DNA from: Amoebophrya sp. A120 | Lineage: Eukaryota > Protista > Dinoflagellata | Reading direction: 5' to 3' | Length of the DNA stretch: 64,000 nt | NCBI GenBank assembly: GCA_905178155.1 | Contig: CAJINV010000021.1 | Location: 483,530 to 547,529 of the forward strand | Shown here: positions 1-64,000 of the stretch, one piece after another | How the letters are laid out: each line of letters begins with the position of its first letter | How positions within the stretch are numbered: the stretch's first letter is position 1 | Translations under genes and position numbers: made by a program | The notes under the pieces: model-generated | Database searches by the model: none | Seen by the model: the letters and a program-made list of their open reading frames with translations, nothing else | What the model was told of the DNA's origin: nothing

Positions 1-1000
1 GGCTTCGAGGCTCTGCGGCTTCGAGGCTCCGAGGGTTCGCTGCTTCGGCACTTCGCTGCTTCGGGGCTTCGCTGCTTCGGGGCTTCGAGGCTTCGAGGCT
101 TCGCTGCTTGTTCGAGGCTTCGTTGCTTGTTCGAGGATTCGCCGCTTGTTCGAGGATTCGCTGCTTGTTCGAGGCCTCGCAGCTTGTTCGAGGCTTCGCT
201 GCTTGTTTGAGGCTTCGCTGCTTGTTCGAGGCTTCGTTGCTTGTTCGAGGCTTCGCTGCTTCGAGGCTTCGCTGCCTCGAGGTTTCGCTGCTTCGAGGCT
301 TCGCTGCTTCGAGGCTTCGCTGCTTCGAGGCTTCGCTGCTTCGAGGTTTCGCTGCTTCGAGGCTTCGCTGCTTCGAGGCTTCGCCGGCCGCTTCGAGGCT
401 ACGCCGCTTCGAGGCTTCGCCGCTTCGGGGCTTCGCCGCTTCGGGGCTTCGCTGCTTCGCTGCTTCGAGGGTTCGCTGCTTCGAGGGTTCGCTGCTTCGA
501 GGGTTCGCTGCTTCGAGGCTTTGCTGCTTCGGGGCTTCGGGGCATCGAGGCTTCGCCGCTTGTTCGAGGCTTCGCCGCTTGTTCGAGGATTCGCTGCTTG
601 TTCGAGGCTTCGCTGCTTGTTCGAGGCTTCGCTGCTTGTTCGAGGCTTCGCTGCTTCGAGGCTTCGCTGCTTCATCGAGGCTTCGCTGCTTCATCGAGGC
701 TTCCCTGTTTCGAGGCTTCGCTGCTTCGGGGCTTCGCTGCTTCGAGGCTTCGCTGCTTCCTTCGAGGCTTCGCTGCTTCGAGGCTTCGCTGCTTCGGGGC
801 TTCGCTGCTTCGGGGCTGCGCTGCTTCGGGGCTGCGCTGCATGCTTCGCGGCTTTGCTGCTTCGAGGCTTCGCCGCTTCGAAGCTTCGCTGCTTCGAGGT
901 TTCGCTGCTTCGAGGCTTCGCTGCTTCGAGGCTTCGCGGCTTCGCCGCTTCCTTCGGCGTTTCGAGGCCTCATCGTTTCGAGGCTTCGCCGCTTAGAAGC
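1..1000. repeat. Tandem satellite of 8-mers GCTTCGAG/GCTTCGCT (16-bp higher-order unit; variants GCTTGTTCGAG, GCTTCGGG)
   Basis: Directly visible; runs off the left edge of the window. The three overlapping repetitive ORFs here are by-products of the repeat. Confidence 0.95.
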
Positions 1001-1019
1001 TTGGGCACTTTGTCTGCAT

Positions 1020-1240
1020 TTCGTTGTTGTTGTTTTTCGTTTCTATTCTTTGTTTTTGTTTTTTCTTTTCATTCTTTGTTTTCATTCTTTGTTTTCGTTT
1101 TTCGTTTCTATTCTTTGTTTTCGTTTTTCGTTTCCATCCTTTGTTTTCGTTTTTCGTTTCCATTCTTTGTTTCCATTCTTTGTTTTCGTTTTTCGTTTTC
1201 ATTCTTTGTTTTTGTTTTTCGTTTCTATTGTTTGTTTTTA
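1020..1240. repeat. T-rich minisatellite (~26-bp unit like TTTGTTTTCGTTTTTCGTTTCCATTC)
   Basis: Repeated TTTGTTTTCGTTTTTCG / CATTC units adjoining the GC-rich satellite. Confidence 0.85.
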
Positions 1241-1358
1241 TTGCGGGATACTATTAAATAATGGGTTTTCTGACTTATAACTAGTCATGGTAGAGATTTA
1301 TCAATCGAAATCATTATGGCGCGTTAATTAGTTGTGAAGCGAACATCAAAATAAAAAT

Positions 1359-4300
1359 ATGAGTAGCAAGGCCGGAGCAGCGCAGGGCCAGCAGCCGCGC
1401 AAGGGCGCGACGCCGCGGACCGCCGCCGGTGGGGCTACGTCATCATCCAATAAGTCTCCGAAGCTCCAGCAGATGGTGCAAGCTGCAGGTACGGCAAAAG
1501 CGACTGCTGGTGCTCCCACCAGTATCAGTAAGGAAGATGTTGCTTTTCTCATCTTCATGATGCCTGATGTGGCAATGACTCCGTTCTTGCTCTTGTTTGG
1601 TCTTGTTATTTTCAAGACCAACACGGTTGATTCTTGATTTCTCTAGTAAGTAGCACCAAATAATTTATCGCAGGCCGCGGCACATCACGTGCCGCAGTTG
1701 CTGGCGCCGCCAAGCAAGAAGACTCCGGCGCAGGAGGGACCAACAGGAATACCAGTCCGCAGAAATCTAGGCAACAAGGGCAAGGCCCGGAACAACAAGA
1801 CAATTCGTCGCGATCCCCAAACAAATCTTCCTTTACCACGGTGGTGAAACAGATGAACGCCGCGCGAGCCCTATCTCCCCGCCAGCGCCGCCCGGCCACT
1901 TCTCCCCTAACCTACAAGGAGCGGATCAAGCTGCATGTGGAGCGACGCAGGCAGCTGACATCAAATCCTGGGGAAGAATTGTTCCCGCCGGTGGGAGGAG
2001 GAGGTGGTGGTACTAGTACTTCAGGAGCTCCTGCGATGTCCTCCGGCGCAGCACACGAAGTGGACGCGTTTCAAGAGACGCCGGGCTTTGGCATGCAGCC
2101 CGGGTCGGCGGAAGGTACAAGAACCATGAAAATTTGCTACGTAGATGAGGTCCTGGGCTGTAGTTATAGTCAACAAGAAGGCCAGCACATAGCTCCTCAC
2201 TACACTTTTTGCATTTGCACTTTGACATGGCAAAAATGCGATAAAAAACACTCTCGGACACCATCACCACCACGACACCAGATTCTCCAACCCAGAGCCA
2301 ATCTGTGGCGACGCTGGACCCTTCCCCCGACGGTGCGCACCGGCAGCAGGTGTATCATCCATCCCGCAGCAACCACGGAATCCATCCAGACGACCCGATG
2401 CTACGAGATTACGCCGTGAGTGCTGTCGTCCCGGAGGAAAATGACCCGGGATTGCTTCTCCACGACATGGTTTCCCCGATCAAAAACGAGGGCAGGATGC
2501 TGATGGAGCCCTTCGCGCAGAATGTAGAGGAGGACTTTGCAGCCAACACAACGCATGGCATACAGCAGGAACAGCTCTCCATCGCACCGCCGGGAACCTC
2601 CGTTGCGCGGGCCATGAGCGGCACCAGCTACTACGATCAACAGCAGCGGTTTCGCGCGAACTCCGCGGATAGCGCCCTGCAGATGATGGCGGGAGGAGGA
2701 CAACAGCAACACCAGCAGAACCTCCACCTACAGGAGCCCTCATTCCCAGCTCCTCCTGTCGTGAAAAAGAACGTGCTTGTCGTGGAGCTTCCTTTGGACC
2801 CCGAGACCACTAAAGCCTTCCCCTCGCAACACTGGCCTTCGGAAACGGAACAGGAACTGGAACAAAGGCTCTGCTGGGCGTTCGGAATGCGGTTTGATTT
2901 TTCCACCACGTCTTCCTCTACGGGGGAGAAAAATAAGTTGAAGATGAGGTTTGAAAACGAGGAAATTTCATCCCTGTTGAACCAGGTCCTGCCGAAGTTA
3001 TCGCACCAGGAGAATCACCAGGACCACCGCAACATACTGCACGACATCGCGGACCAAGCTTTTTCGGATACGGAGCAACAGGAAAAGCAGCACCACCACG
3101 CGCTGTCCGAGCGGGTGCGGATCGAGTTCCTGGCCTACCGGAAGGCCCTGGATGAACAGGAGCGGTCGCTGCACATGCACCGCGCGCAACTGACCGAACA
3201 GGAACGGAAGCACCAGGCCGAGGTCGACGAATTGCAAACGGAAATCGCACGACTGCAAGCCGCGACCGAGACGCAGTGTGGCGAATTACAAGCGTCGTTG
3301 GACCGGGCCCAAGAGGAATTTGGGCTGGTCGAGAACGTCAGCGAAGAGCGAAAATTGCTGCTAGGGGAGGCGGAAACGAAGATTTTGCAGCTCGAAACTG
3401 CGAAGGGAGAGACGGATGTATATAAACACTTCTTTTTTCTCATGCTGGCCGCCATGCACTTGAACAATAATCTGTATCTTTTTGATGAGAATTCACTGCC
3501 AGACTGGCAGTGAGTGACAGTCGCTCCATACTAGTACCCAGCTATCATTCATCTATCCAGATCAACAAAGACTGAAGATCCCGCACGTATCTTAAAAATG
3601 TAAGTTGTACATACTTTCATCTCATTTTCAGGCCCAACTTCAAATCTTCGAGCAGAAAGCGGAACAGCTGCAGACCGAGAAGGACAAACTAACCCTGGAG
3701 CGGACGGAGCTGCAGCACAAGCTCGAGGAGGTCGTTGCCTCTAACGAAAAAGAAAGAGACCAGGCAGAGAAGAAACGGGAGAGTCTGTTCCAGCAGAACA
3801 CGCATCTGCAAGCGGAGTACGAAGTCTTGACGGCGAAACTGCTACAGGCGAAAGACGAAGCCAAAGTCGCACTGCAGGAGAAGGAGCAGCAACGCGAGGC
3901 GTTGACAACGGAAAAGGAACGGCAAGTGGATCAGCTGAAGCGGGAGAAGCACGTGAGGAACAGGACGAGATGAAATATAACAAATTCAAATGCATTTTTT
4001 CAAACCCTTTTTCCTCCCTGATAGGCTTCTTCACTAGTTCACTACCGTACTGGTGCAAGCGCAAAGCCAAGGAGTTGCGTGTTGTCACAGCTTCCTCCCG
4101 CTGGTTCACGGCGTGCATGGTCTATTTTTCTTGACCCCAAATAAATCCTAGGACCTCCTCGCCACTGAGCAGCGTCGGCTTCGGGAATCCGAGGCGCAAA
4201 TGCAGCGTTTCTACGAGGAACAGGAGCAGGAATGGGTGCTCCTGTTGCAGCAGCGGGCCGACGACGTGAAGCGCAAGGAGGCCGACTGTGCGCGAAAAAT

Positions 4301-6458
4301 CAAGGACGCGCACGAGAAGCGCCGCGAGGATGTGCTGCACGAGACAAACTCGCTGCAGGAACAGATTCGCAAGGAGAACAGCGAGCTGCGAACCAAGTGC
4401 GCGCGGATGGAAACCGCGAGTCGGAATGCGAAGCAGGAGGTGGAAAGCGTGAAGAAGCAGAACAACATGCTTTTACTCGACCGGCAGGACACGAGCGCGA
4501 AGTTGCAAAAGGCCCTGGAGACGAAGAGAAATCTGCAAGAGCAGGTGGAGGAATTGAAAACGGTTGTGCAGGAGCAAGCGGACGCTCTTGTTTCTAACCA
4601 GCCCCCTTTGATGGACAGTAGTGCGTCGAGTATGCTGATGAGTTCCTATTCCGCCCGCGGGGGAGGTGCAGGAGGACCCGCTACTTCCAGTTCCGCCGCG
4701 GGTGTACAACAGCGGTCTGTGCGGAGCGGGAGCGCCTCCGCGCGGGCCGCCTGGGGTGCCGGGCCCGGAGCTGCTACTGTGAACAACGCCACTCCGGGGC
4801 GGAGGAGACCACCGAACAATTTGTCCGCGAGTAGTACTAGCAACCGATACACCCCAAGACGCGAAAGAAATAACCCGGCGTCGTCGTCCACAGCACAAAG
4901 CATCCATCAAAAGCCGCCACCGCTGTTGAATAAGACTGCGACAAGGGCCGCATCGCCACCGCCCGCGAACTACGGGGGAAGTAACTTAAACAATAGCTCA
5001 TCGAAGGAAAGCATTATGACCGCTGACAATGCACATCAGGGGGAACATCAACACCAACAACCCTTAAGTTACAGAACTCAATCCTCGGTTCCCGACGAGC
5101 ATGATGAAATTGTGCATCCTGGCGTGGCAATGTCGAATCAGGGCGGATCTGTAGGACCACCAGCAGGAAAACCTCAAACACAAACGCAGGCGCTGATCAA
5201 AGCTCGGCCCGCGGGGCTAACAAGCTCGCTGTCGTCCCTTTCCGCAAGCAGCAGAAACCCGTCTCCAGCAGCTGCCATGTCGGGCGCCGCCTCTGGTGCT
5301 CATCCAGCGTTCCATCCGGGTGGTGGAGGTTCCGAAAACACAACACCGACACAGGCTGCCCAATCTGGAGGAGGTGCAACTACGGGAATAACTTTTGCCT
5401 CTTCAAAACAGCTCGCCCGGTCGGGGAGTGCAAGTAGCGCAGGTCTTTTCGGCGGTCCAGTTGCAACAAGCCCGGCGAGTTCATTCAAGCACCTCTCAAC
5501 CACGTTCAATCCAGGTCTACGCGCACCCTCTCCACGGGCTGGTGCGCAGCAGCAGCAGCTTGTTTCAGGACCGATGACAGCACATAGTTCCGGCGGAGGG
5601 CGCCCGCCGTTAATGAGTGCTAACATGCAGATGCAACAGCAGGCGTCGAACAGCAGCTCATGTGTGAGCCCAACAGCGGCGGCTCACCAGCATCAAGGCG
5701 GTGGAGGTCAACAACACATGCAAATGAGCAGCAGCCTCCGATCGCTTTCTGGCTCACGCAACATGCTGCAGACCGCACCCTTTCAAACTCGGCTTGGCGG
5801 AACGAATAATTTGAATTATCCGCTGAACAATTTGTCCAGCAGTAGAGTGGGGGGCGTCGGAGGTACAACAGCAACTGCAGCTGCAGCAAATCATCCAAGT
5901 GCAAATCAGTATCAGGGTCAGGTTCCTGGTGGTACAGGAACAATTGTTCAAAATTTCACACCGCGCGGAGGGAACATAGCTCAACATTTCCAACATAAGC
6001 AAAACCTCTCCGCCACCAGCAACACAAATGGGTCCTCGTTTCGCTCACCGATGGAAGGAATCATGTCGACCGGAAATAATAACCTTCTGACGGGGAGCCA
6101 GCCGCAACTCTTGAACTTGGACGTTTCGAACATCAATACACCAAATCTGGAGAATTCCTTCCACAGCGTCGGCACACCGGGGCTGCTTGGAACCGCTGGA
6201 AGCAACAGTTTGCAGATGACGCGGAATCTGTACGCCTCGGCGCAGCAGAGTCCGGTGAATGCAGCAACGGGAGCGGCAGTAGGTGGCCCACCACCTCTTG
6301 CGGAGAACAATGATCAGGAGGCGAAGCTCGCGGCGATGATGGCAGACCGAGCGCGGATGGAGGCTATGGTAGAACGGAAAAAGCAGGAGCTGGCAGAGAA
6401 AAAACGACTGGCGTTACTAGCACAGCAACAGGCCGGCGCAGCAGCGCAAGGGTCATAA
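1359..6458 (+). CDS. Large coiled-coil, low-complexity hypothetical protein; 5 exons, canonical GT-AG introns
   Basis: Introns ~1529-1673, 2115-2281, 3418-3631 and 3953-4151 are GT..AG and join ORFs 1359, 1841, 2305, 3605 and 4200 in frame. E/Q/K-rich heptad segments, followed by an S/G/N/Q-rich tail. Confidence 0.75.
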
Positions 6459-9400
6459 GTAGTACCTCCAGAGTGCGCTCCTGCAGCTCCTCTGCAGATT
6501 CAGCTCCTGAGCAGCACTTACTTTTTTGGTCGTGTTTCATATGATTTACGCTTATTTTCCAGAAGACGAGAAAACTTAAATTCTACGACGAACAGTACCT
6601 GTATCCATGTCAAAATAAAAAACACAACTCAGTGTCAGTCAGATGAGAAAAAAAAGCTCTGGGCTCTACGAATCAATTTAAGACTTTTTCATAGCGAGAA
6701 ACATTGATATGCACTTGTACGATAAAACGATCACACAAAGGAAAGATGAACTTGAACTTGCAGTCATGTACTAAATCCAGCACATTGAAGACCATGACAC
6801 GACTTGGCAACACCGCTCCTGCGCAACCTCATGCTTGAGTGGCGTTGAGCTCGACGAGGACACCTTGATTCGTAACACAGCGAAATATGTAAATCTAAAT
6901 GTATCACTCGAGAAAATTTAGCACCACCAAAGTGGCAACATGTTGTTGACACGACGACTTCTGACATCTTCAAGTCCATGCACTTACGACTGACGATGTA
7001 AGTGACCAAGTTGCAGATGCAATGGCTAAAAATATTGGTTGACTCAGAAATTCAACTTGTTGGCTCCGCGAAGCGCAATGCCGAAGATCAAGATCCAATA
7101 TCTCATGCTCAAATAGATTTCGCTCTTCGGTAGTACTCACATAAAACTACTGGAAGATGTCTGTACATTCATGTGACAAGAAGAAAGCGTCGCTGACGTC
7201 GCAAAGAAGCAAAAGATAAAAGTCCCATCCTGGCTCCGTCTTTGAGACAAAAAATTGCGATCATATTTTCTTCTATATCTATTTTTGCCGGAGTATTATA
7301 GCTCTAGCGTTCGATGAGGATGCAAGACATGAAGCGTCATCAAGCGAAAGCGTGAGAAAGATCCACAAGCACAAAAATTGAAATTTTAGAAGGAAAGAAG
7401 ATCATGAAAAATTTTGAAAAGACCTGCGGGCTTCATTGATCACAAATGGAATAAAACCCTGGAAAGCACAAAAAGGGGTAGTAGAGCAGCAGCAATTTCA
7501 ACGTCTACTTCATCGGTCAAAAATAAATTGCATGATGAGTAGATCCCCATTTTTGAGAAGTAGCGCTACCGAAAGTAGATCGCGGTGAAAGGTAAATCAA
7601 TGAAAAAAATAATCGAAACAGTTCCTGTTCCATTGGTTTTGTAGAAATCTTCGTATTTACCCAAAAAATCGATGACATGAACATGGTATTTTGAGCAAAG
7701 TGCGCCTACTTTCTAGAAGATCTAGTCGAAACAAAGAAAGAACGATCGATCGTGTTGTAGGAGGTGGATCATCAGCGAGAATGTTTTTTTTTATCACATA
7801 AAATAAATACACACCATCATTGACCTTTGACCACTTCAATATCAACTTCAAAACAAAACCACAGCCGAGCAGTCAGAATCTGTACCCTAGAACAAGCGGC
7901 CGCACTACAAGGTCGCCAAAAAGACGATATAGGAAGAGGTAGACAAAAGACTCTCGCGTTACTTATCATCTTCGCCTCTGGATAGAGCTCGAGCAAGAAT
8001 CTTCGATTGTGTGGTCTCATTTTAGTAAGGATCAGGAAAGACATAGTACAACAAATACAACAAGTAGTTTTGTTCCATGTGTGAATAGTACAGAAGAAAT
8101 AACATCACCGAAAAAGTATCGATATTGAACTCTATTTGTTGAGCAGCTCACTCCTAGTTTTTTACACAAACGGCATACTCTACTACTTCGCCCAGTATTG
8201 CTTATCACATTTTTGGTCGGTTGTATCTTTTGCGAACAGAACGAAAATAATACGGAAGCAAGAGTCTCCTAAGTTTTTGGCTTCGTTGAATTTTGTCTCC
8301 ATTTTTTTCTAGTTCAAGAGAGTGCCGATCGTAAATTTGTGTTATAGAAGCTGCCACATATCGGTCTGTTTTCAGGGAGTGTAGCAGCTTATAGTAGTGT
8401 TTAAATTCAAGACTTTTTGAACCTGTAGTCACACTTTCTTCGACGCTACTATTCTAAAAATTGGTATACGTATATAATCATCGTTTTATTGGCTCATCGA
8501 ATTTACTCGCCGAAAGGTCGTGGATAAACAGCAAAATCGCTTAATCTGGCGGCCCAACAAGACGGACTCAAGTACCAGAAGATATTTCTGTAAAAAATCC
8601 ATCTTCCTTTTGGCTCTACAAGTATTTTCAGGCGAAAAATTGACAACTACACCTTTGACGACTGTTGAGAAGAGAAGACAGTATTTTTTACTTCGACTGA
8701 CATTGATTTTTCCCGTCGACAAACTACTCACGACATCGAGTACCTCCATATTGGCATACTAGTCCACAAAGACGAAAATCAACGCCCGCGCGCATATTAG
8801 TCCAAGCGAAAGTACCTGAAAGGAGTATAGAAATTTCTGCTGCTCATAGAACAACACTAGTTTACCTTTTAGCTTTTTTTATAGATTTCTTTACGTGCGC
8901 GGCGATACGTGTCCCGCTTTGTTGATCTTTTTCTACGCATAGAAGTTTTTTTTTCTTTTGACAGAGGTCGTCTACTTTTTTAAGTGTTCTACTTTTGATT
9001 ACACCGCAAAATCTCCATTTTTGACAAAGCTGACTGTCGGCTTTCTCCTGCGCGATCGCAGCTTCTGTCCTCCATACAGAATCTACTACCAAAAGCAGAA
9101 TACCTACCACCTTGTACAATCTTCGTTAGCCCAAGAATTTACCAAGCGGACGAGCAAAAGAAGTGTAAGTAGTTCTTCCATCTATCCTCCTGGAGTTCCT
9201 CTTTATTTCAACATCTCGCCCGTTTTTTTATCTTGCTTGAAATTGTTTAAGAATTAGAAAATTACACGATACATATTACGCCAGATTTTTAAGTAATACT
9301 GTCCGTGACAACTACTACTCGCTTAGAAGTCTTGTGTACAACTACGTGGTAAAAAAACTCATCTTGTTCACTTGCTGCACATCGGATTTGTTGTTTGGCC

Positions 9401-10266
9401 AAAAGAGTCGCAACAACATAGTCGACTGTGTTTCATCAAGAACTACAAACCGCAAGTTGATACAACTATTTCGAAGATTACACAAAAAGACAAAATACAC
9501 CATTGCTGCACAAAGCACTTTGATTTTTTTAAAACAGAAATTAGAAACCACCACCAAAATAACCTACAGAGGCTTAGTCTTCTTCAACAGCCACGGTTAG
9601 TAGATCAACCTCGAACGCGGAATACGCAAAAATCTAGAACTCAACACAGGTTGTATTGCTAACATTCGTGTGGGACGACAAGCCGACATCGTTCCGATGC
9701 GAAAGCCTTTGATGTGCAGGTGCAGCTAATCAACAAAAAAAACGAGTCAAGCGGACTTTATTTCTTTACGGAACCATTCTAGTTCTTTGCTCTTCATCTT
9801 ATTTTTCGCATTTATTGGTACCCAAAGCACACTACACTTGATACCTCGTTGTAAAAGTTTTACACTTAGAACTACCTCGAGTATTGATTATTTTTTCAAA
9901 ACTTTTTGCTGTGCAATTGGCTATACTTCGCTGACCTCCCTCCCATCAGTTGTGGATTGAGATTATCGAAGGTAAGCGCGATAGGATATTCGTACGGCTT
10001 CTAAATTACCATCTTCTTCAAAGCTGCACATGGCTGTAGCATAAACTTGAAAGGATAGAACACATAACATCGAGGAACTACTACACGAAAAATCTTGAAT
10101 TAAACACGTACACAAATACCATAACCAACGCGTGCATCTGCAGTATTTCGACATCCGCCTCACTCTGCACCTGCATCTCGAGATAAAAATTGACAAGAAG
10201 AAGAATATAAATCAAAACTACACGCCGGTTTATTGACAAAAATCATTGAAGCTAAAATCACAAATA

Positions 10267-13200
10267 GAAGAACCGCAATTGTACTTATCTCGACGTCTTC
10301 ACGGTCAGTGGCGGTGCAAGAACATCGGCTTCATCAATTTCGTGTTGGACGACTCCGACCTGCTCGAATCGACCATGACGGGCACACAAACAACCGAGTA
10401 TACCTTGCAGACGGGCTCCTGCGGTACGATTTTTTTTTAGCTTTTCTTGGCTTTGCATAAATCGAAATTGCCATTGCGCACGACACACTACAATTCATCT
10501 CATTTTCGTCTTTATCTCAGAAGATAGCTTTGGGTGAGGCAGGGGTCGTTTCTTTATTATGAGCGCAAGTTGCAGCAAAAATGATCATGAATGGCAAAAA
10601 AATCTTCGTAACCTAGTAAGCCATAGCTTCGCGGCCTTCGCGTCGCGGCCGCAAGGAACCATTTTCAAAAAAAAAACAGGCCAAGTCGAGGAGCTTCTGC
10701 CCATTGGCGAAGACGGGGATCTTCACGGTGAGACTCTCGATTTCCTGCCCGACCTGCCGAGCACGTTCAGCCGGCAGGCCTCAATCAAGTCAGTGGTGAA
10801 TGACGGAAGCGCCAGTCCCGACGGAGGCACCAGGACGCCGCTATCGCTTTCGAAAATCTTCGACTTTGACACCACGTCGGCCTTCGGCAGCAGCAGCGCG
10901 AGCGCGTCCCCGGCCGCTTCGGGTCAGACCACCAAGTCCGAAGGTGGCGGGGATGGTGCAAATTGCACTGTTGGAGAGTTATCTGGGTCCCCGGCCTCCA
11001 GCTTGGAGCGCATGTCTTCGCAGAACAGGTCCTTTACTGGATTTGGCAATAAAACCTCCGGAGGAAACACAACTCAGGTTGTTGTGACCGAGGAAGCGGT
11101 CGCCACGCCCGCGAAAGCCACCTGGATTCCGGCGAAGGCGAATGGCGGGGGTAATGGGTCAAATTTCCAGAACAATAATCAGGATTTCTACTTGTCCTCC
11201 GCGACGGAGGTGATGGGAGACGAGAATAATTACCCCGAGCAAGATCTTCGCAATGAACCGAATAAATCCACTGCTGAAGAGGCTCTTGCGTCGTCGGCCG
11301 TAGAGGACAGCGCCCAGCACAACTGGTCGTCGACCGCGAAAAATAGTAAGGGAAATTATACCTACAACCAGAACGGGACAACTACTGGCACAACTTCGAA
11401 GAAGAAGAGCAAGAAGATGAGGGAGCTGAATTCATCTTACCAAGAAAACACAACCACGTCCTCCTGGTACAAAAAAGACCCCACGACGACGACGTCGGGT
11501 GCTGCGGGAGGTAAGCAAACGGATAAGGAGCTGCACAAAAAAGGCAGCGCAAATTGGACTTCTAACGACAACTGGCGCGCACCGGCGGCGGGTGGGGGTG
11601 TTGATCAACACAAGGAGAATACTAACGGAAAAGACAGTTCTACCACCACTTCTAAGTCCACCTACCACGACAAGGATTACTACTACAGCAATTCCTCGTC
11701 TACGAAGAAAGGATCCGGTGCAGCAGCTGCTATCGCGAAAAGCGGCAGTGCGGACAACCTCTCTTGCTCAGCCACGGAGACCGAAGCGGGCACGTCGAAA
11801 AGCAGCCGGCGGCAACGGAAAAAGGACAGTAAAGGCGCGGCCGGGGTGATTAATAATACCGCGACCACTACAACTTCTAAGGGCGGCAAGGGCGAGATGA
11901 TGAACAGCAAAGGGGACAAAACTTCTAGCAACTCGGGGGTGGTTCACAACAACAGCCAGGGCGGGAAGTGGAGCTCTACGAAGGATAAGCATGGAAATAC
12001 CACATCAACGTCTGCTGCTGGTGGAAATGATACGGTCACAACTTCCGCGACGATTCCCTCTTCCGGAACGAGTTGTGCAGCTGTGGACCACACAGTGTAC
12101 CCTGCTGTAACAACTCCCTCCGGAGTTACAACTACCACAACTGCAGGAGCTGCGCCGTCCCCAATTTCATCGTCTTTGCTCCAGCAGCCGGGCTCCAGTT
12201 CGATGTCCTCGTCTGGGGAAGAAACCGGACCGCGGAAATTACTGGGCGCCTGGGGCAAGCGACTTCAGGAAAAGGAGGAGCAGCAACTCGCGGCCGCCGC
12301 GGCCGCGTCGAAGGAGGAAGTATCGTCTTGTCCTCCGCCCTCCGAGTTGTTTAAGAAAACAATGCCTGCGGAGGAAGTTGTAGGAGAGCAAGCTGCAGTC
12401 GCAGTGCCGATCGACCACAAAGATCTCCACACAACTGCTCCTTCGCCTTCTCCCCCACAGGAGGTCATCAACACAGACCACCAACAGCAGGAACAACAAC
12501 TACAACCTGGAGATGGTCCTCCTCGTCCCTCCACGAGCGGCCAGGCGGTCTGCCACGCATTTGACAAAATGATGCAAGGTGTGAACAAGGATGCCGAGGA
12601 GGACTCTCGCCCGCGCCGGCACACGGAGGGCGGCCACAAGCCGTCGAATTGGTGGCTCAGTGGAGGCGCTTGCTCGACCGCCGAACAGAGCCCGGCCAAC
12701 TGCAGCGACACGGGAGGCTTACTCACGACCACGCGCGGTGGTCACCAGGCCGCGCAGTCGTCCAGCAGGATGAGTGTGGCTCCTTTGTCGAGCTCGGCAG
12801 CAGATGTTGACCCGAATTATCTCAGCCCCCAGGAGCGCACTATGTTGCGCGCCTCGGCACTGACGCCAACGTCCAACGGAGGGAGCACCCCGGGGTGTCC
12901 TCTGGGCCCCACACAGTCGCTGCCGAACATGGTGTCGTCGCGAGGCGGCTCTGACCTGACGTCGACCCCGCCGGGTGGAAATAAGATGAACCAGCAAAGC
13001 TCCTGCCTTGGAACATCAAATGCGACTGGGACGATTGACCAGCAGCAGGCTTCCTTTTTCAACCCGAGCAAGCAGCCACCACAGATGCCACCGGTTATGC
13101 TGAGCGGATCAACTAGTACGTGCGGCACCACAGGTAGCTCTTCCGTGCCTATCCTGTGCAAAAGTATCGTACTCGTAGTAATTGCGCTTATGCATGACAA

Positions 13201-16200
13201 ATTTCTTTCTCAAGGTGAATCAGCATTACAAATTCAATCTGTAATGCTGGGCTAATTTGTAATGCAATTTATACTAGTACGATACTTTTGCAGTTCATAG
13301 TGCCACACCCGGGACAACTGCAGCGCCGTGACATGATGAACGACGCGACGCCGTTCTCCTATCAAAGAAAAAAAGTTCGTCACGATCACTAATGCGCATT
13401 CTTGCAATACAAAGTTGTTTGTCATGCGTAAAAATGCATCACAGCCAAACTTCATTAGGGATTTCCCTAGTGTTTCTGCAATACAGGGAAAGTTTGTGAT
13501 GCTGAGAAAATTTGTAATGCAAAACCTGCAAGTTAGTGACTGTGACAAACTTTTTTTTCTCCATATCTCCGCATACGGTGACAGCACCGTCGCGGTTTCG
13601 CCGAACGAGCACAACATGAGCCCGGTAACGGAGACTTCGAGTGTTCGTGGCAGTGGCAGTACCAACAACTCTTCCAGCGCAGTCCCTGCGTTGCCAACTT
13701 CCTTGCCGCCAAGCATCACAACCAGTACTAGCACAAAGCCGCTAGGTGGGAATGCTGGCGCAGCACCCGGTGAGCAGGTGGTAACCACTTCTAATGCCCC
13801 CGACCCAGTCGCCGGTGGAGCAGAAATTGTGAACCAACAAACTACCACGACGAGCACCGGGATTAGCCACTTGAAAGCGCTGCTGGCCGCAAGTGGCCCG
13901 CAAGCGCCGCCGAGCAGCACCCGCTTGGAGCACATCCCTTTGAAGCTGCCCCCGTCACTGTCCACCGGCGGTGGAAATCTTCCGAGTTCTTCGGCATTTA
14001 ATCTTTCCAGCACAAGTTCTTTTGACTCCTCGCTGAACTCCTTCAGCAGCTTCTGCAGCGCCCAGTTCAACCTGACCACGCAAAGCATGACGCTCGAACC
14101 GAGCAAGCTGCTGGAGCAAGCCAAGTCGCAGCCATTACTGCCGGGAGTTTTGGACCACGGTTACAACAAGGCCGGAGCCAAAATTGATATCGAAGGAACT
14201 GTGCCCGCCACGACAGGGGCGGGCCAGAGTGGTACTACGATTGTTCCCGGACAAACTTCGAACAATCCGCTGCAGCCGCTCCCCTTGCCGCCGACGGGCA
14301 GCAATATTATGCAGCCGATGTTGAGTACGGCCTTCTCCGTCGGTAATGGCTCAACCTCCGGCGCAGCCGGGGCTGCATCCTCGTCGTCCATGATGAGTGC
14401 TGGAACCACCTCCTTGCTAAACACCGCTTCCTCCACTGAGTCAACGACCATGGGAACGATGAATCTACCCAACAATTTCCTCCACGGTGGAAACATCAAT
14501 ACGAACAGTTCTTGCAATAACGTCCTCAATACCCTCCTCGGAGTTACAGCGACGACGTCAAATAACGGGCTCAACCAAAACAACCCGGTCACTGGTCCTC
14601 TGCAGTCGCAGCAGCCACCGGCGCACTTGCAACCGCCACCAGGCCAGCCTTGGTTGGACGGACGCGTGAGCAAGACGCTCAACGGCCTCCCGCCGCTCGA
14701 TTTTGGAAATTTGTTTTCGCCGCAGCCGGGGCAGCCGAATATGGCCGGGAACATGAACAACAGTGGCGCAGCTGTTCTCAACAACACTGGCTCAATTTCT
14801 GGCGTTGTGCATAACGGGGCAGCTGCTCCGTTTGTGCCCGCTCCGTTGAACAATAGTACCATGATGAACAACGCGAATAGCAATAGCAACACCGGGAATG
14901 GTTCTTCTACAACCAGCTTTAATATTCGCCCGCCAAATGCGAGTCCAACGCAGAATCAGAACCAGCAGAACGTCAATCACAATCCGCCAGCGGTTCCGAT
15001 GCCACCACTACCGGGCAGCTCGTCTAACAGCAATAATTTCAACTTGAACCAGCAAAATAACTTGACGCTGAACCTGCACGGCGCTAATACTTCTAGTACT
15101 CCCGCTCCGCCTGTTGGTCCACAATTCGGCGCCAACAACTTGAACATGCAGCAAAATATTAACCTCAACCAGCAGCCGCAACGCGCAGGAGGACCGCAAT
15201 TAGCTACCGGGCCCAGCGCGACGACCTCGCTGAACACCATGCAAGCGCCACTGCAATCCGCGACCATCCCGCCTTTGCCGCTCAACAACAGCGGCGGGAA
15301 CAATGTTGGCAATGGAAATGGTGCGACAAATACGACCATGATTCCGCAACCCCCACCGCCGCCAATGCCGCTGACATCAAACAGTGGACCTGGCGCAGTG
15401 GGAGGACCACAGGGTCCTCAGGGAAGCAACACTATTAACACGACGATGATGAACTTGAACACAACTACTTCAACTACAACTAGTCTCCTGGGAAGAAGCT
15501 TTAGCTCCTCCACCAACCGCGGCATCAACACGATGGCGGCGACGTTTATTCCCGGCGCTACCGAGCACTTCCAGACCGTACCGGACGCGTCGCCGGTGAA
15601 CGGCACCAATGACATCGACGCTTTTGACGGTATAATTCTGTTTGATTTCTTTGTGTACTAGTAGTTTTTGTTTGCTTGTTATAGTTATTCAGCAAGCTAG
15701 TACTATATCGAGGAATACTAGTGTTCACCAACCTCTTATTAACCTACGGGTAAAAATAAGCAGCACCGGATGAACCAAAGCCGCCTGGCTGCTAAATGTC
15801 AATGTGAAAATCTACTCCCCAACCTCAAAGTCAAACTTCCATAAAAACAGTGATGTCCGGCGCTTCCCATTCCCCGATGGACCGCGACGTCGATTTTGAT
15901 TTGACGAAAGTGGTGGAAATGTCCAAGGTTGAAGACAGCAAGCGGAACAATAACGCCACCGCCACCCCGGCGCGCTTCCATCTGCACCAGCACGCGGTAC
16001 CGCCGAGCGCGTCGCCCAACGGGGGCACCAGCGCGACCGCGACGACGACGACGCCAGGAGGTCCGCCGACCTTCTTCCGGTCGGGCACAGGAATGAGCAG
16101 CTCGTCCAGCGGGAGTTCTGGTGCCGCGCCTGCGCCGTTTATTGGGAATAATAGCACGACGACCCTTTCCTCGTCGACCAGTGCTACTGCTACGCCGGCT

Positions 16201-19200
16201 GGCTCCAAGGGCAGCAGTGCGGTCGTTTCTGCTTTCCAAACACCAGGACACAAGGTGGACTACACGCAGAAGCAACCGGCTAATAGTTCTGGTATGAGTA
16301 TGACGCCGCCCCCGGCATTGGGCGCAGTTGGCTCTTCTTCTAGCAGTAGTTGCACCACCAGTCTGGGCGGGAACAACGACTCTAGTAGTACTCATGTGCC
16401 GCAACTACCGGCAACAATGAAAGGGGCAAACAATTATAACTACAAAGGGACCACTGCTACAAGTACGAGCAGCTCCTGCGATAATACAGTGTCGCCGGCT
16501 GGCAATGTGAACACGAATGCTAAAGGCGGTAATCAAGAACATGTGGGTCAGAACAACAGCTGGCAGAGCAACCGGTGGGGCCACAATCGCAAGGGATCCC
16601 GCACCATGTCAGAGAGCTCTTTGAGCAAGAAGGGCGGCAAGAAGGATCAGGCTTCAGGAGGTTCCAGTGGAACAAGTAAGCATAGCACAAGCAAAGGTAG
16701 TTCCAACGCCAACGGTAAAGACCAGACAAACTACACTACGGGTGGCAGCAAAGGTATTGAAAATGATGTTCACGTAGTTGTGAAACCTTTTTTTGGCCGT
16801 TTTCTTGCAATCGTTAATTGAAAATCGATACTACTTCGTTGCATTTGTTTTGTATTTGATGTCAGAAAGCGACGATGCGCGATGTGCGATGCTGCAGTGA
16901 TAAAACTTCGAGACGCAGCTTGAAACGAACTCGAGCCCAAACCTCCGCACGCCCCCCCTAGTGCAGGATAAATGATGACGATGTATTTGACGCTGCCTGT
17001 TGAAAATAAACTTAAACACGATCTCAAGCTATCACCATGACTTTAAGTATCTACTAAAAAAGGTGGGAACAACAAGGGAGGCTCGTCCGCATCTGAAGGC
17101 CATCAGCTTCCGCCGCCGCCGGGAATGGTGAATTATTCCGGGTTTAATGAACAGCAGCAACTGGCCGGAGCAGGTACTTCTACATCTACAGGCTCTTCTC
17201 CACTACTAGCAGTTCGATGTACAACGGGCACGTGCGTCATCTTAAATTTATTTTGTGAATGAGAATGTATGTAGCAGCTTCTACGCGGAGGTTGGTTTGT
17301 AGTATTCTTTGTTCCCCCGCCACTTTCTTTCCCGAACGAAGTTGTGCGATGTTGAAAATTTTGAAAATCCAATCACAGGTGGTCAACAACCACCAGCGAA
17401 CATGAGTTACAACCAGCCCCCGCCGCCCGTGACTATGAACAACAGCGGCACCAGCGCGAACAATAGCAATACAACCATGAACAACGCCACTGGCGGCCAG
17501 CACCAGCAGCAAAACGCTCCTCTTCGTCACCAGCAGCAGCAGAGCGGGCGGCCCCAGCAGCTCCAGCACGCCAATAGCACCATCTCGGAATACCCAGAAA
17601 ACCCAAACGCGTTGCCGCACACTGTTTCCTACGATACCTCGTCCCTCACCAACGGTGGAGGACAAGAACAGGAGCGTCCGTCTTCCTGTAGTCTGCCATA
17701 CTTGTCAGCGCATTCGAGCACCGCACAAACCAGCCCGGCGTCCATGATCAACGGGCCGGTGCAGCTTTCCGGCGCAGGTGGTGCGATGATGTTCCAACAG
17801 GGAGGTGGAACAAATAACGCACCGGGAAATACAAATAGCCAGCAGCCCTTTGGACAGTTGAACAACAACATGATGAGGCAAAATCCCCAACAACAAGCAC
17901 CTCCACAGATTCCTATGGGCAACTCTAATACCTCGGCCGTCGCGAGTGTCAGTAGCAGTGTCAGCTCCACTTTCGGCGCATCTACTGCGTTTAACCATAA
18001 TGCCCCGGCGTTTCAGCCGTCGCCGGTGCTGGGGTCTAGTACTTTCGTCCACCAGGCGATGAATAACTTGAACGTTGGAGCAGGAGGTGGAAACAACAAC
18101 AATGATTTGAACAACGCAGGACCTCCGACCGGTAGTTCAGGAACAGGCAATGTCAACGTCAACATGCTGAACAACCAACAATTGTCGCAGCCGCAGCAGA
18201 ACAATTTTGGGTTCAACAACTTCAACAATGGAAATGCTCCGATGAATATGGTCAACGTCAACCACCAGCCGCCGCTAATGATGAACAACAATAATTCATC
18301 ATCGGCCACAGCAGCTCCAGGCAACAACATGATGATGAACAACATGATCGGAACGCAGTCGAACATGCAGCAAAACAATAACTTCCTGAATAACGGAGGT
18401 GTTACAACTTCAAACATGCCTCAGCAACAGAGCAACACGTCGAATCAGCCGCAGTACAGTGCCCACAACCCGTACGCCAATCCGCAGAACTATAATCCCG
18501 CGCTCCATGGATTCACCCCTTCCGGAGCCGGGGGTCAGTGCTGCCGCTACTACAAGAAAGTGAACATGGGCGACACCAATTCGGCGACCATTGGCTGCTC
18601 TAAGGGATTTCACTGCATGTTCGTCCACAACGACCCCGAACCGGGGGAGCTGGAGGGCTACCACAAAGCTCTGGTGGATCCCATTGAAACGGTGAAAAAC
18701 TTGCTCAAATTGAATCACGTCGAGAACGGCTTTGAGCGCGTTGCCGCAATCACGGTACTGCTTTAGCTTTATTTGCTCGCTCTTGATGTTATAGGAATTT
18801 GGTCGTGTCATAGCTGCTTTATTTTCATAATATGATATCATCTCTACTTCGCCTTCACATGAATACAATCAACATTCTGGTAGCCATGAAGTAGACCACG
18901 ATCTCACTGCTCACGGTCAGGTCTTTCTCTTTGTCACTAACACACGCATGACAGCACCATTGAAGAGATAATAATCCTTTACAAAAATTTGTTCATCAGG
19001 TATACGACAACACTGGTATTAAGCCAGATTGGACTCTCGCGGAGCAGCACAAGGGAACCCGTCTCATCTTTGACTACAGCCGCGACAAAGAACCTAAAAT
19101 CCAGACCGATTTGACGTCCACGATGAAAAACGTCGGAGGTACCAGCATGATGCAGCCGCCTTCCATGATGGTTAACAGCGCATTTCAACAAGGTCCACCT

Positions 19201-19650
19201 CTCAGTGGCACGACGCCTGGCCGTGTCCAGTTGGGGTCGTCCCAAAATGTTGCTAACAGCAACATGATGATGCAGCACCCGCAGAATTCCTCCACCTCTA
19301 CCCAAGACTTGACCTCCTCCTCCTCCCTGCCCAGCACTATCCCGATGATGGCCTCCCCCCCCTCCCACATGTCCTCTGCCCCATCCCCCGCAGACGAGAT
19401 GACCTTTTCAAGTTGCCGCTCCACGGCGCTGCCAAACACGGGCTCCAGCGCCTCCGTAATGGCCGCCGGAGTTGGTGGGGGTAACAACAACATGATGACC
19501 CACAACATTTTCCAGAACATTCAAGTGTCTTCTTCTAGTACTGCAGCAGCAACGTCAGCACAGGGCTCTTCTACTACTGCTGTTAACATGCCGCCAGCGA
19601 TGCCACCAACCATGCACGAGGCCCGGAACGCGAACGAAAACGTTGTATAA
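10267..19650 (+). CDS. CCCH zinc-finger protein with very long S/T/N/Q low-complexity regions (5' start unresolved)
   Basis: Joined in frame through canonical introns (~10424-10679, 15630-15850, 16754-17061, ~17173-17378, 18755-18999) and two introners (13150, 13360). Motif CRYY...CSKGFHCMFVH at ~18542-18628 fits C-C-x5-C-x3-H. Confidence 0.7.
13150..13299. mobile_element. Introner, family B (TGCAAAAGTATCGTACT TIR)
   Basis: TAT..ATA ends; TSD GTGCC; removing 155 nt gives ...SSVPHPGQLQ. Confidence 0.9.
13360..13565. mobile_element. Introner, family E (AGAAAAAAAGT..CAC TIR)
   Basis: TAT..ATA; TSD TCTCC; removing 211 nt joins ATPFS to AYGDST in the frame of ORF 13415. Confidence 0.9.
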
Positions 19651-21798
19651 TTTCGACTTTGAAATATTCTCCACTTCTTCTATATTTCTCATACTAGAAG
19701 ATCAGCAACATCACTAGTGGAAGATGTTAAAGTGTGAGATGATGTGTGTGCTGGTGGTATCGAATCACGAAGATGTTGGCCTCTGCAGTTTGTTCCGTGG
19801 AAAATAAACCAAAAACAAAACTACAGAATTCCGGCCTGGGATCGAAGAGTATGGACGCGACAGACGCGGGCCACGGTGGCATGGGCCAGAAGTGAAGATA
19901 TTTATCACATCATATTAAGCGACACGGTTAAAATTTTCAGGAACTTTTTTTGTTGTTGTCATCAATCGATCGATCGATCGATCCCCCTGGAGCTTGTTTT
20001 ATTTCGTGAAGAATATGAATTCCTCATACACCGTCGTGGTGAACTGTTGTTTGCTACGATTGGAAGAGTGCTGTCTCAAATTAAACTACAAAAGTGCTGC
20101 AGATGCAGCACAGAAAAGCGGTATTTTTTTGGAAAATGGCAATCAAGCTCTGTAAGTTGGTAGACGAGATGTTGTTGCACCTGTAACTCATACAACTTCT
20201 ACCTTCTAAGATCTAATCATTAACGATCCTTTACCTTTTTTTGGCTCGAACTTTTACTCCTATTTTTAAACCATTTACCCCGCCTACTTTTTTTCATATT
20301 CATCTGCCGATTGATTCTGCTTCTTCAGCACTGAGAACTAGAACTTAAACTTTTGAAGTATGTTAAGGAAATTATATCACTGCTGCGGCTGTACGCCGTA
20401 GGAGGCGATAACCGTCCGACCCGGATGTCCAGGCGTTGTGTGCTGCCTGACGGGCTCAACATAACGGTAAAAAGGCACGGGAAGATGGTCATCGCTCTCG
20501 ACACCTGGACTTTGTTTTGTTATGCGATGATCTGATTTCTACTCTCATAAGCTTTTGCCACTTTAGCTTATCATGCTCTACTTACTCTGTTTTTATCCAC
20601 CGTTCTTAAATTCATCCTTGGTAAAACTGATTATTCTGCTTTTTTTTTCGTACAAAAACCAAATTTGAAGAGTTGAAGAGGAAAACTACGAGCCTGCATG
20701 AAAATTGTACGTTGTGACTTTGCTACTACAATGTTGAGGCTCAAACTATTCTCAGATTTGGAGGTAGAGGTGCCACGACGGCACTACGACTACCAGTAGA
20801 GGTCGTGTCATTCGTATAGTTTGACATGAGAGTCAATTACTCGTTTTCTGTTTTTATGACTGTCTATCTCTATGATGTTTTTCCAGATCAACATGCTCCT
20901 ACAAGTATTACAGTTTGTCTTTTGGTTATTTAACAAAGGACTCATAAAAAACATAACGAAAAAACCCAAAAAACCCAAAAAAATATAGCGCTCACTTCTT
21001 AGATAGATGAGATTTCTACCTGTAGCACGGTGCAGTTTGGCGTTATGGTGCATTGGCATCATGGTCCAGTTTGGCATCGTGGTGCAGCATCTGGTAGGAC
21101 AAGCGGTCCTTCGGGACAAGCGGTCCGGCAGCGATAGTAGACCAGTCCAACAAGAAGAACTCAGCCTTTGATGTTTCTCGCACGAGCTAAAGCTTTTAGC
21201 TATTTAGCATGTTCTGGGAGTCTTCGAATTGAGTTCTACTTCAGTTCGATGTCTGCAGTTGCTGTAGAAAGACGATCTGAGCACTTGTTTTTATTGGACT
21301 TCTAGTACCCCGGTTTTTTATCATATCTAACGATGAAGAAAAGCAAACGAAGCACAACAACAAACGCATGTACTTATTTGGTGGTGACCGCAGAGAATTT
21401 GATGGCTGTTCTCCTATGCTTGTGTCATGTTTCGTCTTGTTATTCTTTTTTTCAATTTGCTTCCTTTTCCCTGTTTTTACGTGCCACAACTGAGGAGGGC
21501 GAAAGGAATCCGAGTGGGAGCAGTGGGAGAGACATCAAATAACACGTAGATAGGCTGGACAGCATCATGTCGTGCTCCTGTGCAACTGACTTTTTCAACA
21601 TGGCGTTCATCTTGCAGCTCAGCATGGATGCCATTTTGAGTTCTATGAGTGTGAGTTGGTTGTAGTTCTAGTCACTACACTGGACATCAAGAGTTGTAGC
21701 GGCACTCCGTCAACATCGCTCTGTAGAAGTTGACGGTACAACTATTTTATTCCGTTTGCCGCTTAGCGGAAGAACAAAAAGCTTTCGATGACGCAAGC

Positions 21799-24700
21799 AT
21801 GATGACTAGGGTGGGCCCGCGGTCCACGCGGGTCCTACCCTTGGCGTGGGCCGGCGACGGCGCTCTCAGGACAGTATTGCTCTTCGTCTTCTCTACGTCT
21901 ACCACTGTTACTGCAGACGCGGCCCTGCCAGCCCTCCCCGTCACGATCGATCCGTTGCACTTCCTCGACCATGTTGTGGTTCCTGCCGGAAAGAAACTCT
22001 TGTCCCGGAACAAAACACGACCCGCGAACAAGCGCGAGCCTGGAGATCATGATCCTCGCATCCGCACCCCCACTGCCGCGCGTGCTGCGCTCGCAGCCTT
22101 TCGTGAGAAAGAGGGTAGAACAAGAACAACGAGTGAAACACACGGTAAAAAAATCATCTCCTCAGCCACCTGGTCCTCGATCAAAAATGTCGGCAGTGCA
22201 GCAACACCAGCCCAGACGTCGCCGGACCAAGCCTGGAAAAACCGCGGTGAGATCAATGCCGCTATGGCACGGGCGCTGCAGGCTTTGGATGACAACGCCG
22301 CAGACTGTGTCAACTCGCTCCGCCGGTATCGGGAGGAAAATGTTGGAGCGGACAAGAAAACTCGCTCCAAAACGGCTCTGATTGCCGACATGAACGCGGA
22401 AATGGCCAAGTTGACGCGGGCGCGGCAAAAGGCGGAGAGGCGACTGGAAGAAACCGAGGGGTTGATGAAAAGCGAGGTCACCCGGTTTAGCACGGCGAGA
22501 AAGAAACTGACAGAGGAGCTTACCAGTAGACGACAGGAGCTGAAGGACTTCCAAAAAATGAACCAAACGATAGCGAGTCTGAAGCCGTGCGAGCAGGGAA
22601 ATGAAGCTACGACGGAAGGAGCTGCAGCTCAGTTGCAGATAGAATTCTTGCCGCAAGACAAACACCGAGTAGAAGTAGACGCAGGAATTAATACGGGGAT
22701 CCATCGGGAAAGCAGGAGGAGCGCCAGACATCATCATCAATCTGCTGCTGTCGACGACGCAGCGTTAGAACGGTACTTCAGCACTCCTTTTGATCAGCCG
22801 GCAACATTCGCAGTAGAAGGAGCTGCTGCAGCACCTGTGTCTCTTCTGGAAACCAGCCAGAGTACTATCACTGAGCACCAGAAAACCGCCCCATCAGCGC
22901 TCATGCCCGCGCTTTGCCCCTGTGACGACGGTAGTTCCACTTGCAGTGCCCCCAAGCTGACCGAGCGCTTCGTGCTGCTCTACGGCACCGGAGTTGAGGC
23001 TCTAGAGCAAGTGCACCGAGACCTGGCCGCGCTGGAAAAGAAGAAAGGGAGGCAGATGAACCGGTTAGAGAAGATGAGAAAGGACTTGGAGAGGGAAATC
23101 GTAGACCTGACGAAGGAAAAGGAGGCTACGAAAGACACATTCGAAAAAGCCACGTTGGATAAGAGGGCGGCTGGGATGGTTGCCGCGAAATGGGTATGAT
23201 TTTGATTTGTTTGCTGTTGTTCATAATTTTTTTTGAACGATTCAAATAAGAAGGTCGTGAGACTGAGATGGATTTTCTACGTACCATTCATGCACCCGAA
23301 GAAGTTATGCCGACTACATTCTTTCATCTTCTCACACTCATCACCCCCACTCGCGGCTCACAACCCCCTTTCTTCAGGCGAAGCGTTTCTCCTCGACCGC
23401 CCGAGCGTGCCGGAAAAAGATCGACTCCATTGCCCACCAAGTCCTGCCCGCCCTGAAGTTTTTCCGCTCGCACTTCCACGCCTTGATCAAGGCAAAAGCC
23501 GAGCCCATCCAAGACTGTGTCGTTTCTGGTTTCCAACCAGCCACATCCTGCGCCGCTGCGCCGGGAGATGACGGCAAAACCAAAAGCGCTACATGTTACA
23601 ACAGCACTACGACTGCAAAAGCAGGAACAACTTCCGGCAAAAACACGATCGGCACGAAACTGTGGAAGCGCAACATCCTGACCGCCGCGAGTAATATCAA
23701 ATGCAAAAGTGTCTGGGTCTGGAAGAATGCAACTTGTGATGCTGCTTTGGATGTCTAAAAAATCTGTGTTGCATGAGCAGCAAAAGGATTCATCTAATTT
23801 TTGCTCCGCGGAGAGGGCATTTGTCATGCGGAATAGGCATCAAGAATCCAATCCCTCAAAAAACCTGTGACGCTAGGGCATGCATCACAGACATCATGGC
23901 TCATGCAAACCGTGCATGACAAGTCTCAGAATCTTCCAGACCCAGACACTTTCACTTTTGCATTTGATAAGTAACTTCGGTGTGCAGTGTGGGCCGACGG
24001 AGAAAGCCGTTTCCTGTGACCTTCCCCAGTGCGCGAGGCCCTGCAAGGTCGACGGTTGGTCGTCGTGGTCGAGTTGCGAGGCCGGGTGCAGAGCATCGGT
24101 CGGCACGCCCGGAATGCAGCAGCGGACAAGAAAGTCGCTGGAAGTAGAAGATGAAGAAGCTGGTGAAACAAGAACGTCTTCGTGTCTCCAACAACCTCTC
24201 ACGGAAACCCGCCCGTGTAAGTGCGAAGATGTAGCACTTGGAAAAAAATTCTCCAACGTTGCAAACCCTTGCGCGGTTTCCCCGTGGTCCCGTTGGGGAC
24301 GGTGCTCGAAACGGTGCGTCGCCGCGGCGGCTTCGACTGATGCCGAGAAATTTGGAACCCGCTCACGGACGAGGAGATTGCTACGACCTGAAAATTGCAA
24401 AGACGCAGTCGCCGAAACGCAGTCGCTGGAACCAGTCCTGACTGAAATGGAGGCGTGCACAGCCGCAGCTGCTACATCTTTCGCTGCAGAAGTCACGGAG
24501 CCAATAGAACATCAACCAGACGCGATGCAAATGGTGGATGGAATTTCCCTGGTTTCATCCTCTACAAAAGATCAGACCTGTGCGGCCGATTTACGTTGCG
24601 GCGGCGTCCAGGACCTGCTGGTCGCCGTGCCAAGGCTGGGAAGGAGCGAAGTACGCTTCCTCTCTGAATTGTTCAACCGGTTAGATGACAAGCTGTACGG

Positions 24701-27700
24701 AAATGCCGCGGTCAGAGTCGGGGTCTTGTTTTATGGAAGCGAACTCGTGAGTCAGGCTAGGGAAGTTGTAGACGCCTCTTCTTCTACCTCGGCCGCCGGA
24801 GCTGCTGAAGCGTCTCCTACTACGGGAACGGAACCAGAAACAGAGAGTGAGGATGGAGAATTGAAATCCGCTGTGAAGCTCAGCCCACCAAAAATTGTGG
24901 CTGCGCTCGGCGCCGCCAGCGTGAATGGGACTTTGCAAATGCTGCTCAAAGAGAGTCAGCGGCACCCTCCTTCAACGTCCCAAGACCCCTTCCTTCCAAA
25001 CACCGCGGCGGCGGCGGACGTTGCGGCTTTGGAGTTTGCACAAAACGGCCGCGCCAACGCGCAGCAGACCGTTTTGTTCCTCGTACCTGACTGCGAGAAA
25101 GCCCCCGCCATCTTTCGAAAGCGAGCGACCGAAGCATTGTGGAGGCTGAAGAAGAAACTGCGCGTGCAAGTCGTGGAATTACAACAGGACACGAGTAGTG
25201 GTACAACAACCGGTATCAGCACGCGAGCAAAGAGTTCTTCCTGTCCGGCCAATGAGCAACTGTTCAAAAGTTGGGTTTCGGAACCTGTCGCGGAAAACTT
25301 TGTTTCTATAGTTGCTCCGACTTCCTCGGTTGCGACGAGAAGTCAAGAATCAGTACCGAGTTCCGGCACCATGGCCCTCCTCCTCACGAGCAGCTCCACC
25401 TGTCCCCGCATCTACAGCCCGGTGCAGGAGAAAAAGATCGCCGGTGCCGTCGGTTTTCAGCTGCTTCGCGAACAAGCGGACTGCCGCGAAGCGTTGGGGG
25501 GAAACACGACGGTTCTCGGCGTGTACGAAAGTCGCGTGGCCTGTGCCAAGGCAGTCGTGGCTGTGACGCGGGACGAGAAAGCGAAATTTTCCATGGAAAC
25601 GAAGAAGTTCTGGGTGGCGCCATCAGGAGCTGCGTCAAGAAGTACAACAACTACTTCTCCTGATGTAGAAACGGCCACACAAGGTGAGGGCATTTCTGAA
25701 AATGCTGCCAGCGGTGGGGCAGGGCCGTTTGCAACCCGGGAGCTTGCTACGAGATGTGTGTTGCATCAAGAAGGAGTCACGGACAGCAAAGGAAGTGGTG
25801 CTGCAATAGCATCTGCACCATCTGCAGCTTCTCCGGTGGATTCTTTGAAGTGCAACCGGAAGTCGAGCCCCGATGAACATGATGAGCAAAACTACGAAGA
25901 TCAGGCTTCTTCATCTTCATCTTCCGGGACGACTACAACAAAGATGAACCTGTTCAGCATTGTAAAGAACGAGACGGTGTTTGGCGCCCTGGCGTTTGAC
26001 AAAACTTCCGAGTCACCGTTAAATGCCAACGCCGGAAAGGTTTCGCTGGCGACAGCGGAACAGATTCGTGCGGTCGTCGCTCGCAATAAGAAGTTGGCGG
26101 CAGGAAGAAAAAGTGAAAAGACAGAGGAGGAGAGGTTGCAGGAGAAGGCGTTGCGGGCGGCGAAAGAAAAATTGGAACAGCAAAAGGAAGCCGAAAAATT
26201 GGAACAGCGAAAAGCCTTGGCTGCGGAGAAAGCAAGGCAGAAGGAAGGCGAAGGCGCGAAGCGCGATGCCGCGGCGAAGGCTGAAGCGCTGAAGCGAGAG
26301 CAGGCGGAACGGGCAAAGCAGGAAGCCCTTGCGAAGAAAACGATTGCGGAACGGGTTGAGGCCGAAATGAAGAAAGAGAAAGCCGCGAAAGCAGAGCAAG
26401 CGGCCAAAAAGGCCAGGGAAAAAGCAGCTGCGGAAAAGGAGGCGCAGAAGGAAAAAGAAGCGCAAAAAGCGAAGGAGGCGAAGGAAGCAGAGAGAGCAAA
26501 GGAGGCACGAGAAAAGGCGGAAGCGGCGCAAAGGGCGAAGGAAAAGGAGGCGAGAGAGGCTAAGGAGCGGGCAGACGCAGAGGAAAAGCGAGCTAAGCAG
26601 AAGTTGGTAGCAGCGGAAAAAGCAAAGGAGGCACAGAAGGCAAAAGAAACGGAAGAGAAAGCCGACAAGGCTCGGGCCGCGGAAGTAGCCAAGGCGAAAG
26701 AGGCGGAGAAGGCCAAGGCAATTGCGCAAAAGGCAAAGGAAAAAGAAGCAGCTAAAGCTCGCGCTGCGCAAAAGGCAAAGGAAGCTGCCGATGAAAAAGC
26801 AAAACAAGCTGCAAAAGCCCGGGATCATGAAGCCGAAAAGGCAAAACAGGCCGAGAAAGCCAAAGCCGATGCGCAGAAGGCAAAGGAGGCAGCAGCAAAG
26901 GCGGCAGAAGCAAAGAAGGCTAGAGAACAAGCGGAAGAAGCGGAAGCGGCAAAAGAAGAAGCAGCCGCAGCTGCGCTCAAGGCCAAAGAAGAGCTGGAGG
27001 CAAAGCGAGAAAAGGAAAAACAGGAGGCCGCCGCGAAACAAGAACAGGCCGATCAGGAGCGAGAGAAAGCTGCTGATGCGGAGGCCGCAAAAGAAGTTGC
27101 GGACGCGGACGCAGAGGAGAACGCAGCCGCGGCTGCGGAAGAGGCGGCGGAGAAGAAGTTGGCGGATGAAGCGCTGAAAAAAGCCCGGGAGGCCGAAGCC
27201 GAAGCAGAGAAGTTGAAGCAGCAGGAAAGGAAAACCAAGGCGGATGCGGCGAAGGAAAAGCAGGACCGCTTGAATATGGCGCTCTCACACGTTAATACCT
27301 TGATCGCTGGTGCGTGATGTCGCATTGGTTTAAGATGCTGCAAGAATCACAAAGGCAAAAGCCGGGGTCTTGTTGCGCACCAGCTTTTTGATGCAATACA
27401 TTCATACAAATCCGGCAAAGATTTTGATTTCCAACCTATAAATGTAGCGCACAGTCAGCAAGACTGATTCATGGATGCGAGTCAGGGTCAGCTTGATCAT
27501 GCTCCCGATGTTGGTTACCAGAGGTCGTCGTCATTCTTTTTATCCTGCATGACAAAATAAAATCAAGGAGAAACATATCAACATGTTGTACCAGCGAACA
27601 ACGTAATATTAACGTCTGAAAAACGCCATATTAAGGGACCAGCAGGCCGCGAAAGACCACGAGAAAAAAGCAGTTTCCCGCGCCGTGGAGGCGGAGCGCG

Positions 27701-29604
27701 AGAAGGCGCGGCGGGAAGCAAAAGAAGCATTTGGGAAAGAGCAGCAGAAGGAGCGAGAGAAAGAAGCGGCAGCGCGACGTGCGGCTGCGAAGGAGAGAGC
27801 GCAGGACCGGAAAGCGCAAGCGGAGCGCGAAAAGCAGATCCGCGACCAGGCGATAAAACAGGCAAAGAAGGCGTGGGACAAGGCCGCACGGGAACGCAGC
27901 GAGGAACAAGGCCGAAGCCGTGATGAGCAGGAGAAGAAAGCCGAGCGCACCGCTGCGCAGCGGCTGCGGGAGCAATTTGACAAACAGATGCGCGTGAGAG
28001 AGCGGGAGCTGCGCAAAGCTGCAGTGGACGCAGCGAAGGACGCGACGAAAAAGGCGCAACGGGAGGCGGACAAGCGCATCGAGAAATTGGAGAACGAGCT
28101 GTCCGCCCAGAAGCGGAAAGCGAACGAGCGCATCGCCGCGGCCGAGAAACGGATCAAAGACTTGCAAGAGAAAGCGGCACAAGCGAATAATCAAGTGAAG
28201 AACAGTAGTAGAAGCAGAAGAAGCGCTAGCTCCTCGACGGACAAGCAACAAGACCGTGCGACACAGAGAGTCCTGCGGGAAATGGCGGAGCAGTTACGTA
28301 CACTCAAGCAAGAGAAGGATAAGATCGAGGAGAAAGTAAGAGACTTGGAATCTGCAGCGCGAAACGCGAAGCAGCGTGCGGCGGAGGCGGAGAAGCGCGC
28401 AGGTGAAGCCGAGGCAGAACAACAGCGGGAAAAAGCAGCAGAGCGGAAGGACCAAAAAACGCGGGACAATTTTGAGCACGAGTTGTCTGTGAAAGAGAAA
28501 CTCGCCGAAGCGGCCCGGCGAAAAGCGGAAGACCGCGAAAGGGCGGCGGAGCGCGCGCAGTGGAAGGCAGAATCCCAAGCAGAAGTCGCTGACGCCGTGG
28601 CCCGGGAGCTCCGCGCACGCGCAGAAGCGGTGGAAAAAATCGCGGCGTCATCAAATCGTGCAGCCGCGCCAGCCCAGCAGCCGCAACAGGCCCCCGCAGA
28701 ACGACCTCCAGCGAATCCAACAAGGCCCGCTCCATCGCCCGCATCATCTCAACCGCCGGTGAATGTTAATGTCAATGTGAACGGCTGCCAAAACGCGTCC
28801 TGCAGCGGCAGCTACCAGCCCCAACAGCCCACACCGAGTCCTGCTTCGAATCAGCAGCACCAGAACGCGGCGTCGCCAGCACCAGTGCCCTCTCCGCGAA
28901 AAGGCGGTGATTCTCGCCAGCAAGACTCGCGCATCGCGGAACTCGAGGGCAAGAATCGCCATACATCCGCAGAACTAGCCGCTGCGAAGCAACAACTGCG
29001 ACAGGCCCGTGACCTGCTGGACAAGGCTTTGCACAAGAACGCCGGAGATCCTGGGGACAACCAAAAGTACGTGGAGCACGCGCGGAAGGATATCATGCGC
29101 GTAAGGGGAATAAGGCGGGACGTCGAGAGGGAGGATAACGACCGGAAAAAACCGAGTATCGGGATGAGAAAAAGTCCTACCGTGGACCGCAACATTGCTC
29201 CGAATAATCAAGTAACAACAAATCCGAACGCGACCAAAAACACTCGAGAACGACCCCGGAAACCGTTGTCCAGAAAAGGCACCGCGTGGGAGGATGGGAG
29301 GCTGACGGGCGCGAATCATGGAGCTTCCGGTCGAGGAAAAGACAATCCGGCATACGGGGATTCGGGATTAGGCATGGCGGGCTTCATGATTGTGCCACCG
29401 CCGCCGATGATACCAATGGTAGACGATAGGTTGGGCGCGCGGTCTACTTCCGACGGCGCGGAGCCTAGTGGTGCAGGTGGTAGTGGTGCAGCACCAGAAA
29501 GAATGCCGCTTGATGCGACTGAGGTTGCGGGTGCTGCACGTCTGGAACAAGCAATAGACCCGGCATTCGAAGGTGTCATGATTGTTCCCCCTCCTGTCAC
29601 TTGA
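21799..29604 (+). CDS. Secreted/surface protein: hydrophobic N-terminus, coiled coil, 3 thrombospondin type-1 repeats, vWA-like domain, long K/E/A coiled coil
   Basis: Canonical intron 23194-23377 and introners 23695 and 27275 join ORFs 21730, 23483, 23880 and 27685. TSP1 motifs WSSWSSCEAGC..QQRTR and WSRWGRCSKRC..RSRTR; vWA-like DLLVAVP...VRVGVLFYGS. Confidence 0.75.
23695..23969. mobile_element. Introner, family A (TGCAAAAGTGTCTGGGTCTGGAAGA TIR)
   Basis: TAT..ATA; TSD AGTAA; removing 280 nt restores ILTAASNFGVQCGP inside a TSP1 repeat. Confidence 0.92.
27275..27630. mobile_element. Introner, family D (TATGGC..TCA.ACGTT TIR)
   Basis: TATGGCG..CGCCATA ends; TSD TTGAA/TTAAG; removing 361 nt joins ORFs 23880 and 27685 in frame. 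Confidence 0.8.
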
Positions 29605-30651
29605 GAAGATAGGACTACAATCACTGCGCTTGCTAGCCTAGCCCTACCGACTCTATACACAATGAAATATTTTCTTTTCCAGCGAGCAAGCCGAAATTAT
29701 CGCTCTCGCTTTGCATCCCACAAGCAGGTGGAATGCATTTTATTTCTACTGAAGCACCAGAAACAAAAAACAGGTCGACAGAGCTACTCAAGCTCTTGTG
29801 CCTACCATGGTCTAGGTGATAGTGCTTTCCTACACATCATGTTCCTCTTTTTCTGATACCCATCCATAATGTGGTATTGCTTCAACGAAGGGAAAAGAAA
29901 AAGATCCTTACTTGTTCAATCTGGCAGTCACGATAGAGATAGCCTCACTTAGTTCTAACCACGACAGTCACCGCGACTCCGTGACTGATAGTCGTGTACA
30001 GATAGCCCCAGCAGGAGCATCTTCACGTTCAATCAGATGCAAGTGAATGAGACAAGAACCACACACACCAAGCGAAAGTGATCTATACTACACTTCCATT
30101 AGGCCGCGACTTCCAAGACTTCTTCGAGATCTACCTTAAGCTTAACCTTTCTCTTTTATGGTCCGTTTGATCTAGTATTTTTGAGTTGCCCTTTTCATGT
30201 CACCACCTACTAGTACTTCGGTGTCTACGGTGAAGTCGAAGAAGATAACGCGATCCTGCTTCAAACGATCTAGTTTACTAGTATCCGAAGAGTATCCTTT
30301 GCTCGCAGACTAGGCCGATCTAAGGTTTCTAGGTCAAGCACAAGCTAATGCCTTGTCTATAACGCCTCTCATTTTGGAATTGGACGAGGTGTTTCTATTT
30401 TTAAACTTGTTGGAGTTTTTTCCAAGGGACGAAGATTTTCTTTTGCTCCCCAAGAGTACTTAAAAAAAAAATTGTGTTTCGCAGAGGCGGATTGAAAAAG
30501 ATTGTTTTTGACGATCACACATTGAAAGCGACCTCACTGCTCTTCGCTCAACTACTTCTAGCGACTCTTAGTACCTGCAGCTCCAATTGCAAGCAGCTTT
30601 GCAAATATCCTTAAAGCGACCACCTCCCGCACGAATCGACAAACTCTCAAG

Positions 30652-31392
30652 ATGGCAAACAAGCCGGCTAAGTTGGGCAACAAAAAGTCCCCCAAGAAGG
30701 AGGGCGAGAGCGCCACCGAGAACAAGAAGAGCGAGGGCACCGTCCTGGACGCCGATGGCGTTTTGTCCATGAAGGTCTCCAAGCAGCACGGTACCCCCTT
30801 CTACATCCGCTCCGCGTTGTCCTTCCTGAAGGGGCAGGGCGAGGACAAGCCGGCCGTGCCGAAACTCCGCATTTCCGCCCTGGGCAACGCGATCTCCTGC
30901 GCCATCGCCTGCGCGTCCCGCATCGAGGAGGCCAAAATGGGCAAGCTCGAATCCTGCCAGACCACCTATTGCGAGGAAAAATCCCCCCTCCCCATATTAA
31001 AAAGGATACTTGTGATGCTGGATTTGCGTACACAAACGCAGTTGCGGCCTGAATTGCAGGCAATTTGTCATGCTGTTTTGCACTTCCGGTTGCCTCCTGT
31101 CATGCGGAAGATGCACGGCCTTCCCACGCCAGCCAGCACCACAGTCGGCATCTTTTACTTTTGTGTGGAAGGCTTCCAGCATGACAACACGACTTGGTGT
31201 AGCAAATCACGCTACACAAATCTCCGTTCTAGTATGGGGAGGGGGGATTTTCATTTTGATGCCACCTACTTCAAAATCCCGGGAGGCAAGTTCGTGCCCC
31301 AGATCACCGTGCTCATCGAGAAGGCGCCGGGGGCCGAAAACATCGAAGTCAAGGAATTGATGCCCCGCCCGCCGAAGGAAGGAAGCAAATAA
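30652..31392 (+). CDS. Alba-domain DNA/RNA-binding protein (~146 aa after splicing)
   Basis: MKVSK..PFYIRSALSFL..LRISALGNAISCAIACASRIE..CQTTY|FKIPGGKFVPQITVLIEK matches Alba family motifs once the 300-nt introner is removed. Confidence 0.85.
   Translation: MANKPAKLGNKKSPKKEGESATENKKSEGTVLDADGVLSMKVSKQHGTPFYIRSALSFLKGQGEDKPAVPKLRISALGNAISCAIACASRIEEAKMGKLESCQTTYCEEKSPLPILKRILVMLDLRTQTQLRPELQAICHAVLHFRLPPVMRKMHGLPTPASTTVGIFYFCVEGFQHDNTTWCSKSRYTNLRSSMGRGDFHFDATYFKIPGGKFVPQITVLIEKAPGAENIEVKELMPRPPKEGSK
30967..31261. mobile_element. Introner, family H (AAAATCCCCCCTCCCCATA TIR)
   Basis: 19-bp perfect IR 30978-30996/31233-31251; TSD CCACC; right end ATG instead of ATA; 300 nt removed. Confidence 0.9.
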
Positions 31393-32472
31393 GTGGAATT
31401 CACTTGCTTGTTCGCAACGGCGACAGGACAGAGAGATGTTGACTCAGTTCGACTCACGAAAGATGATGATTTTCTGCGAGAGGATGAAAATCTAAATCTA
31501 ATGACTCACCGACAAGAACTTCAAGGTTTATTACACACTAAGACTAAATGCTATTCACTATTGCATTTGCAACTACTTTGTTCATTATGATTCGAAACTG
31601 CACGAGGTCGGCGGTGTGCTTTTCCGTACATCGGCTGTCCTCCTGCAGACTAGACGAAATTACAACGCAGTTGTAGCTTTACACATTTACCCAACCAGCG
31701 GCAGGAATCTCTGCGCACGAAAAATGAGGAAAAAGAGCAAGTCGATATCGTCACGAGAACAGTAGACCCTCCTCAGAGTCGTATAATCTCCTGGTGTTTT
31801 CCCCAGAACATCAGCTACGACGCAAGGTCGTAATGAGAAGGCCACAGAAGTGTACTTCGATACCTTCTGGATTGAGTAGTAGTGAAAATTTTTTTATATT
31901 TTCATCAGATGCTTCATATCCCAGGAGACCATTCGAACACATTGCGACGTGCCACGATATTGAGTGCTGTTGTTGTCTTTGTCTGACTTGTTTGAATCTC
32001 AAAAAATATGCATCATGCCACGGACTCGGACCGTGACCAGGCGGGCATTCATTTTTCATGTGCCGTCTTTCTAAGGTAACAAGGGTCTGTTCCTGATCAG
32101 AAAATAGAAGAAGGCCATCTACTATGGCGTTTTGCTTTCCAAATATCGAGCAGCTGCAAAGACGCGACGCTGCGTTTTCACACCTCCAGGCTTCCTGGCC
32201 GAGGCCGAGCATAATTACGATGAGACGAAAATCAGGTTGAAGTTAATCGAGAGACAGACAAAAGTCCGAACCCGATTCATTGAGGGAGAGTGATTTACAG
32301 ATAGAGGAGGTGGATGCTACCGACCGCCCGCTTCATTTTTGTCTTGCGCCGTTGCCAGGATGATTACTTACCCTGACACAACAAGGAAGGAATGCTCCGA
32401 GCCTGTGCGATGAACAACCAAGGTCAAGCTCAAGGCGAACGTGTGACAACATGAGAAGATCATATTTGCCCG

Positions 32473-34281
32473 ATGTTATCGCGGCCTCCGCAACTTCTCC
32501 GGCGGTTAGGATCATGCCTGCTGCTGCCCTTCGAGTTGCTAATCGGGTTCCTTCGCATTTGCGTCCGAGAGTGGTGCGGCGCAACGAAGAAGAACCCGAT
32601 CAGACATTGTCTGTCCCTCACATTCTTCTTGCTCTTCCATTCCTTCACCAACTGGCAGAGTCTTGTGCATCACCTCTTCGTCCCGCGCGTCGTCCTGTGC
32701 ACCCACTGGCAAGAGCCGGAGACTGGAATCCGGCTCGGATTTGACCAATGCGACAGAAAGTCGCTCGGGGCGGGAACGGTAATGGCGACAAGTTTTTTCC
32801 CGATAAACGGCTCCGTGTTGGACTGGATATCTGCATTTCTTATCCTCCCTCCCGATTTCTTCCTGCACGACCACGATGTGACAAACGCTTTTTTTGTACC
32901 ACGCCACAGATACGTCGCGAAATTAAACGCCTTCCGCCGCGCCGCGTGGTTTAAAGTCTCGGAGCTGGGGACGGGGAGGTTGCGAGCATGGTTTTCCGAG
33001 ATGATGAACCTCGAAGGGTTTCATAGACTTCCGCCCTGGATGGTGAAGCAGCTGCTCGACTACGAACTCGCGAGGAGAGCGACGAAAGGCGGGAGGCAAA
33101 GAGTATTGCGGACGACCAGGCGAGGAGCGATTGGCAATGCCAAGAGATCATCTCTCGAGGACAACAAGCCACCGACTTTCTCATTTCCGTTGGACGACCG
33201 GGTTCCCGAGCATCCGCTGCTGCCAGGCAAACCCTGCTCGGTGTTTTCCTTCGGCATCCAGCAACAAAAGGATTTCGACGAGTACTATCTGCCCGCTCCA
33301 GAAAGGTCGAAAAAATCCGCATCTTCGTGCAGGGTTTTCTCGTTCGCCGAAAAGAGGAACACTGGCGGAACAGATAACGACCCAGAAGAACCGCCTCACG
33401 ACCCAGAAGAACCCCCTCGGGGTAGAACGATCATAGTCGACGCATCTTCACACGTGGTCCCTCCTGCATCCGCATCGCCATCGCACCAAGCCCCGATTTC
33501 CAGTCGGCACCAAATCCACTTCGAGCAGTTGGCATTGGGAAACAGCGATAGCATCGTCGATGTCGACATTAAGACAGTTCAGCATCTACCCATGGTCTCA
33601 GAGCTGCAGAGCGACGCTGTTCTTCGGCGGCAGCGACAAAATCAAGAAGACGATGCTAAAACCAACCCATCCGACCGCTTTATCAGGCAAAAACGGCTGC
33701 CCACTGTGATGAAAGAGAACCAGGTCGGGTTTCTCGATGTCCTGCGTCTTGACATCGGCGGTGCCGAGTGGGACGCTTTGCGAGATGTAGAAGCCAACAT
33801 CCAAAAAATCGGCGTTTTGTCGGCGAAGTTTCGCTTTTTGCTAGGTCATCGGGACTTGCCGAAGTTTTTTTCGCTGCTTTGCGACCCAGAGGTGGAGCAG
33901 GAAAAAGCGTTGCAACATTTGTGCTTTGACCTCGCGGTGTGGGAACATTATGATGCTGAAGAAATAACTAAAACTACTCCTTATGATCGTCCCAACACTG
34001 GTAGTGCTATGGGCGGCTGCGGCTCAGCTTATCCTTGTGTTACATTGACAGCAACACGACGCGACCACACCAAAACGATACAAACACAAAACACACTTGT
34101 AACACATAAAAAGAGAATACAACCATATTATCAGACAGATGTTGATGTGGAAACCACAAGGTGTGGCGGCTGGTGCGTGATTTCAACATCACACATCAAC
34201 ACGATCATTAACGGCATTTCAATTCTGGATCCTCTTCTTGTTCGAAAACATGAGATGATACACATGAATCATAATCAATAA
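32473..34281 (+). CDS. Methyltransf_22/FkbM-like (METTL24-type) SAM-dependent methyltransferase
   Basis: Motifs PCSVFSFGI..FDE, CRVFSF, IHFEQLALG, LPTVMKEN..FLDVLRLDIGGAEWDAL. Exact ends uncertain. Confidence 0.7.
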   Translation: MLSRPPQLLRRLGSCLLLPFELLIGFLRICVREWCGATKKNPIRHCLSLTFFLLFHSFTNWQSLVHHLFVPRVVLCTHWQEPETGIRLGFDQCDRKSLGAGTVMATSFFPINGSVLDWISAFLILPPDFFLHDHDVTNAFFVPRHRYVAKLNAFRRAAWFKVSELGTGRLRAWFSEMMNLEGFHRLPPWMVKQLLDYELARRATKGGRQRVLRTTRRGAIGNAKRSSLEDNKPPTFSFPLDDRVPEHPLLPGKPCSVFSFGIQQQKDFDEYYLPAPERSKKSASSCRVFSFAEKRNTGGTDNDPEEPPHDPEEPPRGRTIIVDASSHVVPPASASPSHQAPISSRHQIHFEQLALGNSDSIVDVDIKTVQHLPMVSELQSDAVLRRQRQNQEDDAKTNPSDRFIRQKRLPTVMKENQVGFLDVLRLDIGGAEWDALRDVEANIQKIGVLSAKFRFLLGHRDLPKFFSLLCDPEVEQEKALQHLCFDLAVWEHYDAEEITKTTPYDRPNTGSAMGGCGSAYPCVTLTATRRDHTKTIQTQNTLVTHKKRIQPYYQTDVDVETTRCGGWCVISTSHINTIINGISILDPLLVRKHEMIHMNHNQ

Positions 34282-35339
34282 ATCTGATTCGATTTGATGT
34301 TTACCAAATTTCCATCTCATACATGAATGATTTTTATTTCGAGATTTGATCCCTCTGAATACCAAAAAAATTATCCGATTCTATATCTATGGAAATATGA
34401 TATCTTTTGCGATCTCATATGAAAGATAGAGAAGAAAAAATCTTCATTCGTCATGTTTGTATTCAATATGAATAGGTAGCCAATCTTTCTTGTCCTTGCG
34501 TTTTTTTCTATCATTTTTTGAAATTTTTATTTTCTAAATTTGCTCAGGATTTTTTTTCCCACCATCATTTTAAATGAAGAAAACAGAATATTTTTTTGTT
34601 TTTTTTTTGATGTCTCGGATGTCATGGGAATCTCTCGATCCATATCGATTTACATTCTGATCTCAGAATTCGAAATTAATTCTCCAATAATCCAGAAAGA
34701 TTCTCCCTGCCTCAATATTTCTCTATCGTTATCCTTCCATGATCAATCCAGATTATGAATTCTATTCCAAAAAAGCGAAAATAATATCGGAATGAGATAT
34801 GTTTTGGATCAAAATTCAATATTCACACATGAGTTTTATGATGGAAATCTGGATAATTTCAAGAGAGATTTCAAATTATGGAAATATTACTAGGATTCTA
34901 GGAAAAAATGTCGAAAATAAAGACATCGATGATCCTGATAAATTCCATTTTCCAATAAAAGATTGAACTCAATTTTATCGAATTTTCCGAGATTTTTTCA
35001 TTTATTTTCATACATATCCCATGGATCTATAGAAACGAAAAAATCAATGATATCATTCCTGGTTCCTTTATCAGAATCTCTTATCCCAAGAATCCATATA
35101 AAAAGAATTTAATTTTATCGATAAGAATGAGAATCCGATGAGAATCAAAGATTGCATCGCCTGGATAAGGATATGATGAAAGAATATTATGAATGAGAAT
35201 GTGGAGGATGGTGTGAAATTCATTTTCATGTTGATCAATGAAATTTTCGTTGTCGCAGTTTGTCGTTGGTCTCGAATTTGTTTCATTTTTTTCATGGTTT
35301 TCTTTTCTTCGAGAAAGGGAGAAACGCATCGGCATCGAT

Positions 35340-38300
35340 TCATGTTCTCGTCATCAATTGGTGGCAATGCAGGTAATGCTGAAAATCCGTAACAAAATGT
35401 TGCCTTTGGTCGTCCCATCGGGTGCCCAACTTTTTCAGTTTTTCTCGATCCGGCGCAGTCAGCTCGATATTGTATCTGTGATGCGAGTTGTTTGCTGGAT
35501 TGCGATAAAGGAAAACTCATGATCTCATCGGCAGTTTTGCGGGGCGATCGCGGTGCAAAGCATTTTTTAGCGCTGGTTTATCCATTTCTACTCGTCGCCA
35601 TATTCGATGTCAGTGGGAACATGAACAAAGATGCTGAGAGATACACATCAGTACCAATATGTTGCACTCGCGCCGCCGTGTTGGCACAACGGCGCGGCAA
35701 CTTCTTCATAATTGAGGGACCATAGAAACATAGACGAGCTGACTCAAAGGCTTGTAGATTTTGCAGCGTCCGTAGATATGTAGTGCATAGAAGTCCTCGA
35801 GGATGCAGCCCGGGAGACTTTCATGCGCTCCGTCCCTGGTCCACATGCGGTCGGTTGCTTGAAAGGATGAAGCAAACAACCGGCCCAAAGAAAACGCAAA
35901 GTGACTACATTCCATGGGCCCTAGTTTCCGCCGGGGCTACTGACCCAACGCGGCATCAAAAAGCCTCAGTGGCCTAACGGACGGACGACGGGGGGGCAAG
36001 TCGGCTGCGCCGAGTGCCGGGAGCCGGGTCATTTGCGAACGCACCCTGCCAGAGGCATCGCCGTGGCCACGGAGGTAGAAGCAAGCGCACAAGGAAGCGC
36101 AAAACTCAAGAAACGTGGCAGCAGGCGTTGAAGTAGGCGTAGGAGTAGGGGAAGAAGTAGGCGCATTCATAGGCGTAGAAGTAGGCGTAGAAGTAGGCGT
36201 AGCAGTAGGCGTAGGAGTAGGCGTAGAAGTAGGCGTGGAGGCAGGCGTAGCGGTAGGCGTAGGAGTAGGTGTAGAAGTAGGCGCGGAAGTAGGCGTAGCA
36301 GTCGGCGTTCCGGTTGTTGGGGTAGCAGTCGGCGTAGTCGAAGCGGCATCGCGAGGGGCGAGGGGTACAAGAGCAGAGGCCCTACCAAGGGCGTAGCCGT
36401 AGTGGCGCTGCTAGGGGCGAGCGTGCGAGGGAGCAAGGCCCGCCCGTTTTCCTTGCGCATGTTGGGCGGGATGGCGCCGAGGTGACACTGCTGGACGGGG
36501 GGGGCGCAGGGGCGGCGGCCGCGCGCTTTCGAAACTAACAACCGCAGGCCGTGCCCCGAATCTTGCCCGCCCGCGCGGTTGCTGACTAGCGCCGAGGGGG
36601 CGCGCCACCAAGCGAAGCCAGGGAGGGCGGCGCAATGGGTGGCCGGGGCGGGGGGATGGGGGGAGTCGGCCTGCCAGGCAGGGCGCTACCTCCCGGCTTG
36701 CTTTTTTACGAAAGTGCTGCGCCCCACCATTTTTTCCATCCTAGCCGAGACCCTGACCCGGGGCCGCCTCGCCCTTGCTGCTAGCTTGGCTCGGGCGTTT
36801 TGGGCACAGCCACTGACTGGCGCGCTAGCGCTAGCTTCCCCCAGAGCACGGCGCTTGCCCCCTCGCCCGGCCCCGTGGCCCCCCCGGTCGGTGGCCTGAC
36901 CCACCCTGCCCCCGCCCACGCGGGGGAGGGCGGCGGCCGTCTTCTTCCAAAAGACTGGCTGCAGGAGTGCGCCGCCGCTGTCTCCTGGGCGGGCGGCGGA
37001 CAGCAGCGGGCCTCGACCTAGTCGCCGCAAGATAGCGGCAACATGCCCCCGATACGTACCTACGGCTGCGATTTTGGCAGCTACTTGCGCCTGCGTGTCT
37101 GTTTATTGCGTGTGGACGCTTCCTCCACCGCTTTGGCGCAAAGAAGAAAATGGCTGGCGCGGCGGAAAAAAAAAGTGCCCGTGGACGTTCCCGCGCGGGC
37201 GCTAGGGGAGCGGGGCGTAAGGGGCGCAGGCCGGCGGGAACGGGTGCGCCGCGAGAGCAAGATAGAAGGGGCGGCCCGGGGCCTGCCGGGGTCGCAGTCA
37301 CACCCACGGCAGGGAACCAACCTGGGGGCGGTGGGGGTTGTTCGCTAGCTCTCCGAAGGCGGGGCGGGGTGGCTAGGTCTTTGCCGGCAGGGCGCTAGGG
37401 GTATTAGAAGGCGGGCCCCATATGTGCTACCAGGATCAGGAGCAAAAGGCCCCACCAGGGGCAAGAAGTTCTATCAGGCGCAAGATCTGCACGCGCCTGC
37501 CGAGGCGAGATATAGCGTATTGCGATGGAAAAGGGGCGCTAACACTACAAGGAGCAAGAAGTCCTGCAAGGGGCGAGGCGTATGCGCAGGGGCAAGATGT
37601 ACTGCGAGGGGCAAGATGCACTGCGATGGGCAAGATGCACTGCGAGGGGCAAGATGTACTGCGAGGGGCAAGATGTACTGCGAGGGACAAGACCTAACGC
37701 AAAGGGTAAGTAAGAAATGCTGCCAGGGCTAAGGGGCAGGCGCCAGCACGCAGGGGCAAGAGGTTCCACCAGGAGCAGGGCGCACCGCACGGGGGGCGAG
37801 GGGCACTTTCATATTGAAGGGGGCGAGCGGTTCTCTTCTGAGCGAGGGGGCAGGGGCGTCACTGCGTCTAGGGCTCGGGGTATTTTTGTAGCGCCTAGGG
37901 GTTTCTTTGTCGTTCATCGTGCCGAACCCCTACAGCTCAAGCCGTAGAATTTGTCGCAAATATTTTCACAGTAGCACGCATTTTAGCAAAAAAAGTGCGC
38001 GAATATCTGAAAAGCCCTAGAGCCCGAGCCCCAGAAAGGTCCCAGCTTTTGTCGTAATAGCATGCAGGTTCAGCACTTCCAAAATGTCGCGCTTTTTGTG
38101 GTTTTTGATCGTTCCCTACGGCTCGACCTCCATCTTTTGGGCCGACAGCCGTGCGTATTCGCAAATAGGAAAGAAGACCACTTTGAAAAGCCCTAGGGGT
38201 TTGCCCCAGGTTTGCTCCAGGTTGAGCCGCAATTTCTAATGCTGTTTAAGGGTCTCAAAACTTTCCTCTACAGCCTTTGAGCCAAGTTCGTATCAGTCTA

Positions 38301-41300
38301 TAATCTATATAACTAATAGCCGCGTCCGCGGGGGTAGTGAGGTCTAGGCGGTTTTTTTTGTCTTCACGCCAAAAAAACGCGGCCTCTCTGCCCGCCATGC
38401 CGTCGCGAGTAATGTTATGCACGACGGCACGGCGGTCGGCAAAAATCTCGACGCAGAGCTGACCATCATTTCGCTTCGAATCGAAAAATCTTCCCCGCAT
38501 GCTAGGGCCCCACCCGGGCCCCCGCCAGGGTCGGCCCCTTGGGAGCCCCAAATCGGGCCCATAACATGCGGATTGGCTTTTTGCTTTCGGCGAACTTTGC
38601 TTTTTTTGTTTTTTTTGTCAAAATGCCGCATCTTCTGGCCTCAAGTCAGCCTCTGAAATGGCGGATTTTGGTGGCGTCTTTTGCGGGGCCCGAATGTGGG
38701 CCAAAATAAGGCCCATACCATGCGGATTCGCTGCTTTTTTCGGCTTGCTGCTTTTTGCGCGCCCCTTTTTGGGCGCCCCAAACCGCCAGAAACCAAGGCG
38801 GCGGGCGCCTCAGACGGGCGCCCCTTTTGCCGGCTCACCTGCGTCGTTTTATCAAGCGGGACTCGATAGAATTGGCTCGGGCTTGTTTGACAACAAAGCC
38901 CCGGCCGCTTGATAAGTGAAAATCTTTTATGTCCAAAAACACTTCCGTCCGCTTGAAAACTGCCGGTCGTTTTGAAGGTGAGGTGTCAAAAAAACAGCTA
39001 GGATAGAACGTTCGTGACCTCACTACATACCACATTCGTGTCCGCCAAACCATATGATAACAACACATAGACAGGAACGAATTGAAATTGTTCTGTATCG
39101 GTTGTACATGTCCGTTGCGATGTGTTTGATCCGATCGGCGTTCGCGGAGGTGAACACGAGGCCCCAATCCTGGTCGAGACACCACTTGTATGCCACCACC
39201 TCATATCAACTGCAAATAATATGCGGTCTGGGTCCGGATCCGGAACAAGGCTGCAAGTGTTTGCCATGCTGGTTTTGCATAACCCAGTGTTCTGGAACGC
39301 GAGGTCTAGCATCTTCACAAGTCGTGTGAGAGCTTTTCCATGCCAACTCTGCATGAGAAATCCTTTCTCAAGGTGCGTGGCCAAAGACTGACAGCTTTTG
39401 CTAAACACGCATGACAGATTTTTTTGTGACTGCCAGACAGCATCACAGGTCGACACCTTTGTTCCAGACCCGCCAGACGACATATTTGCAATGCATACCT
39501 CGCTACTGGTGTTTCTCGCGGTTGCCAAATCGTACAGACACCGCTTCAGGTCTCGGTTCTTCTCCCACGGGGTGTCGATTGGGGGGTTCCGTTCCAGGTC
39601 GTGGATGTCCTTCAGTCGTAGTCTCTGCCGTTTTCGCTTCTTCCGGTCGCGAGTGTCTTCCGAATCCTCAGAATTCTTCTCCCAGCAATCCTCATCGTCA
39701 TACGGTGGCCCGTATGAGAGTTTGAGTTGTGCACCATTCCGCCTCTACTCAGTTGTAGTGCATGAATCGAATAGCAAGACAAGCGTCGGTGGCAGTTCAT
39801 GAATAACAAGAATGCACGTTTTACAAGAACTTCAACTTCACCACGTTGTAGTGCTGTTTGAAGGGCTGGCAAAAACCTGTTGTGCAAACAATGCCCAGAG
39901 GCTAGCGCTAGCCTAGGAATGGATTCGGTGACTTGTGATCTTGCAGGACTACAAAGGAGGGGGACGAGGGGGGGTTTGTTGTGCAGCGTCATAGCTCGTA
40001 GTCTCGGTCCACGAACGGGTCCTTCTCTGGGTCGGTGTCGATCTGATTTTTCATGTTGGGGGTTGAAAAAAATCTTTGAAACGATATGCGTGTTGACAGT
40101 GGTATAAGATGAAACGTCAACACGAATCTGTGCTCCTCTACTTCTATGTGAAAATTACCTCAAATTGTTCCGACTCCACACTGCTTTCGGCCCCAAACAC
40201 GACCTCCTTCTGCCTTTTTTCTTCCGGCTCAGATTCGGGCCTATGAAATGCAAAAATGTCTGGGTCTGGAAGGATGTAAGTTGTGATGCTACATTTGGAT
40301 TCCAAAAAAATCTGTATTGCATGAGTAGCAAAGGGAATGCAATTTTTGCTACGCTGCGAAGGCATTTGCTATGTGGAATAGGCATCAAGAAGCCCTCAAA
40401 AAATCTGTATTTCTAGGGTATGCATCACAGACATCATGGCTCATGCAAAACGTGCATGACAAGTTTAGAATCTTCCAGACCCAGACATATTTGCAATGCA
40501 TAGGGCCACCGCTCCTTCAATTTCCGCGGGTCCACGTCGAACTCGCCCGGCGGCTGTGGAGTGCAAATATGTCTGGGCCTGGAAGATTGCCAGATTTGTC
40601 TTGTTGCATATTCTGCATGGCCCCCGACGCCTGTAATGCATGATCTAGCATCCGCATCGCAGATCTTGAGAGGGCTTCCTGATGCCTATCCCTATTCTGC
40701 ATGAAAAATGCCTATGCCCTCTCCGCGTAGCACAAACTGGTGACTCCTCTGTCTTGCTGGTCATGCAATACCGGATTTTTTTGGAATCCAAAGACAGCAT
40801 CACAAGTTCCATTCTTTCCACACCCAGACATATTTGCAGGTGATAGCGGCGTCGCCCGCAACGGCCACGCGGCGCCGTAGACGAAGGTTTTTGGGATGAG
40901 GCTGCGATCGTCGCGGAGCCCAAACCACTGGTGGAAGTGTTTGTCGGTTCGTGTGTATCAAATGCGAATATGTCTGGGTCTGGAACAGTGGAACTTCAAC
41001 TTGCGATGCGTGTCTTGCATTTCTAGAAAATCTGTGTTGCATGAGCAGCATCAGAGGAGCTTCCTTTGTCATGCAAAAACGCAACTTGTGACGCGTGCTA
41101 GGCACCAGCAGGCGTCTCAGAAACTTGTCATGCTTGGCTGCACTTGCAAGCGCTTCGATCATGCTCAATTCAGCATCACAGGTTTCCAGACCCAGACATG
41201 AACATGATTGTAGTGCATAGCGTGTTCACCAAAAACTGCGGCTTGCGGAAGTTCTCCAAATCCTGGATGTCCTCTGCGAAAGCATCGCCCTCGTAATAAT

Positions 41301-44110
41301 CGCAGTCATGCATTACAAATCCCCATCCCAAGGTAAATCAGCATGACAAATTGCATTTCTCATGCTGAGCTAATTTTTCATGCGATTTATACTAGTACGA
41401 TACTTTTGCAATGCATACTGGATGTCTAAATGCAAGTGCGCCTCTACCTGGTTACAAACCGGCGCAATCGCGCACCGCAGCTTGTTGTCGAGCGGGGTGG
41501 TGCCAGGTTTTGGCGCTTGCGTATTCGTTTTTTCCTCAAACATGAGGCACTCGATGTCCGACATTGGGAAGTTGCTGAGCCCGATGCTCCGGCACAGGCC
41601 TCTTTTCGCGCACTGCTCCATCCGGGCCCAGGCGCGGCGGAGTTTGCTTTCCCGTTTCTGGTTCGCGTGCCGCATCCGGGATCGGAACAGTTCCAGAGAG
41701 CCGGCTTGCTGGTGTAGTTCGGCAGTAGCTGCTGTCGCTTTATTTGTCCCGTGAAGATTTAGATTATCATCTTCGGGAAAAATAAGATTATCCGCGAGCC
41801 GCTTCGCGTCTTCCTGCAAGGATTTGTCGACGTTGAAGGCTTCAAAGGGACAGTGCAGCAGGTAGAGGTCGACATAGTCGGTCTGGATATCCACTGCAAA
41901 AGTATCGCACTCGTACTAGTTTTGGCGGATATGCATGACAAATCAGCTTCCCAAGGTAAACCAGCATGAGAGCCTCCATTGTTCATGCTGAAAAACTTTG
42001 CAATGCAATTTTTATACCTACTTAATACGGTGCTTGTCATCTTGTGCAATGCATACTGGAGGCGGTCCAGCGACTCGCACAAGGAGCCGAGGATGTCGGC
42101 CTCAATGTCCTGTTCCTCTTGACCCGAGGAGCTGGCGCTCTCTGGAAGTGGGGCCGCTGGCGCACCTGCAGTGCCGGAAACTACTTCCGCTGCAGCCTGT
42201 GCCTCAGCACCCGGCGTCCCATCCGCAGCTTTTTTCTTCTTCGTCGTTGATTTACTTCGACTTGGACCTCCGCTTCGACTGCTGGACGCCGCCGTCGCGT
42301 TGGTCGACTTGGAGGCAACGCTTTTTTTCCCCTTATCACAGGAAAAAAGTGTTACAGTTACACATTGTGATGCAAGACTGACAACAGAGACAACCCTTCT
42401 CATGCAGGAAATGCTTGGGAGCCTCGTTTCCTTCCTGTTTTCCCTTATGATTTGCGCATTACAAGTTTTCCTTGCCACATAGAGAAAATTTGTGATGCAG
42501 AAACTCCAACAAATGTGTAACTGTAGCACTTTTTTCTCGTGATACCCCTCCAACCCCGGCCAGTACTTCGTCGTGAGAAAAATTTCCCTCCGGTCTATCC
42601 CAGTCTTTTATGGCATTCTCAATTGTTACACTCACAACTGTTTTTACACGGATTTGTCATGCAAAATTGCCATCGGCCTCCACGTGATCAAGGTGCTGCG
42701 TATAGCAAACTTTCGAAGGGCTAAGCAGCATGATAATTCGTCCCAAATTTGTCATGCAAAACGCGCAGTTTTCCCGCTTTTCCTTTTGCTGTTCTTGCGT
42801 CACAAATTAATGTAACAGTTGAGAATGAAAGAAACGTTTGAGAACGCCATATCTTTTGTGTCCAACGTTGAATCGCTTCCCCGACGCTCTGCTCTTGTAT
42901 GACAGTGCACAAGTAGAACCCCCACTCATTTGTATAGCATGAAGGGCAATACAAGCATCAGCACTAATTATGCAGGTTCTGCATGACAAATTTACACTGC
43001 AGTGTAGATGTAGTGCTGTTCTTTGGGCAGCTACCAGAACTTGTCATGCATATATAGGGACAGGAGGGACAGTCTGGAGATGGTGTGTTGCATGAGAAAT
43101 GAGGACGAGGGGGAGCAGTTGTGCGCTGTGATATCTTGCCCGTAGAACTCGGCGGTGTCGATGTGCCGGATGCCCGCATCCAGCGCAGCGATTACAGAGG
43201 AAACGAGCTCCTCGTCGATAAAATCCTCCTGACCGTGTTTGGTACCAGTCGCGTCAATAGTGCTCGCACCGCCGCCGTTTCTCGCGTACCGGCCCTGAAT
43301 CCATTTCGTGCCCGTGCCGAACACCAATTTGGGGCAGCGGACGTAATTGCTGAAGTAGAAATGCTGCTTGCGATCCTCGAACCGGCATTGGCGTATCCTA
43401 TGTCAAAACGTCTCCACCCCATAGTCAAGATGGGGAATCGACTAGACAAATCCACAAGCTTTGGCTGTTTCGCATGACAAATTTCAACTCGTGGCGTAGC
43501 GTTGTTTGACCTAGTTCAGCAGCATCATAGATCTAGTTTGTTATGCTGATTGGAACATGACAAATTTCAAAACACGACTGGAAAATGCTTCTCATGGGGC
43601 TCCGCATGAGAAACATTTTCAGCATGCAGATTTGCATTACAACTACTGGGTGGAGACGTTTTTAAATACGATATGGCGGTCTTCCGCGTCATCCACCGGG
43701 TCGGGGTCGCTATCGGGCTCGAGCACCTGGTCCGACAGTATGAACCGTTCAACTGTTACATTCATCTCAAACGTTGCGCTAGAAATTTTTATGCAGACTT
43801 GTGATGCAAAAGGTGCACGATCGTTACAGATCCAGCCTCTTCTCACAGGAGTACGCATGACAAGTTCGCGAACTACACCAAACTGCACTGAAATCCGGAT
43901 AGATCATCTTTATCACAAAAAGCGGAGCAACAGTCTGTGTGTCTCGTCTCATGCTGATCATCACGCAACACAAAATCCAGCCTCGTCTACTGTACCAACG
44001 TTTGAGAATGCGACACTTGAGCAGGTTATAGAGAGCCAGTAGTATTTCAGGTTGCGCAGGGACTCGAGGTACTCATGGTCAGGCTCGTATTTTTGCACCT
44101 CGACCTGCAT
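35340..44110 (-). CDS. Aldo-keto reductase (~663 aa; 15 exons; 12 introners plus 2 canonical introns, 40043-40158 and 35476-39107)
   Basis: Spliced product has AKR motifs in order: PKLVFGTGT, ALDAGIRHIDTAEFYGQEQSVGEAI, REIFLTTKYW, SLDRLQTDYVDLYLLHCP, GLCRSIGLSNF, PVCNQVEAH, AYKWCLDQ..VFTS..RI, DIYNIELTAPDREKL. Spliced length 1992 nt, a multiple of 3. Confidence 0.88.
36115..36340. repeat. Hexamer microsatellite (GTAGGC/GTAGAA/GTAGCA/GTAGGA)n inside the last AKR intron
   Basis: Directly visible; gives artefactual VGVEVG / PTPTST ORFs. Confidence 0.9.
37589..37692. repeat. 19-bp tandem repeat GGGGCAAGATG(T/C)ACTGCGA (about 5 copies)
   Basis: Directly visible; degenerate GGGGCAAGA copies also near 37458 and 37753. 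Confidence 0.9.
39204..39497. mobile_element. Introner, family A
   Basis: TAT..ATA; TSD CCTCA/CCTCG; 299 nt removed gives TSSEVVAYKW. Here the TSD happens to create GT..AG ends. Confidence 0.88.
39713..39993. mobile_element. Introner, family C
   Basis: TATGA..TCATA; TSD GCCCG/GCTCG; 286 nt removed keeps the AKR frame. Confidence 0.8.
40242..40502. mobile_element. Introner, family A
   Basis: TSD GGGCC; 266 nt removed gives KERWPESEPE; interior closely similar to 23695-23969. Confidence 0.92.
40555..40845. mobile_element. Introner, family A (opposite orientation to 40242)
   Basis: TGT..ATA; TSD GCGGC; 296 nt removed gives RATPPGEFD. Confidence 0.9.
40956..41219. mobile_element. Introner, family A
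   Basis: TAT..ATA; TSD GTGTG/GCGTG; 269 nt removed. Confidence 0.85.
41268..41417. mobile_element. Introner, family B
   Basis: TGT..ATA; TSD CTGGA; 155 nt removed gives HLDIQDLENF; same length as 13150-13299. Confidence 0.88.
41888..42055. mobile_element. Introner, family B
   Basis: TAT..ATA; TSD CTGGA; 173 nt removed restores SLDRLQ|TDYVDLYLLH. Confidence 0.93.
42334..42544. mobile_element. Introner, family E
   Basis: ~33-bp TIR TATCACAGGAAAAAAGTGTTACAGTTACACATT; TSD CCCCT; 216 nt removed (in frame, stop-free). Confidence 0.9.
42609..42851. mobile_element. Introner, family D
   Basis: TATGGCATTCTCAA..TTGAGAACGCCATA; TSD TCTTT; 248 nt removed gives TQK|TGIDRREIFLTTK. Confidence 0.92.
42898..43133. 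mobile_element. Introner, family C (TATGACAGTGCACAA TIR)
   Basis: TSD TCTTG; 241 nt removed restores DTAEFYGQ|EQSVGEAI. Confidence 0.93.
43394..43673. mobile_element. Introner, family F (AAAACGTCTCCACCC TIR)
   Basis: TAT..ATA; TSD TGGCG; 285 nt removed. Confidence 0.88.
43739..44030. mobile_element. Introner, D-related (TCTCAAACGTTG/CAACGTTTGAGA)
   Basis: TAT..ATA; TSD GACAG/GAGAG; 297 nt removed links the ATG exon at 44110. Confidence 0.8.
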
Positions 44111-44474
44111 ATTGATGGTCTACTGGATCCTCGTTGTGTGTCTTAGAAGTATTAAAACTGCTTATGCGCTGAGATCGCGGCTGGCGGGTTTGACTTCATT
44201 AGCATCAACGAAGTAATTATTCTTGGGGCTGCTCGTCATCATCTTGTTTGGCATAAACGCAAGAAGTGATGGATACCGAAGGAGATAGGTGTTAAGAAAG
44301 TGAAGCTGGAGATCGTGGGACAAAAACTTGATATGCTCTGCGAGGTTTGTAGTTCGCCTTCGTCTAGCAGAAAAGAAGCAGCACGCCACACCAAAAGTAG
44401 AGTGCACTTCTCTCACGGTCACTTTCTTGTTCTTCTCTCAATGGAATGCGTTTTTCAACAAACAGCCACGACAA

Positions 44475-44875
44475 CCAGCTATTCCTACTCCCTCAAGTAT
44501 CTTCTGCCCAGGTCGCTCAGGCACTATCTCATGGCTATCTGTCCAACCGTTGGACTCCAACGCCCACATCGCTCATCTCTCACAACACATTACTCATGCT
44601 CTCTCACAACACATTACTTAATGTTGATCAGTACAAGAAGTGATCACAGAAAAGATGCGCTATGCGCACGTAGCCCGAAGAAATAGCAAAGCATATAGAT
44701 ACGAAGAGTAAGGCTTTGTGTATCCTTTACCTGTCTACTTTCAGCTCGCGTTCTTTCTCAATATTGTCTACTTGTTTCACCGTAGCTCACGCCAACTAGT
44801 ACTCGTCGCCGCGCCGACGTCGACCTGAAAGATTATTGCCCTTGTTGCGCACCACCGTCGCCGTTCCGATTTTGA
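44475..44875. repeat. Direct-repeat copy 1 (3' flank and last codons of the 44833 gene); copy 2 at ~46305-46685
   Basis: Shared blocks such as CCAGGTCGCTCAGGCACTAT.TCATGG.TATCTGTCCAACCGTTGGACT, AAAAGATGCGCTATGC and GATTATT..CCTTGTTGCGC. Confidence 0.85.
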
Positions 44876-46164
44876 TCAGCCGCGGCAGCGGGCCCAGGCC
44901 CACCACCTGCTTCCCCCATGAGCCGTAGCAACCCGCCCAACTGCGGATCGTTTATGATGGCGGCCTCAAGTTCGTCGTCCTCCATCTCCTGTACCGGCAC
45001 CGTGTCCTCGACCGACAGACCTAACAACTTCGCCGCCCGCGTGGCGTTTTCGTAGTGGCGCGAGGGTTCGTGCTGGGAGACATCAAAGGAGATCGTGACA
45101 GACGTGACACGAAACGTCGCTGCAGAATCGTGGTCGTGCTGGTCAATCGCTTTGCGAAAGTCGTCCAGGTCGTAATAAAATTCGTTGCTGTACGCAAATA
45201 TCCCACTGGCGTTCCCGGCGATGCGAATAGCGACGCGGGTGTCCGACGGTGGGACATACTTTTCCTCCGCATCTTGGTCACCATCCTCGGAAGCCGTGCT
45301 GTCCTCGTCCTCGTCTCGGTGAAAATGAGGGTCGCGGTCAAAGTCGAGGTCATCGAAGTCAAAGCGGTAGGGACGCCGCTGGTGGGGGTCGTTTCTAGTA
45401 CTATTTGCAGCTGCACCACCGGCTGCTCTGTCTCTGAGGTCTCTGCGGAAAATAGAAGTGCCGACGCGTCCCTTGACACGCATGAGGTTATGAAACTGTC
45501 GGGTTCCGTACACCTTGGCTCCGTCGTTCGCTACCGCAAAGGTGAGCGAGACGCCTTTCTCCGTTTCTTCGATCTCGTCCCGCCCGTCGGTTTTGCGCGC
45601 GTTGTGGGAGGCGATTAGGTCGCTGGCCAGGTTGAGTTGGAGTCCCGTCAGGGGGTCCACAGTGTACTCAAATTCGTACTTAATGCGGCGATCAAAAGGA
45701 TTTTGCGCCGCCAGCGACTTCGTGATCTTGGTCGGGCTCAGGTTGACGGTACGTTGTTGGAATCTGTTGATGTCAGTGTCGAAGTAGGTGATTGAGAATC
45801 CGAGGGCGGCTTTCGCAGCATCCTGTGCCTTGGAGGTCACTCCGCTCGCTTCCGGGTTGGCGGGACGGGTCGGCTCGCTGGCTTTTAGGTACTGGAAGAT
45901 TTTGCGCTGCAGCTCCTCTGGGATATGCAACGGAGCAAGAACCTGAACCTCGTTGTTCCCGGCGGGTACTAGCCGTTCTGCCTGCTTCTTTTCAAAGCAG
46001 ATGCACGCACAGTGGACCGCGCGCGCGTTGATCACGCGATAGGCCCGCGACTGGATGTTGTTGAGAGCGGCGGTCTCGACCTCAGTGTAGAGGCGCTGAT
46101 GATAATCCCGGGCCGTCTGTTCCGCAGGCGGGGGCGGAACCTCTTGCGCTGCGCCTGAAATCAT
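44833..46164 (-). CDS. Hypothetical protein with F-box-like motif; paralog of 62124-63311
   Basis: Intronless 455-codon ORF; LHIPEELQRKIFQYL; clear N- and C-terminal similarity to the 62 kb ORF. Start codon uncertain. Confidence 0.75.
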   Translation of the reverse strand: MISGAAQEVPPPPAEQTARDYHQRLYTEVETAALNNIQSRAYRVINARAVHCACICFEKKQAERLVPAGNNEVQVLAPLHIPEELQRKIFQYLKASEPTRPANPEASGVTSKAQDAAKAALGFSITYFDTDINRFQQRTVNLSPTKITKSLAAQNPFDRRIKYEFEYTVDPLTGLQLNLASDLIASHNARKTDGRDEIEETEKGVSLTFAVANDGAKVYGTRQFHNLMRVKGRVGTSIFRRDLRDRAAGGAAANSTRNDPHQRRPYRFDFDDLDFDRDPHFHRDEDEDSTASEDGDQDAEEKYVPPSDTRVAIRIAGNASGIFAYSNEFYYDLDDFRKAIDQHDHDSAATFRVTSVTISFDVSQHEPSRHYENATRAAKLLGLSVEDTVPVQEMEDDELEAAIINDPQLGGLLRLMGEAGGGPGPAAAADQNRNGDGGAQQGQ

Positions 46165-46304
46165 GTTGTTGCCTTGAAGAATGTAAACGTAGAGTGACAA
46201 ACTGAAGCTGTTTACTTCCTATATGAAATTGTTAACCGCGGCTTTCATTGTGCCCTTGGTAGAAGTTCACGTCCTGCTTCTCCATCTCGGGCTTACTACG
46301 ACAG

Positions 46305-46800
46305 CCAAGCTATTCCTATTCGTGTTCCAACTGCTCCCTCAAGCATGTACTATCCAGGTCGCTCAGGCACTATGTCATGGTTATCTGTCCAACCGTTGGA
46401 CTGCAACGTCGCTCAACATCTCTCACAACACATGACTCATGCTCCTGAAACATGATGTTGATCAGTTCAACAACTGATCACGACCAAAAGATGCGCTATG
46501 CTCAAGTTGTAGCCTGAAGAAAAAGTAAAACATAAACGATGAATAAGATTTTTTGTATCGTTTACCTGTCTACCTCAACTTTTACTTTCAGCTTCTCAAT
46601 GTCCACTTGTTTCACTGTAGCTCACGCCAACGACGGCGTCAAGGATTATTAACCTTGTTGCGCGCCGTCGCCATTCTGAGTTTGTCTTGCCGCGTTGAAG
46701 ATCATGATATCCCGCTTAAGCGGCCGACGATCACCGCCAGCAAGAAGTCTTCGTCCCGCTAATATCAGCTTTCTGGATCATCATCGACGGCCAGGAAGTC
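46305..46800 (-). pseudogene. Degenerate 3' remnant of a paralog of the 44833 gene
   Basis: Matches the 3' flank and terminal codons (..QNGDGAQQG*) of the 44833 gene, but frames upstream are broken. Confidence 0.5.
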
Positions 46801-47159
46801 GAGCTTAACAACAGCGCCCGGCTCGTAATATGAAGAGGGTGCATAACTCCACTACTTCCCTTCTAATGTGCTGTCATGCGAGATATTACAATGTTGTGCG
46901 TCCTCTCCAATTGCATGTAGTTATCGCGTTTTCTTGTTTGTGCTTGTTTTGGAGGGTGGTCTACGTCTACGACTACGTAAACGTACGTAGCTGCAGCTTG
47001 CATTTACATGAAAACGAATGACAACCATCAAGAGCACTAGATCTTCATTCCGCGCGCCGTCGTGGGTTTGTAATCATGCAGCGTCAATGTGAAGATAGAA
47101 GAACTTCAACTTCTACCTTATCGCATATTTCTATATATTTGTTTCTGTTGTTGTGAACA

Positions 47160-50100
47160 ATTATGCCTTGTAAGGGCGAGGGAATTTTGCACGCTCGTAT
47201 CGTCCCGTTCTCCGCGTATCTTTCAATTTCGGCTTGCACTCCCCACACATATGCATTGCAAATATGTCACCAGGGTCATCTGGAAATAAGATTGAATGGC
47301 GTCGAGCATGCAAATGACTTTTTTGCATGAGGACAGAAACAGGAATTTGGACAGCTCAGGTTCACTCGCAACAACAAAAAATCTGGAAAAAAGATTGGAG
47401 CTTCAACTTGTGATGCCCTCTCCCAGTCACGCAGAGATCTGGAATCAATGCATGAGTCGCAAAAGCTGGCCACTTTGTTTATTTCTATTTGGCGACAGTG
47501 CGAGATGAGGAATCGTTCTCATTGCCATTTTTAGACCATAAATGGACATTGCAAAGCTGTTGCAGAACTTGTGATGCTGGACTCTGCGTTCATCGTCCAG
47601 ACCTACTGGACCACACAAACTGCGTGACAATAGGATTTTTCCCGAACCAGACATACACATACACGGTCAACACGTATTTGCACTGCATAAAGCACCCCAC
47701 ACTCCCACGTTCCATGTCCCGCTACCCGCATCGGGCCCCAGATCGACTTCTACGCCCCCCACAACATCGTCTCGCTTCCGGACCTTGGTTCCGTTGTAGC
47801 GCTTCTGCGTTTCACGGTTTTCCTATGGAGGAAGCGAAGCGTCAGCGATCGTTCAAAGCCGACAAAGTGAATACGAATAGCGATTTCTTATTCATATTCT
47901 TGTGATGAAGATGCGTATAATTATTTACAAGAAACTACCGATGCCTTTCTTTGCTTTCTTCGACCGTCCATTTCTAATCGTTGCACGACAAATCTGCGGT
48001 TTGTTCCGACAGAAAGGGCGCGAGCTGCTCTGGAGGTGCTCATGCGCTTCAGAAAGAAACAGGTGTCGCCCAATCCGCAGCGCACGCAGGCACAGGACTA
48101 CAAGTACAATCGACCTCACGACTTGCTTCGCTTGCAATATCGATCATTTTTTTTGTTTTTGTATGGCATATTTATTCAGGCAAAAATAAAATTAAAAGCA
48201 CAATAAACTCATTTTCACTCTGCCGAAGGTTCTACACGACGTTGACACAGAGGTATGAGAGTGCACAACTCCCCCTCGTCCCCTCCATTTGTCATGCAAA
48301 ATAGCAAATCCAGTTCCTTTCCAGCCGAGCCTTTTCCCTTTAGCGCTGCTTGTATGACGGGTTCAGGAAGCCGAAACACTAGTACTATCGGTCGCAAAAT
48401 TCCCATGCAAACACTGTATTTTTGCCAGCACGACTTGTGCTCCTGCTGCTTATGCTTTTCAAATGAGGGGGAGGGGGGGTTGTGCACTGTCATAAGACAC
48501 TCCGATCATACACCTGGATGCCCGGGGGAAAAAAAATCCGTCTTAATGTCCTCGTAAAAAAAAGCGAAGCACGTAGACAAACACCAATTGTCGAACGTAA
48601 CTGGGTATGCGTTGCAAAGGTCGTATCGTACTAATAGTAGAAATTGCAATAGTTGTACAAATCTTCCCACAAAAGCAAAAGGTATAAAGTAAAATGGAAT
48701 TCGTACATGCAGAGTTCTTTTCTTTGCATAACAAACACAACAGGATCAGGCATGGGCAACACAAAAAATAAAACAAAAAGATGAAGATCTTCTGTCATGC
48801 AAGACAGGCACGCATAGTCATACAAGTATAAGATACTTTTGCACAGGATCATAATGGCACGCGAACATAGTATCGTTCGATGTCGTGTGGGAGCAGGGGA
48901 TGGCGTTGTTGACAAGAATAGGCGGTGAAATTATGCTGGGCGATGTCGCAGACCATTCGCGTTTCCCATTTTTGGTCCCCGGATTCTTGCATTTTCTTCT
49001 CTATTTCCTGTGTGTAGTGCAGGAGAAATGGGTCAGAATTCGAGGCGCTGTCCCATCGCCCACGCTGCCCGGTTCTGGTGCCGTCTAAGTGCTATGCATT
49101 GCAAATATGTCTGGGTCTGGAAGATTGCTGGTGCAAGTTGTCCTGCTAAATCTGAATCATGCAAAAATCTGTGTCTCATGAGTAGCAAAAGCTGGTGTCC
49201 GCTTTTGACCAAGTTGAGAGGGAGTTGTTTCTCATGCAGGATAGCCACGATAGCGACCTCACAGAATCTGTCATGCTGGGTCCCGCATTCGGCATTCCAG
49301 ACCTCATGGGTCACGTCATGGAAAAACTGTATGACAAGTCGCGCACCCTTCCAGACCCAGACATATTTGCATTTGATAAGTGCACCGCTTGCAGTATAGC
49401 GGTAAAATTGGTATTCGTATTCAGAAATCGCAAATTTTCTTTGCCCCTCCAAGGGCGGCCGGCGACCCAGCTGGATGTGGTGCGGCAGCGACAGGAAGAG
49501 CACTAGACAGGTAAGTTGGCGGAGTTCGGCGACCCTGCTATTTTTAGATGGCATTTTTGGAATGAGTGAATGGCTATCTATTAATGTAGCTAGCTTGTCG
49601 TGGTGTTAGATAGTTCAAAATGTGACTTGCGCTTGTAGATGTGATTCCGCATATCCTGGCGTGTTGCTGCTTTTTCCGGAGCGACGTAGCTGCGCTAGGC
49701 ACTGCGTGTTGGGCACCACTATGGTGCCCAAGGTGGACACCGTGGCGAACCTGCTGCTGGGCCGAGCCGGAGGACCCGTTCTGACTATCTTAGATAGTGA
49801 CCGAACATCTCAAGCGCTATCTATATTTGAACTATCTAGCACCACGACAAGCTTAGCTATTTCATTCGCATTCGCATTCGTCATCAAATAACTTCACTTT
49901 CGAAAACACAGTAAAAAAGGTCGGCGCAGACGACGGTGAAGACGGGGGCGGACGACCTTGGGCGGCAGGTGGAGGAGATTGTTCTGCTGGGCTGGGAGGG
50001 GCCGGAAAATTTTACGAATATTGAATACGAATACCAATTTTCCCGTTATATGCAGGTCCCGAGCGGCGTCCACGGGCCCGAGGCCAAAGCTACCAAGTGC

Positions 50101-52248
50101 AAACGTGTCTGGGTCTAGAAGACTGCCAGGTTTGTCATGCAGATTCTGTATGATCCATGACGTCGCCCCCTGTGTTGCATGATCTAGCATCACAGATTTT
50201 TCGAGGGCTTCCTAATGCGTATCCCGCAAGAAAAATGCCCTCTCCGCGTAGCACAAACTGGACTCCGTCCTGTTACAGCTACTGGTCATGCAATACAGAT
50301 TTTCATTTTTTTGGAATCCAAAGACAGCACTACAAGTTCTGACCTTCCAGACCCCGACATTTTTGCAAGGCGTAAAAACCGGGAATCGTCGACTTGTCGC
50401 TGCTATGACTTGCAAAACTATCGCACTGGGACTGGCAGCAGTGCTGCCAGTGCGGTAGCAAAAACCGCATTGCAAATTAGTTCAAACTCAGCATGACAAA
50501 TGAAATTGTTATGCTGGTTTAATGTACAGTTATTGTTTGTTTGTTCATATTGGACACACGGAATCCGGGTGAAGGTTTTCTTCTCTCGTGTAATGTACAG
50601 TTATTATTATTGGGTACATTCGAAAGTAGGACATCTGTAGTCATGCATGATTTTTTTTTTTCATCTGTCATGCATGAACATGATTGGGATAAAATTTTCA
50701 GTACGAGAACGATGATGCTTTTGTAGTGCATATCTGATAAAATCTGCGCTACTGCGCAAGGACCGATCTACAGCAGCAAGTCTTTCTCTTACCCCAGCCT
50801 GCCGTCGTTCTTCCAGATATCGCGGGTTGGGGCTGAACAGAGAAACCAGCCAGTCTCTCCACGAGACAGGCTGTATGTCTTCCGGGCTGTTGCGTGAGCT
50901 CAGTAACCGAGCGATGATGTTCGGATGCCCGTCTTCCTCCACGCGTGCTTCTATCGCTACCGGTGAATTCCAGGGTACGTAAGAAGGGGTAAAGTTGATC
51001 GCTGGGTAAAAAGGTATGCCAAGTAAACGCAAGCTGCGAGGAGAACACTTGCAGGCAAGGAGATCTCCGACTACTGGTCTGGCCTCGAGTACGTTTCTGG
51101 AGCACCAAAAACCCTTGTCGAAGCACCACTGCCAGTTGCCACGATATGTAGAAAACCGGTTCGCTTGATGTTCTCCACGCGGGGTTTATCCAGAAAAAAA
51201 ACCCCATCCCCATCCAATTTGTGATGCAAAACATGCAGAAGCTGCAGGGTTTGAAATGCAAAAAATGGATGGGGATGGGTGTTTTTTCCTGGATAGGGTT
51301 CGCTTCCTATTTTTTGCCTCCACGGCGCCGGCATTTTTATTTTTCTCGATTGTTGATGCGGGAGGTCCTCGTGGCTTCTTGTTATCACCGATCATATTAT
51401 CGGTCGCGTCCTCCGCTTGCACGAAGGTAGCACGTGCCCCCACTTCGACAGACATAGTACCAGCCGCGGTTCTTTCCGCGTTGTTCTCGACCGTGTCCTC
51501 CTCGCGTGGTTCATATGAAAGCCTCAGGTTGGAAATTAATACTCAAAGTGGGGTAATGCAAAAAAGCGACTCCAGTCGAAGCAGCATTTCTAGCCGGCGC
51601 ATGACAAAGGTCCCGGGCACTCAAAACGTGTCTGCCATGCTAGGTAGGTAAAGGGGTGCCTTTCTCTCGTGCTAATCAGCGGCCCAATTCTGAACCCGTA
51701 GAAGCACAACGAATAGTCGGCCTCCATTGCGTTCTCTGCAATACAGTCTTTTTGGTGTCGCATTTCATCAGGCACCATCACAAATTATTTTCACTTTGAG
51801 AATTTCCATTCTGAGGCTCTCATAGTCCATCTTCGTGACTTCTGGTTCTGTCGGCCGCAACATCGCTGTCACCATTTTGATCATTTTTGCCGCGTAACCG
51901 AGCCCCAACATCTTCGGGGAGAAACAGGCCAGCGATCGAGATGCAGGTGTGCAAATGCGTGGTCAACGCGATGTATCAAATGTAAAAATGTCTGGGTCTG
52001 GAAGAATTCATGTTTGTCATGCTTGTCTGGCATGACTCTTAAATCTGTCATGCACGTTACCCAAGAGCTCCGTTTTTCTGTGATGCAGAAGCGCTGTTTG
52101 TCATGCAGAATAGGCAACACCTAGGAGCTCAGAAACTTGTCATGCTGAGCCAGCATTTGTAGCCTCATCGACCATGAGACGCCACCCAGCATCACAAGTT
52201 TCCAGACCCAGACATTTTTACATTTGATACGATGGGGGGCGACTTCAT
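47160..52248 (-). CDS. Hypothetical protein, possible signal peptide; at least 10 introners (3' end unresolved)
   Basis: From ATG 52248 (MKSPPIALTTHLHTCISIAGLFLPEDVGARLRG) the frame stays open across 8 consecutive introner excisions to ~48585. A likely 71-nt GT-AG intron (48514-48584) and further exons follow. No family recognised. Confidence 0.65.
47250..47689. mobile_element. Introner, family A (degenerate, with insertions)
   Basis: TATGCATTGCAAATA..TATTTGCACTGCATA; TSD ACACA/AAGCA; flanks join in an open frame (WNVGVWG.WGVQAEIEK). Confidence 0.7.
48254..48494. mobile_element. Introner, family C
   Basis: TATGAGAGTGCACAAC..GTTGTGCACTGTCATA; TSD AGAGG/AGACA. Confidence 0.8.
48606..48853. 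mobile_element. Introner, family B (degenerate)
   Basis: TAT..ATA with TGCAAAGG..GTATCGTACT / GATACTTTTGCA; TSD CTGGG/ATGGC; 253 nt removed. Confidence 0.7.
49093..49378. mobile_element. Introner, family A
   Basis: TSD AGTGC; 291 nt removed. Confidence 0.92.
49395..50050. mobile_element. Large introner, family I (~55-bp TIR plus nested internal inverted repeat)
   Basis: TATAGCGGTAAAATTGGTATTCGTATTCA.. / ..TGAATACGAATACCAATTTTCCCGTTATA; TSD TGCAG; 661 nt removed. Confidence 0.9.
50091..50374. mobile_element. Introner, family A with TAC..GTA termini
   Basis: TSD AAAGC/AAAAC; 289 nt removed gives IPGF|GLGPVD. Confidence 0.87.
50404..50732. mobile_element. Introner, family B (degenerate)
   Basis: TATGACTTGCAAAACTATCGCACT..GCTTTTGTAGTGCATA; TSD GCTGC/TCTGA; 334 nt removed. 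Confidence 0.7.
51187..51295. mobile_element. Smallest introner (109 bp), H-related
   Basis: TATCCAG.AAAAAA..CCCATCCCCATCCA TIR; TSD GGGTT; 114 nt removed. Confidence 0.92.
51514..51824. mobile_element. Introner, family G (TATGA.AGCCTCAG..TGGAAATT TIR)
   Basis: TSD GTTCA/GTCCA; 316 nt removed. Confidence 0.88.
51974..52229. mobile_element. Introner, family A
   Basis: Perfect TIR TATCAAATGTAAAAATGTCTGGGTCTGGAA; TSD CGATG; 261 nt removed. Confidence 0.93.
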
Positions 52249-52727
52249 GATCCCGAGCAACCTCGATGGGGACAAAACGGACACACTGACTTACAGATGA
52301 GACTCGCTGCACAGACAGGGTCAGATCCACAACGACACGCGGTCCCGGATGGAGGATGGCATTCTTGCGGTTTTCTTCATCTCGAGGTGGAGGACGTGCA
52401 ATGACTTGCAACGTACCCAAATACGTCCTTCGACTTCCACTTACGCACGATGAAGAATTCCTGACTTCCTTTAAAAACGCTGAAAATTATTGTGAGAAAA
52501 ATTCATGACGCCTTCAACCACAACAAACGAGAGCGTGCCCCTGTCCTGGTCCTTGTTGGTAAAAGAATTACAGCAGCGAAGAGGAAGACCGCCGATCAAG
52601 AAGACACAGACGCCACACTCTGCTGTTGGCAGGTACCCTCATCAACTCTCACTCTCAATAAATCTCTTAGCAGCTACTTCTGTGGCTCGAGGGACGGCGC
52701 TTGCGCGTCAGACGAAGTCAAAATGTT

Positions 52728-52966
52728 TAGGTTTAAGTGTGCTTCTCAAGAGATTGTAAACAGCATCAGGAGACCGAGACGAGCAGGAACATCAGCAACG
52801 CGGGCGCCTCGGAAGCTGCAACAAAAAAGTATAATTTTAAAACTGATGCGCTCTCGCCGCGTTCGCCACCCTTAATCACTTGTTTGCAAAGGCGTGGTCC
52901 AAGAAGTCACTTGTTTGCAAAGGCGCTGCCAGGTTCTACACGTAGTATTCCAAGAAATCGTCGAAC
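52728..52966. repeat. Dispersed intergenic repeat; parts recur at 63510-63690 and 61976-62034
   Basis: TAGGTTTAAGTGTG.TTCTCAAGAGAT..GTAAACAGCATCAGGAGAC..GGAACATCAGCAACGCGGGCG and CACTTGTTTGCAA.GGCG.TGCCA.GTTCTACACGTAGTATTCCAAGAA. Confidence 0.85.
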
Positions 52967-53295
52967 CTCTCGACAAATAAGTATGTTCAAAGGAAAACGA
53001 AAACTGCAGTAGAAGCGGGTGCTGCAGAGATACGGAGTGTGAAAGTGAATGATAATAAATAATTCGATAAATTAGATGAACGGCAACAAAGTACTAACAT
53101 TAACGGAGCGAGCGTACACAAAGACATAGGAAAACGATAGTGAATCCTGTTTGGGGATTTGGTCAGCACTAAATCTTCGCTCTTAGGTTCTTGTGCCTTC
53201 ATTCACTGGTCCTCATACGCTGCAACGCAGATTCCTGAAACGGAAAAAGTTGGAATCGGATGCGAGCCTGCGGACGTCGACGTGGATTCGACGTT

Positions 53296-56200
53296 TCAGC
53301 AGTTGTGACGCTTCAGGACCTTCATGGCATCTGGCCACTGCAGTCCTGGGTCACATCCAGTCTGCTCTTTGTGCTGCCCGACGAAGATCGGCGGCCCGCC
53401 GCCCCCTGCTTTCCGGACCTGGATCCACTTGCCGTCGCACTTCGTGGTGCACTTTTCGGCGAACTTCACTCGTGGGTTGCTGTGGTCAACGAGGCGCACC
53501 TTGATCAGTGAAAAATTGCGGGGGCGCATCAGCGCAAGTATCCTCCACATGCAGAGCCTTCGGTTACCAGTCCCCGCGAGGAAGAGAGTTTTCGTGCCCG
53601 CTGGAGGATGACAGCCGCCACCTCCTGGTGTGGGGGCGCTCTCGTCGTCAGTTGTTGCGTTCTTCGTGGGTGCAGTTGCCCAGCACACGTCGAGGCAGTC
53701 CAAGGTCGCTGGCGTGTTTTGAGCGACTGCTTGCAGCTGTTCCGCCAGCGAGTCCAGGATGCTCTTGTTTGTCTGCCGTACCGCGCGACCAGAACTCGTG
53801 TCCACGTAGTCCCGGAATTCGGATTTGATCGTGTCATGCGTAAAGTGGACGTCGAGAGGAGAGACCCAGCAGATTGTGCCGAGTTTTGCGGTCTGTGACG
53901 GCAAGCGTGCATACACGTCTGCACCGGTCACCAGGTACCGCGGCACCGTCGTTGCGGAGTCACAGGGCTGGGCACAGACGGGGCAGGTCATGTGCTTCGT
54001 GAGAGGATCGCCTTTCTTCGCTGCGTTTGCTCTTTTCACGGCCAGGTGACCGGTGAAGCACGAGACACAGTGGTTCCACGATTTGCAGGTACAGGTTCGC
54101 TTGCCTTCTAGGATCGGGATGGCTGGAAGAAAGTTCCCGGCGTCAAGCAGCTCGCCGTATGGAATCGCGCAAATCACGCAGCACTCCTCGGCCGTCACCG
54201 TCTGGCAATGGTGAGCCGGCATCTCGTATTGCAGCACCTCGACCAGGCACACCTCGCACGTCAGTTTTGTGAACGGACAGCTCTGTTGGTGCACCGCACG
54301 CTCGTGGAGGGGGCCGCGCCATTTGCAGCAGGCCACGTTCTTTGCATTGGTTTGGCCGCACGAAACTTCTCGAAACTCACACGTCTCCTGCTGGTGCCTC
54401 TCCATCGCAACTGCCTTCACGCGGGCACCGCACTTGCCGCAGGTCTTCATAGCGTAGGCACAGGTGGTCTGCTGATGGTTGTTCAGCTCGCTGGCAGGCA
54501 TGAACTCGCCGCAATCTTGACACATCACCTCACGATTTTCGCATTTTTTCCGATGCCGCTTCAATTTGTCCTTGTTTTGCTGGTCCTCATTGCAGTGCGG
54601 GCATACGAACGCACGCACAGTAGACGTGCTCGCAGCCCCGCAGGTATTCGCAGCTTCCGCTGCGCCCGCTTTGATGCCCTCGAGGCGCGCTAATTCTGCA
54701 CGAAGCAGCGGGATGTCCGTTTCCAGGACACGCCGGAGCTTGGACGTGCCCGGCTCGGCGCTGTTCATGTTCGCCTCGTCGCGCAGAGACAAAGTTTCAA
54801 CGACGGGCTATGAATTGCGAAAGTTGTATCGCACTCGTATACGTTGCAGCCATGCAGATGACAAATACGTTTCCCAACCAGCATTACAAATTCAAATTCC
54901 ACTTTTGTGTTATAGCAAAATTATTTGTAATGCAATAACCCATAGCTACTAGTCGTAGTCCTAGTGCGATACTTTAACTTTTGCAATGCATACGGACTTC
55001 GCTGCCGCAATTTCGACGTTGTCGTCTCCGTCCATTTCGTCCGGTGAAGGGTCGTCCGCATTCGACGCCGCAAGGAGAATGCATGGCGTTCTCAAACGTT
55101 ACATCCATAGCTGCTACACGCTTTGTCATGGAAAATTCCGATCACAATCGACACGATCAAGCTGCTTCGCATAACTAAGTCTCGAATGGCCAAACAGACT
55201 GGGAATCTGTGCCAAATGTGTCACGCAAGACGTCGCGCAAGGCCACGGTCGCTTCCTCACTTTTCCCATTCTTCCATCACAAATTTATGTAACAGTTGAG
55301 AGTGTAACGTTTGAGAATGCCATAGAATGGCGCTCCCGTCGAATTCTTGGAGAAGAGTTTGGATGTTTTCGAGACAAGCGTCCAGACCCTTCTTGTTGTT
55401 CTCCGATACTTTGCAACCCACGTGCAGCGTGTCGCGCATGCGATGTACCTGAGAAAGCCACTCGGAGGAAAGTTGGTTTTTGCGAATTTCGATCGCCTCG
55501 TGCCGCTGGCTCTTCTCCAGTGCGGATTTCGTGTTTTCGACCTGTTCGACCGTCATCTCAGTGCGTAGGCCTGCGTCAAGATCTTCACCGAACTCCTCCC
55601 AGGGATTCCGAACCTCACGGTCGTCAGGAATCAGGTCGGTTTGGTAGTGTGCGAAGTAGGGCACGTCGATGATGTCTTCGTACCGCAAACCGAGCCAGCC
55701 CTTGTGCGCAAGCGCGGGGCGGTCTTCCGGGTTTTCGTTCACCAGGAAGGGATCGCAGCTACCCGTGTCCTTGCCAAGGCCTCTCATGTGGTCTGAAACG
55801 TACAGCGCAAACTGCCCGTTCTCCAGCCGAAGGTCTCGCTTCCACGCCCGGCCGTAGAACGGAATCGCTCGCATGTTTGTGGTGCAGCAGACAACGCTTT
55901 CCTCGAAAGGCGCTGCGTGATTTCGATTTGGTTGATGCGTCCCGCGAGCGCCTCGTCGACCGGCTTGCGACTTTGGTTGCGCCGATTGTCCACGGTGCAC
56001 ATTTTTCTTCTTGTAGCGAATCAGGATTGTTTTTTTCGAGAGCACTCGCTGGAGTTCGGCCAAAGGAGGCACCTTTGGAGGAGGGGCGCCGGCGTCACCT
56101 AGCTCTGATAGGGCGCCGGGACCACGAAACGCAGCGCTGCTGTGGGTGTCAAGTTCCAGCCGATTCATCCACAGCCACGGTTTCATCGGCGGATTTGTGG

Positions 56201-59200
56201 TGACGCCAGCCCACAACGGCCATGCCGTGTCGACATAGTCCGCAGCCTCTCTTGGTGACCCGTGAGTAATTCCGTCTAACAGCTGTTCCTTGGCACCTCT
56301 TGCGGCCTGCATGAGCCGGCTGTGATTCGGGTTGGACCAGGGTTGATTTGCTGAGGCATGCAGGAGAAGTGCCGCCCAGGGGTAGTTTTTCAAGGCCTTT
56401 GCAAACAGAGCAGATATTTCGGCGTCGGGCCTGCCGTCCACAATCGCAACCAGAAGCCGGCTGTAATCTAAACACACATCACTCGTGTCCTTGAAGCTTG
56501 CAGATTCCACTATCTCTCGCACCCCGTCCACGTTCATCTGTTCTGAAGCGATGCGTACTTGCTCGCTCCGGATGCCTTGGTTATCACTGGGGTTCAGGCA
56601 CAGTAAAATGCGAGCCATGCCCAGGGCACTTGTGCCTCCGCGAGCGCTCCGCCCAGCTCGCTCCGCGGTGTCGAGGATGTGCATCATGGTGGCGAGAAGC
56701 CGCAGGAAAGGACGGTTGTCAGGGTGTCCCCAGGGCAGACGGTCGGGAGCGAGTTCGTCGTCTTCATGAAGATTGTTTTCATCTTGTCCTCGCCGCCGGT
56801 CGTCGCCTCGGTCTCGTCCTTGAGTGTCAACTACAACATCGCGACCCCCGCCAGCACTTCGACGCGCTGCTTCGTATGCGGCCTTCCACTTCTCGTTCGC
56901 TGCGCACCCAATCTCGATGCCCGCCTCGGCTTTGGCGATCGCTGATTCAAAAGACTCGGAAGCGGGCAACAATCGAGCCCCACCAGCACCTGCTGCGGAT
57001 ATCGTTTCGTGGTATTCTACAGCTGCAAGTACTCCATACGCGCCCACGCAATCGGGATAGACGTTCAGCGCTTCCTCTGCAAGGGCGCGACGGCGCGGCA
57101 GGGAGGTGTCGTGCCCGATGTAGTGGTAGTACAGCATCTTGGGCCGACCATAGTCTCCCAGCGCGACGGCCTCCTCGATGAGCCGGGTTGCGGTCACCTC
57201 TGGCGCAACTTCGATTGGTTCGTCGCCGATAACTTCACGCAGCATCTTTTTCTCCAGGTAGCGCAGAAGACCCGACGTCTCCAGTGGTGGCATCACACGG
57301 TCGTAAAACTCCTTGTTGAGCATAGCTTGCAGGACCGAGCCAGCGGCGTCTGTCGTGCCAGGTGGACTAGTTCCAGCAGCTGCACCAACGTCAACAACAT
57401 CCAGCAGCCGCGGATATCGCTGCAGTGCTTCCCAGACATTTCTAACGTGGAAAAACAGTCCGTGTGACAAGATTCCGATGTGTTGGTCTTCCATTCCCAT
57501 AGCCATGCGCGCAAAAGGGTCCTCCTGGCTGCTTGCGTTTGCACGAGTTTTTTCCGCAGCTTTGAACACCTTCACCAGTGGCTTTACGAGGGATAAAACA
57601 GTCCGCGGCGAAGCGCTCTGACAGATGGCCAGGATTGCCGCCATCGCACTGCCTTTCGCATCGTCGTTGCCTCTACTACTTCCTCCTTTTCCGAGCCGGG
57701 CCGCGTTGCGCATTTCTTGATGACGCCCTGCCGGATCGAACATATGATCATTTTGTTTCAGAACGCCGTCGATCCCTCCGTCAATAAGGATTCTCTCATG
57801 AAGGAGCGGCGCCGAAGCAAATAGTGGCGTAGTCGCGTTCTGGGTGCTGCCACTGCTGCTGGATGAAGTAGATGCTGCAGCTCCTGTGTATGGAGTTTCC
57901 TCCATCCAATGGCAAGCGGCTCCACCGACGATGCGTGCAGCAATTTTGGCTAACCGGGACCGAATGTCGCTCGGTGACAGAAGTGCGCAGTGCGTAGCAA
58001 GGGGTCCAGTGTTCATCACAGTGTTGGCAGCCTGCAGCGCGAAGTTATCGTCTGCCGTGCGGAGGAGGCTGCAGTGCGGTTTTGCCTGTGCCGCCCACTC
58101 CATTGCCTTCTGGATGCTACCCATCATATCATTTTTGAAGGGGAACATCTGGGAGATAACCACGAAGCGGTCGCACGGCGGGGGAAAAATTTTCTGCAGT
58201 TCCGCCAATGGAAGGTAATAGCGCGAAGTCGACGTCGCAGCGGACACGGCGGTATGGAAATTAGAATTTCCCGTAGTTGATTGTAGTGTACTAGAAGCTG
58301 AAGCTGGTGTCGTATCTTCAGGTCCAATCTCCCTTAGCTGCGGTGGAGCGAGTTTTGTAGCTGCTGCTCCGTTCGTTGTACTGCGAGATGAAGCATGGCC
58401 TTTCGTGGCGAGACTTAGTTGATAAGCTGCGCCGCCCTTCCCCTTCGCGACACTGCCTGGCTCAGTTGTACTTCCGGACTGTAGCACCTCCCCTGTTGGA
58501 CGTCTAGTAGAGACAAAAATGTCATGTTTCGCCGTCCTCACCGACATCCGGCTATCCACTGGGTTAATCAAGTAGCAATCGCGTTCGCCCGTCCCCCATC
58601 CGGCGTGCACAAGAAGGTAGACGCAATTATGCTGGTCAATCCTGAGTCCTTCCACGTATGCGCGGTTGTGAAAGCGCTTCAAATCGCGCAGCCAAGAAAC
58701 TTTGAGGAAGTTGTCCTGCAGTTGCTCCACCGCGTGTTTGAGTTGTGACAGATTTTCACCAAGAACGCCCACGACGCCGGTCGCAAACGAGTTCAGCTTT
58801 TGCGCCGTTTCCGAAACGGTGCTTTGCAGTCGCGCGGCCATGCGTGACACCATTTTAATTGGATTCCCGAGAAAGCCGAGCGCGAGCCTACCCGTTGAGC
58901 GTTCACTCCAGGCGAACACGAGGTCTCCGGAAGCGGTCACGGTCACGGCGTGCATTGGCGGAGGATGGGCTGTCGTGTGCCGGCCTGCAATCCTGTCCCG
59001 CAACCAGGCAGCGAGGTCAGGACACTCGGACTCGTCCTTGATGCTCACAAGGAGGAGCCTCTGGAGCTCGAGCACTTCCCCACTTGCAAAATCGAACAGG
59101 GGCCATAACCTATGCGAATCTGCGAAAAACGCCGGGGACCCGCACGGCAGAAACACACAGCCTTGTGTATTGCAGATATCGTCAAAGGAATCGGCGTCGG

Positions 59201-61402
59201 AGTCGGAATCGCTATCGAAGCCAGCGGTATCACCGTCATTTACTTCCTCGCACGAATTAAATGAGTCAGAGTCATCTTCTGAGTCATCAGTCTCCGTAGT
59301 CACGTATGCTCCTCCGGCGGCCCGGTCGTGGCGATGCCTTTGTCGACGTGGTGAACGAAAAACATGACGCCGCTGTCTGCCGCTCGTCCCTCCTCGTCCC
59401 AGTAGAAAATTGGTCACAACATCGGTTTCATTCGAGCGTGCCGGAACAAAGGTCTGGGTGAACTCCATTGTCTTCAGCGTGACAGTGTTGGCAGCGGTGA
59501 CTGTGACAAGACAACCGGATTGCTTGGTGTTGTTGCTTGATGCGGATGTAGCGCACGGAGCCGGTTTTGCTGCGGCGTCAAGAAAAACGACGGACTGCGA
59601 GTTGCTTTTGCCAAATTGAAGACCAGTAACACGCGGCCACCGCGCAACTCCGCATCCCCGGTGTGGCACCTTTGTGGGAGCCCTTCTAGTTTGCGTCCAT
59701 GCTGTACCGTTCGGCTGTACCTGTAGCTCGAACAAGAGCAACTCATCCTTAACTATGCAGAAAAGCTGGCTGGCGTCGTCGGAGTTCGGGTTAAACCCAA
59801 ACCAACACGAGCTCCCACACAGTGGTGGGGCTGATCGGTAGTTAGTGCCAAAAGTTGAAATGTTGTGCGGCCCTTCAAGAACCACTGATGTTGTGTTTGG
59901 AGAGTTCTGCGGCCCCTGCCCGTCAGACGGCAAGATTGGCAGCGCGTCGAGCTCGATCGTGCGAATGCCAAATCCCGATGGTGCCACTGCAACACGTCTC
60001 CCGTTCGCAGACGGATCCAAATGTACCGCCCCACCAATGAGGCCAACACCCATTATGTCATTAACTGTTCCTATTAGCTTCGGCGACGTACCTGAAAAAT
60101 CTTCCTGTGGCATGCAAGAATAGATTGTATAGGGTTCATTCTTCTTTCAGATCAACTTTAAGTTCAACATCACTTCTCGGCAAAAAAAGATCAGCTAGTA
60201 CCTTTAAAATATCCGGTAAAAAAATTTTCGTGGTCCGAGGAGTCTTTTTTATTTCCGAAAGCAATTCGTACGAGCTGTCGTCCTGACGGAAATTCATAAA
60301 AAACCGGAAGTTCGAGTCTGTGTAGCATGGCGAGTCGGCGACGGGCAAGCCGGGCCTCTTGTTCAGAGAACGGCATGCGACCACCCTTCGGTCTCGTGGC
60401 ACCCTCGTCTTCTGTCGTGTCTATCAAACTCTGCAGCTCCAGGGGACAGACTGCTTTGCAGGCGATCGCGATGCGCGCCTCCGTCCACTCCCGTCCAATA
60501 GTACTGAACCAGTCAACCTTAACCGTGTTGCGTGCGCGGTCGCTGTCGGAAGCAACCACTGGTGAGTACGCAGGAAGTTCACTTTGGCCGTTCAACGTCC
60601 GTCGTATCCACAGTAAATTTCCCGTACATGACGGGACATACAAACGCGGTTTCCGCGTTATATACTTTCTTTCAGTGCTTGTGCTATTCAACAGCATGAC
60701 AAGTGGCTTGATCGAAGTTGTTGAAATTTGTGATGCATTTTGTTGTACGTGGTGTGGAGGATGTACAGAAAATTATTTGTATTGCATACGCCGCGTCCAT
60801 CCTTCGTCGATGCGGTCCTGGAGTTCCCGTCGAATCCGCCAGCCGAACATGCCCGCCATGTTCTGCGGCGAATCCTCGCCATAGAGAGCAAGGGCCCGTA
60901 AAAGGTGATGGAGCTGCAGCTCGAGGTGTGGTCCTCCGTCCTCAGGACCAGCATCCAGTGGATAGCCGCAGCTTTTCGCAAGCTTTGCCCATTTGGGAAT
61001 GGCGCCGAGGGCACTGAGGTGTTTCACGTGCGGACAGCCACGTGGCAAGCCTCGGGGATCCACCTCGCCGCCGCTCCACTCTAGCATCGGCAGCGACTGC
61101 ACAAACGCACCGTAGTCAGCGGGCTGGATCAGGAAGTTTGCGCCAACTTGACCGCCCTGGAAGCCACCTGGTCCACGCGTTCCGTCACCGCGGGCGCCGC
61201 GCAGGAGGGATTGGTGTTCCAAACACTGCTCGCGATGGCCACGAAGCGCGTGTTCCGAGCGGCACTCGTTCTTGCAGTACACCGCCAAACCACAGCCGTC
61301 GCAGACCACTGGGGCCGCTACCGCGTTCTTCGAACAGAAGAAACACTCCACATACGGTAGCGGCGCAGAATACAACAGTGACAAATCCGGATCGACCGCC
61401 AT
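53296..61402 (-). CDS. Giant multidomain protein (~2470 aa): MYND zinc finger, TPR/ST7-like region, coiled coil, C2H2/TRAF-type zinc fingers, RING, C-terminal ParB-like domain
   Basis: Four ORFs and a short exon join in frame via introners 60659, 55082 and 54809 and canonical intron 60092-60201. Motifs: CFFC..CDGC..YCKNECRSEH..HREQC; ALAEEALNVYPDCVGAY, PWGHPDNRPFLR, LLCLNPSDNQGIR; HQQTTCAY..CGKC; CVIC..C.C..HCVSC..CPVC; DVHFTHDTI..GNRRL. Confidence 0.75.
54809..54992. mobile_element. Introner, family B
   Basis: TAT..ATA; TSD CGGGC/CGGAC; 189 nt removed gives AAKSV|VETLSLRDE. Confidence 0.85.
55082..55324. mobile_element. Introner, family D
   Basis: ATGGCGTTCTCAAACGTTACA / TGTAACGTTTGAGAATGCCAT; TSD GAATG; 248 nt removed, same length as 42609-42851. 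Confidence 0.9.
60659..60788. mobile_element. Degenerate introner
   Basis: TAT..ATA ends, internal GCATGACAA and TTGTGATGC, weak TIR. Removing 135 or 138 nt (flanking repeat CCGCGT) keeps the frame. Confidence 0.65.
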
Positions 61403-62123
61403 GATTCTTTTCCTGTGATGAGGAGGTCGTACCGCAATCTACTGAAAATAAAATAAGACAGGTTGATGGTACAAAAAAGAAATCTGTCACTCTTTCAATA
61501 ATATTCAATGAAACCAAACGCGAAGACATTTTCATACATGAAACTTCACCAGAGCAAAGCTGTAGTAGAGCAACAGCAACACCAACATGCGGCGTGAAAA
61601 ATGTTGAAATGTGACGGGATGGCACCAGTCAACTGGTGATCCTGCTCCTGCTGGGTAGATTCGTGTCGCACCTTCGAACACCACGAAGTCTCTGTCTCAG
61701 CAGCACTCTTTGGGAGTTGTAAATTGAACAAGAACCAGAATACCTTTTACATAGTATTATGATCTGCAATCTTCCGGCGAACAATTCAATTTCTCGTGCA
61801 AATCTTAATCTTTGATGGACATGCAGGTGCATCTCGACCTCAATCCGCACCTTCATGTATCTTCCTGCACATAGAAAGAAGGCAACCAGCTCTCTCCTTC
61901 GAGGGGAGCTATCTGCATCTGCAAGGCACAACATCGCACCAGACGAACACGAATAGGCGGCCCGCCACCTGTAGACACTTGTTTGCAATGGCGTTGCCAC
62001 GTTCTACACGTAGTATTCCAAGAAGTCATCAAACGGCAGCAGAGCAACCACCTTGTAACCGAGCATTTGCATTGATGTTGAAGCGTCAAAATTCATCATC
62101 TCTAATCATCTTGCTCTTCTTGG

Positions 62124-63311
62124 TTAGTACTGCTCGTTCGCATCACCAGAATCACTTCTCTCGCCTGCGTTGTCGTTCTCCTCCTCGGTGTCGTTCTCTT
62201 CCTCGCTATCGCTTCCGTTATCACTTTGATTTTCTCCTTCTGGAACATTCAAAAGCCGCGCCAGTGCCATGGCAGATTCAAAACGCACCACCTCGTCGCT
62301 GTCCCTGCGAACGCTAACAACGACCCTGGCCTTTCGTACCTCGAAAGCGGCCGCGGAATTCTTCGCGTGGCTGTCACACACTTGCAGAAACTCCTCAGCG
62401 TTATGCTGACTGGCATTCGTGTGTGCAAATACTCCGGTAACGGCGCCCATGACCCAGACGTCGGCCCGGGCGCTTGAAAGGTTTGAAAATTGTACGCATT
62501 TTAAGTGGATGGCCGCGGCGGCAACGCCTGCTGTGGCCAGTGCTTCCCTTTGGCTTCGATCATCCTTGTACAGGTGGCTGTCTTCACGGTAGAGGACCCG
62601 ATCGGACCGCGTCAGTACGAACTCACTGTACCTGTGCTCGGGGGGGTCTAATCCAGACACCCGCTCGACGTCATCGAGATGGGCGTGGAGCGAACGGCCA
62701 CCAATGCTCTCACCACGATCGTTCAAAACCGCAAACGAAAACTCGAGGGCGTGCGACCGGCCGAATACATCCGGCTCTTTCGTGCCAGGAAACGCTGTTC
62801 CGATCGGAAGCGTTAGTTTTTCTATCGTTCTTCTCGCCTGCGGCACCGTGTACGCAAAAAAATAATTCACCTCATGCGCCAACTCTTGTCTTTTGACTTC
62901 GCAGGGTACTAAATAATGATGGCGCATTGTCTTTGCCTTCGCGTCCCAATAACGAATGGCGAAAGGGAGAGCTCGCTTCGCGGCCTCGGTGAGGCGCGAG
63001 ACGGCCCCGCTTGCATCCAGCTTCTCGCTCCGCGTCGGCTCCGTGTCTCGCAAAAAGCTGAAAATTTTGAGCTGAAGTTCCACAGGCACGTGGAGGACCA
63101 CGGGTGAGCTATTGCTGCTCCCCCGGTCTTTTTGTTTTTTCTCGAAAGACACACACGCTGCCTGAACCGCGCGAGCGTTGAGAGTGCGATAGTTTCTGGG
63201 TTCGATATTTGCAACGGCCGCATCTTCGAGTCTCCTGTACTCTGCCCTGTGGTACTCTTGCGCCGCTTCATCGGCCACTGATGGAGCGGGACGACCAGGG
63301 TGCATGGACAT
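62124..63311 (-). CDS. Hypothetical protein with F-box-like motif; paralog of 44833-46164
   Basis: Intronless ORF; YHRAEY..NIEPRNYRTLNARAVQAACVSFEKKQ..LHVPVELQLKIFSFL aligns by eye with the 45 kb ORF. Start codon uncertain. Confidence 0.75.
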   Translation of the reverse strand: MSMHPGRPAPSVADEAAQEYHRAEYRRLEDAAVANIEPRNYRTLNARAVQAACVSFEKKQKDRGSSNSSPVVLHVPVELQLKIFSFLRDTEPTRSEKLDASGAVSRLTEAAKRALPFAIRYWDAKAKTMRHHYLVPCEVKRQELAHEVNYFFAYTVPQARRTIEKLTLPIGTAFPGTKEPDVFGRSHALEFSFAVLNDRGESIGGRSLHAHLDDVERVSGLDPPEHRYSEFVLTRSDRVLYREDSHLYKDDRSQREALATAGVAAAAIHLKCVQFSNLSSARADVWVMGAVTGVFAHTNASQHNAEEFLQVCDSHAKNSAAAFEVRKARVVVSVRRDSDEVVRFESAMALARLLNVPEGENQSDNGSDSEEENDTEEENDNAGERSDSGDANEQY

Positions 63312-64000
63312 CGTGTTGAGTTTGATTCCGCTTTTTGGTGCCAGCTCGTCCTCACAACTGGTGTGAAAGCCTTGTACGATAAAATAAGTTTGATCTTCAT
63401 GTGTATGAGTATGTAGCAGCGTATACTTAGCAACTGTGATAATTGTGAGGAAGAGAATCTTCATCTTCATATCATCTCCTTTAGAAATTAATAGATGGTG
63501 TATGTCGTGTAGGTTTAAGTGTGGTTCTCAAGAGATCTTCATTGTAAACAGCATCAGGAGACGAACAGGAACATCAGCAACGCGGGCGGCTTGGAGGCTG
63601 CAACATCAGGAAAGTACAATTCTAAGACTGGTGCGCCAGTAGTGATCGCGTTCTCCTACATGGCTTTAGTCACTTGTCTGCAAAGACACGGCAATTAAGG
63701 AGCGCCGCGCAGTTGATAGGTATTGGTATTCATGGATATTAGCTAGGGCCAGGACTGAAATCTAATCAAACAGTAGTCGCGCTACTTGTATGCTTGTCTC
63801 CACGGGTAATATTTCGTCGCTCCTGCGTCTTTCCTCTACTTTCAGTACCATTTATATTGGTCTTCCGATTCAAAAAGCCAAAGTGAGCTTCTTCCACTGA
63901 GTCACAGAAAAAAGCGCAGACGCTAACGTCTGCGGTTTTTCTCGTCCTCGAATAAGAACCCTATTGGTTCTACAACTGCTCCTTCGAACCCTCCGGAAAG

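Follow-up and report, generated by a model that had tools for sequence, protein, structure and literature searches.

Introners and host genes in the window

The window, 64,000 nucleotides of an Amoebophrya sp. A120 contig (CAJINV010000021.1), contains host exons with AKR, Alba, TSP1, zf-TRAF and zf-MYND Pfam domains and a curated list of 30 introner elements of 109–656 bp between positions 13150 and 60788. In transcript sense, 29/30 elements start with TAT, 25/30 end with ATA and 25/30 do both; A occupies positions 11–13 of the repeat in 21, 23 and 25 of the 30. All lie between 5-bp direct repeats (TSDs), 17 of them perfect and 13 imperfect (eight matching at four of five bases, five at three of five). 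Mean flank identity is 0.88 at repeat length 5 vs. 0.27–0.31 at lengths 2–4 and 6–9, and 0/30 elements have a perfect repeat of length 6. A strict scan found 17 elements where 15 block-wise dinucleotide shuffles of the window averaged 0.13, and a looser scan found 26 candidates against a shuffle average of 1.07; five of the 26 were false hits in AT-rich DNA at 34.3–35.0 kb. Sequence scans supplied 29 elements, and the thirtieth (39713–39993) was recognised from its RNA joint. In a second assembly, where inverted-repeat pairs were collected without TAT ends as a search criterion, 219/228 pairs with a perfect 5-bp direct repeat had TAT..ATA ends. GT-AG boundaries are possible in 1/30 elements in any of six registers; GC/GA-AG adds one and AT-AC one.

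Removing an element plus 5 nt leaves at least 60 open codons on both sides of 24/30 junctions, whereas other lengths modulo 3 do so at only 8–9/30. Since removal of +2 or +8 also gives 24/30, frame alone sets the excised length only modulo 3. These results agree with the initial annotation, which had reported 30 elements in this size range with 17 perfect 5-bp repeats, nearly universal TAT..ATA ends, frame restoration by deletion of the element and one repeat, and mostly no GT..AG in any register.

On the forward strand, scans place introners of 150 bp (13150–13299, TAT..ATA) and 206 bp (13360–13565), both with perfect TSDs and frame-restoring. A 275-bp member of the largest family (23695–23969, perfect TSD; scan, Pfam and clustering) interrupts the TSP1-domain gene. 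On the reverse strand, the AKR gene forms a single 666-codon frame once 12 elements and two canonical introns are removed. The longer canonical intron (35476–39107, 3632 nt) contains a GC-rich repeated insert.

Most of the remaining reverse-strand introners were placed by scan. These are 41268–41417 (150 bp, ending ACA, perfect TSD), where an RNA contig ending at 41418 is consistent with removal and says no more; 47250–47689 (440 bp, TSD mismatched at positions 3 and 4), which has no RNA depth in run X3; 48606–48853 (248 bp) and 50404–50732 (329 bp), both mismatched at positions 1 and 5 and hence candidate cut predictors; 49093–49378 (286 bp, largest family, perfect TSD, also supported by frame); 49395–50050 (656 bp, perfect TSD), with a nested inverted-repeat element at 49592–49853; 50091–50374 (284 bp, TAC..GTA ends, mismatch at position 2); 51187–51295 (109 bp, a near-complete hairpin with a perfect TSD), where an RNA piece stops at 51181 while its record runs on, which is consistent with removal only; 51514–51824 (311 bp, mismatch at position 3); 51974–52229 (256 bp, perfect 30-bp TIR and TSD), whose best outside copy is 93% identical; and 60605–60788 (184 bp, mismatch at position 3), in the MYND-finger gene by Pfam. 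The scanned element at 48254–48494 (241 bp, TSD 3 of 5) has a junction with only 16 open codons, and its host strand and coding status are uncertain.

Removal of element plus 5 nt from RNA

RNA joints skip exactly the element plus 5 nt at 7/7 elements wholly within 27100–41300, as the initial annotation had predicted. On the forward strand, 361 nt are skipped at 27275–27630 (356 bp, TSD mismatched at positions 3 and 5; joint 27272>27634, one contig in one run) and 300 nt at 30967–31261 (295 bp, ending ATG, two runs) in the Alba gene, where homologues align across the junction. The reverse-strand joints skip 299 nt at 39204–39497 (294 bp, mismatch at position 1, four runs), 286 nt at 39713–39993 (281 bp, mismatch at position 3, three runs), 266 nt at 40242–40502 (261 bp, largest family, perfect TSD, three runs), 296 nt at 40555–40845 (291 bp, ending ACA) and 269 nt at 40956–41219 (264 bp, mismatch at position 4; joint 40950>41220, three runs). 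Elements 40242 and 40555 belong to one family in opposite orientations, and both are spliced. The same contigs skip the two GT-AG introns on this strand (35475>39108 and, across 40043–40158, 116 nt; three runs each).

Contig arithmetic gives removal of element plus 5 nt at eight further reverse-strand elements. RNA record 10 has 690 letters upstream of 41882, equal to five exon pieces after such removal (688) and two letters to the next branch. This accounts for 41888–42055 (168 bp, in the AKR stretch before DYVDLYLLH), 42334–42544 (211 bp), 42609–42851 (243 bp), 42898–43133 (236 bp, after DTAEFYG) and 43394–43673 (280 bp), the last four with perfect TSDs; the branch itself is placed at 43739–44030 (292 bp, mismatch at position 3) by a contig of the retained path, 43706–44060. 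RNA record 15 has 84 letters left, as expected from its coordinates for 54809–54992 (184 bp, mismatch at position 2) and 55082–55324 (243 bp, ending ATG, perfect TSD). At 15/30 elements, then, the mRNA lacks the element plus 5 nt and has its original frame back, a result in which we have very high confidence.

The initial annotation had recognised that removal from DNA, or silent host genes, would overturn this picture. Such a reading could appeal to the DNA and RNA runs coming from different samples and to the informative RNA runs being assembled contigs whose RNA label is a guess; the exons of these genes were not covered in two raw-read RNA runs. It is already largely refuted, and we consider it exceedingly improbable. 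Retained and spliced paths coexist in RNA runs at 39680–40023 (element 39713 is often retained) and 43706–44060, and single-copy DNA contigs cross the whole of 42898, 43739 and 49395 unbroken. The RNA contigs that skip introners lack the GT-AG introns as well, and their depth falls to zero in several bins. Moreover, a protein from another assembly shares the Alba insertion, with 106/106 residues identical up to the junction and divergence inside the element.

Position of the cut

The placement of the cut within the 5-bp duplication can be expressed as a register, k, and mismatched repeats narrow the values allowed, a use of these TSDs that the initial annotation had suggested. Element 27275 allows only k = 3 or 4 and 40956 only 4 or 5; 39713 and 43739 allow 3–5, 54809 allows 2–6 and 39204 allows 1–6. 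The six sites intersect at k = 4 only, and five of them rule out the mirror register, k = 1. If registers were random and independent, some common k would arise in 13% of draws and k = 4 alone in 1.5%. We consider a single fixed cut at k = 4 quite probable. The upstream repeat would then likely contribute its final base to the intron (N|TAT), which would end 4 nt past ATA, giving putative introns at 27274–27634 and 40952–41220; under this register 39204 is the sole element reading GT-AG.

Alternatively, the cut may shift inside the duplication between elements, with k = 4 a coincidence of few sites. The bounds on k come from two sites, k < 5 from one contig in one run and k ≥ 4 from a site seen in three runs. 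Farhat 2021 (PMC7789003) describes sites whose position varies with respect to the hairpin, and annotated family 1 donors (N-T, 892/1322) and acceptors (A-N, 864/1322) combine k = 4 with the mirror register. However, an aligner has no basis for choosing a register in a perfect duplication, so the mixture in the published annotation probably arose during alignment. Every one of the six informative sites is compatible with k = 4, five exclude k = 1, and selection on TA at one end (below) fits a fixed donor, which makes a sliding cut very unlikely.

Sequence signal at the two ends

We compared the two ends in 271 strand-called elements among 378 outside copies from the second assembly. The terminal TA was broken once at the transcript 5′ end vs. 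13 times at the 3′ end (p = 0.002), 0 vs. 10 in the perfect-TSD subset (n = 221) and 0 vs. 4 within the window. The asymmetry was weaker when strand was called by frame length alone (2 vs. 9, p = 0.065) and was 1 vs. 8 (p = 0.039) where both strand methods agree. Statistically, selection on TA at +2/+3 is restricted to the transcript 5′ end, though less strongly with the other strand call. Among the 3′ changes, 8/13 (ACA, ATC, AGA) abolish pairing outright, and the wobble-tolerant change of A+3 to G was never seen (0 cases); thus, pairing alone does not explain the polarity. The third terminal base showed no polarity (5 vs. 3), nor did G at +5 prefer the 5′ end (93 vs. 108).

Under k = 4, U+2 and a purine at +3 are present in 30/30 window and 270/271 outside elements. 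G occurs at +1 at the background rate (7/30 in the window; 89/271 outside vs. 80 expected), every one of the 16 dinucleotides is represented at the 3′ end (n = 271), and AG is found there in 4/30 window and 27/271 outside elements (19 expected, p = 0.075). The first base and the last two bases of the intron are free to vary. G+1 and a 3′ AG are defining features of U2 introns, and neither characterizes these elements, with no enrichment of the former and no requirement for the latter. The two RNA-confirmed canonical donors are GTACAA and GTAATT, and of six predicted canonical donors, each chosen from the best-ranked candidates for its break, five carry A at +3. No branch site was identified in the elements; A-7 is changed in 3/271, a count uninformative on a branch adenosine, and canonical acceptors had no clear common A-7/T-6 pattern.

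Families and transposon origin

The initial annotation had put the elements in about nine TIR families. Clustering the window elements alone gives 20 groups instead, and adding the 378 outside copies, which are matched by 23/30 window elements, gives 10 multi-member families plus 10 singletons; all 408 elements together form 15 multi-member clusters. One grammar, TAT..ATA ends with a 5-bp duplication, is supported across families that are unrelated to one another. The shared grammar proposed at the outset holds up in this respect but not as a novelty: the opening TAT and one case with 5 bp had been published (Farhat 2021, Fig. S19 legend; PMC7789003), as had a 'Ginger' TA/TA label (see below).

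An internal 8-mer, TGT(C/G)ATGC, recurs across families. It occurs 52 times in 26/30 elements (1.7 in shuffles), six times in the remaining 56 kb of the window, and 947 times in 337/378 outside copies. This enrichment, with the reported failure to detect a canonical U1 in A120 (PMC7789003, as far as its available text goes), could favor a dedicated snRNP or protein, such as a divergent U1 or a guide RNA, that reads N-UAU and the 8-mer as a second spliceosome class. Yet the 8-mer is balanced between transcript strands (369 vs. 337) and peaks 30–50 bp inside the ends, pointing inward, the pattern expected of a DNA-level transposase site. The exact motif is absent from 4/30 elements, including the spliced 39713, 54809 and 55082, and no Rfam family was found in 34000–56000. 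A dedicated reader of this kind is thus quite unlikely.

The elements are short, with TIRs, TSDs and high copy number but without a transposase frame, as MITEs are. DNA depth over some of them is thousands of times single-copy depth, which is not a copy number. The long transposase-bearing copies that the initial annotation had proposed to seek did not emerge: no transposase frame was found in the elements or outside copies (~0.6 Mb surveyed), three copies in 170 loci exceed 500 bp, and the longest (1104 bp) had no Pfam match. The common ends would point to a single transposase class for all elements.

Comparison with known systems

The window elements appear to be A120 introners of the published kind (Farhat 2021; PMC7789003); the initial annotation had noted that non-canonical introners are reported from Amoebophrya. 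The available text describes inverted repeats that open with TAT, continue with about seven loose bases and reach an A-run some ten bases from the start, together with short direct repeats across the junction, lengths of ~240 nt, and RNA-supported non-GT-AG removal in many families with no transposase. There, repeats are 3–5 nt and the position of splice sites with respect to the hairpin is variable or unknown, whereas in the window every repeat measures 5 nt, the cut appears fixed, only U+2/A+3 is selected, and an internal 8-mer ties families together. Gozashti et al., 2025 (PMC12130899) likewise treat A120 introners as TIR DNA elements, noting family 38 as 'Ginger; 5-bp TSD, TA/TA Termini' and family 19, by manual inspection, as TSD = 5. 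In the 56/58 A120 rows available, most are 'Unknown', automated TSDs span 2–6 (one of 11), carry/co-opt calls are inconsistent and no common register is given. We found no earlier description of the fixed common cut, the TA end polarity or the cross-family 8-mer in the literature searched.

In the accessible parts of the transposon literature, IS3EU/GingerRoot, IS481EU and Ginger2/Tdd have integrase-related DDE enzymes (PMC10045372, PMC2836005). IS3EU/GingerRoot has TA..TA termini, as here, but usually a 6-bp TSD (PMC10045372); IS481EU has TNT..AYA ends and a TSD of about 4/15/25 (PMC10045372, PMC2836005). Ginger2/Tdd has a matching 4–5 bp TSD (5 bp in TDD-4/5), while Ginger ends are TGTNR (PMC2836005); among the present elements TGT is confined to infrequent changes at one end. 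None of these groups is described there as combining TAT ends with a 5-bp TSD.

Fritillaria borealis also has non-autonomous TIR elements that became introns without GT-AG, and these are reportedly removed by the U2 spliceosome (bioRxiv 2025.08.15.670264; PMC11282704 for the elements; both in part). Its dominant ends are AG-AC and AG-AT, it keeps U1, and G-G-like pairs are possible at 45–55% of its termini, whereas in the present elements any letter can stand at +1 and in the final two positions. Euglenid nonconventional introns share the terminal stem, TSD-like repeats, non-canonical ends and a proposed MITE origin; as excerpted, their stem motif lies at +4..+6/−8..−6, compared with a repeat from +2 to −5 here, and they have a pyrimidine/purine junction bias that is missing here at TSD positions 4 and 5 (PMC11282704).

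A model for excision

In a spliceosome-independent alternative, of the sort suspected for euglenid introns, an endonuclease would count 1 nt on the 5′ side and 4 nt on the 3′ side from the foot of the terminal hairpin, and a ligase would join the exons. The elements show no requirement for G+1 or AG and are removed in either orientation, and the terminal 30-mers have a mean of 18 predicted base pairs. In the available accounts, euglenid introns are released as circles, not lariats (PMC11282704), and A120 has no detected U1 (PMC7789003). A stem reader should nevertheless treat both arms alike, yet TA breaks 1 vs. 13, and the conserved letters coincide with spliceosomal +2/+3. Element 41888, with one predicted terminal pair (41268 has five), is still removed. 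We therefore regard this route as unlikely.

We favor, at a probability of roughly 60%, removal by the major spliceosome, for which U+2/A+3 would be all that is left of the donor and measurement from the hairpin would define the acceptor. Insertion would create the 5-bp duplication seen in the sequence, and a trans-acting DDE transposase of the integrase fold is marginally favored as the enzyme. TAT at both ends would make a donor available in either orientation, with TA selected only at whichever end becomes the transcript 5′ end. The 3′ cut would lack a sequence signal and may depend on how far it lies from the terminal hairpin or from a branch site within that hairpin; U2/U5/U6 would catalyze splicing without checking G+1 or AG, and loss of the element plus 5 nt from RNA restores the reading frame. 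The A120 spliceosome is reported, in the available text, as near-complete, with U2, U4, U5 and U6, and snRNP27 was not detected (PMC7789003). Elsewhere, SNRNP27K loss accompanies +4U donors, and +2U is part of the catalytic network (PMC11732430). Counting against the model are the missing G+1 and AG, the failure to find U1 snRNA in A120 (PMC7789003) and a mean predicted pairing of just 0.42–0.50 for the three terminal bases. The one non-canonical excision pathway first proposed needs recasting: one cut at a fixed register and a donor aware of orientation (U+2, A+3) would suit a major spliceosome with relaxed requirements more readily than a distinct machine that treats both ends symmetrically. 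If this model is correct, the ordinary splicing machinery has likely relaxed its rules.

Introners of the window share their ends and a 5-bp repeat

Scanning for inverted repeats bordered by direct repeats, together with a self-comparison of the window, recovered 29 elements, and a 30th (39713-39993) was revealed as a joint in RNA; this matches the set described in the initial annotation (30 elements of 109-656 bp, with 17 perfect and 13 imperfect 5-bp repeats). In the sense of the transcript, 29 of 30 elements start with TAT and 25 of 30 end with ATA. Flank identity was 0.88 at a repeat length of 5 vs. 0.27-0.31 at other lengths, leaving length 5 alone conspicuous, and the strict element pattern occurred 17 times in the window vs. 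0.13 times in shuffled sequence. Two further claims of the initial annotation, that most elements offer no GT-AG pair in any register and that their deletion returns the reading frame, were borne out: such a pair is available to one of the 30, and removal in silico joins long reading frames, the AKR gene becoming one 666-codon frame once 12 elements and two canonical introns are taken out. Its estimate of about nine families was too low; clustering separates no fewer than 10 families, with 10 singletons besides. Host-gene domains include AKR, Alba, TSP1, zf-TRAF and zf-MYND. The elements are real introners of the type known from Amoebophrya.

Two inverted-repeat elements (49592-49853 and 27298-27603) are nested within introners; each has a 5-bp direct repeat, no TAT ends and ambiguous borders, and inside an introner neither would need a donor of its own. 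Elsewhere, an AT-rich spacer (34200-35300) lies where a plus-strand and a minus-strand gene block converge tail to tail, a degenerate short-unit array (1-1040) is open in several frames, and two pairs of intergenic segments (44485-44796/46331-46631 and 52725-52891/63507-63685) are 76-77% identical, lack terminal repeats and sit beside single-exon frames.

Elements are removed from RNA with one repeat copy

Between 27100 and 41300, assembled contigs from runs X4, X5 and X6 skip the element plus one 5-bp repeat copy (element+5) at all seven elements wholly inside that stretch. These contigs also skip two GT-AG introns there, and we therefore take them as RNA. Length arithmetic adds further joints: in record 10 of run X3, the 690 letters upstream of 41882 equal 688 exon letters, after five element+5 removals, plus the 2 that lead to the next branch, and in record 15 the expected 84 letters remain between the elements starting at 54809 and 55082. 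A contig following the retained path places a branch at the element starting at 43739. In total, the loss of exactly element+5, which the initial annotation had proposed to look for in RNA, is supported at 15 of 30 elements; two more (41268 and 51187) are consistent with it, nine have no visible joint and four lie outside the RNA comparison. The splicing evidence comes from assembled contigs; reads of the raw RNA runs X9 and X10 matched repeats only, and none lay over exons.

Three elements are spanned from end to end, without a break, by single-copy DNA contigs, and retained and spliced forms occur together in RNA. Excision at the DNA level and pseudogene status of the host genes are therefore both unlikely, and as an explanation of the joints we give the former almost no weight.

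At 39713-39993, contig depth was 207 and 190 for the retained form vs. 151 and 173 for the spliced form in one sample, and 14.5 vs. 67 in another; retention here, which would shift the AKR frame, is possibly stage-dependent. The 300 nt removed from the Alba gene (30652-31392) contain no in-frame stop, such that retention would give a protein of 246 residues instead of 146, and the same insertion is read through in a public protein, P0001, from another assembly. We considered whether a loose end at 39102 marked an element of 3.6 kb flanked by a 5-bp duplication, and ruled this out, the RNA joint being a canonical GT-AG intron. The AKR gene has a 3632-nt GT-AG intron (35476-39107) with a GC-rich repeated insert that lacks both a long frame and a Pfam match, and of which diverged copies from elsewhere are transcribed. 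At 38987-39030, 413 (X9) and 301 (X10) raw reads match about 40 bases and then run into other sequence; they represent an abundant RNA that has a short segment in common with this long intron. Within an element of the 51514 family, 16 X9 reads (51712-51768) define an RNA 5′ end at 51712, with no Rfam match, and the sequence just before 51712 in these reads is presumably a template-switch adapter. A captured snRNA within element 51514 was dropped as a candidate, given that there was no Rfam match and that the segment is ordinary family sequence.

Mismatched repeats point to one probable cut position

We define k as the count of upstream-repeat bases retained in the 5′ exon. RNA evidence at six mismatched repeats restricts k to {3,4}, {4,5}, {3,4,5} (twice), {2-6} and {1-6}, with 4 as the sole common value and the bounds hanging on two sites, 27275 (one contig) and 40956 (three runs). 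The mismatched duplications, which the initial annotation had suggested using for this purpose, give the cut a probable position. Had the registers been random and independent, 13% of draws would still have shown some common k, and 1.5% just k = 4. At k = 4, the intron starts with the fifth repeat base and TAT, and ends with ATA and four repeat bases. Five of the six sites rule out the mirror register (k = 1), in which acceptors would be AG-like (‘A-N’). A cut that slides within the duplication is very improbable, the six informative sites sharing only k = 4. Elements 40242 and 40555 belong to one family, lie in opposite orientations and are both removed from RNA. In-frame stops at seven further mismatched sites did not discriminate between registers, and the cut position could not be read from A/T drift in the mismatched repeats.

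Terminal TA breaks fall mostly at the 3′ end in a second assembly

A search with a 23-letter terminal motif found at least 178 stretches in metagenome contigs, the matches listed all carrying one assembly prefix, and none in viral contigs; family sizes among these outside loci are biased, since the loci were picked by one family's motif. An unbiased scan of 170 outside loci found TAT..ATA ends in 219 of the 228 inverted-repeat pairs whose 5-bp repeat is perfect. Stricter settings, under which 19 of the 30 window elements are recovered, yielded 378 unique elements from 163 loci, and 310 of these have perfect repeats. A codon model assigned the host strand for 271 of the 378, leaving out 107; applied to the window, which also served to train it, the model was right for 25 elements, wrong for one and made no call for four.

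Among the 271 strand-called elements, the transcript 5′ end had a single broken terminal TA and the 3′ end had 13 (p = 0.002), the lone 5′ break being in an AT-rich, probably false element. The corresponding counts were 0 vs. 10 among outside elements with perfect repeats and 0 vs. 4 in the window; by frame-length strand call alone they were 2 vs. 9 (p = 0.065), and where both methods agreed, 1 vs. 8 (p = 0.039). The third terminal base showed no 5′/3′ polarity. Intron base +1 was at background, all 16 dinucleotides were found at the intron 3′ end, a GT-AG pair was possible in 19 of 271, and the excess of AG at the 3′ end (23 vs. 10 against the mirror) weakened to p = 0.075 after allowing for flank composition. 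Because a transposase and hairpin pairing would treat both ends alike, a constraint at the 5′ end alone suggests that T+2 and A+3 are read by a machine acting on RNA.

An internal 8-mer recurs across families

The 8-mer TGT(C/G)ATGC is found in 26 of 30 elements, at 52 sites against 1.7 expected, and at six sites in the rest of the window; outside, 337 of 378 copies hold 947 occurrences. It favours neither strand and is most frequent 30-50 bp in from the element ends; the final bases of the 3632-nt AKR intron also include it. From its distribution, it looks like a sub-terminal binding site common to the elements, and a single mobiliser, as in the initial annotation's suggestion of one transposase class, finds its best support here. 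A search for a transposase in the long copies and the 3632-nt intron found none. Three copies exceed 500 bp; the longest (L026:505-1608, 1104 bp, with 51514-family ends) carries a GC-rich, internally repeated insert without a Pfam match. TA..TA ends with a 5-bp duplication place the elements among integrase-related DDE elements, with a full match to none: IS3EU/GingerRoot has TA..TA termini but a 6-bp duplication (PMC10045372), and Ginger2/Tdd a 4-5 bp duplication but TGTNR termini (PMC2836005).

A proposed route of removal

We propose, with a probability of about 0.6, that the major spliceosome removes the elements using a donor reduced to U+2/A+3 and a hairpin-measured acceptor. Several observations lie behind this estimate. 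T+2/A+3 is what remains of a spliceosomal donor after G+1 is dropped, and canonical donors here are mainly GTA (two confirmed, five of six predicted). According to Farhat 2021 (PMC7789003), A120 has an almost complete set of spliceosomal proteins together with U2, U4, U5 and U6, but U1 and snRNP27 were not detected. A review associates SNRNP27K loss with +4U donors and makes +2U part of the catalytic network (PMC11732430), and the Fritillaria U2 spliceosome is reported to excise non-GT-AG introners (bioRxiv 2025.08.15.670264).

Cutting by an endonuclease with rejoining by a ligase is rather unlikely, and a dedicated snRNP still less probable. Folding gave a predicted average of 18 pairs between the terminal 30-mers, with the last three pairs at only 0.42-0.50 and hardly any pairs in some elements. 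No branch site was found, and A-7 was neither supported nor excluded. We suggest tentatively, with the odds slightly against it, that the lineage passes tens of thousands of introns lacking both terminal dinucleotides through the major spliceosome, with an N-U-A(-U) donor provided by either transposon end and an acceptor of any four bases, measured from the inverted-repeat end, and that the sister strain A25 obeys the same +2U/+3A rule.

Relation to published work and implications

Farhat 2021 (PMC7789003) describes a TAT start, 3-5 nt repeats with one 5-bp example, and borders that are variable or unknown, with no discernible splice signature. The nine predominant non-canonical ends of A120 all have T second, those of A25 (also nine) all start with TT, and A25 repeats begin with TTA; both sets fit a common +2T/+3A rule, though aligner preference may account for part of the pattern. 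In Gozashti 2025 (PMC12130899), family 38 is labelled ‘Ginger; 5-bp TSD, TA/TA Termini’, and most families are given as unknown, with automated duplication lengths of 2-6 (56/58 A120 rows). The family 1 tally there (N-T donors, 892/1322; A-N acceptors, 864/1322) is a mixture of k = 4 and its mirror. Half of the single element grammar put forward in the initial annotation was therefore already published (TAT start, 5-bp example, ‘TA/TA Termini’). In a search of open-access text, we came across no paper that gives the fixed cut, the limitation of the TA constraint to the 5′ end or the internal 8-mer; pictures S19-S25 of PMC7789003 may hold more border detail than their legends. The fixed cut and two-letter donor appear to be new.

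With this rule, how introners are spliced becomes directly testable: existing RNA reads can check it genome-wide at mismatched duplications numbering in the thousands, and the position of a lariat would follow from it. The G+1/AG pairing is usually regarded as essential in exon ligation; if the major spliceosome acts here, exact ligation is possible without it, with the 3′ site set by geometry. The rule would mend gene models, such as the public protein running through an element, and the hunt for the mobiliser would narrow to TA-ended integrase-type enzymes. With an N-U-A(-U) donor and a measured acceptor, insertion of any TA-ended, 5-bp-duplicating element of integrase type would be scarless, and splicing of this kind would account for the colonisation of exons in both orientations with proteins unchanged.

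Follow-up and report, generated by a model that had tools for sequence, protein, structure and literature searches.

The introners of Amoebophrya sp. A120 have been described (Farhat et al. 2021, PMC7789003) as elements starting with TAT, seven variable bases and at least three A, bordered by 3-5 nt direct repeats, able to form a hairpin, spliced non-canonically and without U1, and falling into nearly 2,000 families with different inverted repeats, no putative transposase being reported in the text of that account. The introners in the window (i.e., the whole 64-kb stretch of A120 DNA analyzed here) are non-coding, TIR-flanked elements with the same TAT/AAA ends and direct repeats, the latter being 5-bp target duplications (first found without assuming TAT, and exact in 292 of 387 copies). 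Within the ends, conservation is again highest at positions 1-3 and 11-13 (mismatch 0.01-0.03 and 0.02, respectively, compared with up to 0.42 at positions 4-7), the conservation of end positions being partly built into the element detection rule. What differs is the interior: the text of the published account covers inverted and direct repeats and mentions no internal cross-family motif or spacing rule, and the letters of the box considered below have no match in its main text or supplement text (PMC7789003). A literature search found no description of a phased box common to different families.

Subterminal arrays of transposase-binding sites are present in Mu and Sleeping Beauty, and in systems of this kind the sites are generally specific to a single family and to the transposase of that family. 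For piggyBat, with Tn7, Tol2, Tag1 and Ac also cited, these arrays represent a known need of several transposons (PMC11707139), and the box resembles them in that multiple short sites lie inward of either end, oriented both ways, with set spacing and under mobility selection; unlike them, it is common to 13 TIR types with differing inner TIRs, and its binding is putative. Ginger2/TDD-4 integrase-type transposons combine TGTNR ends with 4-5 bp duplications and a cognate Gypsy-like integrase (PMC2836005), and TIRs with 5-bp duplications are a likeness to TDD-4 and TDD-5; unlike Ginger, however, the window elements end in TAT (TGT at 2 of 58 ends), no target preference was found for them, and neither a transposase nor an integrase was matched in 187 ORFs (of 239 listed). 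No long coding element was found in 559 kb, and a 238-aa ORF in a long family N copy (L018 505-1608) had no Pfam match; integrase-like ORFs between TIRs have been described for A120 introner family 38 (PMC12130899). Lastly, ApiAP2 sites of the apicomplexans, a sister lineage, read TGCAT or TGCATGCA, and AP2 domains, which bind TGCAT there, have been tied to mobile-element integrases (PMC4117751). The box likewise starts with (T)GCAT, but it lacks symmetry, has a greater length and keeps to the elements instead of upstream regions, and this likeness may be taken as only a lead to the identity of a binder.

The initial annotation had proposed GCAT(G/C/T)ACAA as a box enriched in introners whose TIRs differ and rare elsewhere, giving nine coordinates for GCATGACAA, all of which are exact. 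GCATBACAA has 48 matches in the window (13 copies each of GCATGACAA and TTGTCATGC, plus the C and T variants), compared with a shuffle mean of 1.93 and a maximum of 6, so that none of 100 shuffles reached 48, and the absence of enrichment over background, which the annotation had named as a way to be wrong, does not apply. Twenty-nine TAT-ended introners (8,188 bp; a partly hand-curated, and hence not blind, list) hold 46 of the 48 matches (5.6/kb, with exact ones in 23 of the 29), versus 2 (0.036/kb) in the remaining 55,812 bp; among 10 probable GT-AG introns that were chosen by visual inspection, 9 are without the box. The motif as proposed is real, although too narrow: a leave-one-position-out matrix extends it to W-GCAT-B-ACA-R-RTTT, with T preceding GCAT in 53%, the whole being a high-information motif of 9-14 bp. 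This matrix was used in place of an unconstrained EM search, which was discarded after drifting to a palindromic TGCA-type motif. A box-blind set of 357 TIR+TSD elements in 559 kb (detection gave no false positives in 3 shuffled windows) carries the box at 12 bits or more in 353 cases, with 738 matches in 89,122 bp of elements versus 347 in the other 469,631 bp; the additional loci stem from one assembly and were chosen by the family A pattern, and 183 of the 357 elements are of family A.

The features are listed below in window coordinates, the elements having no strand assigned; box positions are element coordinates of the first G (> for the + strand, < for the opposite one), and "skipped" refers to RNA-like contigs.

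13150..13299, introner of family B; duplication GTGCC; boxes 43>, 74>, 98<, 116<
13360..13565, introner of family M; duplication TCTCC; boxes 45>, 68<, 143<, 161<
13713..13721, strand +, exact 9-mer in a long ORF outside elements, probably chance
23695..23969, introner of family A; boxes 48<, 78<, 135<, 179<, 188>, 220>
27547..27555, strand +, box within what is probably a GT-AG intron (about 27312-27645, borders by eye), which also contains a J-like TAT end (near 27629); perhaps what is left of an introner
30967..31261, introner of family C; duplication CCACC; 3 exact boxes
39204..39497, introner of family A, decayed; boxes 148>, 206>, 237>, without an exact 9-mer
40242..40502, introner of family A; boxes 48<, 79<, 181>, 213>
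40555..40845, introner of family A with a TGT left end; boxes 50<, 85<, 100>, 145>, 243>
40956..41219, introner of family A; boxes 54<, 85<, 119<, 139<, 178<, 218>
41268..41417, introner of family B; boxes 43>, 74>, 98<, 116<; skipped together with a single copy of the duplication
41888..42055, introner of family B; box 46>; skipped
42334..42544, introner of family D; boxes 123>, 165<, a 42-bp convergent pair; skipped
42609..42851, introner of family J; boxes 54<, 149<, 189>; skipped
42898..43133, introner of family G; boxes 84>, 152<, 193>
43394..43673, introner of family F; one-way boxes 79>, 129>, 162>, 211>, 241>
43739..44014, J-like element in a decayed state, borders set by eye; boxes 69<, 117>, 227>
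46829..47199, decayed G-like element; one 8-of-9 core (46872), no matrix match of 8 bits or more; skipped
47250..47689, old family A element, duplication decayed; boxes 167<, 328<; skipped
47824..48510, old intron with TAT ends, inside which a family G copy is nested (48254-48494); skipped
48606..48853, old family B element; weak boxes only (10-11 bits); skipped
49093..49378, introner of family A; box 184<; skipped
49395..50050, TAT-ended element, TIR and duplication intact; no box, best matrix match 8.2 bits; skipped
50091..50374, old family A element; boxes 50<, 97>, 200>, 237>; skipped
50404..50732, old family B element; boxes 64>, 88>, 270<; skipped
51187..51295, introner of family H, 109 bp; box 41<; skipped
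51514..51824, introner of family N; boxes 86>, 262>; skipped
51974..52229, introner of family A, perfect 30-bp TIR; boxes 49<, 80<, 133<, 172<, 216>; skipped
54809..54992, introner of family B; boxes 73>, 125<
55082..55324, introner of family J; degenerate boxes 145<, 193>
60605..60788, introner of family K, recognizable TIRs, ends by eye; boxes 90>, 132<, a 42-bp convergent pair; duplication with 1 mismatch

Some individual readings of the initial annotation need amending in the light of this list. The box at 27547 had been counted as an introner box, but the probable GT-AG intron around it shows one J-like end and no recognizable introner; the copy at 60659, held to have kept its box after TIR decay, still has its TIRs; and the occurrence of the box in introners holds for nearly all elements rather than for every one, 49395-50050 having none. 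Among box matches beyond position 20, none lies within 33 nt of an element end.

The sharing of the box by families with differing TIRs is borne out, CATGACA being present in at least 40% of the copies in all 13 TIR types, while box-masked interiors fall into 9-11 groups that are unalignable outside the boxes. In favor of the box being a functionless remnant of the interiors' common descent, some groups are related (D/E/I; the A subfamilies), with a few between-group z values of 5-6 hinting at remote kinship; most, however, are below 5, boxes and spacings persist where spacers cannot be aligned, within-family divergence is 0.055 in the box versus 0.194 in the interior, and inherited box mutations are depleted about 7-fold. 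Since box and interior rates differ, a reading without function, to which the annotation had coupled neutral decay, is refuted, and we regard it as scarcely credible; common descent may account for where the box came from, but not for its having been kept. The ratio of internal to terminal changes, for which trees were built from held-out columns and accompanied by permutations and simulation to avoid tree overfitting, is 0.058 at invariant box positions, 0.177 in the box core and 0.085 in the inner TIR, versus 0.416 in the interior; sites simulated as uniformly slow give 0.41 (copies were realigned unmasked, as box-masked profile alignments inflate box mismatches). Selection on the box acts at copying, and daughter copies seldom inherit its mutations. 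Insertions of at least 3 nt are strictly common to several copies in only 23 of 474 cases.

The arrangement of the boxes is constrained too. Neighboring direct pairs are spaced by 31, 32 or 33 bp (167, 52 and 16 counts), convergent pairs by 42 bp (46 counts) and divergent ones by 38-41 bp (48 and 46 counts at 40 and 41 bp), and the same values return in different families; when each of 11 groups is represented by a single element, a common helical face with a 10.4-bp turn accommodates the 32 adjacent pairs with a score of 0.57, reached by 0 of 1000 random sets. A single spacing lattice is broken by spacings of 39, 18, 24 and 54-57 bp, and the periodicity of box distance from the ends is weak and not significant (p 0.05 and 0.085; best periods 9.0-9.3). 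The 10.4-bp phasing and the strand symmetry would suit DNA wrapping, and the box core contains ApT, as might be expected if chromatin were marked by the positioning of nucleosomes or nucleoproteins, or by ApT methylation, with no link to any sequence-specific transposition factor. Positioning signals, however, are generally dinucleotide-level and genome-wide, as opposed to a long high-information motif almost absent outside elements, and box mutations are purged specifically in propagating lineages, which makes such a mark very improbable. As for the pattern elsewhere, box pairs were met at 7 prokaryotic and 2 viral loci, mostly in tandem repeats and none with a TAT-ended element, and were taken as chance; the family A TIR had no matches in viral contigs.

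If the box acted in RNA as a signal for splicing, recognized by a protein that binds RNA (UGCAUG-like, i.e., the RBFOX motif), by a small RNA or through box-to-box stems, it should keep to the transcribed strand, but 498 boxes are sense and 560 antisense, and 20 elements have antisense boxes only versus 12 with sense boxes only. Families with single-direction boxes have inserted both ways (5 sense/7 antisense in family F, 4/2 in H, 6/8 in A3), and the box signal is therefore read in double-stranded DNA. In predicted folds 109 of 276 boxes do pair with another box, and pairing is more frequent in boxes than in the rest of the interior; nevertheless, RNA stems do not explain the box, because such pairings are absent in family F (0 of 38) and number 1 of 15 in family I. 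Rfam gave no matches in the window, and the strand symmetry speaks against complementarity to snRNAs. An RNA-level signal is largely refuted by the orientation data and appears extremely improbable.

A role after insertion, which the initial annotation had offered as a mark licensing excision, is weakened by the following results, though not in every respect. Among the 15 joints listed of 40 in RNA-like contigs (runs X1 and X4; one sample, their RNA nature being a guess), 14 are skip joints, all at TAT-type elements and non-GT-AG; this RNA support spans 41000-60999 only, splicing at 13150-40845 being deduced from restored reading frames, and reads of the raw RNA runs X9 and X10 mapped to element fragments only and gave no splicing evidence. 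By the insertion clock, the post-insertion slope is 0.021-0.026 for the box (interval excluding 0), 0.029 for the inner TIR and 0.040 for the interior; the difference between box and interior excludes 0, and the box decays at 55-65% of the interior rate, G1 and C2 being slower still (0.011 at G and C positions versus 0.035 for the inner TIR; mismatch at C2 only 0.011). The site class "int_cons" was left out of this comparison as biased by its own definition. Together with 65 insertions observed in box cores versus 97 expected, this slower decay may reflect post-insertion constraint or alignment bias, and it leaves some room for a partial role after insertion. It is also what would be seen if the protein used in copying went on to help the host, e.g., by marking DNA for co-transcriptional non-canonical splicing. 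Against such dual use, the box decays about as fast as the inner TIR and outpaces TAT and AAA at the termini, and mismatch at its invariant positions (0.025) is about half that between the duplications (0.052), as neutral decay of two copies predicts; private indels are as frequent in 31-bp spacers as in long ones (0.75 and 0.78 per 100 nt), so phase-breaking insertions are tolerated in phased spacers after insertion, and elements poor in boxes or without them are skipped too, 49395-50050 being a counter-example to the box as a splicing requirement. On balance, we consider dual use unlikely. The target-duplication clock gave increments of about 0.01 throughout, with wide intervals and too little power.

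Helical spacing, strand independence and the near absence of inherited box mutations instead support the other branch of the initial proposal, a putative site for a transposase or accessory factor: the box is probably a subterminal binding site of a transposition factor common to the TAT-ended introner families. One protein, common to all families, would bind the box in double-stranded DNA and be needed for copying to new sites; it would sit beside each end on boxes that are spaced by 31-33, 42 or 38-41 bp and so face the same side of the helix, and could bend or wrap the 110-330 bp element, helping to join both ends for transposition. The protein could be the transposase or, about equally likely, an architectural factor of the host. 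Once the element is inserted, the box would be mostly dispensable, and splicing would likely rely on the hairpin between the two ends and on TAT and AAA at the termini; these two terminal motifs are better splice-signal candidates than the box. A more ambitious proposal, by which one host-encoded protein recognizes the phased box, licenses mobilization whatever the inner TIR and stays bound to mark U1-independent splicing, so that a single factor would link the birth of an intron with its removal, strikes us as quite unlikely. The element at 49395-50050, which had inserted and kept its ends intact without a box, counts against the subterminal-site reading, as do the lack of transposase or integrase matches among the 187 ORFs, the weak end periodicity, the spacings that break a single lattice and the hints of remote kinship between groups.

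Being conserved and phased across the families, the box points to a mobilization factor that they have in common and provides a DNA bait with which to catch it. The introner would thereby be split into parts serving copying (the box, the inner TIR, length and phase) and parts conserved after insertion (the terminal TAT and AAA), and the box could help to find and date old non-canonical introns. It could also bear on how A120 introner families spread without a known transposase and are spliced without U1 (PMC7789003).

All nine coordinates at which the initial annotation had placed the box proved exact, and its core, GCATBACAA, occurs 48 times in the window against a shuffle mean of 1.93, a count that none of 100 shuffles got to. 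Nearly all matches (46/48) lie inside 29 TAT-ended elements (5.6 per kb vs. 0.036 per kb outside), a curated list of which 16 came from a TIR-plus-duplication search, the others being added from RNA joints, from profile hits or on inspection; the copy near 60659, the TIRs of which the annotation had taken to be decayed, has recognisable ones (60605-60788). The two remaining matches are:

13713, box within a long ORF
27547, box within a probable GT-AG intron (27312-27645) also holding a J-like TAT end (i.e., resembling that of introner family J) near 27629

This intron is perhaps an old introner become canonical.

For a larger sample, at least 147 loci were drawn from one metagenome assembly by the TIR pattern of family A, and, with overlaps merged, 495 kb plus the window were searched, which gave 357 elements (0 false positives in three shuffled windows). 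Box density was 8.3 per kb within elements vs. 0.74 per kb outside, the latter falling to 0.27 once profile hits were masked, and several of the 14 leftover outside clusters printed are in additional TAT elements. The top 7-mer, CATGACA, occurs in 40% or more of the copies of every TIR type (13/13), the motif extends to W-GCAT-B-ACA-R-RTTT, and 353 of the 357 elements have a hit of at least 12 bits. As to the claim that the families sharing the box are unrelated, 21 family representatives stripped of boxes and TIRs fell into 9-11 groups without clear homology, save for a few cross-group z of 5-6. In one variant of family A and B ends (47253, 49096, 39494, 42006), position 4 carries GCATTGCAA, which resembles the box (11.5-12.8 bits); the box and the element end may share a recognition mode.

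A box-blind search by TIR and duplication returned elements that begin with TAT, have AAA at positions 11-13 and make a 5-bp target duplication, and the window elements match the end signature given for Amoebophrya A120 introners in PMC7789003. Two runs of a single sample, guessed to be RNA, contain contigs that omit the elements, the intact ones together with one duplication copy, and when an element was deleted along with one such copy, the frame stayed open and coding-like at 279/349 sites. Among the 15 entries listed (of 40), 14 are skip joints, at 41000-60999, and all of them fall at TAT-type elements, some of these old and with decayed duplications. A dual use, in which the box also serves splicing, is rather unlikely; element 49395-50050 is without a box, yet is skipped in these RNA-like contigs, as is 46829-47199 with its single weak core. 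The terminal TAT (positions 1-3) and AAA, nearly unchanged with age while the inner TIR decays, are candidate splice signals, with detection bias possible.

Several features of this region and others can be described alongside. The TAT-ended 49395-50050 nests a non-TAT inverted-repeat element (49592-49853; 28-nt arms, 96% complementary), and at 49379-49394 two introners are merely 16 nt apart, both being skipped in RNA-like contigs with a micro-exon retained (six letters between the joint sides). On the minus strand, 46245-52420 is one transcript region, in which some eleven introners separate very short exons; these exons, joined, give an open frame of 497 residues. A small protein at 30653-31392 that we take to be Alba-like is split by a family C element, its unspliced frame giving no Pfam hit. 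The Pfam-supported host genes are:

41373-41915 and 60776-61438, aldo-keto reductase and MYND finger

Gene-poor sequence at a strand switch (34000-39000) holds repeats that are first AT-rich and then GC-rich; 38490-39030 and positions 1173-1714 of metagenome locus L070 agree to 80%. The first 1 kb of the window (1-1000) is an array in which short units repeat in tandem.

Host strand was assigned by a codon model (correct at 14/15 window elements passing its margin), and families with one-way boxes proved to be inserted in both orientations: F at 5 sense and 7 antisense sites (5 without a strand call), H at 4 and 2, and A3, a family A subfamily, at 6 and 8, with 498 sense vs. 560 antisense for all boxes. 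Predicted folds pair the TIRs (0.78-0.94), and pair boxes with each other in 109/276 cases overall, 0/38 in F and 1/15 in I. Because one-way families lie both ways and predicted box-box pairing is near-absent in F and I, we infer that the signal is read in double-stranded DNA; that it acts at the RNA level is very improbable, and a chromatin mark is scarcely a better candidate.

Neighbouring boxes in several groups are spaced at 31-33 bp (direct), 42 bp (convergent) and 38-41 or 51 bp (divergent), and boxes start 40-41 or 48-52 bp (outward) and 34-37 or 43-48 bp (inward) from the element end. The 32 adjacent pairs (one representative per group, 11 groups) can be placed on a single helical face, taking 10.4 bp per turn, with a score of 0.57, equalled in 0/1000 random sets; periodicity in end distance alone was not significant (p values of 0.05 and 0.085), and some spacings, namely 18, 24, 39 and 54-57 bp, fall outside the pattern. 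The spacing rule is local to each end, with no element-wide lattice.

Mismatch to the within-family consensus (261 copies, 18 clusters of at least 4) is 0.055 in the box core, 0.058 in the TIR and 0.194 in the interior. With private insertions as an age clock (409/411 copies, sites away from indels), decay slopes were 0.040 for the interior, 0.029 for the inner TIR, 0.021-0.026 for the box, 0.007 for TAT and -0.004 for AAA, so that the box decays about as the inner TIR does, and its lag behind the interior is significant (under a stricter filter, 0.009-0.012 vs. 0.022 for the TIR). Insertions in box cores are also fewer than expected (65 vs. 97), and either observation may reflect real constraint or alignment bias. 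Neutral descent, to which these rates bear directly, is a most improbable explanation. Trees were made with one half of the interior columns (clusters of at least 12 among the 372/411 copies passing score and duplication filters). On them, the internal/terminal change ratio was 0.416 in the interior columns left out of the tree, and sites simulated as uniformly slow gave 0.41; the box core had a ratio of 0.177, invariant positions of the box one of 0.058 and the inner TIR one of 0.085, each of these three being near its permuted value. Because this ratio is low for box positions, box mutations appear to be dead ends for propagation. Private indels are about equally frequent in 31-bp and long spacers (0.75 vs. 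0.78 per 100 nt); phase is therefore not kept after insertion.

Private indels in 372 copies (window and L001-L147, the metagenome loci) comprise 569 insertions vs. 107 deletions, biased to 3 nt (240, with 65 at 6 nt). Among insertions of at least 3 nt, 330/451 are multiples of three, and perfect tandem duplications number just 74. In another count of insertions of that size, 23/474 are strictly shared between copies (leniently, 165 vs. 129 by chance). Since removed lengths spread over all three frames (135/92/119), frame selection is no obvious cause. Left and right TIRs of family A agree above expectation, perhaps through shared ancestry, at positions 14 (0.72 vs. 0.49) and 10 (0.74 vs. 0.65), and not at 4-7.

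We consider it fairly probable that one protein common to these families binds the box as a phased subterminal site and so aids transposition; such a protein would help by bending or wrapping these short elements and bringing both ends together. No transposase was found among 187 ORFs or among long elements, and the 238-aa ORF of a family N element of 1.1 kb (505-1608 of locus L018), the insert of which is repetitive and GC-rich, has no Pfam match. An ApiAP2-type binder is, by analogy, a possible lead. Ginger membership was rejected, the ends being TAT, whereas those of Ginger are TGTNR. The box would work like the subterminal arrays of cut-and-paste transposons (PMC11707139). Such arrays generally belong to one family, whereas the box is shared between families. 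No description of the box was found in the literature searched, text searches of PMC7789003 and of supplement files of PMC12130899 (text, as distinct from figures) included; the box is a real component of these introners, and apparently one that had not been described before.

What the first reader, a model, noticed from the sequence alone, without database searches (positions are those of the whole stretch)
23695..50374. Family A introners appear to be excised in either orientation
Seen: copies 23695 (in a + gene) and 40242 (in a - gene) have near-identical interiors in the same genomic orientation. Copies 40555 and 50091 are reverse-complemented, and 40242 and 40555 are neighbours in one gene. 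All restore the frame. Inference: recognition relies on the terminal hairpin or symmetric motifs rather than a polar 5'SS/branch point/3'SS layout.
Basis: partly seen in the sequence, partly recalled or inferred. Interest (0 to 1): 0.75.

Follow-up and report, generated by a model that had tools for sequence, protein, structure and literature searches.

The report
Reversible transposon introns with fixed cut
In a marine parasitic dinoflagellate (Amoebophrya), small transposon copies sit inside genes facing either way and appear to be cut cleanly out of the RNA both ways, likely because both ends carry the same signals and the cuts seem to be measured from those ends; such introns are known, but this cutting rule would help test how the organism splices without normal splice sites.

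Summary
Observation confirmed; the inference is half right. The window is Amoebophrya sp. A120. The copies are its known MITE-like introners: ~35-bp terminal inverted repeats starting TAT, 5-bp target duplication, non-palindromic interior. Eight family copies in the window split 4:4 relative to host strand; in a second assembly 40:31 of 71 callable copies. Removing element plus one duplication restores the frame (41 of 41 in an independent frame test). Lengths of RNA contigs from one run show that opposite-facing neighbours 40242 and 40555 are both absent from the same transcript, while DNA contigs keep elements. No GT-AG or branch-point excess in either orientation. New detail: four contig edges at degenerate duplications (other families of the same type) fit only one register, a cut 1 nt before and 4 nt after the inverted repeat in the direction of transcription (N|UAU...AUA NNNN|). 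So the cut is polar, but both ends supply the same signals, and orientation freedom cannot separate hairpin from motif recognition. Either-orientation introners are in print for Polarella and Aureococcus, with recruited canonical-type sites. Known kind, useful mechanistic handle.

The parts
23695..23969 (+). Family A introner, reads forward in a + host gene (class F); TSD AGTAA; predicted intron 23694-23973 (280 nt)
   Evidence: no RNA laid here
21727..27317 (+). Host gene of 23695: 1709-aa model with canonical intron 23194-23377; a TSP1-like repeat spans the introner junction
39204..39497 (-). Divergent family A copy, class F, in the aldo-keto reductase gene; imperfect TSD; GT-AG only in the -1/+4 register
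   Evidence: junction matches P0001
39713..39993 (-). Other-family TAT..ATA introner; seen as a retained-intron contig whose edges need at least 3 upstream TSD bases kept
   Evidence: table 8 (X3 record 9, 39680-40023)
40043..40158 (-). Canonical GT-AG intron in the same gene
40242..40502 (-). Family A introner, reversed relative to host (class R); TSD GGCCC; predicted intron 40238-40503 (266 nt)
40555..40845 (-). Family A introner, class F, next neighbour of 40242 across a ~52-nt exon; TSD GCCGC; predicted intron 40551-40846 (296 nt)
40956..41219 (-). Family A introner, class R; TSD 4 of 5; RNA-contig depth 0 at 41157
38900..44306 (-). Aldo-keto reductase host gene (P0001; start coordinate approximate) with 12 TAT..ATA introners, including 41268, 41888, 42334, 42609, 42898, 43394, 43739
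   Evidence: 592 residues identical to P0001
46829..47199 (-). Other-family introner with fully degenerate TSD (0 of 5); unique junction 46824|47201 gives exactly -1/+4
   Evidence: table 8 (X3 record 12)
47250..47689 (-). Introner with family-A-like ends; retained contig 47216-47719 needs 4 or 5 upstream TSD bases kept
   Evidence: table 8 (X3 record 13)
49093..49378 (-). Family A introner, class R; TSD GCACT; removed together with 49395-50050 around a micro-exon
   Evidence: table 5c (X3 joint 49092 to 50051, depth 81.8)
50091..50374 (-). Family A introner, class F; ends TAC..GTA; TSD 4 of 5; predicted intron 50087-50375 (289 nt)
   Evidence: matches P0002; no direct RNA row
50404..50732 (-). 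Other-family introner; RNA contig ending at 50734 needs at most 4 upstream TSD bases kept
   Evidence: table 8 (X3 record 15)
51974..52229 (-). Family A introner, class R; perfect TIR and TSD CATCG
   Evidence: (bin depth 23.3 predicted, 23 observed)

Best explanation
These are MITE-like transposon copies with mirror-image ends that sit in coding exons in both orientations and are, as inferred from RNA-contig lengths, removed from the pre-mRNA together with one target duplication, likely by a modified spliceosome that reads only the ends. Shown: structure, both orientations, frame restoration, no canonical sites. Inferred from four contig edges in sister families: the 5' cut falls 1 nt before the inverted repeat (intron starts N-U-A-U) and the 3' cut 4 nt after it, with polarity set by transcription. 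The 1+4 nt equal the 5-bp duplication, so removal is scarless. Predicted, untested: the ~28-bp terminal stem brings the ends together and acts as the ruler for the 3' cut, and the N|UAU start stands in for a GU donor in a system where U1 was not detected. Orientation is free because either end supplies the same signals.
For: RNA-type contig X3 record 10 (1751 nt, 322 nt left of 41418) fits exact removal of ten elements plus one canonical intron. The predicted start is 39994, a 30-nt overlap with record 9; predicted depth in the last bin is 17.5, observed 17.5; retaining any single intron moves the start by 116-947 nt. Own-copy depth inside elements: 0 at 41157, all 43.9 from paralogues at 40412, at most 4.9 at 40813 against 35.7 for the exon contig. 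DNA run X1 holds elements intact (records 1-3, 6, 8; depth 54.5 in bin 49416-49979 where X3 has 0). Annotated proteins P0001 and P0002 agree at all 7 family-A junctions they cover. Second assembly: 40 F and 31 R of 71 (p=0.34); 7 of 12 multi-copy ORFs hold both orientations; frames called separately on each side agree in 41 of 41 (25 F, 16 R). Predicted end pairing is equal by class (28.0 against 28.7 pairs, p=0.27). Register: only k=4 fits all four contig edges (allowed 3-5, 4-5, 1-4, 4); P0002 also needs k of at least 3 at 51514. One junction works with a 0-of-5 TSD, so the repeat itself is not needed. Farhat 2021 report U2, U4, U5 and U6 present and U1 not detected in A120.
Against: No read-level junction table was obtained; RNA evidence comes from contig arithmetic in one run whose RNA status the tool marks as a guess, and it assumes 30-nt contig overlaps (recalled property of 31-mer graphs). 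Only one class F copy (40555) has RNA support. The register rests on four junctions, all in - strand genes and none in family A proper; Farhat's Fig. 3 legend calls splice sites variable relative to the hairpin. No selection for pairing is seen at TIR positions 4-7 (identical at both ends in 22 of 120, against 27.6 shuffled), and the terminal TAT/ATA is predicted unpaired in 40555, 40956 and 50091 (probability at most 0.09). No G excess at +1 (24 of 71 against 20.9) and no branch point found. TIR conservation is equally explained by transposase needs. In-frame flanks are expected of any clean insertion and show splicing only if the gene is still functional.
Confidence: 0.58

Rival explanations
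1. Same end signals and -1/+4 ruler, but the cutting is done by a dedicated non-spliceosomal nuclease and ligase that recognises the terminal stem, as proposed for Euglena nonconventional introns.
For: Euglena's code is also a paired motif with a short 5' spacer and a longer 3' spacer (N3CDG...CH'GN5-6|R), and pairing is required there (PMC12501133). No AG, no pyrimidine tract (0.54-0.55 pyrimidine in the last 25 nt) and no YTRAY here.
Against: Near-invariant U at +2 and the likeness of N|UAUG/C to the window's own canonical donors GTATGA and GTAATT; near-complete spliceosome in A120; Fritillaria's MITE-derived non-canonical introns are ascribed to a U2 spliceosome (title and review passage).
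Confidence: 0.25
2. End motifs alone (TAT, the AAA run, and the mirror-placed GCAT(G/C)ACA / TGT(G/C)ATGC boxes) are bound by proteins that bridge the ends; base pairing is a by-product of the transposon ends.
For: No covariation at TIR positions 4-7; the box lies within 80 nt of the 3' end in 59 of 71 copies and its mirror near the 5' end in 54 of 71; it recurs across families in the window.
Against: A long stem is predicted in all 71 copies (minimum 21 pairs); the boxes are absent near the 3' end in 12 of 71; they may be transposase sites.
Confidence: 0.11
3. Each orientation has its own conventional donor, branch point and acceptor, partly recruited from the target duplication, as in Aureococcus and Polarella.
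For: 40242 can be read GC-AG and 39204 GT-AG in one register; this route is documented for Polarella classes.
Against: 23695, 40555 and 50091 have no canonical pair in any register; GT-AG in 5 of 71 against 3.3 expected; AG at the -1/+4 register in 5 of 71 against 5.4.
Confidence: 0.03
4. One class is not spliced, or elements are removed from DNA (programmed elimination or assembly polymorphism) and not from RNA.
For: Two sister elements appear as retained contigs in X3 (39713 at depth 14; 47250 at depth 8.3); only one class F copy has RNA support.
Against: DNA contigs keep elements at genomic depth; the X3 contig also lacks a canonical intron; class F flanks are intact and in frame in 25 of 25.
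Confidence: 0.03

Closest known systems
Amoebophrya A120 introner elements (Farhat et al. 2021, PMC7789003; catalogued again in PMC12130899)
   Same: Same organism; inverted repeat starting TAT + 7 nt + AAA; 3-5 nt direct repeat; ~240-nt non-canonical introns; hairpin splicing proposed; MITE likeness noted.
   Different: In the sections and passages I read there is no count of orientation relative to host, and splice sites are called variable relative to the hairpin. [quoted passage not shown] Figures were not visible.
Polarella glacialis and Aureococcus anophagefferens introner-like elements (bioRxiv 10.1101/2020.10.14.339549)
   Same: TIR/TSD DNA transposons that make introns in either orientation (Polarella classes 2, 3, 6, 7, 8, 10; Aureococcus as cited there).
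   Different: Those carry or recruit GT/GC/GA and AG sites, which limits usable insertion sites, and show orientation bias. Here no dinucleotide is recruited and no significant bias is seen (40:31).
Euglena nonconventional introns (PMC12501133)
   Same: No GT-AG; paired end motifs; short 5' spacer and longer 3' spacer; MITE origin proposed.
   Different: CAG/CTG motif with N3 and N5-6 spacers and a purine after the cut; pairing tested by knock-in there, untested here; unrelated lineage.
Fritillaria borealis non-canonical introns (seen through review PMC11282704)
   Same: TIR- and TSD-bearing species-specific introns without GT-AG.
   Different: Dominant AG-AC/AG-AT ends; a register giving A-N ends (k=1) is excluded here at 3 of 4 contig-edge sites.

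Membership tests
Amoebophrya A120 introner element (Farhat 2021) | Repeated sequence in the A120 genome | tested here: met
   Host proteins named Amoebophrya sp. A120 at 100% identity; 8 copies in the window; 150 distinct copies in 151 loci of another assembly
Amoebophrya A120 introner element (Farhat 2021) | Terminal inverted repeat starting TAT, seven looser bases, then AAA | tested here: met
   Position counts: T1, A2, T3 and A11-13 in 68-71 of 71 at each end
Amoebophrya A120 introner element (Farhat 2021) | 3-5 nt direct repeat at the boundaries | tested here: met
   5 of 5 match in 108 of 150 and 4 of 5 in 15 of 150
Amoebophrya A120 introner element (Farhat 2021) | Spliced from mRNA with non-GT-AG ends | tested here: met
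   Indirect: contig arithmetic and depths for 5 of 8 window copies; dinucleotides
Polarella/Aureococcus-type either-orientation introner | Introns formed in both orientations | tested here: met
   4:4 in the window; 40:31
Polarella/Aureococcus-type either-orientation introner | Donor and acceptor dinucleotides carried or recruited from the TSD | tested here: not met
   GT-AG in 5 of 71 against 3.3 expected
Euglena-type nonconventional intron | N3CDG...CH'GN5-6|R signature | tested here: not met
   Ends are N|TAT...ATA NNNN
Euglena-type nonconventional intron | End pairing required for excision | not testable with these tools
   Stem predicted; covariation absent at positions 4-7, present at position 14, which may reflect subfamilies
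U2-type spliceosomal intron | Lariat with branch adenosine; dependence on U2/U6 | not testable with these tools
   No YTRAY excess; needs lariat sequencing
MITE (non-autonomous TIR DNA transposon) | Cognate autonomous transposase | not tested
   No whole genome was held

The most novel reading that the evidence does not exclude
Amoebophrya has a sequence-blind, stem-measuring splicing rule: cut 1 nt before and 4 nt after any TAT..ATA inverted repeat, whatever the flanking bases and whichever way the element faces. The 1+4 offset matches the transposon's 5-bp duplication, so every exonic insertion becomes a scarless intron, and the work is done by a U1-less spliceosome or a new nuclease-ligase.
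Probability: 0.45. Interest if true: 0.75.

Novelty: new member of a known kind. Interest (0 to 1): 0.5.

Why it matters
How Amoebophrya removes tens of thousands of non-GT-AG introns with no detected U1 is an open question raised by Farhat et al. A fixed -1/+4 register that does not depend on orientation or on the target duplication would turn it into a testable code: it predicts every junction, tells lariat and circle searches where to look, and explains why these transposons can land anywhere in an exon at little cost. The bare fact of either-orientation intron gain is not new.

Tried and rejected
Raw RNA reads X9 and X10 did not cover the genes (all laid reads partial), and DNA-run joints crowded the joint table, so efficiency by orientation was not measured. 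No listed holder was on record as RNA. The search for the annotated host of 23695 found nothing. TSP1 homologues give only modest support for that junction: 37.8 bits for the exact join, 28-32 for frameshifted joins, 33-34 for joins 3 nt off, 31.9 for retention. An apparent 5'/3' asymmetry in the window (departures from TA only at 3' ends: 40555, 41268, 55082, 30967) was not replicated in 71 other copies (1 and 1) and was dropped; one search also had two ends mis-set by 1-2 nt. My loose TIR/TSD scans give chance hits (5-11 and 41-47 in shuffles), so elements were accepted only with ORF, protein or contig support. Rows dropped before counts: of 150 copies, 27 with TSD under 4 of 5, 3 without an orientation call, 49 without a host call, 77 of 120 fell below the side thresholds and 2 had discordant strands. 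Rfam found nothing credible at 37900-39300. The scan's earlier notes held nothing. Huff et al. 2016 was not held.
Full report
Identity. Two exon queries returned proteins named Amoebophrya sp. A120 at 100% identity. The elements match the published description of A120 introner elements: an inverted repeat beginning TAT, seven looser bases and AAA, with a short direct repeat (PMC7789003 section 11). No whole genome was held.

Observation. The four named copies exist, with 5-bp target duplications. With 40 nt trimmed from each end, 23695 and 40242 align in the same genomic orientation (score 213 against 21) and 40555 and 50091 in the reverse (99-129 against 20-28). The interior is not palindromic (self-reverse 17-24; shuffle maximum 30). 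Identity is 80-84% for the closest pair and about 70% for the reversed pair, so 'near-identical' is too strong. Four more copies (39204, 40956, 49093, 51974) have weaker but consistent orientation scores. Relative to host strand the eight split 4:4.

Hosts and frame. Removing element plus one duplication for ten elements between 40242 and 44030 gives one 509-aa reading frame with aldo-keto reductase motifs. The full model equals the annotated P0001 over 592 residues. The 49093/50091/51974 gene gives a 409-aa frame that agrees with P0002 at those junctions. The 23695 host becomes a 1709-aa + strand frame; a TSP1-like repeat crosses the junction, with modest score support. The annotation is not flawless: P0001 starts inside element 43739.

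RNA evidence (one RNA-type contig run, X3). Record 10 is 1751 nt with 322 nt left of 41418. Exact removal of 41268, 40956, 40555, 40242 and the canonical intron 40043-40158 puts its start at 39994, 30 nt inside record 9, and exact removal of six more elements puts its end at 44306, predicting depth 17.5 in that bin (observed 17.5). Retaining any one intron shifts the start by over 100 nt. Own-copy depth inside 40956, 40242 and 40555 is 0, 0 and at most 4.9, against 35.7 for the exon contig. A listed joint from 49092 to 50051 (depth 81.8) removes 49093 and 49395. Record 15 fits removal of 51974 (23.3 predicted, 23 observed). DNA run X1 keeps elements in contiguous records at genomic depth. So opposite-facing neighbours are absent from one transcript and removal is at RNA level. 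Limits: this is arithmetic, not junction reads; the 30-nt overlap is a recalled property of 31-mer contigs; only one class F copy is covered; contigs drop rare forms.

Larger sample. A pattern scan gave 151 loci of another assembly, holding 150 distinct copies with both anchors, 123 with a duplication of at least 4 of 5. Of 120 with a clear orientation, 71 had a host call: 40 forward, 31 reverse (p=0.34); 7 of 12 multi-copy frames hold both. To avoid circularity, strand and frame were called separately on each side: 43 of 120 passed, 41 agreed in strand, and all 41 were in frame after exact removal (25 forward, 16 reverse; chance one in three). Of the 30 host-called copies whose removed length is a multiple of three, 27 have stops in all three frames.

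Signals. GT-AG is possible in any register for 5 of 71 copies, against 3.3 expected. YTRAY lies near the 3' end in 3 of 71; pyrimidine content is 0.54-0.55; about 28 end-to-end pairs are predicted in both classes and both strands. A GCAT(G/C)ACA box lies near the 3' end in 59 of 71 and its mirror near the 5' end in 54 of 71. Against a strict hairpin: positions 4-7 of the two ends match no more than at random (22 of 120 against 27.6), and the terminal triplet is predicted unpaired in three of eight window copies.

Cut register. Where the two duplication copies differ, contig edges show which copy the mRNA keeps. Record 9 (39680-40023) needs 3-5 upstream bases kept, record 13 (47216-47719) 4-5, the end of record 15 (50734) 1-4, and record 12 (junction 46824|47201, duplication 0 of 5 conserved) exactly 4. 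Only 4 fits all four, and P0002 needs at least 3 at 51514. The intron therefore likely starts 1 nt before TAT and ends 4 nt after ATA. These are sister families, all in - strand genes, so extension to family A and to + genes is inferred. A register tied to the element's own orientation would give 1 about half the time; 1 is excluded at 4 of 4 sites able to exclude it.

Mechanism. The cut is polar but the signals are mirrored, which explains orientation freedom without deciding between pairing and motif reading. I favour a modified spliceosome (0.58): the intron starts N-U-A-U, like the window's canonical donors GTATGA and GTAATT, and A120 keeps U2, U4, U5 and U6 with U1 undetected. A Euglena-like dedicated enzyme (0.25) and motif-only bridging (0.11) remain open. 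Conventional sites per orientation and DNA-level loss are unlikely.

What is in print. Read: PMC7789003 passages, sections 10, 11 and 16, and a term search of its supplement text (figures not seen); bioRxiv 10.1101/2020.10.14.339549 parts 1-2 of 4 (its supplements were not seen); passages of PMC12130899 and PMC9860276 and a term search of 12 of 14 supplements of the former, first hits only; abstract and passages of PMC12501133; passages of PMC11282704 and PMC13326754. Either-orientation intron gain is stated for Polarella and, by citation, Aureococcus. Six searches showed no paper reporting orientation counts or a fixed -1/+4 register for Amoebophrya; subscription papers, figures and unseen supplements could hold them.

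Verdict. A real feature and a member of a known class. The orientation result is expected of inverted-repeat introners but now has support in this organism; the register is the part worth following up. Interest 0.5.

Noticed in passing
window 49592-49853: A 262-nt element with a different inverted repeat (AGCTTGTCGTGGTG) and a perfect TAGCT duplication is nested inside introner 49395-50050; likely a secondary insertion of a family without TAT ends.
   Followed up: partly
window 39713-39993 and 47250-47689: Both appear as retained-intron contigs in X3 (depth 14 and 8.3, beside exon contigs of 35.7 and 54.2), so some introners may be slowly or partly spliced.
   Followed up: partly
window 43739-44030: Annotated P0001 begins inside this element, but contig length and bin depth fit its full removal; likely an annotation error.
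   Followed up: partly
window 13150-13299, 41268-41417, 41888-42055: A second introner family also faces both ways: same genomic orientation in a + host and in a - host (scores 70/35, 41/18).
   Followed up: partly
window 49379-49394: Micro-exon (6 nt between two duplications, 16 nt with both) flanked by two introners and kept in the RNA contig (table 5c).
   Followed up: partly
L001-L151: A few end types (TATCAAAT, TATGCATT, TATGGATT, TATCAAGT, TATCAACT) occur at either end in many combinations, and some recur in other families of the window; ends may be swapped or converted independently of the interior.
   Followed up: partly
window 38951-39030: An 80-nt stretch is multi-copy in the DNA run and is hit by 100-180 RNA reads in each of X9 and X10 that continue into other sequence; no Rfam match. 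Unexplained.
   Followed up: partly
window 35900-38900: GC-rich stretch with 12- and 19-nt tandem repeats at the switch from a block of + genes to a block of - genes; introners are sparse in the + block (4 seen) and dense in the - block (about 26).
   Followed up: no
window 1-1300: Arrays of 8-, 13- and 19-nt tandem repeats at the window start.
   Followed up: no
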